A stretch of DNA of 64,000 nt, from NCBI GenBank assembly GCA_051362555.1, contig CM120648.1:8304587-8368586 (forward strand), in the 5' to 3' direction. Shown here in pieces: positions 1 to 64,000 of the stretch (position 1 is the stretch's first letter; every line of letters begins with the position of its first letter). The notes under the pieces are model-generated. The model ran no database searches, had not been told where the DNA came from, and saw only the letters and a program-made list of their open reading frames with translations. The stretch comes from Lingula anatina. Taxonomy: Eukaryota > Animalia > Brachiopoda. Both the position numbers and the translations under genes were made by a program.

Positions 1-1229
1 GCCATATTACATCTCTCTGAGACAACAAACCGCCATCATGTCTATAAAATGGTGCAAACAACTCACGAAAAGTTTTATCTTTTTCAGAAAGAAAAGCCAT
101 AAAACGATGGTAAAGATACACAAGTTCTTCGTTGTCTATAAAATGTTATTAGAATATCTATCCTACAATAAATCTGGGGTATAGAGTGTTCTAAACAACA
201 ACATAAATGATAATTAACGCAGTTTTTCTTAGTTTGTGAATCTCTCTTTTGATCGAAGAAATGCGTCGTGGATGTTACTCCTTGAATGAATATTGAGTAA
301 TTTGATCACTATGGTTTTACTTATATCATTCAAGATTCATATATGTTCAGTTCGCCTATAAAACCCAGCCACAATCTTCATTATTATATCTCTGAGCAAC
401 GATGAAACACACCTTCCACACGCACTCTAACATAAGTTTGAAAACCATTCGTAACATAAGGGTTATAGCTTATAACAAAAAGTATATGTTAAAATCATCA
501 CACTGATTTTTAAACACAAGTATTTCATCAATGTTTCTTAAAGATTACCTGGTTAAGCTTAAGCACATGTATATCAGTCACTACAGGTGACTTGCCTCTG
601 AATATCTTCTGCAAGATCCTGGGGGTAGGAGAGATCTAGGGAGCTCTTCGTCTATGTGTGTGCAGATTAGATGTTGTTCTGCTTGTGTGCCTTTTGGGCA
701 CCAAGGACGTGCCAAGATATGTTAAACCCATCTCACACGTGTTGTGTTGACATTAAGGTACAATCTGTACGTGAAGGAAGGCAATATTAAGGGACAATAT
801 ATGTCTTATTAGGTCGGTAGCTTAGGTGAAAGATCACAGGATGCACGTACTTATTGGTTAGACTTGTCTTATAATGTCGGTTGCTCAGCTGTGTGAGCGT
901 ACCTATTAGTCTCATCGTGATGTTTGTGCAGAAGCTGAGAACAATTGCAGTCCTAGTTTATATGCATTTAAAGAGTATGAAAAATAATGAATTTAAGACA
1001 TTTGAGTTTAGTATGAACAACTAGTGATTATTTTGCTACACCTTTCCTAAAAAGCCCAGTATTACACATCTGTTTAAACACTTCTAATAGACTCCAATGG
1101 AACAAAACATTACTAAAACAAGATCGTTTTCATTTACAATGTAAGATTGGAAAGCGCCTACGTTTGCATAAAGTATAACTATATATACTTGAAAACCTGT
1201 TATGCATATGGAAACTTTTTGCAACTGAT

Positions 1230-4021
1230 CTATAATAATGATTGCGTAAGGATAAATAATGAGGGCAAAAACAAAATGGCAGAAAGAGGGTGTAAGACAA
1301 AACCACTTGATGCTGCTTTCGTATCATCTGAGTTAAAACTAATTGCTGAATTTTTCACGGCAACCAGCCTCGTTGGCGCTCCACTCCCGTCAACATGAAC
1401 CATATGGAAGACAAATGCAGTGAATCCGGTTGGTGGCAGCTTGTCGAGATTGGCCACGCTCTCTAGCACGAGAAGCTTGGCGCCAAGAAAAGCCACGTGG
1501 GCCGGGAGAGATGTCGTCTGCCCTGCATCAACACTACGTGCGTCACTTCCGACTCCGATGAGTTTTCGATTGTTTTTCAACCACTCAGCTGCCTCTCCTG
1601 AGAAACCGGGGAAATGAACGAGAGCATGTCCTTGATAATTTTTCCAATGGGTGCGGTTAACAGTTCCGAGGTACTTCTTATAATCATCTACGTATTTCCC
1701 CCATCCACTGTACAAAAATACCATGGCATTGTCCGGTATCCGACCGTTCTCATATTCCCAATCATGGAGGTCTTTAACAGTCAACACGGCGTCCGGGTTG
1801 TTTGCGGCTTTTTTGGAAATATCCACTCGAATGGCCGGACCAATGAGGGTGTGGGCCGGAATTTGATGGATTCCCCATGAACCTTTGATGAAGTGCGCAG
1901 GCGCATCCAGATGCGTCCCAATATGCTCCGGGCCACAAAAGTCGTTGGTCTCGAGCCTAATGGTGTACAATTGTATATATGAAGGCGACAATAAATTCCA
2001 GTTGCTGGCTTATAATTGGATATGTCAATCAAGGCCTTTGAGGTATCATGATCCACAATTATTCCATTCAAATGTCATCAAACATTTATGGCACAATTTT
2101 AAGAAAACAAATATTAGTCTTTAAAAACCCCTTTACAATTGACGGCTTCCTTCCTGCGTCCTTTGTGCAACCATAAAACTGGCATGGCTGTGGTCATAGA
2201 AAGGAGACAAAAGCATCGCTTTGGTTGCAGAATGAATTGTCGCCACGAAAAGCATTATTTTTTTACTCATAAACGGGGCCGTACTATGGGGCACAGAAAG
2301 GACGCCGTCCAGTGTAAAGGGGGATTAACTGCAAGTTGGATGATTGGAGAAAAGTAAGCAATATTACTGAGGATAAAAAAATCAATAGAGAACAGTACAT
2401 GACAGCATTGTAACGTGAAATACTTAACAACTTTCTGATCAAGGAAAATTTTTCAGTTAGCAAAATTTACCATTTAAAAAGAACGTTCACTCGGTGACCA
2501 AAGCATACTCACCATACAGTATTGTTGCCCAGTCTGGTATAACCTCTACGTCTCACTAGTAGTTCAAAATTGGCACTACCCGGCCACGTCACCGTGTTGT
2601 TATCAAGGGCGTACGTAAGGTCAATTATGTCATCCGGGCCGGGAGAAATTTGGACGGTTTTGAATGCAATGATCCGCAAGGGGCCACCACTGCCGCCCTT
2701 TATTTTAACAGGCAGCATGGCCACTGAATACCCCTTGGGTGGAAGTTTGTCCAGATTTGCCACGACTTCTGCCATGTAGATGTTGTTTTTGCTTAGAGGA
2801 ATATGTGCCAAAGCAGTTTTACTTGGTCCTATCGAAGGACTGTCAATTCCAACGGCTGAGATTCTCCTGTTTTCTGCTAGCCATTTGGCGGCGCTTTCGG
2901 CAACTGCGGGGAAATTAAGAAGGGAATTTCCGTCACTGTCTCTTGCATTACCTGTGCCGTTATAACCAAAGAATGCAGTGCGATTGTTGATATATTTTCC
3001 CCAACCAGTGTAAACAAACAAGATGGCACCGTCTGGTATTTTGCCGTTGACCCTTTCCCAGTTCATCAGATCTTCCACCTCAAGGTTGGAGTTGGGATTG
3101 AGGTCTGCTTTGGCAGATATGTCGACTTTGATCGCTGTACCGAAAAACCTATGAGGTGGAATGTCTTGCACGTGCCATTTTCCTCGAGCAAAGTTCGCAG
3201 GCGCGTCCATGTGGGTGCCTTGATGTTCTGGTCGGCAAATGTCATGGTCTTCAAGCCTGAAGAGTCAATTATTAAATCATTTTCAGAACTTGAACAATAA
3301 ATCTTTTTACTTATCAGTATGCCAATTCTCCTACTTCAACCAACAGCTAATACTGAACATATTGGTCGTCTCGTATATTTGGAGGTCTATTTTAAAAAAT
3401 TGCTAATTGGGGAAAGGTAAGAAGAAGTGAGAAAAGATGAAGATGATGGGTATTGAATCTACAACTTCTAAAAATGCTTTACTGTGACGTAGATAAAAAT
3501 GTTTCTTTTTACACGCTAGTTGGCACCATGGGATATTCAGCAGAGGCGGATCCAGGATTATTGGAAGGGGGGATGGTGGTCCAGAACAATAGGTCTCGGA
3601 TGCGAAGCCGACCATCGCCCCTTTGGTGTGGGGTTCGGGGCCTGCTCAAGGCCACGAAAAATTTTTGGTGTTCTGGGGAGCAATAATTTAGCCAGTCAGA
3701 ATTCTAATTTCAAAAGGGGAATATTGATGCAGTATATTTTTCAGAAACCGAAGGGTGGTTCAGGACCCCTGACTCCCCCTCTAAATCCTCTACTGATCCA
3801 TTTCGAGGTATACTAATTTTTACATACCACCCAGCTCCAAAATCCACTGGACCCCTGTAGATACGTTTGTATCGAAACCTATTTCTCTCTTGCCCCGGCC
3901 AGACTAAACTGTCCTCTGACACCGCATACGTCATGTCTATAATCTCATGGGCGGCAGGACTCCATTGCGCATATACAATAGGGTTGCATAGCAACAGCAT
4001 TAGAACAGACGACGGCACCAT
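1230..4021 (-). CDS. Double-domain cyclase-family hydrolase (KynB/isatin hydrolase-like), copy 1; exons 3828-4021, 2513-3256, 1230-1956; 554 aa; signal peptide and GPI-like tail
   Basis: Exon 1 is a hydrophobic leader (MVPSSVLMLLLCNPIVYA) plus IIDMTYAVSEDSLVWPG. Donors TG|gtatgt (3827) and TG|gtgagt (2512); acceptors ttcag|G (3256) and ttag|G (1956). Lengths 194+744+727=1665 nt, in frame. Motifs EHQGTHMDAPANF and EHIGTHLDAPAHF, GIDSPS/GSDARS, ANLDKLP, GSGGP/GSGAP. Tail DTKAASSGFVLHPLSAILFLPSLFILTQSLL. Confidence 0.88.
3541..3795. mobile_element. Short TIR element in intron 1 of copies 1-4 (also ~14262-14552, ~19650-19900, ~26179-26423)
   Basis: Starts cagaggcggatccaggat and ends aaatccgccactg (degenerate in copy 1), with G-runs and C-runs near the two ends. 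Absent from intron 1 of copies 5, 6 and 8. Confidence 0.5.
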
Positions 4022-4118
4022 TTTTCACTGATGAAAAATAAATTTATATTCATGTACATCTATGCCGAGAACTATTTTGTTCGAGTGATAAAAAACAGTT
4101 CTAGTGAGCAATTCTTAA

Positions 4119-4456
4119 AGGGATAACAACTGTTCATTTTGGCCAAAAAGTGGATTTTCCTGGGGTGAAGGATCATTTTCCATACTAACTAACGGTAAAT
4201 GAATCCATTCCAACATTCAAAGTTAGTCCCCCCTTTTTTATCTAAAAAGTTTGTGTTTTTGGTAATATTCTCTTGAGAGATTATTACAGAGTGTAGCCAT
4301 CTATGAAAGTCACGTAATATGGGGGCAAGCATAAATTCTAGAACAATTGCTCTAACTGTCCTTTCGGTGGTAAAATAGAACTTATCATTTTCCAATAAGT
4401 TGTTTACGCTGTATTTATTGTGAGATATGGAGATCATACGAACAGCTGTTATCCCT
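4119..4456. mobile_element. Non-autonomous TIR element with TTAA-type flanks (Kolobok/piggyBac-like MITE); related copies at 14895-15244, ~20235-20290 (partial), 26753-27082, ~42685-42980 (partial), 56025-56390, ~61900-61981 (partial)
   Basis: Ends read ttaa-agggataacaactgttc ... gaacag(c/t)tgttatccct-t(t/c)aa. The same internal sequence (ccaatggttaatgaatccattccaacattcaaag, gccatctatggaggtcacgt) recurs inside and outside the gene array. Confidence 0.65.
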
Positions 4457-6216
4457 TCAATAAGACAGTTATGCCAACGTTTACTCTTGATATTGCACAC
4501 TGGAACTGAGGACTTTTGAAGTTTTCAGATAAGAATCTCGAAATATGGCTCTGCAGTGGAAGTTGGTTAAACCACTCGTAATATAAGGGTTATAGCTTAT
4601 AACAAAAATTATATGTTAAAATCATCACATTGTTTTTAAACACAAGTATTTCGTTAATATTACTTAGAGATTACCTGGTTAAACTTAAGCACATGTATAT
4701 CAGTCACTACAATGGCCTTGCCTCGGAATATCTTCTGCAAGATCTTGGGGGGTAGGGGAGATCTATGGAGCTCTCCGTCTACGTGTAAGCGGATCAGATG
4801 TTGTTCTGCTTGTGCGCCTTTTGGACAAGAAAGACGTGACAAGATATTTAAACCCGGCTTACATGTGTTTTGTTGACATTAAGGTACAGTTTGAACGTGA
4901 AGGAAGGCAGCATGAAGGGCCATGTCTTGTTAGGTCAGTAGCTCAAGAGAAAGATCACAGAATGCACGTGTTTAGACTTATCGCTTGCTTGTTAGACCTT
5001 GGATATAATAACGAATGAAACTTTCAATCGTGTCTTGAATTAAAATGTCGCAATTTCTCTCCGATTTCTTAGGCTCGGTGACATTTCTTTTAGGCTGGCA
5101 TTTTTATGTGTCTTTTAAATAAAGATGATGTTAATGTCAAAGGCCCCAATCAAATCTAGTCCCATGCATATAAAGCCTAGACCCCCTGTTGATTACACCC
5201 TGGCTGGGCCCATTCTTTAAGGTGTCTCTGCATTGTTAACAGCATAATGGGCAAGTTAATTGACCAAGTTAATTGGCCAAGCTCCCAGTCTGTTTGTAGG
5301 TGTAATTATAAAGGGGGTGTCTTAGACCAAGTTAATTGCCCAAGCTGCCAGTTTGTTTGTTTGGCATGTGCAGGGGATGTCTCAGATCAAGGCACATATT
5401 ATGATACTTACAGGTACTAACAAATGAGACATAGTTGTATTTCATTACCTGTGATTTGTAAAATACATCTGAGGATGATACTTTAAAAGATGTTAAATGT
5501 TTAAAGAAAAGACATGTAGGTTGATTTAGTAACATTTACTAAAGATATGTTAAATTAAAGATGGGCTTCATTTGTTCGTGTGTTATTTTGATTATCCAGA
5601 TTTTATACAGATTATAGGAAAAATTCTGCCCATTAATGTTTTGTTGATCTCAGGGACCGCGAGAAATTGCGTTATCAGTGCAAAAGAACAGTAGAAATAC
5701 ACTGGGTCACAGCGCGCGCGACCTCTATAATAATCTGTTCAGGCTCCAATGGAACTATCAAAACCGCTTATCTGAGACAATGGACGCACATGTCTTCAAA
5801 GGGAGATGCTGCGTTTCAAGTCCCTTCGTTGTTAATAATGTCCAAGGTTAGATGTGTCTTATAATGTTGGTTGCTCAGCTGATATGTCCGAGTGTGAGCG
5901 TGCCTATTAGCCTCGTTGTGATGTTTGTGTAGAAGCCGAGCATAATTGCATTTCTAATTTCTATGCATTTAAAGCGTATGAAAAATAATAAATGTAAGAC
6001 ATTTGGTATAGTATGAACCTCTGGTTATAATTTTGCTATATATTTCGTAAAAATACTAGTATTACACATCTGTCTGAACACTTCAAATTGACGCCAATGG
6101 AATGAAATATTACATACACAAAATTGCTCTCATTTATCCTGTAAGATTTGAAAACGCCTCTATAAACTATATTTGACAAACTTTTATCTATATGGGACAT
6201 TTTTGAAAATGATATA

Positions 6217-6450
6217 TTATAATGTCCGCGAAAAGATAAATAATGAGGGCAGAAACAAAATGGCAGAAAGAGGGCGTTAGACAAAGCCACTTGATGCTGC
6301 TTTCGTATCCTCTGTGATAAAGGTAATTGCTGAGTTTTACACGGCAACCAGCCTCGTTGGCGCTCCACTCCCGTCAACGTGAAGCATATGACATATAAGG
6401 CCGTGTAACCATTTGTTGGCAGCTTGTCAAGATTGGCCGCGTTCTCTAGC
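6217..6450 (-). pseudogene. 3' relic of exon 3 of a cyclase-family gene (copy-5 tail type)
   Basis: LENAANLDKLPTNGYTA, then a frameshift, then DNA matching VDGSGAPTRLVAV and a tail ending SRTL*. An internal TAA replaces a Leu codon. Homology stops abruptly at ~6450. Confidence 0.8.
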
Positions 6451-8529
6451 ATTTCTAATTTCAAAAGTTATGCTTTTTTCAGCTTTTTTTCAGCATCTAT
6501 GCAACACTGATAACACATTTAAAAATACCGATCAGCCTTTTGTCTTGCAACTCACAGGAGTGATCAATCTTACTTATATACAGATCAAGTTCTAAAATGA
6601 GCTTGATCGGTCAAGTTTTGATGAAATTATGCCTTTTTTGTCTATAAGTGGTTTTTCCTCAGATTTAATTCTGAGGCATGTTAACGGTCTCATAATTGAA
6701 CTAATTAGAAACGTAAAAGTGTTCTCTTAACATTTTCTACATCTTAACAATATTGTTAGTTGATTATAAAAAAATGATGGTAAACCTGTTATTGTGTATT
6801 GTGTAATAAAGTGTCAAAAACAGAAATAAACTCATATCATTGCAGTTTGTCATATTCAGTAACTCACTAAGTTCAGTATCTCAGTATGGAGCAAGTTGGA
6901 CATTTAGAATTGTTCTATTGATATTTTTCCTATGTCAACAATTTTCTTAGTTGAACATATAAAAATGACAGTAAATTGATTATTTTGTTATATGTAAAAA
7001 AGGTGTTAAAATGGAAATAGATTTATTTCAGTACAGTTATCTTGTTTACTTTTTGACATTTTTAAGGTTTGACTCTGAACTTCCGTGGCCTTGAAGACTT
7101 TTGCCAGTCACATTTTCTGAATATCCATGGTACTTTCATATTATTATTATGATGGTCATTATGCTGTTAAACATTATGGAATATTGCATCAAAATTGAAG
7201 AAAACACTATTTTGGGCACTGCTTCCATAGTGACCATTAAAGAAACACCATGCCCCTTACTCTTCTTAAACTTACAGGAAAGAACTACAGGACTAAAATG
7301 CAGCCTAAGTTGGAGAAGCAGTCTAATTGGCTTCTTTTTTCTTTTGTACATTTTTGTGAATTTTTTATCTTTCACATATTAGCATTTTTAATGTAGGACT
7401 TGGAACTCCCACAGGCATGAAGCCGAGTGGTAATCAAAATTTCTAAATGCTCATGTTATTAATAGAATATAATTAAAATTTGGTGGTAAGTATACATTTA
7501 ATCATTATGTAATATTGCATCAAAATTGGCAAAAAGCCTACAGTGCACTGTCACCACAAACGTTATGATAAAAAGAAAACTGTTACTTTTTTTTTACTTA
7601 CAAGCATAATTCTTAGGGTTGATATTTAGTTCAATTAAGAAAACCAGCTTTACTGGATTATCATTTTTAGTGAATTAATGCAATTTTTTGTGAAATATTC
7701 ATTTTTCTCATTTTGCCAAATTCTAAGTGTCAACTTGACCTCTCATGGGTCTGTTTTTTCTTTCAGCAGTATTATCTGTTGTGAGTAATTAAAATTTAAG
7801 CATAATGTATTATTGCAGCAGAATTGAATGCAAGTTTTCTGATCTTTATATCTCCAAGACTGGCAAAGATATTCCCATAGTTACTGCTGAGCTTAAATAG
7901 GAAGTCATATATTGGCAATCTGTGATCCTGAAATTGACCTTTGACCTAATTTTTACCATGAACTGAACTTTGCAAATTTTCCAGCCCATATACCGGTATC
8001 TCTTAAACTGGCAGAGATACGCCCAAAGTTGCACTTTGCAAGTTTTCTGATCTTTATATCTCCAAAACTGGCAAGGATATGTCCATAGTTACTGTTGAAC
8101 TTCAGTAGGAAGTCCTACACTGGGAATCCTACTGTGACCTGTAGGTTTTCTCTTTTGTCATAGTAAGTCTCCTTACTATGCGGGCCGCTGCGGGTTGTTC
8201 ATACAGCCTGGCGCGGTTACCATGGAAATAACATTGTCATCCATGCGCTGTTTGGTTTCTGTTAACAATAGTACCATTCCCTGACCCGTCGGGTAATTAT
8301 CGTGTCTTACTTTTTGCTAACGAAAGAGCCCAACCCTAGCTTGCTGAGATAAAGATCGAAGCTGAGCGAGGTCGCAATAAAGTGTGTTCGTCCAAGCGTT
8401 AATTGACCTTTGATGCGTGGTGGCTTCACTCTACTTTGTTCACTCTACTCTGATACGGAGTTATTTTTAAAAGTGACTTTACCAAAAAGATTCGGTGATG
8501 AAAGCAACTTCGGTGTACATTTTAGCTAT

Positions 8530-9436
8530 CAGGCCTAACCAACTACCAGACTCGGCACCTACGGATCCAGAATAAACCGGTATATCAGACCACACTACCC
8601 GTTTTCAAGGTGTGTGTCAGATCGCATTACAGAGTATCAGCCACCACACCGATTTTGCCTGGTGCGCGATGTGATAGCGATGATCGTAGTAATAGATAGA
8701 CCCCGAGTCAACGAGGGTTATGTGGCATACACGAGTGCGAAGCAACGAGTGGATGTCACATAACCCTCGCTGACGAGGGATCTATCTTATTTAGACCACG
8801 GGTCCATTAGCGGGTTATAACGCATTCATGCGAGACGTGCGGTTATGCGAGTTACACCACGTCTGAGTCTTTTGTTCTTCACTTCCACCGTAGTCTAAAG
8901 CGGGGTTGGAAAGTAATGCATCTCATCTAGATTCATGCGCTTCTGCAATTTTCCCTGTTTATGCTAAAAATCTGACAAAACCGCAATTTTTAACATAAAA
9001 TTTAGGTTCGAACATAGCCAATGATGTTTTGTAAATAGAACTTGCAAACTTATATATTCATTTAGAAAAGTAGACCTAATTTTGATAGCGGAAGCATATT
9101 CTGTCGGGGGTTAAATATTTTCTGGACGAGATTCAGTGAGTCGTCTGTCGCCATGTTGTCACTCGGAACTACTCCGATGTCTCCGCACTCGACAATAGTA
9201 TGGAGCTTGCGGAATGAGCCTAGGATTGCCGATTTCCATGTTGTTGTATTCATACGACTCTTACTTGACGAAAATGAGGCGCGATACCCGGATGACAGGT
9301 AGGCTTACAAAATTTGTGATGGGGTATGATACTCTGTAATGCGATCTGACACACACCTTGAAAACGGGTAGTGTGGTCTGATAAACTGGTTTATTCTGGA
9401 TCCGTAGGTGCCGAGTCTGGTAGTTGGGTAGGCCTG
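8530..9436. mobile_element. Non-autonomous DNA transposon, ~110 bp TIRs, 5-bp TSD GCTAT
   Basis: caggcctaaccaactaccagactcggcacctacggatccagaataaacc... at 8530 is mirrored by ...ggtttattctggatccgtaggtgccgagtctggtagttgggtaggcctg ending at 9436. gctat at 8525-8529 and 9437-9441. Confidence 0.85.
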
Positions 9437-11308
9437 GCTATGAATAGATTGAATTCACATAGAGTTGAATAAATGAATTTATGGGAGATAAAATAAAACA
9501 CTACTCGTACTTGTACATGTAATATTTCTTAGGCTTCAGACCGTTATTGCTATATACATACTATAAATCAACACGATTGAAATTTTTTATAGAAGTCCTG
9601 ATAATTCTCTTTGCTTTATTCATGGATGGAATGCATTTTTCCAAAAAGACTTGTCAGTTGTTTAAGTAAGAAACATTTTGTAGGCCATATCAATAATATA
9701 ATTCAGTCTTTATTTGCAAACAGGATCTCTCCCATCTACACCCGTAACATTTCTGTCCTTTTGAATTTTTTCATCAACAGTAAACAATCTTCCCATTAAC
9801 TGCACGCAAAAGTTGCTTGGAGAACTGGCCCGTTGTCGAATATCAAAAATTTCTTTATATAACAAGGCGAAGGGTGGCGGACCGAAAGACTGACTCCTTG
9901 GTTCTGCAGCACACAAAGCAGGAAGAATTATAATTAAATACGCGTAAAAGAAATTCGCCTAAATTTTAATACAAATGTCTCTCTTTCGTTGTTTGATATT
10001 AACTCGCACCTATGTAATTCTAAACGATAAAAATAGTTAATGTTTAAGATCTAAACTCCAAACTTGACCAAAAGCCTTCTTCATACTTAAAACCATCAAA
10101 GAAAATTAATTTAAAAAGCTGGATTACAATCTCTAGGGTTAACATTACTGTTTAGCACGTGTCATCTCACATAAATTAACAATCAGTTCAGGTTAGCTTT
10201 ATTCTTGACAGTAAGTAGGGGAAAATTGCCGTTTTTCCAGGAAAATCCAATTTTTGGCCAAAACGAAGAGTTATTATGACTTTAATATACACAATTTATT
10301 TGCTCATCATTTATATGCCACTTGATATACATTTTAATACATTGAGATGTTTTTCTGCAATGTTTATTATTTGAATAAAAGAATTGTGAAGAAAATTATA
10401 CACCTTCATAAGTCAAGAGGTGATCTTATTTATTAGTTGCAAGTATTGCTAGTTATATAAGAAATAAACTTGTAAGTGCTATTCTGTTTTAGGTAACATT
10501 ACTCTTTGTGCTTTATTGTCTTGATTTAACTATAATAAACCGAGTAACATTGATGTAAAGGAGAAATAAAAGCTGCAACTTCTGGAACATGAAAACTATC
10601 TTGTTGTTTATTGTCGGGTCGAAATTCAATTGTCAAAAAAGTTAAATTTGTCAACTTAAGCCTGGATTACATTCACCAAGGGCGTCGCACGATAAAATGT
10701 ACACGATTTCCCGTATGGTTTCTTTGACATCGCAAGTAGCTACGGGCTAAGGCGAGTGCCTTTACATTACGTGAAGGTACTTTGCCATTTCTACGACATG
10801 AGCTTGAAGTCGCGTTGGAAAAATTTGGTTGTCAGTTGAAAAGTGCCCTTTCAGTCTTCTTGCAGTTGTCGCACGTATTCCGTGCGGCTTTCTTGAAGAT
10901 CGGTACGTTGTTGAAGCCCATTACGATTATTTCTCCCATGTGGTCCGAGTTAGAAAACGCACAACTTCGAATCCATGCAAGTGAATTACGCTTGGTTTAA
11001 ACATTTTAGGAAGTTAAAACTATTGTTACGTATGCCCCATAAAACCACCAAAGGTGGAAGGGAAAGAGACCAACAAGTTCAACCATTATCACGATTGCCG
11101 CAAGTTCACCGCACAATGTTTGCACTGGCCGGCCGGAACTGTGCGCTTCCATCTACGATAATGAACGGCAGACGGGCTTCCGATTTGAAAAATTGTCAAA
11201 AGTTTAAATTTGACAAAATCGTATAGACTACGGTCGCGAGGCTGTGAATAGACGTATCATTATTGCTTGCCTCTGCACAGACGCCACACAAAAAATTGAC
11301 CCAGGTTG

Positions 11309-11567
11309 CATTCAGAACAGATGATCCGAGGACTAATTGATCCCCCGACTAAATATGGCCGACCACACTTCAAAAACGATATTCTCCCCGCCTCCACACG
11401 CACCGTCGCTGCAGGGGCCTAGAAACCGCGGAGCCGAGATTTAATCCGTTTAATGGCGCGTGTGGAGGTGGGGAGACCATGGGGAATCAGCGGCATCACT
11501 TTTGAAGTGGGGTCGGCCATATTTAGTCGGCGGATCTGTAAGCTGGCGGATCATCTTGTTCTGAATG
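11309..11567. mobile_element. Foldback MITE-like inverted repeat
   Basis: cattcagaacagatgatccg...ccgactaaatatggccgaccacacttcaaaa is mirrored by ttttgaagtggggtcggccatatttagtcgg...cggatcatcttgttctgaatg. Confidence 0.65.
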
Positions 11568-12192
11568 TGCTCTTACAGGCAGCATATGAGCACCGCAAAG
11601 ATATTGCTTGTCAAATTACTGCCAAATGCCAGATTTTATTAATATTTTGTAAGACTGTCAGTGTGTTTTTAGTTTACGTATTTATTTTGAAAAAACAAGA
11701 TTGCTTTCAACTGGAGCAAAACTCTAGGTTAAATTAAGCTAATGAATGTCACCGCGTAGGGTCCGGAAACATCGAACCAATGGTTAATTTAGATATCTTG
11801 ATTTCACTATAATAAACCGAGTAATATTGATGTAAAGGAGAAATAAAAGCTGCAACTTCTAAAACATAGATATATAGATGTTCATAGATGTATATGATAT
11901 GAAGTCAATGTAGTAAAACCCAACACCTGTAACCAATGGTTAATTTAGATATTTGGTAAAATGTTTCTTCGATATATGATATAAAGTCAATGAAGCAAAA
12001 CCCAACACCTGTCTCCTTCTAGTAATACATATGTCATAAATACAAATCAATTTTACAACTAAAAAGTATGTTAGAGGCCTTAATCAGTTAGCAGAATTGA
12101 AGAAGTAGCACTTTCGTAACGAGGATTAGGTCAATATGTGACAGTGCCAGTTTCGATATAATTAGGCGAAAGCGAATGTGGCAGAATCAAGC

Positions 12193-14779
12193 TTAAAACC
12201 CAAACCTTCTGGAATATTTTCTTGAATATTTTCTAGCATACATCTTTTTGACAATATTATGATATTTGAGCGATATTGCCGAGTGTTTCACGGCAACCAG
12301 CCTCGTTGGCGCTCCACTCCCGTCAACATGAACCATATGGAAGACAAATGCAGTGTATCCGGTTGGTGGCAGCTTGTCGAGATTGGCCACGCTCTCTAGC
12401 GCGAGAAGCTTGGCGCCGAGAAAAGCCACGTGGGCCGGGAGAGATGTCGTCTGCCCTGCATCAACACTACGTGCGTCAGTTCCGACTCCGATGATTTTTC
12501 GATTGTTTACCAACCACTCAGCTGCCTCTCCTGAGAAACCGGGGAAATGAACGAGAGCCTGTCCTTGATCATTTTTCCAATGGGTGCGGTTAGTAGTTCC
12601 GAAGTACTTCTCATAATTGTTCACGTATTTCCCCCATCCACTGTACAAAAATACCATGGCATTGTCCGGTATCCGACCGTTCTCATATTCCCAATCACGG
12701 AGGTCTTTAACAGTCAACACGGCGTCCGGGTTGTTTGCGGCTTTTTTGGAAATATCCACTCGAATGGCCGGACCAATGAGGGTGTGGGCCGGAATCTGAT
12801 GGATTCGCCATGAACCTTTGATGAAGTGCGCAGGCGCATCCAGATGCGTCCCAATATGCTCCGGGCTACAAAAGTCGTTGGACTCGAGCCTAGTGGTGTA
12901 CAAGTGTACTGTATATATGAAGGCGACAGTAAATTCCAGTTGCTGGTTTATAATTAGATATATCAAACTAGGACTTTGAGGCTAACATGATCCACGATTA
13001 TGCCGTTTAAACGTCATCAAACACTTATCGCACAATTTTACGAAAAACAGAAATTAGATCTTTACTGCCAGTTGGAATATTGGAGAAAAATAAGCAATGA
13101 TCAACTAATCAATAGAGAACAGTAACTGACAGCATTGTAACGTGAAATAGGCCTACTGAACAACTTTCTGATCAAGTAACTTTTCCAGTTGGCAAAATTT
13201 ACCATTTAAAAAGAACGTTCACTCAGTGACCAAAGTATATATACGCACCATACAGTATTGTTGCCCAGTCTGGCATAGCCTCTACGTCTCACTAGTAGTT
13301 CAAAACTAGCACTACCTGGCCACGTCACCGTGTTGTTATCAAGGGGGTACGTAAGGTCAATTACGTCAGCCGGGCCGGGAGAAATTTGGACAGTTTTGAA
13401 TGCAATGATCCGCAAGGGGCCACCACTGCCGTCCTTTATTTTAACAGGCAGCATGGCCACTGAATACCCCTTGGGTGGAAGTTTATCCAAATTTGCCACG
13501 ACTTCTGCCATGTAGATGTTGTTTTTGCTTAGAGGAAGATGCGCCAAAGCAGTCTTACTTGGCCCTATCGAAGGACTGTCAATTCCAACGGCTGAGATTC
13601 TCCTGTTTTCTGCTAGCCATTTGGCGGCGCTTTCGGCAACTGCGGGGAAATTAAGACGGGAGTTTCCGTCACTGTCTCTTGCATTACCCGTGCCGTTATA
13701 ACCAAAGAATGCAGTGCGATTGTTGATATATTTTCCCCAACCAGTGAAAACAAACAAAATGGCACCGTCTGGTATTTTGCCGTTGATCCTTTCCCAGTTC
13801 ATCAGATCTTCCACCTCAAGGTTGGAGTTGGGATTGATGTCTGCTTTGGCAGATATGTCGACTTTGATCGCTGTACCGAAAAACCTATGAGGTGGAATGT
13901 CTTGCACGTGCCATTTTCCGCGAGCAAAGTGCGCAGGCGCGTCCATGTGGGTGCTTTGATGTTCTGGTCGGCAAATGTCATTGTCCTCAAGCCTGAAGAG
14001 TCAATAATTAAACCTTTTTACAGAACTTGAACAATATATCTTTCTACTTTTGAGTATGCCAATTCTTCTTATTCAGTCAACAGCTAATGCTGAACACATT
14101 GTTCGTTTCGAATATTTGGAGGGCTATTATAAAATTTTGCTCATTTGCAAAAAGTAAGAAGAAGAGGGAAAATATGATGATGATGAATATTGAATCTACT
14201 ACTTAGAGACATGCTTTACTGTGGCGTTGATTAAAAACGATTCTTTCTACACGCTATTCAGCAGAGGCGGATCCAGGATTTTTTGAAGGGGGGGTGGGGG
14301 AGTCCGGAACAATAGACCTCGGATGCGAAAACGTTCATCGCCCCCTTGGTGTGGGGTTCGAGGCCTGCTCAAGGACCCGAAAAATTTTGGAGGGCAAACA
14401 GTGTCATTTGGTACGGTTTAGAACTATGATTTATCTAGTCAAAATTCTCGTTTCAAGAGGGGAATATTGGTGCGATATATTTTTCAGAGACCGAAGGTTG
14501 GTTCAGGACCCCCTGCCCCCCCCCCCCCCTCCCTGCTCTAAATCCGCCACTGATTCATTTCGAGATATACTATATTTTTACATACCACCCAGCTCCAAAA
14601 TCCACTGGACCCCTGTAGATACGTTTGTATCGAAACCCATCTCTCTCTCGCCCCGGCCAGACTAAACTGTCCTCTGACACTGCATACGTCATGTCTATGA
14701 TCTCATGGGCGGCAGGACTCCAGTACGCATGTACAATGTAGTTGCATAGCAACAGCATTAGAACAGACGACGGCGCCAT
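12193..14779 (-). CDS. Double-domain cyclase-family hydrolase, copy 2; exons 14586-14779, 13249-13992, 12193-12889; 544 aa; hydrophobic tail replaced by a basic tail
   Basis: Same splice sites as copy 1 (194+744+697 nt, in frame). Motifs EHQSTHMDAPAHF and EHIGTHLDAPAHF. Ends SAISLKYHNIVKKMYARKYSRKYSRRFGF. Confidence 0.8.
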
Positions 14780-15782
14780 TTTTAACTGATGAAAAATACA
14801 TTATGATATAGATCTAGGCCTACATGAACATCTATGCTGAAGACTATTTTGCTCGAGTAATTAAAAACAGCTAGTTCTTTTGTACAATTTTTAAGGGAAT
14901 AACAACTGTTCACTTTGGCCAAAATGTGGATTTTCCTGGAGTAAAGGACAATTCCCCATACTTAGCCTACCAATGGCTAATGAATCCATTCCGACAAAGT
15001 TAGTTCCTGTTTTTTTCTGAAATATTTGGTTTTTGTAATGTTTTCTTATGAGATTATTACAGAGTGTAGCTTTCTATGGAGGCCACGTGAGGTGAAGGCA
15101 AGGACAAATTCTAGAATAATTGCATCAACTGTCGTTACAGTGGTAAAATAGAATTTATTATATTTCAATAAGTAGGCCTATTTGTTTACACTGCATTTAA
15201 TGTAAAATATGGATAGGCCTATCATACGAACAGTTGTTATCCCTTTAATAAGACAGTATTGCAAAAGTTTAGTCTTGGTGATATTGCACATTGGAAAAGA
15301 TGACATTTGAATCTTTCAGATAAAGATCTCGAAATATAGGTCCCTATAGGTCAACAGTGGAATTTGGCTATCATCGTGTACAACATCTGAATAGCTTTGA
15401 AGGAATGAATTAAGTTTGATAACAAATTCCAGTCACGGCAGCATAGTCTGGGTAAGCATACGAAATGCATTTTGTCATGAAGATTTATTGTAATTCAAGT
15501 GAAAAAAAATTTTTTTTTCTAATTTTCTGTAGAATAAAAAGAGGCGAATTGTGTAGGCCTGTAGGGTATTATAATTGGCCAGGTTTTGTCGGTGATAAGC
15601 GTTATGTGGTTTGAATAAATATTGAACTTAAAACAAATCAAATCCATTAACAAAAGGGGAAATTGAAATTCAATAATTTGTGCGCAATTGGCCAGAGATG
15701 CAAAACAGATGCACTGGTCCTACTAAAATTCCAAAATTGACCAAGAAAACAAGACGTTGTTCATGAGACTATAAACGTATAT

Positions 15783-15784
<2 letters not shown>

Positions 15785-15851
<67 letters not shown>

Positions 15852-15880
15852 TGTGTGTGTGTGTAAGAGAGAGAGAGTGA
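15785..15880. repeat. Compound (GT)n/(GA)n microsatellite
   Basis: Directly visible runs. Confidence 0.95.
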
Positions 15881-16822
15881 GTAAGCATTTTCATACTAAT
15901 GTATATGTACATTCATGGACTGAAATACAGTATATCAGTAGAAAAAGACGTTTTTAAATGGTTTAAACTGGATATGAAAATGAATTTAAAATAACAATTC
16001 GTGATCAAATCCATATTACATCTCTCTGAGTTAACAAACTGGTCACGAAGTCACGAAGTCACGAAAAAATTTATTTTTTTAAGGAAGAAAAGCCATAAAA
16101 CGATGGTAAAGATACACAAGTTCTTCGTTTTCTATAAAATGTTATTAGAATGTCTATCCTACAATAAATCTGCAGTATAGAGTGTTCTAAACAACAACAT
16201 ATGTGATAAGAAACGCAGTTTTTCTTAGTTTGTGAATCTTCTCTTTTGATAGAAGAAATGCATCAAAGATGTTACTGCTAGAATGAATATATATAGTAAT
16301 CTGATCACTATGGTTTTAATTATATCATTCAAGATTCATATGGGTTACCTTTAAATTTGCACGTTCAGTTCGCCTATGAAGCCCTGCCACAATCTCCATT
16401 ATTATATCTCTGTGCAGCGATGAAACACACCTTTCACATGTAGGCTACCCTAACATTAGTTTGAAAACATGTTAAAATCATCACATAGTTTTTTTAACAC
16501 AAGTAAATCGTCAATATTACTAAGAGATTACCTGGACAAGCTTAAGCACTTGATATCAGTCACTACTAGTGCCTTGAATTTCTTCTGCAAGATCTTGGGG
16601 GTAGGGGAGATCTAGGGAGCTCTCCGTCTACGTGTAAGCGGATCAGATGTTGTTCTGCTTGTGCTCCTTTTGGACAACAAGGACTTGACAAAATATTTAA
16701 ACCCGGTTTACAGGTGGTGTGTCGACATTAAAGTACAGTCTGTACGTGAAGGAAGGCAATATAAAGGACCATGTCTTGTGAGGTCGGTAGCTCAGGTGAA
16801 GGATCACAGAAAGCAAGTGCTT

Positions 16823-17072
16823 ATTTGGATAGATTTGTCTGATAATGTTGGTTGCTCAGCTGATAGGTCAAAGTGTGAGCGTGCCTATTTGGTTAGACTT
16901 GACGTATAATGTCAGTAGCTTAGCTGATAGGTCAAAGTGTGAGTGAGCCTATTTGGTTAGACTTGACGAATAATGTCAGTAGCTCAGCTGATAGGTGAAA
17001 GTGTGAGCGTGCCTATTTGGTTAGACTTGACGTATAATGTCAGTAGCTCAGCTGATAGATCAAAGTGTGAGC
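16823..17072. repeat. Minisatellite, about 4 x 62 bp
   Basis: Unit atttggttagacttgacgtataatgtcagtagctcagctgataggtcaaagtgtgagcgtgcct. Single copy at the paralogous site ~851-905, about two copies at ~21765-21895. Confidence 0.85.
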
Positions 17073-17407
17073 GTACAGGACTTTTAGTCTCATCGTGGTG
17101 TTTGTGAAGAAGCTGAGAACAATTGCATTTCTAATTTATATGCATTTAAAGAGTATGAAAAATAATGTATTTAAGGCATTTGAGTTTAGTATGAACAACA
17201 GATGATTACTTTGCTACACCTTTCTTAAAAAGCCCAGTATTACACATCTGTGTAAACATTTCTAATAGACGCCAATGGAACAAATCGATACTAAAACAAA
17301 ATCGATTTCATTTACAATGTAAGATTGGAAAGCGCCTAAGTTTGCATTAAGTATAACTATATATATTTGAAAACCTGTTATGCATATGGAAACTTTTTGC
17401 AACTGAT

Positions 17408-20126
17408 CTATAATAATGACTGCGTAAGGACAAATAATGATGGCAAAAACAAAATGGCAGAAAGAGGGTGTAAGACAAAACCACTCGATGCTGCTTTCGT
17501 ATCATCTGAGTTAAAACTAATTGCAGAGTTATTCACGGCAACCAGCCTCGTTGGCGCTCCACTCCCGTCAACATGAACCATATGGAAGACAAATGCAGTG
17601 TATCCGGTTGGTGGCAGCTTGTCGAGATTGGCCACGCTCTCTAGCGCGAGAAGCTTGGCGCCGAGAAAAGCCACGTGGGCCGGGAGAGATGTCGTCTGCC
17701 CTGCATCAACACTACGTGCGTCACTTCCGACTCCGATGATTTTTCGATTGTTTACCAACCACTCAGCTGCCTCTCCTGAGAAACCGGGGAAATGAACGAG
17801 AGCCTGTCCTTGATCATTTTTCCAATGGGTGCGGTTAGCAGTTCCGAGGTACTTCTCATAATCATCTACGTATTTTCCCCATCCGCTGTACAAAAAAACC
17901 ATGGCATTGTCCGGTATCCGACCGTTCTCATATTCCCAATCATGGAGGTCTTTAACAGTCAACGTAGCGTCCGGGTTGTTTGCGGCCTTTTGGGAAATAT
18001 CCACTCGAATGGCCGGACCAATGAGGGTGTGGGCCGGAATTTGATGAATTCGCCATGAACCTTTGATAAAGTGCGCAGGCGCATCCAGATGCGTCCCAAT
18101 ATGCTCCGGGCCACAAAAGTCGTTGATCTCGGTCCTAACGGTGTACAATTGTATATATGAAGGCGACAAAATATTCCACTGGCTGGTTTATAATTAGATA
18201 TGTCAATTAAGGCCTTTGAGGTATCATGATCCACAATTATTCCATTCAAACGTCATCAAACATTTATGGCAAAATTTTAAGAAAACAGAAATTAGACTTA
18301 AAAAAAAAAACCTTTACACTGGACGGCTTCCTTTCTGCGTCCTTTGTGCAACCATGAAACTGGCATGGCAATGGTCGTAGAAAGGAGACACAAGCATTGC
18401 CTTGGTTGCAGAATGACTGCTCAGTAATCGGCCAGTTGTCGGCACGTAAAGCATTATTTTTTAAATTTTAAACAGGGCCGTACTAGGGGGCACAGAAAGG
18501 ACGCCGTCCAGTGTAAAGATGGTTTTACTGCCAACTGGATGATTGGAGAAAAGTAAGCAATATTACTGAGGATCAACAGTAACTGACAGCATTGTAACGT
18601 GAAATAGGCCTACTGAACAACTTTCTGATCAAGTTAATTTTTTCAGTTAGCAAAATTTACCATTTAAAAAGAACGTTCACTCAGTGACGCAAGTATATAT
18701 ACGTACCATACAGTATTGTTGCCCAATCTAGTAAAACCTCTTCGTCTCACTAGTAGTACAAAACTGGCACTACCCGGCCATGTAACCGTGGTGTTATCAA
18801 GGGCGTACGTAAGGTCAATTACGTCAGCCGGGCCGGGAGAAACTTGGACAGTTTTGAACGCAATGATCCGCAAGGGGCCACCACTGCCGTCTTTTATTTT
18901 AATAGGCAGCATGGCCACTGAATATCCCTTGGGTGGAAGTTTGTCCAAATTGGCCACGACGTCTGCCAAGTAGATGTTGTTTTTGCTTAGAGGAAGATGC
19001 GCCAAACCAGTTTTACTTGGTCCCATCGAAGGACTGTCAATTCCAACGGCTGAGATTCTCCTGTTTTCTGCCAGCCATTTGGCGGCGCTTTCGGCAACTG
19101 CGGGGAAATTAAGACGGGAATGTCCGTCACTGTCTCTTGCTTTACCCGTGCCGTTATAACCAAAGAATGCAGTGCGATTGTCGATATATTTTCCCCAACC
19201 AGTGTAAACAAACAAGATGGCACCATCTGGTATTTTGCCGTTGACCCTTTCCCAGTTCATCAGATCTTCCACCTCAAGGTTGGAGTTGGGATTGAGGTCT
19301 GCTTTGGCAGATATGTCGACTTTGATCGCTGTACCGAAAAACCTATGAGGTGGAATGTCTTGCACGCGCCATTTTCCGCGAGCAAAGTGCGCAGGCGCGT
19401 CCATATGGGTGCTATGATGTTCTGGTCGGCAAATGTCATGGTCTTCAAGCCTAAAGAGTCAATTATTAAATCATTTTCAGAACTAGTACAATATATCTTT
19501 CTACTTTTCAGTATGCCTATTCTCCTACTTCAACCAACAGCTAATAATGAACATATTGGTCATCTCGCATATTTGGAGGTCTATTATAAAATTTTGCTAA
19601 GTGGGAAAAAGTAAGAGAAGAGAGAAAAGACGAAGATGATGAATATTCAGCAGAGGCGGATCCAGGATTATTTGAAGGGGGGGGGGGGGGGGTCCAGAAC
19701 AACAGATCTCGGATGCTAAGCCGACCATCGACCCCTTGGTGTGGGGACCGACACATTTTTGGTGTTCTGGGGAGCAAACAGGGTCATTCGGTACGGTTTA
19801 GAACTATAATTTAGCTAGTCAAAATTCCAATTTCAAAAGGGGAATATTTCAGAAACCGTAGTTGATTTAGGACCCTTGCCCTTCTCTAAACCCGCTACTG
19901 ATTCATTTGGAGGTATAATATAGATTACATACCACCCAGCTCCAAAATCCACTGGACCCCTGTAGATACGTTTGTATCGAAACCCATTTCTCTCTTGCCC
20001 CGGCCAGGCTAAACTGTCCTCTGACACCGCATACGTCATGTCTATGATCTCATGGGCGGCAGGACTCCAGTGCGCATGTACAATGTGGTTGCATAGCAAC
20101 AGCATTAGAACAGACGTCGACGCCAT
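17408..20126 (-). CDS. Double-domain cyclase-family hydrolase, copy 3; exons 19933-20126, 18707-19450, 17408-18134; 554 aa; signal peptide and GPI-like tail
   Basis: Canonical GT-AG sites, 194+744+727 nt. Motifs EHHSTHMDAPAHF and EHIGTHLDAPAHF. Tail AASSGFVLHPLSAILFLPSLFVLTQSLL. Confidence 0.88.
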
Positions 20127-22224
20127 TTTTTCACTGAAGAAAAATAATTTGAATATACATGTACATGTACATCTATGCGGAAAACTATTTTTTCGAGCAA
20201 TAAAAAAACAGCTCGTCCTATTGTACAATTCTTAAAGGGATAACAACTGTTCACTTGGCCAAAAAGTGTATTTCCTTGGGGTAAAGGACAAATTATTGCA
20301 CAATGGAAATGAGGACCCCTGAAGTTTTCAGATGAGGATATCGAAATATGGCTCTACAATTGAAGTTGGTTAAACCATGCACTCATAACATGAGGGTTAT
20401 AGCTTATAACAAAATTATACTAGTATGTTAAAATCTTCACGCTGTTTTAAACACAATTATTTCGTCAATATTACTAAGAGCTTACCTGGTTAAACTTAAG
20501 CACATGTATATCAGTCACTACAAGTGCCTTGCCTCTGAATATCTTCTGCAAGATCCTGGCGGTAGGAGAGATCTAGGGAGCTCTCCGACTTCGTGTAAGC
20601 GGATCAGATGTTGTTCTTCTTGTGCGCCTTTTGTACACGAAAAAGGTGACAAGAAATTTAAACCCGGCTTACATTTGTTGTGTTGACATTAAGGTACAGT
20701 CTGTACGTGAAGGAAGGCAACACAAAGGGCCATGCCTTGTTGGGTCGGTAGCTCAAGAGAAAGATCACAGGATGCACGTGTTTAGACTTGTCGCTTGCTT
20801 ATTTAGTTAGACCTTGGATATAATAACGAATGGAACCTTCAATCGCGTCTTGAATTAAAATGACGCAATCTGTCTCCGATTTCTTAGGCTCGCTTACATT
20901 TCTTTAGGCTGGCGTTTTTTATGTACCTTTTAAATAAAGATGACGTCAACACTGCTGTGTACTTAATATATAGGTTTAATATATCCCTTTATCAAAGCTG
21001 GCATCAACACTGCTGTGAACTGCATATATATGTTCATGTTGCCGGCTAATGTCTGCTCGAATTTGGGGATGCTCATTAATATTTTTTACTCTCAATATCG
21101 GTTCTCGTTGCAATATGGCATCACACATGCATTTGTGACACAAAAAAACGCACCTGGGGGGCTTTTAATATCCTTTTATCAAAGTTGACACCAACACTGT
21201 GAACAGTATATATATATCTATGTGCATGTTACTGGCTATTGTCTGTTCGAATTTGGGGATGTTAATTGGTAATTGTATTACTCTTAATATCGGCCGATAC
21301 ATTGCTTTAAAACCAATTATATATATATATATATATATATAGGCCTATATATATATATCAGCTCAACATAGAACATTACAATCTTGGACGTGATAACAAG
21401 TATAAAAGACAAACGCCAGAACCCGTTTTTATGAGGTAACAGAAAAAAAAGAAACTGATAGCCCGAAACAAATTTCCATGTGTTGACGCAAGCCTATGTG
21501 CTCTCAACTGCAAGATGGCGGCAATGCTGTATCATAGCAACCACGAGGGACCGCGAGAAATTGCGTTATCAATGCAAAAAAAACAAAAAAACAGTAGAAA
21601 TATACTGAGGCACAGCGCGCGCGACCTTGATACTAATCTGTTCAGGCTCCAATGGAACTATCAAAACCGCTTATCTGAGACAAGGGCGAATGTGTACCCG
21701 AACGCACATGTCTTCAAAGGAAGATGCCGCTTTTCAAGTCACTTCGATATTAATTATGTCCAAGGTTAGATGTGTCTTATAATGTCGGTTGCTCAGCTGA
21801 TACAGATGTATGTAAGTGTGAACGTGCATATTTGGTTACACTTGTCGTATATATTTTCATTAGCTCAGCTAATAGGTCAGAGTGTGAGCGTGCCTATTAG
21901 CCTCATTGTGATGTTTGTGTAGAAGCCGAGCACAATTGCATTTCTCATTTACTGGTATATGCACTTAAAGCGTATGAAAAATAATTAATTTAAGACATTT
22001 GAGTATAGTATGAACCTCTGGTGGTAATTTTGCTATACATCTCGTAAAAAGACCAGTATTACACATCTGTCTGAACATTTCAAAATAACGCCAATGGAAC
22101 AAAATATTAAATACACAAAATTGCTGTCATTTATCCTGTAAGATTTGAAAACGCCTTCATTTGCATAAAGTATAACTATATTTGACAAACTCTTATCTAT
22201 ATGCACCTTTTTGCGAATGATCTA

Positions 22225-22333
22225 TTATATTGTCCGCGAAATGATAAATAAATAGGGCAGAAACAAAATGGAAGAAAGAGGGCGTAAGACAAAACCACTC
22301 TGTGCTGCTTTCCTATCATTTGAGATAAAAGTA
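22225..22333 (-). pseudogene. Relic 3' tip (anchor tail only) of a copy-5-type cyclase gene
   Basis: Matches 29169-29277 (VLRPLSSILFLPYLFI). At 22333 it joins directly to sequence matching ~32031 onward, i.e. upstream of copy 5. Confidence 0.75.
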
Positions 22334-23597
22334 CATGCATGCCAGAAACAGGATAGCGAACTGGAGCATAAAATAAATATTTATAGCCATTTGCTTTTTA
22401 CCATACAAAAATAAGTGCAAACACTGACTTCTGCACAAATACTATACTAGCTTGTCATAAACTTTGGAAGGATACTCCCAGTAAGACTATTGAATTGAAA
22501 TATAGGCAAAATTACTCTGGACTCTTAATTATCATATTGATCAAATTATTAATTCAGGGTTGTAGTAATAACAAGACTTACAAAAACCATCAGAAAAGAG
22601 CATCATTATTGAGCCATTTCCCCCCTTTTTTTTTTTGCTACTTTATTGATTTCTCATTTAACGCCGAGAATAAATTAAAATGTAGGTATAGTACAACGCA
22701 ATCTAGCTAGTACTGGGAACCACCTAGTAGTCATACCTTTGTCTTCTTACTGTCTCCCAAACGTCCCTGGAAATGCGAGGTTTACAGCAGAACTTCTCCA
22801 TTCTATCTGCCTCCTCTGTGGAACAAAATATCTGCAACTATGCATGGTATTTTGCTAGGCGAACTCCCGGAGCCTTTTCAGTCTTATTTCACGCCCTGGT
22901 TGATATGAGTGTCTGCTACAGAAAGTAGAAGCTTGATTGTACATGTAACTTAGAACCATGCTATCTCTGGCTGAAATGCTTTGCGATCCGAGGGATTAAT
23001 AAAGACAAAGTTTTCTTCCAAGCGTCACTCAAGGTGCCAACATCTGGGACTTTGGTATAAGCAATGAGGGATGCAGCCTAGTAACAACTTGGTGCATTAA
23101 GTTGAGCAAATTTAAGCATACAACGAGAGCACTGGTGATTATCTCATGACAAAGACAAAGAGGAAACTTGTCTGCAATGATATAACCTATTAACGGTATT
23201 ATATTTAGAGCAGTTTGTAGCAAGAATAGCGTGGATTTTTACTTATGATGTATAAAGATTAGTATTTACGCGTCTGATGGGTATGTTCTTTCGTTGTTTG
23301 TCTTTTTATAGGGAACTATGGAACATTATACTGGTTTATTAAATCATACAGTGACCTGAAAAGGAGTAAAAAAATTATCACTTAGTAAATAGATATAATT
23401 GTCTTCGTCTATATTTAAAGCAAACGTACGTCCCATTGTCGTCAGGGAAGTTGTCCGGTTGGTTTCATATCTAATCGAACTAAATAACTATATTTTATAT
23501 GTTTGATGTCAAAGCGAGAAAAAAAGCTATCATGCCACTCCGTACCTTTGATACTGGTACCACTCTGTAGTCCAATGGAATTTTAATGGGTGATTTT

Positions 23598-23645
23598 TAT
23601 ATAATATAATATAATATAATATAATATAATATAATATAATATATG
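23598..23645. repeat. (TATAA)n microsatellite
   Basis: Directly visible. Confidence 0.9.
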
Positions 23646-24027
23646 ATTGTGTATAATTTTATAAATTTCATTTTTGAAAGACAAGAAAGATCAAAACATT
23701 GAGTAAAATTGATATTTGTTGTTTACTTAATCCACGCAGAACGTTTAGTAGCCTATTGCACGCCTGTCTCAAGATTTTGAATAAGTCATAAGAGCGAAAT
23801 AACCCACTACTAGTACATGAATATACATGTAGAATTTTAATCAGTCATTTACATTTAACAATTTAGAAAGTCTTGCCCGCATTAATGACTGTCTTTGAAA
23901 TTTCTAAATACATGCTTCAATTTCCATTGACTTCAATCAAGAAAGTAAGGACAGAAAATGAGGGCAAAATCAATATAATAAATAGAGGGCGTGTTATAGG
24001 ACCATATGAAGCTACTTTCCTATCAAC

Positions 24028-26649
24028 CTAGTTAAAACTAATTGCTGAGTTTTTCACGGCAACCAGCCTCGTTGGCGCTCCACTCCCGTCAACATGAACC
24101 ATATGGAAGACAAATGCAGTGAATCCGGTTGGTGGCAGCTTGTCGAGATTGGCCACGCTCTCTAGCGCGAGAAGCTTGGCGCCGAGAAAAGCCACGTGGG
24201 CCGGGAGAGATGTCGTCTGCCCTGCATCAACACTACGTGTGTCACTTCCGACTCCGATGATTTTCCTATTGTTCACCAACCACTCAGCTGCCTCTCCTGA
24301 GAAACCGGGGAAATGAACGAGAGCCTGTCCTTGATCATTTTTCCAGTGGGTGCGGTTAGCAGTTCCGAGGTACTTCTCATAATCATCTATATATTTCCCC
24401 CATCCACTGTACAAAAAAACCATGGCATTGTCCGGTATCCGACCATTCTCATATTCCCAATCATGGAGGTCTTTAGCAGTCAACATAGCGTCCGGGTTGT
24501 TTGCGGCTTTTTTGGAAATATCCACTCGAATGGCCGGACCAATGAGGGTGTGGGCCGGAATTTGATGGATTCGCCATGAACCTTTGATGAAGTGTGAAGG
24601 CGCATCCAGATGGGTCCCAATATGCTCCGGGATACAAAAGTCGTTGATCTCGTGCCTAATGGTGTACAATTGTATATATGAATGCAACAATAAATTCCAG
24701 TTGCTGGTTTATAATTAGATATGTCAATCAAGGCCTTTGAGGTATCATGATCCACAATTATTCCTTTCAAACGTCATCAAACACTTATGGCACAATTTTA
24801 AGAAAAACAGATGTTAGACTTTAAGAACCCCTTTACACTGGACGGCTTCCTTTCTGCGTCCTTTGTGCAACCATGAAACTGGCATGGCTGTGGTCATAGA
24901 AAGAAGGCACAAGCATCGCTTTGGTTGCAGAATGAATGCTCAATGATCGGCCAGTCGTCGGCACGTAAAGCATTATTTTTTTACTCTCAAACGGGGCCGT
25001 ACTATGGGGCACAGAAAGGACGCCGTCCAGTGTAAAGGGGGCTTAACTGTCAGTTGGATGATTGGGGAAAAGTAAGCAATATAACTGAGGATCAAAAAAT
25101 CAATAGAGAACAGTACATGACAGCATTGTAACGTGCAATACTAAACAACTTTCTGATCAAATAACATTTTTCAGATGGCAAAATTTACCATTTAAAAAGA
25201 ACGTTCACTCAGTGACCAAAGTATATATACGTACCATACAGTATTGTTGCCCAGTCTGGTATAACCTCTACGTCTCACTAGTAGTTCAAAACTAGCACTA
25301 CCCGGCCATGTAACCGTGGTGTTATCAAGGGCGTACGTAAGGTCAATTACGTCAGCCGGGCCGGGAGAAACTTGGACAGTTTTGAACGCAATGATCCGCA
25401 AGGGGCCACCACTGCCGTCTTTTATTTTCATAGGCAGCATGGCCACTGAATATCCCTTGGGTGGAAGTTTGTCCAAATTGGCCACGACGTCTGCCAAGTA
25501 GATGTTGTTTTTGCTTAGAGGAAGATGCGCCAAACCAGTTTTACTTGGTCCCATCGAAGGACTGTCAATTCCAACGGCTGAGATTCTCCTGTTTTCTGCT
25601 AGCCATTTGGCGGCGCTTTCGGCAACTGCGGGGAAATTAAGACGGGAGTTTCCGTCACTGTCTCTTGCATTACCCGTGCCGTTATAACCAAAGAATGCAG
25701 TGCGATTGCCGATATATTTTCCCCAACCAGTGAAAACAAACAAGATGGCACCATCTGGTATTTTGCCGTTGACCCTTTCCCAGTTCATCAGATCTTCCAC
25801 CTCAAGGTTGGAGTTGGGATTGAGGTCTGCTTTGGCAGATATGTCGACTTTGATCGCAGTACCGAAAAACCTATGAGGTGGAATGTCTTGCACGCGCCAT
25901 TTTCCGCGAGCAAAGTGCGCAGGCGCGTCCATGTGGGTGCTATGATGTTCTGGTCGGCAAATGTCATGGTCTTCAAACCTAAAGAGTCAATTATTAAATC
26001 ATTTTCAGAACTAGTACAATATATCTTTCTACTTTTCAGTATGCCTATTCTCCTACTTCAACCAACAGCTAATACTGAACATATTGGTCATCTCGCATAT
26101 TTGGAGGTCTCTAATAAAATTTTGCTAAGTGGGAAAAAGTAAGAGAAGAGAGAAAAGATGAAGATGATGAATATTCAGCAGAGGCGGATCCAGGATTAGT
26201 TGAAAGGGGGGGGGGTCCAGAACAACAGATCTCGGATGCGAAGCCGACCATCGACCCCTTGGTGTGGGGACCGACACATTTTTGGTGTTCTGGGGAGCAA
26301 ACAGGGTCATTCGGTACGGTTTAGAACTATAATTTAGCTAGTCAAAATTCCAATTTCAAAAGGGGAATATTTCAGAAACCGTAGTTGATTCAGGACCCCG
26401 GCCCTTCTCTAAATCCGCTACTGATTCATTTGGAGGTATAATATAGTTTACATACCACCCAGCTCCAAAATCCACTGGACCCCTGTAGATACGTTTGTAT
26501 CGAAACCCATTTCCCTCTTGCCCCGGCCAGACTAAACTGTTCTCTGACACCGCATACGTCATGTCTATGATCTCATGGGCGGCAGGACTCCAGTGCGCAT
26601 GTACAATGTGGTTGCATAGCAACAGCATTAGAACAGACGTCGACGCCAT
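24028..26649 (-). CDS. Double-domain cyclase-family hydrolase, copy 4; exons 26456-26649, 25235-25978, 24028-24655; 521 aa; TAG stop just before the anchor tail
   Basis: 194+744+628 nt in frame. Motifs EHHSTHMDAPAHF and EHIGTHLDAPSHF. Ends SAISFN*, and a hydrophobic tail continues in frame after the stop to 23917. Confidence 0.82.
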
Positions 26650-29168
26650 TTTTTCACTGAAGAAAAATAATTTGAATATACATGTACATTTATGCCGAAA
26701 ACTATTTTGCTCGAGTAATAAAAAACAGCTAGTTCTAGTGTATAATTCTTAAAGGGATAACAACTGTTGATTTTGGCTAAAAAGTGGATTCTACTGGGGT
26801 AAAGGACATTTTTTCCATCTTTACCAATGGTTAATGAATCCATTCCATCATTCAAAGTTATTCCCCCTCTTTTTTTCTAAAAAGATTGTGTTTTTTGCAA
26901 TATTCTCTTAAGAGATTATTACAGAGTGTAGCCATCTATGGAATCACGTAATATGGGGGCAAGCATAAATTCTAGAATAATTAATTGTCCTTTCGGTGGT
27001 AAAACAGAATTTATCATTTTCCAATGAGTTTACTCTGTATATATTGTGAAATATGGAGATCATACGAACAGTTGTTATCCCTATAATAAGACAGTAATAC
27101 CAACGTTTACTCTTGATATTGCACACTGGAATTGAGGACTTTTGAAGTTTTCAGATTAAGGATCTCGAAATATGGCTCTACAGTGGAAGTTGGTTAAACC
27201 ACTCGTAACATAAGGGTTAATTATAGCTTAATTATAACAAAAATTATATGTTAAAATCATCACACTGTTTTTTAACACAAGCATTTCCTCAATATTACTT
27301 AGAGATCACCTGGTTTAGCTTAAGCACATGTATATCAGTCGCTACAAGTGCCTTGCCTCGGAATATCTTCTGAAAGATCTTGGGGGGTAGGGGAGATCTA
27401 TGGAGCTCTCCGTCTACGTGTAAGCGGATCAGATGTTGCTCTGCTTGTGCTCCTTTTGGACAACAAGGACGTGACAAGATATTTAAACGCGGCTTACATG
27501 TGTTGTGTCGACATTAAGGTACATTGTGAACGTGAAGGAAGGCAACATAAAGGGCCATGTCTTGTTAGGTCGGTAGCTCAAGTAAAAGATCACAGGATGC
27601 ACGTGTTTAGACTTGTCGCTTGCTTGTTAAACCTTGGATAAAATAACGAATGAAACCTTCAATCGTGTCTTGAATTAAAATGGCGCAATTTCTCTCAGAT
27701 TTCTCAGGCTCGATGACATTTCTTTTAGGCTGGCATTTTTATGTACTAGTACCTTTTTAAATAAAGATGACGTCAACACTGCTGTGTACTGCATATATAT
27801 GTTCATGTTACCAGCTAATGTCTGCTCTTAGCCTGAGATGCGGCTATAATGAAGCCTTCAATAGTGCCTTGAATTAAAATGACGCAGTCTCTCTGATTTC
27901 TACTACTATTTCCTTTTAATTTAATTTATGTATGTCTTTTGATCAAGGGCGAAAATATAGTACTACTAATAACACAAAATAATACAATACGTGATTTTTA
28001 AATGTATTTTTATTGCTATAAAATACTATGATTATAAAATTTCTCAAATATTTATTCATGTAGGTTTTAAGGCAAATGTAGGCCAAATTCGACAGAAGCG
28101 CAAATGGATTGCCAAATGCTTGTAAAACATTATAAACTGGAGGTCGCCTACATGGATCAAACACCATTCTTCACCGAGGGCGCTACATTGGAAACATGAA
28201 GCAGGTCAACTCCATTTCGAGGTCGACCTTGAAAAACTGGTCGCCCTTTCCGCGAGTGTTCGACAATATGGCGTGCTGTTGTGTCAGTGCAGTAGGAAGC
28301 TGAAATAAAAAGACCAAAACTTTATGAACATCGTGCCTGAAGGTACACGAAAACACTTTTAATTGGATTTACATACTACAAGGTGCAACAGAGGACCCAC
28401 AGAGATTGTCAGAACGTGGATATTTCAAGGTACTTAAGTGTCTCAAGGTTTTTTGTTCAGACTGCTAAGAAGCCTTACCAGCGGTAAGGGTACCGTGAGC
28501 TTGTAAGGCCGAAAACTGAGGCAACCTTTGTCTTGGCATTTGTCACTGATTAGTGCCTACCCCGGTGTAAAAGGTGTATTAGTGTAATCATATGTGTGGA
28601 ATTTCATGTCAGATGGACATATAAAGATCTAAAAATTCGTCACAATATTTAAAAAAGATACATCTTTGCACAGCAGTCGTAGATCGGTAAGATTCAGTTG
28701 TTAGTTACGAACTACTTCCTGGTTTTCACAAGGTCCTTCAATAACTCTAAAACATCATTATTATTGCAGCACATACCATAAAACACCCAAAAATACTTAG
28801 ATGTGGACATATCGGATTATATAAATGTCAAAATTCCACATGAGAACGATTTATAGCCTCCTGGGAATTCCTTTCCATTTCTAATTTACTGGTATATGCA
28901 TTTAAAGCGTATGAAAAATAATGAATTTCAGACATTTGATTATAGTATGAACCTCTGGTGATAATTTTGGTATACATCTCGTAAAAAGACCAGTATTACA
29001 CATCTGTCTGAACACTTCAAATTGACGCCAATGGAACGAAATATTACATACACAAAATTGCTGTCATTTATCCTGTAAGATTTGAATACGCCTTCATTTG
29101 GATAAACTATAACTATATTTGACAAACTCTTATCTATATGAACATTTTTGCAAATGATATACAGTGTA

Positions 29169-31229
29169 TTATAATGTCCGCGAAAGGATAAATAAATAGG
29201 GCAGAAACAAAATGGAAGAAAGAGGGCGTAAGACAAGACCGCTCGACGGTGCTTTCGTATCATCTGTGATAAAAGTAATTGCTGAGTTTTTCACGGCAAC
29301 CAGCCTCGTTGGCGCTCCACTCCCGTCAACATGAACCATACGGAAGACAAATGCCGTGGAACCAGTTGGTGGCAGCTTGTCGAGATTGGCCAAGCTCTCT
29401 ATCGCGAGCAGCTTGGCGCAGAGAAAAGTCGCGTGAGCCGGGAAAGATGTCGTCTGTCCTGCATCAACACTAAGTGTGTCACTTCCGATTTCGATGATTT
29501 TTCGATTGTTCACCAACCACTCTGCTGCCTCCGCTGAAAAACCGGGGAAATGGACGAGAATTTGCCCTTGGTCGTTTATCTATTGGGTGCGGTTAGCAGT
29601 TCCAAGGTACTTCTCATAATCGTTCACGTATTTCCCCCATCCACAGTGCAGGAACACCATAGCATTGTCCGGTATACGCCCGTTCTCGTATTCCCAATCA
29701 TGGAGGTCTTTAACAGTCAACACGGCGTCTGGGTTGTTCGCCGCCTTTTTGGAAATATCCACTCGGATGGCCGGACCAATGATGGTGTGGGCTGGAATTT
29801 GATGGATTCGCCACGAACCTTCGATGAAGTGCGCAGGCGCATCCAGATGCGTCCCAACATGCTTTGGGCAACAAAAGTCGTTGTACTCAACCCTGCAGTG
29901 ATATAGGAAGGAATATAAAGCGTGTACCTGGCCTCAATTAAAATGGCCACCGAAAATGATTTTACTAAATTATTTTACTAAAAGAAGATTAAACTGTACA
30001 TACATCTTGCACAAAATATATGTAAAATCTATTTGTATACGCACCATACAGTAGTATTGGCTACCTCCATATATCCTTTCTGTACCGGAAGTTGTTTAAA
30101 GCTGGCCCTACCCGGCCACATTACCGTGCTGTTTCCAAGGGGATAAGAAAGGTCAACCACGTCTTCAGGACCGGGAGATATTTGGACACTTTTGAAGGCA
30201 ATGATCCGCAAGGGGGCGCCGCTGCCGTCCTTAATATTGACAGGTAGCATGGCAACTGAGTACCCCTTGGACGGAAGTTTATCTAAGTTTGCTACACTCT
30301 CTGCGTTAAAGATGTTCTTTTCATGGAGTGGAACGTGGGCCATATAAGAACTGCTTGGTCCTATTGAAGGACTATCAACTCCGACGGCAGAGATTTTCCT
30401 GTTCTCTGCTAGCCATTTGGCGGCGCTCTGTGATACCGAGGGAAAGTGCAGATCGTTTTTCCAATCACCTGCCCCATCATAACCGTAATATGCTGTATTT
30501 TTGGTGTAATATTTTCCCCAACCCGTGTAAACGAACAATATAGCGCCGTCTGGTATTTTGCCATTGCTACTTTCCCATACTTCCAGATCTTCTACCTCTA
30601 GGTTTGAGTCGGGGTTATTGCCGCTTTTGCAGAAATGTCAACTTTTATCGCTGGACCAAAAAACCTGTAAGGCGGAATGTCTTGCACGTGCCATTTTCCC
30701 ACGAGCAAAGTGTGCTGGCGCGTCCATGTGGGTGCTTTGATGTTCTGGTCGGCATATGTCATTGTCCTCTAGCCTAATATGAAAGAAATAGAAGACATGT
30801 TTTTTAAATCTATATGTTGTAATCCCACTAGACAAATATTATCGATGCACATATCAAATTTTTAAGGCAGAGAACGGTAAATTTTAAGTGCATTGCCACC
30901 TTACAGTGGAAGTATATACAGTGCATATGCACTGTCGTACTGTAGGCCTAGGTGCTGTCGTTGTATCTGAAAATGAGCGTGGCGGTAAGCACAATTTTAA
31001 ATGGTCCTTTATAGCCATTTTCGAGTGATACATACCATCTAGTGCCAACCAGGCCCCTCTGAATACACGTATAGTGAAATTTCATTTTAGATCCAGGCCA
31101 AACTGGGGAGTCCTCTGACAATGCGTATGTCATGTCTATGATTTCATGGGCTGCAGGGCTCCAGAGCGCATGTGTAATATGGCTGCGCATGCATAGCAAC
31201 ACAAACAGAAGGAAAGTAGCTGGCGCCAT
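29169..31229 (-). pseudogene. Cyclase-family gene copy 5, disrupted; exons 31036-31229, 30045-30773, 29169-29892
   Basis: Splice sites intact. +1 base at ~30700 and -1 base at ~30617 in exon 2, with a stop (30638) in the shifted stretch. TAG at 29580-29582 in exon 3 where paralogs have Trp. Confidence 0.85.
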
Positions 31230-31493
31230 TTTGACTGAAAAACAAATAAAAGAGACATGCAACTTTCTATTATAATCCTCATACTGCACGCAATAAAAAC
31301 ACTGATTAATTTCAAGTATTTTGTATAGGCCTATATGATTAACATGTATAAAAACTTGTTTGTGCAAATGTAGGTACTTTGTACATTTGAATACAATATA
31401 CATGTATACCCTGGATGTCCATTTGCTCGTTCTCTATTGCCTTCACAACATTTTGCAATTAAAACAATAAAAATCACATTGTATATTCAATAC

Positions 31494-31536
<43 letters not shown>

Positions 31537-32421
31537 AACATGAACACTATTTTATAGAAACGCAACTCACGTGAACTTCTGTACAATGAATCTGAGACTT
31601 CACCGAATCAGAACGAACTTAAAAAACGGAGACTTTTAAGCCTTCTGAACTAAAAGCCAGCTTGTACATTTTGTGACCTCGTGATTGCCAAACGTACCCT
31701 GTTCTAAAACATAGTTTGTTCCTTTTTATGTACAGGCGCAGTGTGTTGGCACATACATGTAGGCCTATAGATAAACTGTATCTGTCGTCGTTGACATGCT
31801 TTTTTTTTTACTTCACCGTTACTGCAATTGATGGAAAACCGTGTTACTCATTATTTTATAATAGCATGTACAGCTACTAAGATTTTTTTAAACTCATAGA
31901 GAGGGCAAAGAATTTGCCCAATGGCAAGTTTAATCAGATGAGGTATTGTCACTGATGGGTGGGGGAAGTAGGTACCTATATTAAATATTGTTTTCCTTTT
32001 CAATCTGTGGCTTCGTGCCTGGAACGAATGACATGCATGCCAGAACCAGCGTTGCGAACTGCAGAACAGAATAAATATTTATTGCCATTTGCTCTTTACT
32101 AGACACGACTAAGTCCAAACACTCCGTTCTGCACAAATACTATACTGTAATATACTATAACTTGTCATGAACTTTGGAAGGATACTACCAGTTGGACTAT
32201 TGAATTGAAATGAAGGCAAAATTACTCTGGACTCTTGTCATGTTGATCTGATTATTAATTCAGGGTTGTATTCCTTACAAGACTTACATAAACCAATCAG
32301 AAAAGAGGACCATTAATAAGCCAGTTGTTTTCCATTTTTTGCTACTTTATTATTTCTCAGTTATAACGCCGAGAATAATTTAAAATATAGGTACAGTACA
32401 ATATAATCTATCTGTTGTAAT

Positions 32422-32581
32422 CAGGCCCGTAGCCAGCGATTTCAAAAGGGGGGTTCTTTTTCTAAAAATGTGGACCTTTTACTATGAAACCCTCGTGTAC
32501 CTAGATAAAATTTCACCCAGAGGGGACCTTTTCCCAGCAAAAAAGAGGGTGGTTCTTTCTTCCCCCCTGGCAACGGGCCTG
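32422..32581. mobile_element. MITE with 15-bp TIR and 5-bp TSD GTAAT; copies at ~39263-39424 and ~49527-49685
   Basis: gtaat-caggcccgtagccag ... ctggcaacgggcctg-gtaat. Absent at the homologous site near 22705-22715. Confidence 0.75.
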
Positions 32582-33438
32582 GTAATGTACTGGGTACCAT
32601 CTAGTAGTCATACCTTTGTCTTCTTACTGTCCCCTGAACGAAATTGGAAAAATAGGGTTGGTTTCACATCTAACGAAACAAATAATTATTTTATTTGGTA
32701 TCAAAGCTAGAAAAAGGCTATCACACAACTCAGTATCTTTGATACTGGTACAGTGTACCAGTACCACTCTGTAGCCCAATGAAATGTAATGTGGAAAAAT
32801 ACTTGGGCGTTTATAACCAATACAATCAAATTACAAGTTTTTTCATAAAACAATGTTATGTAAATACACATTCACTTGGATAAAATAGTCTTACAATTTC
32901 ATGTTTTTTAGCTGATCGTTTTGATACCGAGCAACTAAATTCATTAGAAGTTTAGAGGGCGTGTTCTCTTTTATAATCTGTATTTGAAAAACGATTTTAA
33001 TCACAGGTCGAGTCTGGACCTTTGCATAATCTTGCATCCCATTTAAAATCAATACATGTACAGAAGCCAAGGCTCGTGCCTGAGATCGTTAGCTCAGATG
33101 ATAGACCTGTACATGTAACAGTGTAAGCATGCTTAAATATAATATTTATTATGATTTTGTGTAATTTCTCACTTAACATTTGAAAGACTTTGTGAAAAAC
33201 AATCAAAACAATTAGAGTAAAATTGATATTTGCCGTTTATTTAACTACAATCCTCAAAGCACGTTCAGGAGTCTGTCTAAAGATATCGAAATAAAGTCAA
33301 AAGAGCGAAATATCCTACTTACCGGAATATACATGTAGAATTTTAATCAATCATTTACATTGAACAATTAAGAAAGACTTGCCTGCTTTAATGACAGTTT
33401 TTGAAGTTTCTAAATGCATGCTTCAATTTTGCAATGAC

Positions 33439-36262
33439 TTACATCAAGACAGTAAGGACAACAAATGAGGGCAAAAGCAAAATAGCAAAAAGAGGACGTG
33501 ACATTTGGCCATCTGAAGCTACTTTCGTATCATCCGAGTTAAAACTAATTGCTGAGTTTTTCACGGCAACCAGCCTCGTTGGTGCTCCACTCCCGTCAAC
33601 ATGAAGCATATGGAAGACAAATGCAGTGAATCCGATTGGTGGAAGCTTGTCGAGATTCGCCACGTTCTCTAGCGCGAGCAGCTTGGCGCGGAGAAAAGTC
33701 ACGTGAGCCGGGCAAGATGTCGTCTGCCCTACATCAAAACTGATTGTGTCACTTCCGACTCCGATGATTTTTCGATTGTTTACCAGCCACTCAGCTGCCT
33801 CTCCTGAGAAACCGGGGAAATGGACGAGAATTTGCCCTTGGTCGTTCATCCAATGGGTGCGGTTAGCAGTTCCAAGGTACTTCTCATGATCATCCACGTA
33901 TTTCCCCCATCCACTGTTCAAAAATACCATGGCATTGTCCGGTATCCGACCGTTCTCATATTCCCAGTCATGGAGGTCTTTAACAGTCAACATGGCGTCT
34001 GGGTTGTTTGCAGCCTTTTTGGAAATGTCTACTCGGATCGCCGGACCAATGAGGGTGTGGGCCGGAATTTGATGGATTCGCCATGAATCTTTTATGAAGT
34101 GTGCGGGCGCATCTAAATGCGTCCCTCCATGCTCTGGACCACAAAAGTCGTTATACTCAACCCTGCAATGATATGTAGAATTTAACACCTTTAAATTTCG
34201 TCGAATTTGTCAGATATGAGAGAGTGAATGTCCCGATTCACAAATCAGAATGATATAACAAGAGGAAAATTTAATATACAATACATACCACGGGGCTGAT
34301 ATCAAAACAAAAGGATTGCAGGGACCGATACAGTGAATGAGACGGAGTGACTGCCACGTGCGGAAGATGGGCAGGAAATCGGCCAACTACTCAGAAAACC
34401 ACTAACGCAAACGAAGATGATTGGACGGTGACCGCAATTAGGCAGTAAACGCGAGGAAAGTCCATTCTTTGATATCACCCCATGCGCGGTGATATCAGCG
34501 TGTTCTATTCAAAGTTAGGGGTTTTGGGTGGGGAACACGCACGATTTCCCTTTGTATGTATGACAAATAATGCACTGTTACCCCCTCGCCCGATATCCAC
34601 GATAGCATGCCTCGCTGGCGCTCGGTCTGCTATCGTGATATCGGGCTCGTGGACAGTGCATTATTTACTACTTACACCGGGCCTACGAGGTCATAACGCA
34701 ACGATCCAACGTTGCAATCGGGATCACATACAGGTATTATCTTCTGCAGGGAAATGATTGTCAATGGCGGATCAAGTATATGGCCACCTTTTAAAAAGCT
34801 TGTCGTCTAATCCCCTAATCTGTATTAGATAGATTCCCTGCAGGGATATGCTTCTCATACCTCATATTGCTATCCTATTAACCTTTTTATTTCGAAATAA
34901 ATGTAAAACTTATGTTTGTATACGCACCACACAGAATTGTTGCCTATCTTCATATATCCTTTTTGTACCGGAAGTAGTTTAAAGCTGGCCCTACCCGGCC
35001 ACATCACCGTGCTGTTTCCAAGGGGATACGTAAGATCAACAACGTCTTCAGGACCGGGAGATATTTGGACTGTTTTGAATGCAATGACCCGCAAGGGGGC
35101 GCCGCTGCCGTCCTTTATATTGACCGGTAGCATGGCAACTGAATATCCTTTGGTTGGAAGTTTATCTAAGTTTGCTACACTCTCTGCGTTAAAGATGTTC
35201 TTTTCATGGAGTGGAACGTGGGCCATATAAGAACTGCTTGGTCCTATTGAAGGACTATCAACTCCTACGGCTGAGATTTTCCTGTTCTCTGCTAGCCATT
35301 TGGCGGCGCTCTGGGATACCGAGGGAAAGTGCAGATCGTTTTTCCAATCACCTGCCCCATCATAACCGTAATATGCTGAACTGTTGGTGTGATATTTTCC
35401 CCAACCCGTGTATACGAACAAGATGGCACCGTCTGGTATTTTGCCGTTGGCGCGTTCCCAGTTTTCTACATCTTTTACCTCAAGGTTATAGTCGCGGTTG
35501 AGTGCTGCTTTGGCAGAAATGTCAACCTTTATCGCCGGACCAAAAAACCTGTACGGAGGAATGTCCTGCACGTACCATTTTCCGCGAGCAAAGTGCGCAG
35601 GCGCGTCCAAGTGGGTGCCCTGATGTTCTGGTCGGCATATATCATTGTCTTCTAGCCTAATAGGAAAGCAATGAATGACTGAAATTACCAACTGAAAAAC
35701 GCTGCTTTCTCTGTGCAAAATGAATTTACGCTACGGATTTTATTCACAATTTGCGGGAATGCGGAAAAGTAGCATCCAAAACCGAAAATAATATAGTGTA
35801 TAATTAATACGGCTTGCCCTGTCTCTGGACCTTCTATATTTCCTCTAAGTAAAAGTAAAGTTTCAACTTTTGGAGGAAGCAGACGATAAAAAACTTTTAT
35901 CAAACTGAGACATGCACTAAAACAGAATTTAAATGGAATAACAACTGTTCATAAGAGATTAAAATTCCACAATTAATACATTGTAAACTCATAGAAATAT
36001 AATATACTCCATTTCACCACCAAAACATCGATTGTAGTGCATCTTTATAGTCATTTTCGAGTGATACGTACCAACCTGCACCGTACTTCCACTGGTCCCT
36101 TCTAATACGTGTATAATGAAACTTCATGTTAAACCCAGGCCAAACTAGGGAGTCCTCTGACATCACGTACGTCATGTCTATGATTTCATGGGCGGCAGGA
36201 CTCCAGTGCGCATGTGCAATATGGTTACATAGCAACGCAAACAGAATGGTAGATGGTGCCAT
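33439..36262 (-). CDS. Double-domain cyclase-family hydrolase, copy 6; exons 36072-36262, 34928-35656, 33439-34162; 547 aa; signal peptide and GPI-like tail
   Basis: 191+729+724 nt in frame with GT-AG sites. Motifs EHQGTHLDAPAHF and EHGGTHLDAPAHF. Tail DTKVASDGQMSRPLFAILLLPSFVVLTVLM. Confidence 0.88.
34279..34672. mobile_element. ~390 bp insertion in intron 2 of copy 6 with a subterminal hairpin and no obvious TIR or TSD
   Basis: Absent at the sister site ~42220 (aatata-ttataccggg). Hairpin aaataatgcactgt...cccgatatccacgatagca...tgctatcgtgatatcggg...acagtgcattattt at ~34565-34666. Confidence 0.6.
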
Positions 36263-37857
36263 TTTGACTGGAAAAAAGAAGAAAAATTATCATTTAATGT
36301 GGATAGTCGATATTCTGGATATTTTTTCAAAATTGTCCAAGTATACTGTAAGTCACATCAAGAAGCTGAGTATTATTATTATGCAGTTCGAAGTAACTTT
36401 ATCACATCTAAGAACTTGTTTGTGCTGTTGAAATACATACACTATGTATTTATAACCTAAAAGTCTAAAAGCCTAAAAGTCCTTATATGTTGAGTTACAA
36501 CGTTTGGTAGAACGGGAAAAAGTCATTCTTACACTCAATGCACATAAGAAAAAAATCTTCTGATTGACACGTTTTATAGTAAACTCGCATGACAACTTTT
36601 GAACAATGAATCTGAAACGCCGCAAGACCCAGGTGAATTTTTAAGTTATAAAAACACAGCATAAACTTAGACATACTCGGCACTTGATATGAACCCTGAA
36701 GTCAAGAAAACTTAGTTTGTTACATTTATAGCGTTACCGTTTTTCAGAAAATGAGCACAGATTCTGTCCACTATTGAATTTAGCCAGACAGGGCATTTGC
36801 TTGGAATTTTTCACTGATTGGGTCGGAATGATATACGGAATAGCACTGCCTTGTACTCGTAACTTAACCTGTAGCAACAAGTCTGGAAAATAAACTAATG
36901 TATACTAAAGCAGGGGGCAAAACTTCAGCGTAGAATAAATATTTATTGCGATATGCTCCTTACTCTCGGGGTAGACATAACTAAAACAAAAGACTTCGTT
37001 GTGCTTAAATAGGCCCCGACTATTACTTGCCATGCATTTTGAAAGGACACTCCCAGCGTTGAATAGTGTTAAACTCAATGTTATCTAACATTAGTATAAA
37101 TAAAACAGAAAGTATTACTATAAAGCCCCAATGAATTTTTACAATTTTGCATGGTAAACATCAAACAATCAAACAAAAAAAATCTGTTTTGTGTCTTTTT
37201 TTTTTGATTTTAGTCATTGTTTGGATGGTACCCTTGAGAATGATATAAAAGATTTGAAAATTATCTAGCAAATCTAGCCATCTGTTGGTGGACATACCTT
37301 GAATTTTATTGTCTCCAGAACGTCAAAGGAACGAGTTCGAGCTCTGGCGATTCCGCCTCTCCCGATTACCGTTGAACGTCGACTCGAACGTGCGGTATTT
37401 GCCAGAGATCTTTCATCCCGCTCTTGTTTATTGGATCACATTCAAGTCGTTGTTAGCAAAAATAGGCCCCATTCCCATAGACACCATCGGTCTTCGAAGA
37501 TCGATCCAAATCCATGGGGACTGTTGCAGAAGGCAATTGGCTTAAAAGATAAACACGCGGCCCCCTGGCGTTAAGCAGAATACATATAACTGGCGATTAT
37601 ATGGATTAAATAGAAGACATGTTTTTAAAATCTATATGTTGTTATCCCACTAGACAAATATTATCGATGCACATATCAAATTTTTTAGGCAGAGAACGGT
37701 AAATTTTAAGTGCATTGGCACCTTACAGTGGAAGTATATACAGTGCATATGCACTGTCGTGGTGTTGGCCTAGGTGCTGTCGTTGTATCTGAAAATGAGC
37801 GTGGCGGTAAACACAATTTTAAATGGTTCTTTATAGCCATTTTCAAGTGATACATAC

Positions 37858-38045
37858 CATCTAGTGCCAACCAGGCCCCTCTGAATACGCGTATAGTGAA
37901 ATTTCATTTTAGACCCAGGCCAAACTGGGTAGTCCTCTGCGTATGTCATGTCTATGATTTCATGGGCTGCAGGGCTCCAGAGCGCATGTGTAATATGGCT
38001 GCGCATGCATAGCAACACAAACAGAAGGAAAGTAGCTGGCGCCAT
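37858..38045 (-). pseudogene. Orphan first coding exon (copy 7) of a copy-5-type cyclase gene; possible alternative first exon for copy 6
   Basis: MAPATFLLFVLLCMRSHITHALWSPAAHEIIDMTYAEDYPVWPG...GTRW, 188 nt, with an in-frame 6-nt deletion relative to copy 5. Intact donor TG|gtatgt. It has no exons 2-3 of its own. Confidence 0.75.
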
Positions 38046-38319
38046 TTTGACTGAAAAACAAATAAAAGAGACATGCAACTTTCTATTATAATCCTCATAC
38101 TGTAAGACACGCAATAAAAACACAGATTAATTTCAAGTATTTTGCATAGGCCTATATGATTAACATGTATAAAAACTTGTTTGTGCAAATGCAGGTACTT
38201 TGTACATTTGAATACAATATACATGTATACCCTGGATGTCCATTTGCTCGTTCTCTATTGCCTTCACAACATTTTGTAATTAAAACAATAAAAATCACAT
38301 TGTATATTCAATGCGCAAA

Positions 38320-38365
<46 letters not shown>

Positions 38366-39864
38366 AAAAAAAAATCCCAAACATGAACACTATTTTATAG
38401 AAACGCAACTCACGTGAACTTCTGCACAATGAATCTGAGACTTCACCGAATCAGAACGAATTTAAAAAACGCAGACTTTTAAGCCTTCTGAACTAAAAGC
38501 CAGCTTGTACATTTTGTGACCTCGTGATTGCCAAACGTACCCTGTTCCAAAACATCGTTTGTTACTTTTATGTACAGGCGCAGTGTGTTGGCACATACAT
38601 GTAGGCCTATAGATAAACTGTATCTGTCGTCGTTGACATGCTTTTTTTTTACTTCACCGTTACTGCAATTGATGGAAAACCGTGTTACTCATTATTTTAT
38701 AATAGCATGTACAGCTACTAAGATTTTTTTAAACTCATAGAGAGGGCAAAGAATTTGCCCAATGGCAAGTTTAATCAGATGAGGTATTGTCACTGATGGG
38801 TGGGGGAAGTAGGTACCTATATTAAATATTGTTTTCCTTTTCAGTCTGTGGCTTCGTGCCTGGAACGAATTACATGCATGCCAGAACCAGCGTTGCGAAC
38901 TGCAGAACAGAATAAATATTTATTGCCATTTGCTCTTTACTAGACACGACTAAGTCCAAACACTCCGTTCTGCACAAATATTATACTGTAATATACTATA
39001 ACTTGTCATGAACTTTGGAAGAATACTACCAGTTGGACTATTGAATTGAAATAAAGGCAAAATTACTCTGGACTCTTGTCATGTTGATCTGATTATTAAT
39101 TCAGGGTTGTATTCCTTACAAGACTTACATAAACCAATCAGAAAAGAGGACCATTAATAAGCCAGTTGTTTTCCATTTTTTGCTACTTTATTATTTCTCA
39201 GTTATAACGCCGAGAATAATTTAAAATATAGGTACAGTACAATATAATCTATCTGTTGTAATCAGGCCCGTAGCCAGCGATTTCAAAAGGGGGGTTCTTT
39301 TTCTAAAAATGTGGACCTTTTACTATGAAACCCTCGTGTACTTAGATAAAATTTCACCCAAAGGGGACCTTTTCCAAGCAAAAAAGAGGGTGGTTCTTTC
39401 TTTCCCCCCCTGGCTACGGGCCTGGTAATGTACTGGGTACCACCAAGTAGCCATACCTTTGCCTTCTTACCGTCTCCCGAACGACACTGGAAAATTAGGG
39501 TTGGTTTCACATCTAATGAAACTAAATAATTATTTTATTTGGTGTCAAAACTAGAAAAAGGCTATCACGGAACTCAGTATCTTTGATACTGGTACAGTGT
39601 ATCACTCTGGAACATAATGAAATATAATGTGGGAAAATACTTGTGCGTTTATAACCAATACAATGAAATAACAAGGTTTTACTAAAAAAATGTTATGTAT
39701 ACACATTCACTTGGATAAAATAGTCTTACAATTTCATGTTTTTTTCGCTTATCGTTTTGATACCGAGCAACTTAATTCATTAGAAGTTTAGAGGGCGTGT
39801 TCTCTTTTATAATCTGTATTTGAAAAACGATTTTAATCACAGGTCGAGTCTGGACCTTTGCATA

Positions 39865-40079
39865 GACCCCATTCCCAGAGATTAGATCGATCTATTTTAG
39901 ATCGACTTAACGCCCTGGGGGTTCACGCTAAATAGCTGTCAGCCGAGTGGGCACGAAAGTTAATTACCCCCTTACAGCTTGTAGTAAGCGGGACGGACAT
40001 TTAAGCCGGATTATCTGACAGTAATCTAGTGAGACTCACCGCGGTGATAGATCGATCTAAAAGCTCTGGGAATACGCCC
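39865..40079. mobile_element. PIF/Harbinger-like MITE (3-bp TSD ATA here, TAA in other copies); copies at 48646-48869, ~62545-62680 (partial), 63165-63390
   Basis: gaccccattcccagagattagatcgatct ... agatcgatctaaaagctctgggaatacgccc. Empty site at ~33021-33035. Shared core taattaccccttacagcttgtagtaggcgggacggac. TAA flanks at 48643/48870 and 63162/63391. Confidence 0.8.
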
Positions 40080-40432
40080 ATAGTCTTGCATCGCATTCAA
40101 AATCAATACATGTACAGAACCGTGAGCAAAGGTTCGTGCCTGCTGGGGTCGGTAGCTCAGCTGATAGATAACAATGTAAGCGTGCTTAAAATATACTGTA
40201 ATATTTATTATGATCGTGTGTAATTTCTCACTTAATAACTCACTTAATATTTGAGACTGTTAAAAAAACTCTGAAAAAAATCGATCTTTGTCGTCTATTA
40301 TCCTCGAAGCATGTTCAGGAGTCTGTCTCAAGATATCGAAATAAAGTCAAAAGAGCGAAAACCCCTACTACCGGTATATACATGTAGACTTTTCATCAAT
40401 CATTTACATTTTTCAATTTAAAAAGACCTGCC

Positions 40433-41334
40433 TACGGAGCTTTGTTAGTATCATATTAACTTTTTTTATTTTCATTAAAGTTTTATGTCATGGAATTTTC
40501 ACCGCGGTGAAAATTATTTTCACCGTGGTGAAAAATAATTTACACCGCGGTGGGAATCAATTTTCACCGCGGTGGAAAATAATTTTCACCGCGGTGGTAA
40601 TTCCTGGCCATCTCGGCCCGGGTAATGCATACATGTAGGTTATACGAATCCAACAATTACCAGATGTCTGGAAAGGACGTTGATAAAGACAAGCATATGC
40701 ACATGCACGCGGTTTAACCGGTCTATGTGCCAATCATCCCAGGAATCTGGAGGAAGCAGGCAGTATTCGAATAGATTAAAAATCACTGAAATGCTGCAAT
40801 GTTGTACGTGGCTTTTCCCTTTATAATAACTTGTGCATTATTGGGAATATTGGTAGAAAAAAACTTTTCCGAAGAAACCGAGATTACATCTATTAAGATG
40901 AGATCTAAGAAACACATCACAAAATATTTAGTAATAACAATGGGATTCCCTTTGCATAAAACTGCAAGCGGGACTTTAATTTCATAGGTGGTAAATATAG
41001 ATGGGAAACTTAAGTTAACGGCAGTGGCCCCACGAACAGATCCACCAACCTTGTGTGTATGTAACAATAGCATGCACCGTGACGGAATCTGGCAAATGTA
41101 AGGTTCTCATTACCTATTCATCACCCGGGCCGAGATGGCCAGGAATTACCACCGCGGTGAAAATTATTTTCCACCGTGGTGAAAATTAATTCCCACCGCG
41201 GTGTAAATTATTTTCACCGTGGTGAAAATTATTTTCACCGCGGTAGAAATTATTTTCACCGCGGTGAAAATTCCATAAAATAAAACTTAAATGAAAATAG
41301 AAAAAAGTTAATATGATACTAACAAAGCTCCGTA
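40433..41334. mobile_element. Non-autonomous DNA transposon, ~190 bp TIRs containing palindromic sub-repeats, 6-bp TSD CCTGCC
   Basis: cctgcc-tacggagctttgttagtatcatattaact ... agttaatatgatactaacaaagctccgta-cctgcc. Empty site at ~33375-33390. Arrays of aaaattattttcaccgcggtg at both ends. Confidence 0.88.
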
Positions 41335-41387
41335 CCTGCCTGCATTTATGACAGTTTTTTTCATGCATGCTTAAATTTTGCAATGAC

Positions 41388-44300
41388 TTACAACAAGACA
41401 ATAAGGACACAAAATAAGGGCAAAAGCAATATAGCAAAAAGAGGACGTGACATAGGGCCATCTGAAGCTATTTCATCCGAGTTAAAACTAATTGCTGAGT
41501 TTTTCACGGCAACCAGCCTCGTTGGTGCTCCACTCCCGTCAACATGAAGCATATGAAAAACAAATGCGGTATATCCAGATGGCGGAAGCTTGTCGAGATT
41601 AGCCACAATCTCTAACGCGAGCCGCTTGGCGCGGAGAAAAGTCACGTGGGCCGGGAAAGATGTCGTCTGCCCTGCATCATAACTGATTGTGTCACTTCCG
41701 ACTCCGATGATTTTTCGATTGTTTACCAACCACTCAGCTGCCTCTCCTGAAAAACCGGGGACATGAAGGAGAGACTGTCCTTGATCATTTTCCCAGTGGG
41801 TGCGGTTAGCAGTTCCGAGGTACTTCTCATAATCATCTACGTATTTCCCCCATCCACTGTACAAAAATACCATGGCATTGTCCGGTATCCGACCGTTCTC
41901 ATATTCCCAATCATGGAGGTCTTGAACAGTCAACACGGCGTCCGGGTTGTTTGCGGCTTTTTTGGAAATATCCACTCGAATGGCCGGACCAATGAGGGTG
42001 TGGGCCGGAATTTGATGGATTCGCCACGAACCTTTGATGAAGTGTGCAGGCGCATCTAAATGGGTCCCAGCATGCTCTGGACTACAAAAATTGTTAAAAT
42101 CCACCCTGCAATGATATGTAGAATTTTACAGTTTTAAATTTTGAGTGTTTGTCAGATATGAGAGAGTGAGTGTCCCTATTCACCAATCAGAATGATATAA
42201 CAAGAGGAAATTTCAATATATTATACCGGGCGTACGAGGTCATAACGCAACGATCCAATCGGCATCGCTTACATTTACAGGTATTATCTTTGACAGGGAA
42301 AATGAGTGTCAATGGCACAACAGCCATTCACAACAGCGGACTATCAAGTCCGCGGATCAAATATAGCCACCCGTTTAAAAAGCTTGTCGTTTTATCCCCT
42401 TATCTGTACTCAAAGGATTCCCCGCGGGGATTACCCAACAAGCATTCATGTGGGTCGACTGTATTTGATCCGCGGTCCTCTGACCAGTCACGTGACCAGG
42501 TTACATGTACCAGGTCACTGAAACTCATTTCCTTGTTGAAGACCAGTCTTACCGATCACAACGACGTGTCGAGGAATTATTACCTGGTAGGTCCAGTATA
42601 TAAGACTGATAAGATTTTTCCTATGATGCTAGTCAGGCATATTCGCTTAAGGAACCGTCACCATGGACAGAAATGGCATTTTAAGGTATAACAACTGTTC
42701 ATTTGGCCCAAAAAAGGATTTCCCTGGGGAAAACGACAAATTTCGCCATACTTACCAATGGTTAATGAATCCGTTCCAACATTCAAAGTAAGTTCTTATT
42801 TTATTTTCCAAAAAGTTTGTTTAATTTTGCAATTGTCTCCTTAAAATAATTATTAAGGTAGCCATCTATGGAGGCCACGTGGTGACGGCAAGCAAAGATT
42901 CCAGGATAATTGCGTTTTGGTAATAAAATAGAAATAACTATATTTCTATAAGTTGTTTACAATGTATTTCTTGTGAAATATGCTTCTCATATCTCATATT
43001 TCTATCCTATTAACCTTATTATTTCGAAATAAATGTAAAACTTATGTTTGTATACGCACCACACAGAATTGTTGCCTATTTTCATATATCCTTTCTGTAC
43101 CGGAAGTAGTTTAAAGCTGGCCCTACCCGGCCACATCACCGTGTTGTTTCCAAGGGGATACGTAAGATCAACAACGTCTTCAGGACCGGGAGATATTTGG
43201 ACTGTTTTGAATGCAATGATCCGCAAGGGGGCGCCGCTGCCGTCCTTTATATTGACCGGTAGCATGGCAACTGAATATCCTTTGGTTGGAAGTTTATCTA
43301 AGTTTGCTACACTCTCTGCGTTAAAGATGTTCTTTTCATGGAGTGGAACGTGGGCCATATAAGAACTGCTTGGTCCTATTGAAGGACTATCAACTCCGAC
43401 GGCTGAGATTTTCCTGTTCTCTGCTAGCCATTTGGCGGCGCTCTGTGATACCGAGGGAAAGTGCAGATCGTTTTTCCAATCACCTGCCCCATCATAACCG
43501 TAATATGCTGAACTGTTGGTGTGATATTTTCCCCAACCCGTGTATACGAACAAGATGGCACCGTCTGGTATTTTGCCGTTGGCGCGTTCCCAGTTTTCTA
43601 CATCTTTTACCTCAAGGTTATAGTCGCGGTTGAGTGCCGCTTTGGCAGAAATGTCGACCTTTATTGCCGGACCAAAAAACCTGTAAGGAGGAATGTCCTG
43701 CACGTGCCATTTTCCGCGAGCAAAGTGCGCAGGCGCGTCCAAGTGGGTGCCCTGATGTTCTGGTCGGCATATGTCATTGTCCTCTAGCCTAATATGAAAG
43801 CAATGAATGACTGAAATTACCAACTGAAAAACGCTGCTTCTTCTGTGCAAAATGAATTTACTCAACGGATTTTATTCATAATTTGCGGAAATGTGGAAAT
43901 GTAGCATCCAAAACCGAAAATAATATAGTGTATAATTAATACGGCCTGCCCTGTCTGTGGACCTTCTACATTTCCTCTAACTAAAATTAGAGTTTCACCT
44001 TTTGGAGGAAGCAGACGATAAAAAAAACTTTTATCAAACTGAGACATGCACTAAAACAGAATTAAAATGGAAGAACAACTGTTCATAAGAGATTAAAATT
44101 TCACAATGAGTACATTGTAAACTCATAGAAATATAATGTACTCCATGTTACCACCAAAAAATCGGATGAAGTGCATCTTTATGGTCATTTTCGAGCGATA
44201 CGTACCAACCTGCACCGTACTTCCACTGGTCCCTTCTAATACGTGTATAATGAAACTTCATGTTAAACCCAGGCCAAACTAGGGAGTCCTCTGACATCAC

Positions 44301-44396
44301 GTACGTCATGTCTATGATTTCATGGGCGGCAGGACTCCAGTGCGCATGTGCAATTTGGTTGCATAGCAACGCAAACAGAATGGTATACGGTGCCAT
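41388..44396 (-). CDS. Double-domain cyclase-family hydrolase, copy 8; exons 44206-44396, 43060-43788, 41388-42105; 545 aa; signal peptide and GPI-like tail
   Basis: 191+729+718 nt in frame with GT-AG sites. Motifs EHQGTHLDAPAHF and EHAGTHLDAPAHF. Tail DEIASDGPMSRPLFAILLLPLFCVLIVLL. Confidence 0.88.
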
Positions 44397-44900
44397 TTTG
44401 ACTGGAAAAAAGAAGAAAAATTATCATTTGATGTGGATAGATATTCTGGATATTTTATCAAAATTGTCCAAGTATAATGTAAGTCACATCAAGAAGCTGG
44501 GTATTATTATTATTATTATTATTATGCAGTTCGAAGTAACTTTATCACATCTAAGAACTTGTTTGTGTTGTTGAAATACATGCACTATATATTTATACCC
44601 TCAAAGTCTAAAAGCCTAAAAGTCCTTACATGTTGAGTTAAAACGCTTGGTAGTAAGGAAAAAACTCATTCTTACACTCAATGCACAGAAGAAAAAAATC
44701 TTCTCATTGACACGTTTTATAGTAAACTCGCATGACAATTTTTGAACAATGAATCTGAAACGTCGCAAGACCCAGGTGAATTTTTTTAGGTATAAAAACA
44801 CAGCCTAAACTTAGACATACTCGGCGCTTGATGTGAACCCTGAAGTTAAAAAACTTAGTTTGTTACATTTATAACGTTACCGGTACTATGTATGGATCTG

Positions 44901-44905
<5 letters not shown>

Positions 44906-44961
<56 letters not shown>
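44906..44961. repeat. (AT)n microsatellite within a short insertion absent from the paralog at ~36740
   Basis: Directly visible; comparison of the duplicated blocks. Confidence 0.9.
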
Positions 44962-44964
<3 letters not shown>

Positions 44965-45782
44965 GAAAATGAGCACAGATTCTGTCCACTGTCAAATTGA
45001 GACAGACTGGGCATTTGCTCGGAATTTTTCACTGATTGGGTGGGCATGATATACGGGATAGCATTGCCTTGTACTCGTAACTTGACCTGTAGTAACAAGC
45101 CTGGAAAATGAACTAATGTATACTAAAACAGGGTGCAAAACTTCAGCGTAGAATAAATATTTACTGCCATATGCTCGGTAGGCCTACTCTCGGGGTAGAT
45201 ATAACTAAAACAAAATACTTCGTTGTGCTTAAATAGGCCCCGACTATTACTTGCCATGAACTTTGAAAGGACACTTCAGCGTTGAATAGCGTAAAACTCA
45301 ACTCTTACATTATTATTATTATTAACCTAACATTAGTATAAATTAAAGAGAATATTAATAGAAAGCCCCAATAAATTTTTACAATTTTGCATGGTAAACA
45401 TCAAACAATCAAACCAAAAAATCTGTTTTGTCTGTGTTTCTTGTTTGATTTTAGTGATTGTGTGGATGGTTCCCTTGAGAATGATATTAAAGATAGTTTG
45501 AAAATTATCTAGCAAATCTAGTGATCTGGTGGTGGACATACCTTGACTTTCGATTGTCTCCAGAACGCTAAAGGAACGAGTTCGAGCTCTGCCGACTCCG
45601 CCTCTCCGGGTTACCGTTGAACTTCGACTCGAACGTGCGGTATTTGCCAGAGATCTTTCACCCCGCTCTTGTTTATTGGATCACATTCAAGTCAATGTTA
45701 GCAAAAATAGGCCCCATTCCTATAGACACCATTGGTCTTCGAAGATCGATCCAACTCCATGGGGACTGTTGCAGAAGGCAAT

Positions 45783-45930
45783 AAGGGGTACCGGAGGAGA
45801 CGAGAATTTATCAGAATTGTACCTCCAGATAAAAATGACCACTCAGCTTCGCGTCTTACACCACTATACGTCACTTCCGGCACAATTCTGATAAATTCTC
45901 GTCTCATTCTCTTCTCCTACGGTACCCCTT
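45783..45930. mobile_element. 148-bp MITE with apparent 2-bp AT TSD
   Basis: at-aaggggtaccggaggagacgagaatttatcagaattgt ... acaattctgataaattctcgtctc...ggtacccctt-at. Empty site aggcaattggc at ~37531. Confidence 0.75.
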
Positions 45931-47240
45931 ATTGGCTAAACAGATAAACACGCGGCCTCCTGACGTTAAGTAGAATACATAAAAGCTGGTGATTATACGG
46001 GTACGTTGGAAACAAGAAGTGGTAAAGCTGATTTCACTCAGCGGTACTTCCCGCAGAGTTGGGTCGATCCAAGTAGACCGTTGGTGTCTGTGGGTATGGG
46101 GTCTTAGTTTCTACCAAAATGAATATACGCTTTCAAGATTGGACGTAAAGGCTCTGGAATTCCAGGCTACAGCGCTAAGCAATATGAGGGAGTGGAGGAG
46201 TGTTAAAGCGATAGGTTAGAGTCCCCAGCGTCACCCACGGCTACAGCAACCTGGAGAAAATGATAAAACTGCTTCTGTTTAAACATTGCGGAACGCGGTC
46301 CAGTAAAACGGTTGGGCAAATATTCACCAAAAACGTTATCGTACAATAATTACTTAATTTCATTAGATCCAACCAATTGTATGGAGGATCCTCCTCCGTT
46401 TCTGTCATCATCATTTGCATTCAGCGTGATCCCCTTATTATGTAGACCGGTTTAGGTACGATCGCAAGTCCAACGTAAACGAGTCCTTGCTGCAAGGGTT
46501 TGTGTTTGCATTGTTCTTTACATGAACTTTTGCAATCCCTAAATTATAGGCTTAAAACTCCTTATTAATAATATGTGCTGCCTTACATACGTTCTTTTGG
46601 GCAAAAGATAAACCTTCAGTGTTCAGTGACTAAATTAATTAACATTTACACATATGGCGGCACAATTGCGATTTTGGGGTAAAAACTGAAAAGTCGGTTT
46701 CTCAAATTTCTCCGTTAGCTGAGCATCTACGATCACCTTTTTTAACTCCAAAATCCTCCTAGCGATTTTTCTTAGAAGTCTTGGGTAAGATTTTATCGCT
46801 GATAAAACAAATTAATGCCTTTGTTTAATGAAAATCTGTAATTAGGGACTCATAACTACTTAACAAAAAAATCCAAACCGAAATAGCGGCACGGGATTGT
46901 ACACTCTAAGTCAACTCTGCCCATATTCGCGATAAAATCTTGTTCAGGGATGAAGTTAAGCCCCATACCGATCGCTTCCTTACCCAAAAATATAAAGGTG
47001 TTAAATTGACGATTAAAGCTTTGAGTTGCCTACGCTTATACATTGCAACGAGAAATATAAACACCAATATTTTATAGTTTCGATGTTTATGTTTTTTGTT
47101 GTTTTAAATCAGCACAAAGATAGATCCATTATTGAATGCAGGAAACCTCATTTTCGGTATCTGGATGATAATAAAGGGTTACAAGATCCTTAAGTCTAAC
47201 ATAACCGTTCCTATGCGGCAAAGGTTTATGTCTGCAATGT

Positions 47241-48454
47241 TTTTTCACACGGCCCTGGGCATGTAAAGGTTATGAATTGAGAGAGAAATGCTGGTGACTC
47301 TACTAATCCACTCGAAACCATTCACGTTATTGAACTTTGAAATAAGTAACGTTTTTTTAAGCACCAGATATATGGAGGGCGTTAAATTGTTTTTTTTTTT
47401 TATGGAATGTTGTCGTGTATTCTTACATTATCACAGGGTTAGCGAGGGATATACAGTGTGCCTGGAACCTAATGCTCCAGCCCTGGCCAAGGGTCTGGGG
47501 CCAGTAGGTTACACTGTATAACATTTGCCAGTCGATGTTTGGATCCTTACTAGAATTCGTGCGTCAAGCTGGTATGTGGACGACGTGGTATGGAGGAGGG
47601 GGTCTTTGGTTGCTACATGTCGAGAAAAAGAAAGAGAGAGTTATTGACATAGAGGGTGTCTTCTCATCTCTCTGTTTATATTCTTACGGGGGAAAGTGCA
47701 CGGTGAAGACTACGACGCCGACAGGCACATTCATTTTTGGGCACCAACTTTCTTAAACGATTAAGTTGTATGTGTAGTACCTACCAAAAAATTTGCATAT
47801 CAACTTTTATTGAATCCCTTGAAAATGCGACTTGAAGGTGGGTGATTTTTCACACGGCCCTGGGCATGTAAAGGTTATGAATTGAGAGAGAAATGCTGGT
47901 GACTCTACTAATCCACTCGAAACCATTCACGTTATTGAACTTTGAAATAAGTAACGTTTTTTTAAGCACCAGATATATGGAGGGCGTTAAATTGTTTTTT
48001 TTTTTTTATGGAATGTTGTCGTGTATTCTTACATTATCACAGGGTTAGCGAGGGATATACAGTGTGCCTGGAACCTAATGCTCCAGCCCTGGCCAAGGGT
48101 CTGGGGCCAGTAGGTTACACTGTATAACATTTGCCAGTCGATGTTTGGATCCTTACTAGAATTCGTGCGTCAAGCTGGTATGTGGACGACGTGGTATGGA
48201 GGAGGGGGTCTTTGGTTGCTACATGTCGAGAAAAAGAAAGAGAGAGTTATTGACATAGAGGGTGTCTTCTCATCTCTCTGTTTATATTCTTACGGGGGAA
48301 AGTGCACGGTGAAGACTACGACGCCGACAGGCACATTCATTTTTGGGCACCAACTTTCTTAAACGATTAAGTTGTATGTGTAGTACCTACCAAAAAATTT
48401 GCATATCAACTTTTATTGAATCCCTTGAAAATGCGACTTGAAGGTGGGTGATTT
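47241..48454. repeat. Near-perfect tandem duplication, 2 x ~605 bp
   Basis: cacacggccctgggcatg at 47246 and 47851. Identical 73-aa ORFs at 47535 and 48141. The only difference seen is one T in a homopolymer. Confidence 0.93.
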
Positions 48455-50759
48455 TGGACTTAAAATGGGGGGGGGGGGGGGGGGGGATGGGGGGGATGGG
48501 GAGGATAGGTTAGATTTATAATGAAAAAAAAAAATATTACGGTTATGAGCTTTTAACCCAAAGTTCCCTAAGCGTGGCAATGCCCCTGTCAGTTTGAAAC
48601 CAGGGTGAAATGCATGTAACAGAGAGGGATTCCAAAGGTCACTAAGACCCCATTTCCATAGATTTTATATCGTTCTATCCCTGTGGGGAGTCTCACTAGA
48701 TACTGTCAGCTTAGCCGGCTTAAGCGTCTGTCCCGCCTACTGAAAGCTGTAAGGGGGTAATTAATTATGGTGCGCGCTCGGCTGACTGCAATTTAGCTTG
48801 AATCCCCAGGGAGTTAGGTCGATCTAAATCTTAATCCCTAAATCGATCTAAATCTCTGGGAATACACCCTAAGGATAAAGTAATGACTTCCTCCATCCTA
48901 TTTGGTGAAAAAAAAAACTTCCCCTATCTCTTCCCCTATCAGTTTCAGTATTTTTTACATACAAATACCTTGGATCCGACATAAGCAAACAATAACGTCT
49001 TTCTCAAGTTGCCTTTGTATTGAAGGAGGTTTAATACATTTAATTATGAAAATAATATTTAGAAACATTACGCACACTATATCCCCTTACTTGCAAATAG
49101 AGAACATGTGTGCATGGGAATACAGGAATATTTTAGGTTCATTATGATCGGGCGCATTATTTGAAGATGCTAAATCTACAATAACAATACTCTAGATAAG
49201 ATTATTGTGTTTGTCAGCTAAGGCGAACCAACGTTCTGACTGATTGCGGTAGTAGAGTCATAGATGTGTCTCTTGAGCACTCCGGCAGTTTCAAGGCCTA
49301 CGGCTGCTGGGAAGTGGGGGGGGGGGGGGGGGGGGGGGGAGTCTTTATTACATTTCGGCCTTTTCGATTTTCCAAGTTCACCATTTTTATTTCAATCAAT
49401 TAAATAATTAATTGTTTAAGTGATTAACAAGTTGGTGAATTATCTAATTTATTTATTTATCTATTTTCTCTCTTTGTTTGCCTGGCCTTTTCTGAAATTC
49501 CAAATTAAGTGTGTGACGAATATATTCAGGCCTGTAGCCAGCAAAGGGGGTTCTTTTTATAAAAAAGTGGACCTTTTACCATGAAACCTTTGTGTACCTA
49601 AAAAAATTTTACCCAGAGGGAACCTTTTCTTAGCAAAAAGGGGGGAGGGATTCTTTCCCCCGGACAACCCTGACTACGGGCCTGAAATTGATAGATGTAT
49701 AATACAACACATCCTTTAAAAAAACGCTCGTCGTTATCTCTTCTCTTCAGCAAATCATAGAAATAATATCAACGGGAGTGCTTTTTGTTTTCAAGAATGC
49801 TTCATCAATCAAACCAAGTGAGTGCATTTTGCGCATGCGCTATTATGAAATAAAAAAAAATCAGTAGGCCTACCGCAGGATGTGAAAATGCAAGGATGGG
49901 GGCGGCAATTGTTTAATTCCTACAATTAATGCTAACAGCTTATTTCTATCGCCTGTGGAAGGTTAGCACTTTGCAGGAAATAATGATTACGTTTTTTAAT
50001 TACATTTCCATAAGTTATAATTTTCATTATTTTGTATATGTACAATTTAAAGCCATTACGAGTTACATGTATATATTGAGCACAAACTATTTTTTCATTT
50101 ATTATTATTATTCATTTTTTTATTTTATTGTAATAATGATCCATTTAGAATTTTTTTTATAAAAGTTTGATTTAAATGTAATGTACATGTGGGTACTTCA
50201 CCGTACATTCATTAAAACAAGGCAATTTAATAGCAAGGTCCGTTTGAGCATTAATCAAAATTACAGCACCATTTTTTTAAATGAGGAACAGTAGTGCATA
50301 TAATCATTACGAAAAATACATGTACAAAGCACCAATTGTACATAAATTTAAGACATTATACAAAACATATGAATGTTGCTCTTTACATGCTGTTGTTAGA
50401 GTGCATGATAAATAATCTATGCTAATTACATGATAAATATTTGTTTTCTTCACACGATTAAATGTATCTGTTCTCTTTGAATAAGCCTTCTATTACGTTG
50501 TAAATACATGTATATCTCTAGAATGCTTTTAAGATCCTATTTTGTAGCTGTCACATAATTTATTGTTTCGAGGTTTTCTAGATCCTTTGCTGTCTTGAAT
50601 CACAAGTTAAGCAGCTGGTCGGAGACTACGACAGTCCTCGGCGATCACCGGGTGCGCCCGAAGTAGACTTCGACTGTGATCGACTATCTTCGAGTCAAGC
50701 CGTCAACAAAATCTGACATTTTTCGAGACGATTCAGTGTCAGTGATAACTAATGAGAAG

Positions 50760-51485
50760 TCAGGCACCCTTGCAAGGGGAAACCGCTTCAACCTGGAGTG
50801 AATTCTCATTTCTACCAATGTCCAGTTCAAAATGATGCTTTAACATTGTCATCAAAATATGATTTATCAGTATTTGTCCGCTTTCTTTAAACCCACAGCT
50901 TTTGTAAAGTCTAATAGCTGCAGCCTGGGATTCTGAAGTTTTGATAACCAGTTTATCGTAGCCATTTTCGGCGCAGAACTTTTTGGCGTGATTCACCAAA
51001 ATCTTGCCGAGGCCGACACCGCGACAGGATGGAGAAACAGACATGCGCACAAGTCTCGCTGTGCTTCCCGTCTCGCGTAGAACGGCAGTTGTTCCGACGA
51101 CTTTACCTTGGTACTCCGCTACGAAAAAACTCTGCCTTGGTTGGATATAGCAGCTCATGATATTTTCCCTCACAAAAAATACCTTGAATACTGCGTAGAA
51201 ATATGGAACGTAGACCAAAATCAACAATATAGCAGGAGCGGCAACGGATAAATATATCGCGTGCGTGTGCCGGTGACATAAAACCGATGTGAGCGCGAAT
51301 AAGACGGCGATTTGCGTCCTCAGTGTCTTTTTCACGAAGTATGGGATTGTGAGAGTCCACAGGCTTTCTTCGATTAATCGCTTAGCTTGTAACTGTTCGT
51401 GTTTCTCTATTGGGCGAATGGTGATTTTGCTTGTGTCAAGCTCGGATCCGGATGCGCCAGTCCTTATTTTGGTGTTGTCAGACAT
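50760..51485 (-). CDS. GNAT N-acetyltransferase, NAT8/camello-like, 241 aa
   Basis: ITIRP start of fold, hydrophobic membrane segment(s) at about aa 58-103, FFVAEYQGKVVG, motif A RMSVSPSCRGVGLGKILV, TSESQAAAIRLYKSCGF. An acceptor ctctccag lies just upstream of the ATG, implying a 5' UTR intron. Confidence 0.85.
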   Translation of the reverse strand: MSDNTKIRTGASGSELDTSKITIRPIEKHEQLQAKRLIEESLWTLTIPYFVKKTLRTQIAVLFALTSVLCHRHTHAIYLSVAAPAILLILVYVPYFYAVFKVFFVRENIMSCYIQPRQSFFVAEYQGKVVGTTAVLRETGSTARLVRMSVSPSCRGVGLGKILVNHAKKFCAENGYDKLVIKTSESQAAAIRLYKSCGFKESGQILINHILMTMLKHHFELDIGRNENSLQVEAVSPCKGA

Positions 51486-53495
51486 GTTTGTCAGTTTCCT
51501 GGAGAGAAATAAACGTAAAAAATTAATAATGTGATAATTTATTGCTTTTGAGATTTATTTCACCATCAAAGCCAACCTATTTTAGTATATAGGATCTATC
51601 ATAATGCGGCAATTCTACGTATTTAACTAAAAAGTAAACTCAAATTGTAGTCTGTTCGAGTTCAACCGCTTAGTGCGTGGGAATATATGGAATATTTCAT
51701 TTATAAATCAGGCAAGGATTAAATATCCCCGGCCCCGTGGACCTTTATGTCACCATAATTGCTGTTTTTTTTAAACAAAAGCGTGCGCCAAATATTTAGC
51801 CAATTTTTTAGCATTCATAATCAATTTCAGTTTATCCTTTTATCGTTAATCCAGCCCAGTGTGTTATCAAAATAAGTCGCCTTCTCATGTCATCATTAAG
51901 TGGACATAATAAAAAGCGTAGTTCATCCTCATTTGTCCCATCATCATAGAAACGGCAGCTGCGTTCCTCCATTTCTTTTTACCTATAAACCTCCCGGTAA
52001 TATTCTCATCAAGCAAACAAGCAGATTTCTAAGATCTGCATAGTGTATCATTCAGAAACTTACTTTGTTATTGTTTTGGGGCAGAACTCGTACACTTGCA
52101 AATTTTCTTTAAAATATTAACTCATATCCGTCTACTGGTTGCGTTAATCTTTAGCAAGTAGATCGAAGTTCAAGACTGCATGAGCTCATTGCGTTCCGCG
52201 AAAGTTTTATGTACTATCCGAGCCGGAGGGGCCAATTACGTCACACGCCCCGTGCAAAATGAGGACAAAGACATAGGTCTATATCGTTTTATTTTGTCAA
52301 AACTCGATCCAGTGCTGTTTTTGCGTCACACTGACCTGAAATCTTTTCGAAGGCACCATATAAACAGACGTCATAGAACCCCTCTTTTATTTGCCTGCTA
52401 TTGTATGCTTATGCTTTCGACTATTTATACAGTAGTAAGAGCATTGTGCGAGCTTCTTGTCGAGGCATCGTTTACTTCTGTAAACTGTGTTATAGCCATA
52501 GCGAAGTTTGCCGAGTACTTCCGATTGACAACCAACCAATGGTGGTGAGACGTGAAATCACATGGTTAATCACTATACCCATATATGGCCGTAAAGTTTC
52601 CGGAGTTTTATTACTTTAACTTTAGAGGTCAATGCATTATCTTTTAGCAGATCGCTGATATCTACCGCTGCTGAAATTATTTGGAAATATAACTTACACT
52701 CAAACCAATATGATATAATTTCTGAAGCTAATGCTATACATGTAACACACGATTTTGCTCGAGCCTACAGCAAAGGGGCCTACTTTTATTACCAGTAGGT
52801 CCCTACATAATGTAGAAAATCAAAAGAAGGGTGGTTCACTTATGTGGACTATGTAGCTATATGTAGCTTTTTACACTGATTTCTTCAGCCTTTTTACTGT
52901 ACAATCACTGGTTATTAATAATTTTTCAATATAGCTAGCCTCACCTCGTCAACAATATAAGGTCCCGATGGACACTCACAAAAGATGAAGGCGCATCTCC
53001 TTACGGCATTGTTATCTAGTCGGTGCAGAAAAGGCTAACTGCAGCCCCTGTGGTCAATTACCTGATCGAGTTTTAACTGGCATTTCAATTGCTTTAACTA
53101 ACATTAAAGCAAATTTGGACGAACAACGGGGTTGGAAGCCTGTCAGCTATTGAACCAAGACAAACTACTGAAGTAATTATATTGTCAGAAGTTTGAAAGA
53201 CGGTAAGTTACCTTATGAACTTCAGTTACAGGTTTGGACAGGATAGTTCAAATACTCTTGTGGGGATAAAAAGAGAACACGCCTCATTTTATATGTAAAA
53301 AAATCAACATTTGAACAAAAAAAAATGAAGTTGACAATACTCTGACTTTTAAAAAATATTTTGGTCTTCATTTGTGCAGAACGTTTCAAATTTTAATTTT
53401 AAAAAAGAAAAAAGATAGATTCAATTCCTGAAAAACATAGCACGGAGCATAAAATAAAACTTTTGTCCCTTTATAAAAATTATTTTAGACAAATA

Positions 53496-55160
53496 CAGGG
53501 TTGCTACTTAATATGGAATATTTTTTATCATTGTTATTTTTGAGTGCTGATTAATTATTTTTTGGCTTGAGTCATTAAAAAAGTATGTCACTGAGTGATA
53601 AAAACATCTAGTCTTCTGTTGTGAGATATTTTGGTCAATGATATCAAATCTAACATAAGATGCCATTCAAAAGAAAGGAACACCCCCAGAAAACCATATC
53701 AACAGTTTGATGTCAGTATTAACTTTAAGCTAAGATATTAAAGAAAATGATAGCCTCCAGACAGTGATATGTTACACAGTCAAAGAACTCACTACAGTAA
53801 ATCATGAAAAGTCAGTAACTGCGAGTATGACCTCCAGCAGCCGCTTGCAGCGCCCTCATCCTACATGGCATACCCTGTGACACGTTTTTTAGAGTTTGGA
53901 TGGGGATATCATTCTACGCAGTGATATTTGCCTGTTGCAGTTCATCACTATTTACCGGCCGAGGACCATAGCTATTAATTCTGTGGGTTATTTTTGTCCA
54001 AAGTTTTTCAATTGGGTTCATATCTGGAGAGTTTGCAGGCCAGGGCAGTTGCTGAACCCATTGGTTTCGAAGAAAAACAGTGATTCTGCGGCCTCGATGT
54101 GGGGTTGCTCAGTCGTCTTGGTACACAAAGTTGTTCCTGAAGATGACTCTTACCAATCGAAGCATTGTTTGCTGTAGAATGTCTCTGTAGGAACCCTGGT
54201 TGAGGTTGCCTCCTAGAAAAACCAACTGGTTCTGGACACCGACATGAAATGCTCCCCAAACAGAGACGTTAACACCCCATGCTTGTACCCTAGGCAGTAC
54301 ACAATTATCGTTTTATGCCTCTCGTACACGTTGGCAGACACGGATTCCACCGCCAACCCTAAAAACTCCATATCTGGCCTCATCACCGAAAACGACGTGA
54401 TTCCAGTGTTTTGGCTGCAAGGGCACGTGGTCCCCAGTCCATTGCAGACGGCGCTGTATATGACCTGCTGTTAACATTGGTTTCCCTACTGGTCTTCGTG
54501 CAAAATAACCAGCTTGCAGTAATCTCTTGTTCACGAGGGACCTTGAAACGGGCGTTTGAATGACATTCTTCCACTCTTTTCTGAAGACACTGGTTGTCTT
54601 TGACGACCAGCACGGCGCACTCTATGGAGAAAGCGATCCTGTCTTCCTGATGTGATACGCGGACACCCAGGTCGAGGTATTGGAGTAGGTCCCCTGTTGT
54701 AGCATTTCTTTGGAGGACTTTACTAACGGTTCCTGATAAATGTTGCATTGCCTGGCAATGGCTGTCCGTTTCTGGCCATTTTCTCTGAGAGCAAGAATCC
54801 CATAGTAAGCTGCGTTGCTTAGCTGTCGAACCATATCTTCACTACGGTACCAGTCAAGTTTCAGAGCGATCCCTTTGTTGCTTCTCTAAACACACTCCAA
54901 AGATTGGCCAAACCCATGCGTTTTTATACAAGGGCAGAAATTGCCGAAAAGACCACCCCTCACATTTCTGACAACAGAACATGCAGCTGCATGCATCAAT
55001 TGTTTCGAGAGTTTTGTGGTAATTAGGTAACACACCTGGCTACACATGGAGTGACACCTCAGTTTTAGATTTAAAGTAGAAGTAAAGTAGAGAGAAATTA
55101 AATATTTTGTAGAAAATTTACTCGCCAAAAAATAATATTCCATATTAAGTGGTAACCCTG
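53496..55160 (-). mobile_element. Tc1-family DNA transposon, full length, decayed transposase (~53812-54834)
   Basis: TA-cagggttgctacttaatatggaata ... tattccatattaagtggtaaccctg-TA. Frameshifted fragments MVRQLS..TAIARQCNI (HTH), RLLQAGYFARRPVGKPMLT, WNHVVFGDEARY, LPWPANSPDMNPIEKLW, AAGGHTRSY*. Confidence 0.92.
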
Positions 55161-56665
55161 TATTTGATACGAAGTTCTCTTAAAAGAATTAAAATAAAAT
55201 CTGTTGGAAATAACTATTAACTATGAATATCAAAACAAAAACGGGATTGCTACTGAAAAACTGAACGCTGAAACAAGACGAAATTAACGTAATAATACTT
55301 ACAATCAAAGGGTATTTCCCAATCTTATATCAGCTTGCCCACAAGTTTGATATGTCCGTTCTTTATGCGCGTGTGTGAGCATTCCTTTTTTACTGCCGTG
55401 CATCAATATCCGTCTCCTGACCGCGATTTTTAATTTTAAAAAAAGTTTCAGAAAGTTCAAAGCTGGCGAACTTTGGGAAATCTCTCCAAAAACTACATGT
55501 ATATAGCCACTATACCTCACGCGGGTGATAAAGAATTCCTTACTGGACCAAAACCATTTACCTCTCGCAATGTAAGTTTACCGTATCGAAACTTTACACT
55601 CGAAAGAAGTATCATGAATAGAAACATCCAATCAATCTCAGTATATATACAGTATACCTTCCAAATCCAGGAACGATGATTTGCAAAAAGAGAAAAACAA
55701 AAAGAATAAGAAAGCCAAAATATCCTGGCAAAACAGAATAGCGGACTTTGCGGTTTGAAGTGCCCACGCTTGTCCGAAAAGGGGAATGTAATGACTCGTC
55801 TCTTCTATCAAATAATTGAAGTCATTATTGGTGTGACTTGCGTAATCGCAATAATGTCCAATCAGACAAAGGTGAACAGATCTACTCGCGTATAATATAG
55901 AAAAGAGTCATCTTAAAGACAAGTGACTAACTTATTATATTATGTGCAGGTGAACAATAAGCCGACTTTGTGGTTTCACACGGGGCAAGCAGCTCCCTAT
56001 ACTATAGACATGTACGTAGATTGAAGGGATAACAACTGTACATTTTGGACGAAGCATAGATTTTCCTGGGGTTAACAACAATATTTTCCTACAAACCAAT
56101 GGTCGATGAATCCATTTCAACATTCAAAGTTAGTTCCTGCTTTTTTTTCTAAACTGTTTGTTCTTTTGTAATATCTCTTTAATAATCGTAAGTGTGATTA
56201 CGTTAATCCTCTATTACTCGAATAGGGTTGCCATCTATGGAGGTCACGTGGTCCGATGGCAAGCACAGAAACCAGAATAATTGCGATAACCGCCACTTTT
56301 GTGGTATAATAGAATTTATTATATCTCTGTGAGTTCGTTACAGTGTATTTATTGTGAAATATGGATTTCATACGATGCGTTGATATCCCTTTACACATAA
56401 ATTTTGCTCTTTTTTTGCAATCAATTCTTCACAAACGCGACTGAATCTATAGACTTTATTGCATTTTATTGTCAGCTTCTAAGCATCAGTAATGATTTAC
56501 ATGTAGTAATGAGACGATATTTCAAAAATACCCGCCATTATTGTCAGGGGGTGCAGAGAAGGGGGGGGAGGGGGATCCACATCCACCCCACACCCAGTAT
56601 GTCATACTGCCCTCTGTCAAGGCAAGGAGTTATAACTCCTTGGTCAAGGGGACCTTAATGGTTGA

Positions 56666-57850
56666 TCACGTCCTCAGGTTTTTCCCATTTTGGTCCAGCT
56701 GCTGTGATTGTTTCCCGGATCCTGATCTTGACCCACTGCGCCGATTTAAAGTTGCCGATAAACGCTGTACCCATTTCCATGATTTTGACTTCTCGGAGTC
56801 GAGCATTCTTCTCCCGCAGGCTGCAACACCTGGTAATAGTTCATAATAAAATTATAGGCCCAAGTTGTAAACAATGTTTACTTGCCGAGAAACGTTCCAA
56901 TTTTACCTGCCTATTAACAAGTCATTTGACTAATTAAATAGTTAAATTAAGTAATTTACACAACAGCATTAGACAACAGAGAGAGAGCGAGAAGAAGAAG
57001 AGAAAGAAGAAGTACCGGTAGAAGTAGAATAAGAAGAAAAAGAAGCAGAGAGTGAGAGAGAAAGAAAGAGAGCGCCTTTTCAGTATATAACCAAGGACGT
57101 CAATTGACGTTCTTGTTATAACTTACAACCCAGGGCAGATATCAGCAACAGCACCCCACCAAGAACACTGAGTATCACGTAGAATGAGACAGTATAAGGG
57201 TCTGTCGCATCGTATCCCGTCCGCACTTTCACGCATTTATTAGCAGTCCTAAACGCGTCTGATCTTAGCTGGTCGCGGGTCATCCCGGTAATTGTGGACG
57301 TCGGCACGAGACATACCACGTAAAGAACCATCCCAGCGTTCAGTCCCGACAGCGTCGCTGAGCGTGAGGTTACCGTTATAGGCGCCGTGCGGGCGTCACC
57401 GTTCGTCACGGCCGTCTCGTAGTATAGAAACGAGTACCCCGAAAGTGACGGCGTGGACGGCCATGTAAAACTCACTGACCTCGAATCGACGTTGTCGGTC
57501 ACTGTGGTCAAATCGGCAATAGTGCACTGGGTTCCAAAGAAGTGTTGATAGCACTGACATTGCATTTGAGACTCGGCGTTGAGACTACACTGTCCGTTTT
57601 TACAAAATGTGTTCGACGGGCACGGCGGGTTTGACGTCGTCGTTGTTGTCGTTATAGTTGTATTTTCACCTGCGGTTGAGGATACGTCTACTGTCGCTGT
57701 TGTGGTCAGTGTTGCGTTCGTAGACGCTGTCTCATCGGTTGTGTTTGTCAGAATTGCAGTACTAGTTGTATTGTCAACGGCGTTGACGTCGTGAAAAAAT
57801 GTCCCCGCTGACAAAGCAACGATGATGAGTCCCACTGCCGCTTTCTCCAT
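56666..57850 (-). CDS. Type I membrane protein: signal peptide, Thr-rich region, EGF-like domain, FN3-like domain, TM, short basic tail; exons 57127-57850 and 56666-56829; 295 aa
   Basis: EGF pattern CPSNTFCKNGQC..CQCYQHFFGTQC. FN3-like SVSFTW..GYSFLY..LSGLNAGMVLYVVC. TM FYVILSVLGGVLLLISALG. Donor T|gtaagt (57126) and acceptor ccag|GT (56829) join in frame to CVAACGRRMLDSEKSKSWKW...NLRT*. Confidence 0.8.
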
Positions 57851-59754
57851 TTTGTTTTAATTAGATTCCTTTTATGTTCAGCGAGACCTTCATTTCAAAA
57901 GAATCGATCGATAAGTATGTTTTTTTGCTTTATCAGATAAGATTTGGAGCTGGTGCACGGGAAATCTGAAATCAATGAATCGAGAAACGTTAAAATATAA
58001 TATATTGATGATAATCACGATAAAGGTCTTTGTAACGTTATTGTATTCGTTTATACATGTGATGAAATGATAATTATTGTTAAGAATGGTGACAAAAGCA
58101 ATGTATTCAGACTTAAATTGGTATATGAGTGCACAAATGTCCTATACACACATAGGCCTACAGTCATATCTTTGTGTTAGGCACCCTAGCCTTTGGTTAT
58201 TGATTATTTGCGAAATCTCTCTCGCTGTGGTCTTGAAAAGGCTGTGCAACGCATGAAACAAATTTTACACGTTATCCACACCTAAAACCCGGGTGTTTCA
58301 CCCCCTCCCCTCTCTACCCGTCCTCCATTCACTCTCCTCCTCATCCACCTCCACTCTCTGTTGATGTCAAATACGGTCACGCCGATATACTGTACTCGTA
58401 GTTGTCAGTTTTCCACATGCTTTACTTTTACACGCAACTGATCTATAAAAATACGACAGATTTTAACGAACTTGACTCGATTGCGTCTGACAGGTGCGTT
58501 GTATGACCTACTCTAAGACCCGAGACACATCCCAAAATTGTAGACATACCTGTAGAGGTGATCGAAGCTCCTCGACTCCACCACTCTTCTTCTCCATGTG
58601 CAACATGGCCACCGCCCTATTGAATTACAAAAGGTGGTTTTCCTATTGATCCAAAGGACGAGGACAATGCGACGCATTCCATAGGTGACGCAGAGTGCAA
58701 CAGTGTGGGTATGCACTAGTACTTGCTTAGCGCTTGAGTAAACTTTAAACTTAGTCAAAACATGTTAGTCCCAAAATATGAGTCAACTAGACCAGACCTT
58801 TGCGTTTGTCCAGCGCCCACAATATATTTGTTTGTTTGTCCAGCGTGCCCTGTCCACTCTTTCCTTATTTATTTGACCTTTGGCCACGACTTATTATCTC
58901 TTTATCGTGTGCACAAGTTACGCTGTCTAACACTCGTGCGGTTTTGCCTCCTCCCTTGAAGTAATTTGTTTATTTTTCCTTTACCATTGAATTTCGCGCG
59001 TTTTTGCGTGTACATCGGGTTAGATTATAATGATAAAAATGGCTTCGGTGTTTTTTGGTTTAAATATGAAAAGACTAAAAGGGAATTAAAAAGATAATCA
59101 TCATATTTGCATAACCTCTGAGGTAATATTGTGATTATTTCACAAATAGGTTCTATTTAGGGACGAAATTAGGCAAATCCAATCGATAAGATGGTTAAGG
59201 AGCGCGTCCGTCACTAAGTTTTAGAAAGTCAGAATTTTCATTTTTACTCCTAATTTTTTTTCTTTTTTTGTCTGTTGGTTTGGTAAGTGGAAGTACCGGT
59301 AATTCACAACTGAACCTAAGGAAAACCTTAATGCTGTTGTTTTTAGGCCTTAAAATGCCTACCGCAGATTTGGCATTTCCCCCTTTAAATAATAGTTTTA
59401 AAAATTAGTCGTGAAATTTAGCTTTTGTGATCTTTAAAAAATCATGTGTTTAATTTACAAAAATTAATTTTTTTTGTTAACCGACCCTGTATGGTCGCTA
59501 ACCGACATCTGACCATTGTTAAAACCATCAATTGTGTCAGGCTTCATGATGCATTGTTTTTTAGTTTTCATTACCTTATGATAAAATCGTTAACGATAAG
59601 CCACAAAGATAAATAAAAAACGAGCCAACTTTTTCAAGGAAGCAACTGATTGCGAAGATAGTATGTTCGTTATCAGACAATAATCCACATGGTCTCGGAA
59701 GTTGTTTTTCAAATTGTGATTGTTGAGTTGCGACTTTCTTCTCTAACGCAATGA

Positions 59755-59900
59755 TCTTATTGCGCATGTCTCTTCACTTAGCAAGTAAACTTCCGGTATA
59801 TGTCACAACTCTCGGCAACTTCAAGTTGCGGTTTTATTTGCTCAAAAGTTGTCGAATTTAAGATTAAGGCTACAGGTGGACCAAGAACTAAAGCTGTAAG
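59755..59900 (+). promoter_or_regulatory. Putative OTUD3 promoter and non-coding first exon
   Basis: tgcgcatg (NRF1-like) at 59761 and acttccgg (ETS-like) at 59789. Possible donor aag|gtacat at 59901 and acceptor ttttcag| at 60696, ahead of the ATG exon. Motif-level evidence only. Confidence 0.35.
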
Positions 59901-60897
59901 GTACATTTATGTTTGTTTTGTATTATAATGGATAATATTTTATAGTCTAAAGCGTATTTTAACAGTGTTGTCATGTGTCCAATTTAGCGTTTCTCTCACG
60001 TCCATGAAAAATTACCCTGTTCTGGAGTAATGAAACCTCACCCGACATCCCATTGTATAGGTTTTCATGTGCATTGAATAGCACATTCATATTTTTTAAG
60101 ATGAATAAATTGGCTTTAGATATTATGCTTTCATTCAAAAAGATGAGCTCTCTTCAAATTTGTCGCCAAGAAAATCGGGAGATGTGTGTATTTTTGACCT
60201 TGGGTTGGACGATGAAAACCAGTGTCACTGATATGTATACTGGTCTCAGGCTATTTATTATTTTCGTTCATTTTTTAGCAAATATATTTTTACTGTTGCT
60301 GTGCGTTTATACTTATTTAAAGTGCACATGTGTCATTCCAATGATTTATGAGTTAGATTTTTTTTTTAATAATTCAATCTGGTAGAAAAATCGCTGATAG
60401 GACACCCTTAAGCACTCTTCAGCCAGCTAATGTCAGATACATACTAATGCATCATTCTGATACATTTGCTTAGGTTTCTTTATTTTAACAAGACTGCCAG
60501 TTTTGAAAATTTGGACAAATTGCTGATAGGAAACCTTTAAGCACTCTTCAACCAGCTACCACCAGATACAAACAAACAAACACACCATCCTTATACATTT
60601 TGCTGTAGGTTTCTTTATTTTAACATGACTGCCGATTTCAAAGGTCATGAGAAAGTAACTGACATTTACCATCTAATGTGTTGTATTGCTTTTCAGGTTG
60701 TGAAGTAGATGTTTATTGCTGAAGTAGAAGAACGCTTAAGGAAAACATCCAGAATTATCTTGAGGATATTTTTTCTTTAATGTGAGCTGAACCTAGAAAA
60801 GATAGATTGTACGTACCCTTTTATAAGTTGTCCAGAGAAATCATTAGTCATACCCTCTTTTGTATGAAGACACATGACGTAGGTACCGTGACTGCAC

Positions 60898-61247
60898 ATG
60901 TCAGGGAGATCAAAGGGCTCAGGTCATCGTAATTTAACCAAAGGTCAGAGACTCGACGCCATGGCTCGCAAGAAGGACGAGCGTGCAGTCCGGCAAGCGC
61001 ACCAAAGAACTAAGAAAATGGAGTCTTACCTTGCGGACGATGATAATTTTGGCAGTTTTAAGAACCAGCTTGGGAAGCTTGGGTTGGAGTTGAGAGATAT
61101 TCCGGGAGATGGGTAAGATGTGGCCTGAGTGTTGTCAGAATAGATTTATGTTGTCAGCAAGGGTTTTCCCAGCAAACTGTCCAGCCGTCTTTTGGATGGC
61201 TGCGGCTGCCAACGTCATGGGATGGCCTATATTTTCAAAGATGACTG

Positions 61248-61304
<57 letters not shown>

Positions 61305-63662
61305 GCTTTAGCCATATTTGGACTCCCTGAAATTTTGTAGGAAATTACAGGTGGTAATTTTGGATTGCCCGTACCCCCAATTACTGGTAGCTTTTACACT
61401 GTTGTAAGAAGACACATGAGGTACTACGAAGTTGTCTAATTATAAACAAAGAAAATCCACTCATAATTTTAGCATCATTAATCTGGAAAAAAATCTAGGA
61501 ACTTAAATTCTACTGACTTCAGTATTAGTAACAAGAAATGTAATCATTATAGCCTTATAGGCAAAGGTAAAAAAGTAGTAATCAAAAGAAAATCCATTTA
61601 TAATAGAATATCACTACTTGTTGTTAATCAGAATACACTTCTCTTGCTCCAGGAACTGTCTGTTTCGAGCTCTTGGGGACCAACTGGAAGGCCATGCTCG
61701 CAACCACTACAAACACAGACTGGACACCACAGAGTATATGATACAGAACAAGCAAGACTTTGAACCTTTTGTGGAAGACGATGTTCCCTTTGAAAGACAC
61801 AGTGAGTAATGGATTTCGTTTATTTCTTTCTCTCTCTCTCTCTCTCTCTCTTTATAGATAAAAATTTAAAAAAAATTAAAAACAAGTTTAACACTATCAC
61901 TAAATGTCTGATGGATTCATTAACCCATTGTTTCCCCCATGAAAATCCTTTTTTTTATTAAAACGAACAGTTGTTATCCCTCTAAATATGCATACTAATA
62001 AGGACTTATGAGGTGACCTTGGACCAGTTAGACATATGTTAAAAATCACAAAAAATTCCAAATATATATAATTGATTGAATTATTATGTCATTTGATCTT
62101 GACCCATTTTTCTCCCAGTTGCTCTACTGAAGAAGCAAGGCACATACGCTGGAAATGACGCTTTGGTAGCTTTTGCTCGACTACATGGAGTGAATGTGGT
62201 GATACATCAGCTGAGTTCCCCACTGTGGCAGGTGAGTCGTATTATTGTGGTTACAGTAATGTCTTTTCAGTGAGGGGGAAAATAGTGAATTTTGTATACT
62301 GTATTTAATATGGTTAAATATGGTATTAAAATAGTGTATTTTTTCAAGTCATAAACTCTTAAAATTAGGTGTCAGTGGTTGTCAGGTTCTTCTTTTTTCT
62401 TTTTCTTTTTGTTTTATTTATTTATTAATTGATTTTTTAGAGATTCCTATTTTTCTCATTTTTTTTCGAGAAATTTCCTAATTTTTTGGTCTAGAAATGA
62501 TGTTTCGTGCCACTTTGGTTATCATAAAATAAAATGTGGATTGCTGTCAGCTTCCGGGAGCCGAGCGCACACCAAACTTAATTACCCCCTTACAGCTTTT
62601 AGTAGGCGGGACGGACATTTAAGCAATCTAGTGAAACTCCTCAGGGGGATAGATCGATCTTAATATCTGTGGAAATGGTCTCTTACACTGGGCCCCAGAA
62701 TAGGGCACATTTCACTCTGGCTATGGTTTTACTCTATCTGTTGCTGTTAGCTGGAATTTTATGATCCATTGTTGAAAAATCGAATCTCATCTCCTTTGTT
62801 TTCTTGGAATTTATTGACATGTTGTTTTCTTGTGAGTCGTGACCTTTGAAAGGTTTCTGTTGCAGCAGTTTGCAGTTGGTCTGAAGAGCTATTGGTGCTA
62901 AAACTTTAATGTCGTCTTGGTATTCAAATGTGTCAGTGGATGGGTTGAGGTCATAGATTGTGACCACAAAAAAATAAAGGGTCGTGATTCGAATCTTGTA
63001 ATACACTGGCATGTCAGTGTGACATGTTAGCTTGACATGTCAGTGTGACTTGTTAGCTTGACATGTCAGGGTGATATGTCAAGTTGCCATTTGCCAAGTT
63101 TTAGTGGAACAGGTGATAAGCAGGTTTATCAAGTGAATTCCCATACTGAAAATTGCATAATTAAGGGTGCTTTCCCAGAGATTTAGATCGATCTAAAGAT
63201 TAAGTTTTAGATCGACCTAACTCCCTGGGGGTTCAGGCTAAATTGCAGTCAGCCAAGCGGGCACCATAGTTAATTACCCCCTTACAGCTTGTAGTAGGCG
63301 GGACGGACGCTTAAGCCGGCCAAGCTGACAGTAATCTAGTGAGACACCCCACAGCGATAGATCGATCTAAAAATCTATGGAAATGGGGTGTAAATGGTTT
63401 CATAACAAGGTGCCAAGTTTCTATTTTTCCTCTTTTTAACACATTCTTATTTTTCCTGTTTTCTAGAGAAACTTCTTGTTTTTTTCCAATTTGTCTTAAA
63501 TGTTTGACTAATTGAAAACTTGTCTGAAATGTATGACCAATATGTCTGTTTTCAGTATTAACTATGTGACAAGACTACATTACGTATTACGTATGCACAT
63601 ACAGTAAAAACTCATATTTGTCACACATTTTAATTTTTTTTTTTTTTGAGAGAGAGAAAGTT

Positions 63663-63725
<63 letters not shown>

Positions 63726-64000
63726 GGTAGCTCACAACTGTCTGGGCCATTAAAATTGCCAATATAACTTTATAATTTCAATTTGATTGAATCTGGCCAC
63801 AGATTTTATGATTTAACAGCTACATGACACAGATAAAGTTTTTGGCAGTTTTAAATCTTTACATCAGTGATATTATTTTACAGATACATGGCACGGAGAA
63901 GACCAACGCCAGGCAGTTACACATCTCCTATCACAATGGAGATCACTACTCCAGTGTACGGAAGATTGGGGACAAGTCAGAGTCACCCACTAGCATTAAA
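60898..64000 (+). CDS. OTUD3: OTU domain deubiquitinase 3, 5' part; exons 60898-61112, 61653-61801, 62119-62231, 63884->64000
   Basis: Spliced frame gives KKDERAVR...[29 protein letters not shown]...[15 protein letters not shown]...[25 protein letters not shown]...[15 protein letters not shown], with the OTU Cys and His boxes. All introns are GT-AG and phase-consistent. Confidence 0.93.
63664..63726. repeat. (GT)n(GA)n microsatellite
   Basis: Directly visible. Confidence 0.95.

What the first reader, a model, noticed from the sequence alone, without database searches (positions are those of the whole stretch)
1230..44396. Expanded array of secreted, apparently GPI-anchored, double-domain KynB/isatin-hydrolase-like enzymes in an animal genome
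Seen: six open three-exon genes plus four remnants, all head-to-tail. Each open gene encodes a signal peptide and two cyclase domains, with N-glycosylation sequons (NRT, NGT, NNT/NST). Four of them end in a small-residue spacer plus terminal hydrophobic stretch with no cytoplasmic tail. Known: characterised cyclase-family (PF04199) enzymes such as bacterial KynB and isatin hydrolase are single-domain metal amidohydrolases acting on tryptophan/indole-derived amides, while the standard animal kynurenine formamidase (AFMID) is an unrelated alpha/beta hydrolase. Inference: this is a diversifying cell-surface amidohydrolase battery, e.g. for degrading dietary or microbial indole/isatin compounds or for pigment chemistry. 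Bases 1-1130 match the spacer between copies 2 and 3, so the array probably continues to the left.
Basis: partly seen in the sequence, partly recalled or inferred. Interest (0 to 1): 0.8.

Follow-up and report, generated by a model that had tools for sequence, protein, structure and literature searches.

The report
Twin-domain surface hydrolase array in Lingula
A lamp-shell (Lingula) gene cluster encodes proteins that join two copies of a bacterial-type metal hydrolase domain in one chain, predicted to be anchored on the cell surface, with the second copy likely the working enzyme and the first, which lacks a key catalytic residue, likely a structural partner; the substrate is untested.

Summary
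The array is real. On the minus strand lie six open genes (signal peptide plus two PF04199 cyclase domains) and four remnants; four genes end in a GPI-type tail. RefSeq Lingula anatina proteins match four of the six almost exactly, and RNA reads from a copy of one subfamily span both coding introns. New here: the two domains are unequal. Domain 2 keeps every catalytic residue in 13 of 13 Lingula proteins. Domain 1 lacks the Asp that positions the catalytic His in 12 of 13, and three of the 13 have lost their metal ligands, yet it is under purifying selection in the window genes. Solved relatives are swapped dimers, so the protein is most likely a single-chain asymmetric dimer. The isatin-hydrolase signature is absent, so the proposed substrate is unsupported. 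Signal peptide + one cyclase domain + GPI-type tail is common in invertebrates; doubling arose separately in hemichordates. I found no paper describing either form. Verdict: new variant of a known enzyme fold, moderately interesting, substrate open.

The parts
41388..44396 (-). Gene A, open, 545 aa; exons 44396-44206, 43788-43060, 42105-41388; GPI-type tail
   Evidence: 3 differences from RefSeq XP_013393302
37858..38045 (-). Orphan exon 1, a copy of C's exon 1 (block 37599-39864 is 95% like 30777-33028)
33439..36262 (-). Gene B, open, 547 aa; exons 36262-36072, 35656-34928, 34162-33439; GPI-type tail
   Evidence: 7 differences from XP_013388290
29169..31229 (-). Pseudogene C; three exons, frameshift in exon 2, stop in exon 3
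27301..27480 (-). Conserved upstream block with a likely non-coding first exon; copies at 20477-20654, 16523-16694, 4666-4845 and 542-718
   Evidence: joint 26658/27383 in 4 reads; blastn 87-94%
24028..26649 (-). Gene D, 521 aa; exons 26649-26456, 25978-25235, 24655 onward; stop codon removes the GPI-type tail
22246..22338 (-). Remnant of an exon-3 tail (C type)
17408..20126 (-). Gene E, open, 554 aa; exons 20126-19933, 19450-18707, 18134-17408; GPI-type tail
   Evidence: 10 differences from XP_013393357
12193..14779 (-). Gene F, open, 544 aa; exons 14779-14586, 13992-13249, 12889-12193; basic tail, no anchor signal
   Evidence: 3 differences from XP_013393356, same tail
6220..6449 (-). Degraded end of an exon 3 (frameshift and stops)
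1230..4021 (-). Gene G, open, 554 aa; exons 4021-3828, 3256-2513, 1956-1230; GPI-type tail; domain 1 also has Asn for the second catalytic His
2..891 (-). Upstream region of a further copy that probably starts left of the window
   Evidence: 79% like 16011-16862; block at 542-718

Best explanation
These genes encode secreted glycoproteins, predicted to be GPI-anchored, in which two cyclase-fold domains likely fold together as a single-chain version of the swapped dimer seen in bacterial relatives; domain 2 likely carries a working two-metal hydrolase site and domain 1 likely serves mainly as its structural partner. Shown: gene structure, two domains, intact residue set in domain 2, missing Asp in domain 1, splicing in one subfamily. 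Inferred: a metal-bound hydroxide in domain 2 attacks an amide, lactam, ester or lactone bond of a small extracellular molecule; the hairpin of domain 1 completes the pocket of domain 2; the one conserved Cys of each domain may bridge the two. The gene arose by tandem fusion of a two-exon single-domain gene, which explains two phase-2 introns at the same codon, and copies have since exchanged exon 3. The most likely role is breakdown of dietary, microbial or sediment-derived small molecules at an epithelial surface.
For: Fold: AlphaFold2 model of the RefSeq twin of A has pLDDT 82 and pTM 0.85; domain 1 aligns with cyclase-PTE 8F9X at Z 29.2, rmsd 2.1 over 209 of 226 residues, and isatin hydrolases at Z 26-27. 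Relatives are dimers whose hairpin lines the partner's site and whose first and last strands form the interface (PMC4243253 section and passages; PMC6117287; PMC12135135). Residues: all seven canonical positions in 13 of 13 Lingula second domains; Asp193 equivalent deleted in 12 of 13 first domains but present in 169 of 171 single-domain rows; metal ligands lost in first domains of P0005, P0015 and P0079. dN/dS of domain 1 core 0.18-0.22 in the 8 between-subfamily pairs. Cys in both domains of 13 of 13 Lingula, 3 of 3 hemichordate and 2 of 2 scorable ostracod proteins, against 29 of 171 single-domain rows. RNA joints for intron 1 (13 and 15 reads) and intron 2 (7 reads).
Against: No activity, metal or localisation was tested. 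Window first domains keep most metal ligands under purifying selection, so they may be active in another way. The model's inter-domain contacts could not be inspected; pTM is indirect. The signal peptides have a short hydrophobic core and were called by rule only; so were the GPI tails, with no chance control. The RNA reads match no window copy fully (best F, 9 of 11 listed differences; one implies a residue absent from all six), and subfamily A/B showed no joints in 8 of 9 runs laid. The family is promiscuous, so sequence does not fix the substrate.
Confidence: 0.55

Rival explanations
1. Both domains are active, with different chemistry: domain 1, lacking the Asp behind the His, holds its second metal loosely or uses one metal and acts on another substrate, giving a two-site enzyme.
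For: First domains of A, B and F keep His, His, Asp, His, His and Glu; D and E have Asp for Glu. Purifying selection is as strong as on domain 2. Four of five pocket-related positions are among the 12 most variable of 200 domain-2 columns, and two of them would line domain 1's site.
Against: The Asp is kept in 169 of 171 single-domain rows; first domains lost their ligands outright in two separate Lingula lineages; G lost a catalytic His.
Confidence: 0.2
2. One reading: dedicated isatin hydrolases or kynurenine formamidases for indole or pigment chemistry.
For: Closest solved sequences are cyclase-PTE and isatin hydrolases (E 1e-31 to 1e-19). Cyclase-PTE has Glu at the signature position and still hydrolyses isatin (PMC9371700 section 6). 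Databases name single-domain relatives 'isatin hydrolase-like' or 'kynurenine formamidase-like'.
Against: GLQC/GLAS and WxW signatures absent; TIGR03035 far below cut-off; eukaryotes use an unrelated serine hydrolase for this step (PMC4243253 passage); N-formylkynurenine is made inside cells (recalled).
Confidence: 0.12
3. The proteins are non-catalytic or weakly catalytic surface binding proteins (small-molecule or microbe recognition), and the array turns over by birth and death without new enzyme specificity.
For: Four remnants and two tail losses among ten loci; mosaic exon 3 explains much of the variation without selection; a secreted plant relative, CYCLASE1, is reported in cell-death control (PMC4458720, abstract start and passages only).
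Against: Domain 2 catalytic set is complete in 13 of 13 Lingula proteins, which a pure binding protein would not need.
Confidence: 0.1
4. Assembly or annotation artefact: tandem haplotypes, or neighbouring single-domain genes wrongly joined.
For: A/B and D/E are 98% alike in exons 1-2; the Acanthaster double protein P0006 looks like such a wrong join.
Against: Exon 3 of those pairs is only 90-92% alike; three copies sit on one 98-kb RefSeq scaffold with slightly different sequence; exon 2 itself spans the domain boundary without stop, tail or second signal peptide; reads join exons 2 and 3.
Confidence: 0.03

Closest known systems
Cyclase-phosphotriesterase of Ruegeria pomeroyi (PDB 8F9X)
   Same: Best sequence and fold match (E 4e-31; Z 29.2); same ligand set with Glu for a two-zinc site; swapped dimer; periplasmic; acts on isatin, lactones and phosphotriesters
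   Different: One domain per chain, symmetric homodimer, no anchor; about 32% identity
Isatin hydrolases LaIHA, LaIHB, RsIHA (5NNA/5NNB, 4J0N, 5NMP)
   Same: HxGTHxDxPxH motif, Asp-His-His relay complete in domain 2, Z 26-27
   Different: One Mn ion; GLQC/GLAS and WxW signatures absent here; single domain; no anchor
Bacterial kynurenine formamidase KynB (4CO9, 4COB, 4COG)
   Same: Same fold (Z about 21), ligands His, His, Asp, His, Glu, pocket Trp, partner-supplied pocket wall
   Different: Below TIGR03035 cut-off; 22-27% identity; shorter, single domain
Invertebrate secreted single-domain cyclases, auto-named isatin hydrolase-like or kynurenine formamidase-like
   Same: Signal peptide and GPI-type tail in 35 of the 150 best 50%-cluster representatives; named examples in Priapulus, Patella, Babylonia, Halotydeus, Cordylochernes, Acanthaster
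   Different: One domain with the full catalytic set; no characterisation found in my searches
Hemichordate double-domain proteins (Glandiceps, Ptychodera)
   Same: Signal peptide region, two domains, GPI-type tail, Cys in both domains
   Different: Separate origin on the tree; 6 of 6 domains keep the full catalytic set

Membership tests
PF04199 putative cyclase family | Pfam score above gathering cut-off | tested here: met
   Two stretches per protein, 243-262 bits against 23.1 for the RefSeq twins of A, E, F; exon ORFs 109-126 bits
PF04199 putative cyclase family | HxGTHxDxPxH motif | tested here: met
   6 of 6 second domains; first domains of A, B exact, D, E, F with Ser for Gly, G with Asn for the last His
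PF04199 putative cyclase family | KynB/isatin-hydrolase fold | tested here: met
   Foldseek E 5e-22; VIA Z 29.2 for domain 1; domain 2 was barely tested by VIA on its own
Isatin hydrolase | GLQC/GLAS motif | tested here: not met
   Glu or Asp at the Gln219 position in 12 of 12 window domains (motif from PMC6117287)
Isatin hydrolase | WxW/FxW pocket motif on the swapped hairpin | tested here: not met
   No Trp at either position in the ungapped register in 12 of 12 window domains; HMMER's gapped register would match only the first Trp
Isatin hydrolase | Asp193-His207-His79 relay | tested here: met
   Met in 6 of 6 second domains; Asp missing in 6 of 6 first domains
Isatin hydrolase | Mn-dependent isatin hydrolysis | not testable with these tools
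   Needs an assay
KynB arylformamidase | TIGR03035 equivalog cut-off | tested here: not met
   99-113 bits against 223
KynB arylformamidase | Two-metal ligand set His50, His54, Asp56, His161, Glu173 plus His60 and Asp151 | tested here: met
   All present in second domains; Asp151 equivalent missing in first domains
KynB arylformamidase | N-formylkynurenine hydrolysis | not testable with these tools
   Needs an assay
GPI-anchored protein | N-terminal signal peptide | tested here: inconclusive
   Hydropathy peak 2.0-2.5 and small residues at -3/-1 before the mature start in 6 of 6; no trained predictor available
GPI-anchored protein | Small-residue omega site, spacer, terminal hydrophobic stretch, no cytoplasmic tail | tested here: met
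   Rule-based: A, B, E, G have omega-like sites 24-27 residues from the end; D and F do not; no chance control run
GPI-anchored protein | PI-PLC release from the cell surface | not testable with these tools
   Needs an experiment

The most novel reading that the evidence does not exclude
Invertebrates carry an undescribed class of GPI-anchored cyclase-fold ecto-hydrolases. In Lingula the obligate homodimer was fused into one disulfide-locked chain, which freed the halves to diverge into one catalytic and one metal-binding or pocket-shaping half; swapping of exon 3 between tandem copies then mixes catalytic cores with different partner hairpins and yields a combinatorial set of substrate pockets for disarming sediment, dietary or microbial small molecules.
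Probability: 0.3. Interest if true: 0.65.

Novelty: new variant of a known kind. Interest (0 to 1): 0.45.

Why it matters
The family's characterised bacterial members hydrolyse formylkynurenine, isatin, esters, lactones and organophosphates, while the animal members appear untested. A surface-anchored animal form would add an extracellular small-molecule hydrolase to invertebrate chemical ecology and detoxification. The Lingula proteins are also a clean natural case of a homodimer fused into one chain and becoming asymmetric, with a symmetric independent fusion in hemichordates as a comparison. It is not a new kind of system: duplicated domains with one dead half and tandem arrays are familiar (own knowledge).

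Tried and rejected
No whole genome is held for this window, so the left end of the array and total copy number were not seen. No RNA holder listed in the run search; nine raw-read runs were offered by species label and 8 of 9 were laid. One search (4 runs, 28500-46500, 94% likeness) gave no exon joints and almost no depth on exons 1-2 of A, B, C; this is inconclusive, as tissues are unknown. No exon 1 to exon 3 skip was among the joints shown, but 51 joints were not shown. No two-chain model of domain 1 with domain 2 was obtained, so their geometry is untested beyond pTM. Positive selection: only one core-domain pair (F/G exon 3, 4 synonymous and 18 non-synonymous changes) exceeds dN/dS 1; not tested for significance. 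Single origin of domain doubling: rejected by AU test. Link to shell formation: no hit for cyclase, isatin, kynurenine or PF04199 in the main text and one supplementary file of PMC13425148 or the one supplementary file of PMC4595640 (main text seen as listing only); further supplements may exist that were not held. Nine literature searches listed no paper whose title or abstract start describes animal GPI-anchored or double-domain PF04199 proteins; subscription journals are largely missing. Earlier findings of this scan: none. The stretch 6450-12270 behind F holds only short ORFs and inverted repeats; they were not scanned against protein families.

Full report
Observation. Six-frame translation and tblastn show repeated cyclase-like exons on the minus strand from 44396 to 1230. 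Every coding intron is GT..AG and phase 2 and splits the same Trp codon just before the catalytic motif, so exon 2 holds the core of domain 1 and the start of domain 2. This is what a tandem fusion of a two-exon single-domain gene would leave (inference). A, B, E and G end in a GPI-type signal by rule; D has a stop codon in front of its tail and F a basic tail.

Organism and independent support. The best database hits are RefSeq proteins of Lingula anatina. A, B, E and F differ from XP_013393302, XP_013388290, XP_013393357 and XP_013393356 at 3, 7, 10 and 3 positions; D and G have no close twin among the four compared. Three of these lie on one 98-kb scaffold, so the array exists in a second assembly. 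At least seven more Lingula double-domain genes lie on other scaffolds.

RNA. Eight of nine offered runs were laid. One search (four runs, A to C region) gave no exon joints. In one search, runs X8 and X9 cover exons 2 and 3 of D at similar depth (about 9-20 per direction), X3 and X5 hardly at all. Intron 1 is spanned by 13 and 15 reads. Seven reads join the end of exon 2 to an exon-3 start (laid on copy C, with letters of the F/G type). Four reads join the acceptor before the ATG to a block about 730 bases upstream, which recurs before D, E, F, G and at 542-718. The reads match F best (9 of 11 listed differences) but imply one residue found in none of the six, so they come from a further copy or a divergent allele. 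Splicing is therefore shown for the D-G subfamily, not for a named window copy.

Fold. AlphaFold2 on the RefSeq twin of A with a 13-sequence alignment gives pLDDT 82.2 and pTM 0.85. Foldseek and VIA place it with isatin hydrolases, cyclase-PTE and KynB (Z 29.2 to 20.7, next unrelated row 7.9). These enzymes are dimers in which a hairpin of one subunit lines the other's site, and in KynB the first and last strands form the interface (PMC4243253, passages and section 17; PMC6117287, parts 1-3 of 6; PMC12135135, parts 1-2 of 6). The link of about 11 residues between the domains fits a single-chain dimer; this is inferred, as contacts could not be inspected.

Catalytic residues. Mapped through the alignments onto 227 domain rows (38 short domains, RefSeq twins of window genes, isoforms and redundant cluster members dropped). 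All 13 Lingula second domains keep His69, His73, Asp75, His79, Asp193, His207 and a Glu at 219 (LaIHA numbering). Twelve of 13 first domains have a two-residue deletion that removes Asp193, the residue that positions the catalytic His in isatin hydrolase and the metal-binding His in KynB; it is present in 169 of 171 single-domain rows. First domains of P0005, P0015 and P0079 have lost their metal ligands. The Glu points to a two-metal site of the KynB/cyclase-PTE type; the isatin-hydrolase signatures are absent, and the KynB equivalog is not reached. One Cys four residues before the first His is kept in both domains of 13 of 13 Lingula, 3 of 3 hemichordate and 2 of 2 scorable ostracod proteins, against 29 of 171 single rows; in five of six window proteins it is the only Cys pair of the mature part. 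By the KynB strand register it would lie near the two-fold axis, so a bridge between the domains is plausible but untested; kin share this trait, so the counts are not independent.

Evolution within the array. Between subfamilies A/B and D-G, dN/dS is 0.18-0.22 for the domain-1 core and 0.18-0.39 for the domain-2 core (8 pairs each), so domain 1 is maintained. Synonymous distance is mosaic: between subfamilies 0.77-0.85 in exon 2 but 0.21-0.36 in exon 3; between A and B 0.06 against 0.31. Exon 3 has thus been exchanged among copies. Of 200 domain-2 columns 12 have three or more residues among the six; four of five pocket-related positions named in PMC6117287 are among them (hypergeometric p 4e-5). 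This test is post hoc, and two of the positions are the first codons of exon 3, where exchange boundaries could fall.

Distribution. Among the 150 best representatives of the profile search, 35 single-domain proteins have a signal-like start and a GPI-type tail, 22 more the tail alone, and 15 have two domains (rule-based). Six of ten tailed singles looked up carry names, all invertebrate. Double-domain forms occur in hemichordates, ostracods and unnamed, probably prokaryotic, sequences. In a 55-row IQ-TREE (55 of 227 rows chosen after seeing the FastTree) Lingula domains 1 and 2 group together with a nemertean and one unnamed single (95/92), hemichordate domains form their own clade (99/93), and a clade of all first domains is rejected (p-AU 4e-6). 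Doubling therefore arose more than once; the nemertean row leaves open whether the Lingula doubling predates brachiopods.

Function. The family is promiscuous: cyclase-PTE acts on isatin, lactones and phosphotriesters (PMC9371700, passages and section 6) and MGS0169 is mainly an esterase (PMC5341072, passages). Secreted eukaryotic members are known in plants (PMC4458720, abstract start and passages) and laterally acquired ones in Entamoeba marina (PMC12930195, passages). I therefore commit to a surface metal hydrolase with domain 2 as catalyst (0.55) and leave the substrate class at amide, lactam, ester or lactone; isatin or formylkynurenine specifically gets 0.12.

Verdict. The enzyme fold and mechanism are known, and the secreted tailed form is common in invertebrate genomes though undescribed in the papers I could search. 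New variant of a known kind; interest 0.45.

Noticed in passing
window 50763-51554 (-): Single open frame with a GNAT acetyltransferase domain (PF00583, E 6e-19) behind a hydrophobic stretch; resembles NAT8/camello-type membrane acetyltransferases (recalled, not tested). A possible detoxification neighbour 6 kb upstream of the array.
   Followed up: partly
window 60892-61806 (+): Exons of an OTU-like deubiquitinase (PF02338, E 4e-5).
   Followed up: no
window 53893-54885: Broken Tc1/mariner-type transposase (PF01498, E 9e-10 at 54316-54621).
   Followed up: no
window 47238-48455: Head-to-tail repeat of about 610 bases at 99.7% identity; recent duplication or assembly artefact.
   Followed up: no
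window 8530-9436: Element with 117-base terminal inverted repeats, 95% complementary; MITE-like. A long palindrome lies at 11319-11556.
   Followed up: no
window 38045-37858 and 35656: The orphan exon 1 is open and phase-compatible with exon 2 of gene B, so it could serve as an alternative first coding exon; no reads show this.
   Followed up: partly
P0006 (Acanthaster planci XP_022107079): The annotated double-domain protein has an internal hydrophobic tail and a second signal-like segment; likely two neighbouring single-domain genes joined by the annotation.
   Followed up: partly
P0071-P0077, P0083, P0088, P0090, P0097, P0157, P0161, P0183: Double-domain cyclases in unnamed, probably prokaryotic, sequences; in several the two domains are each other's closest relatives, so fusion of the dimer recurs outside animals.
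   Followed up: partly
P0022-P0036, P0092 and kin: A group of signal-peptide-bearing, probably bacterial cyclases falls among the animal sequences in the FastTree with weak support; possible gene transfer, direction unknown.
   Followed up: no
window 32420-32545 and 39260-39425: Short repeat heavily covered by RNA reads that run on into unlike sequence; a dispersed transcribed repeat, not part of the genes.
   Followed up: no
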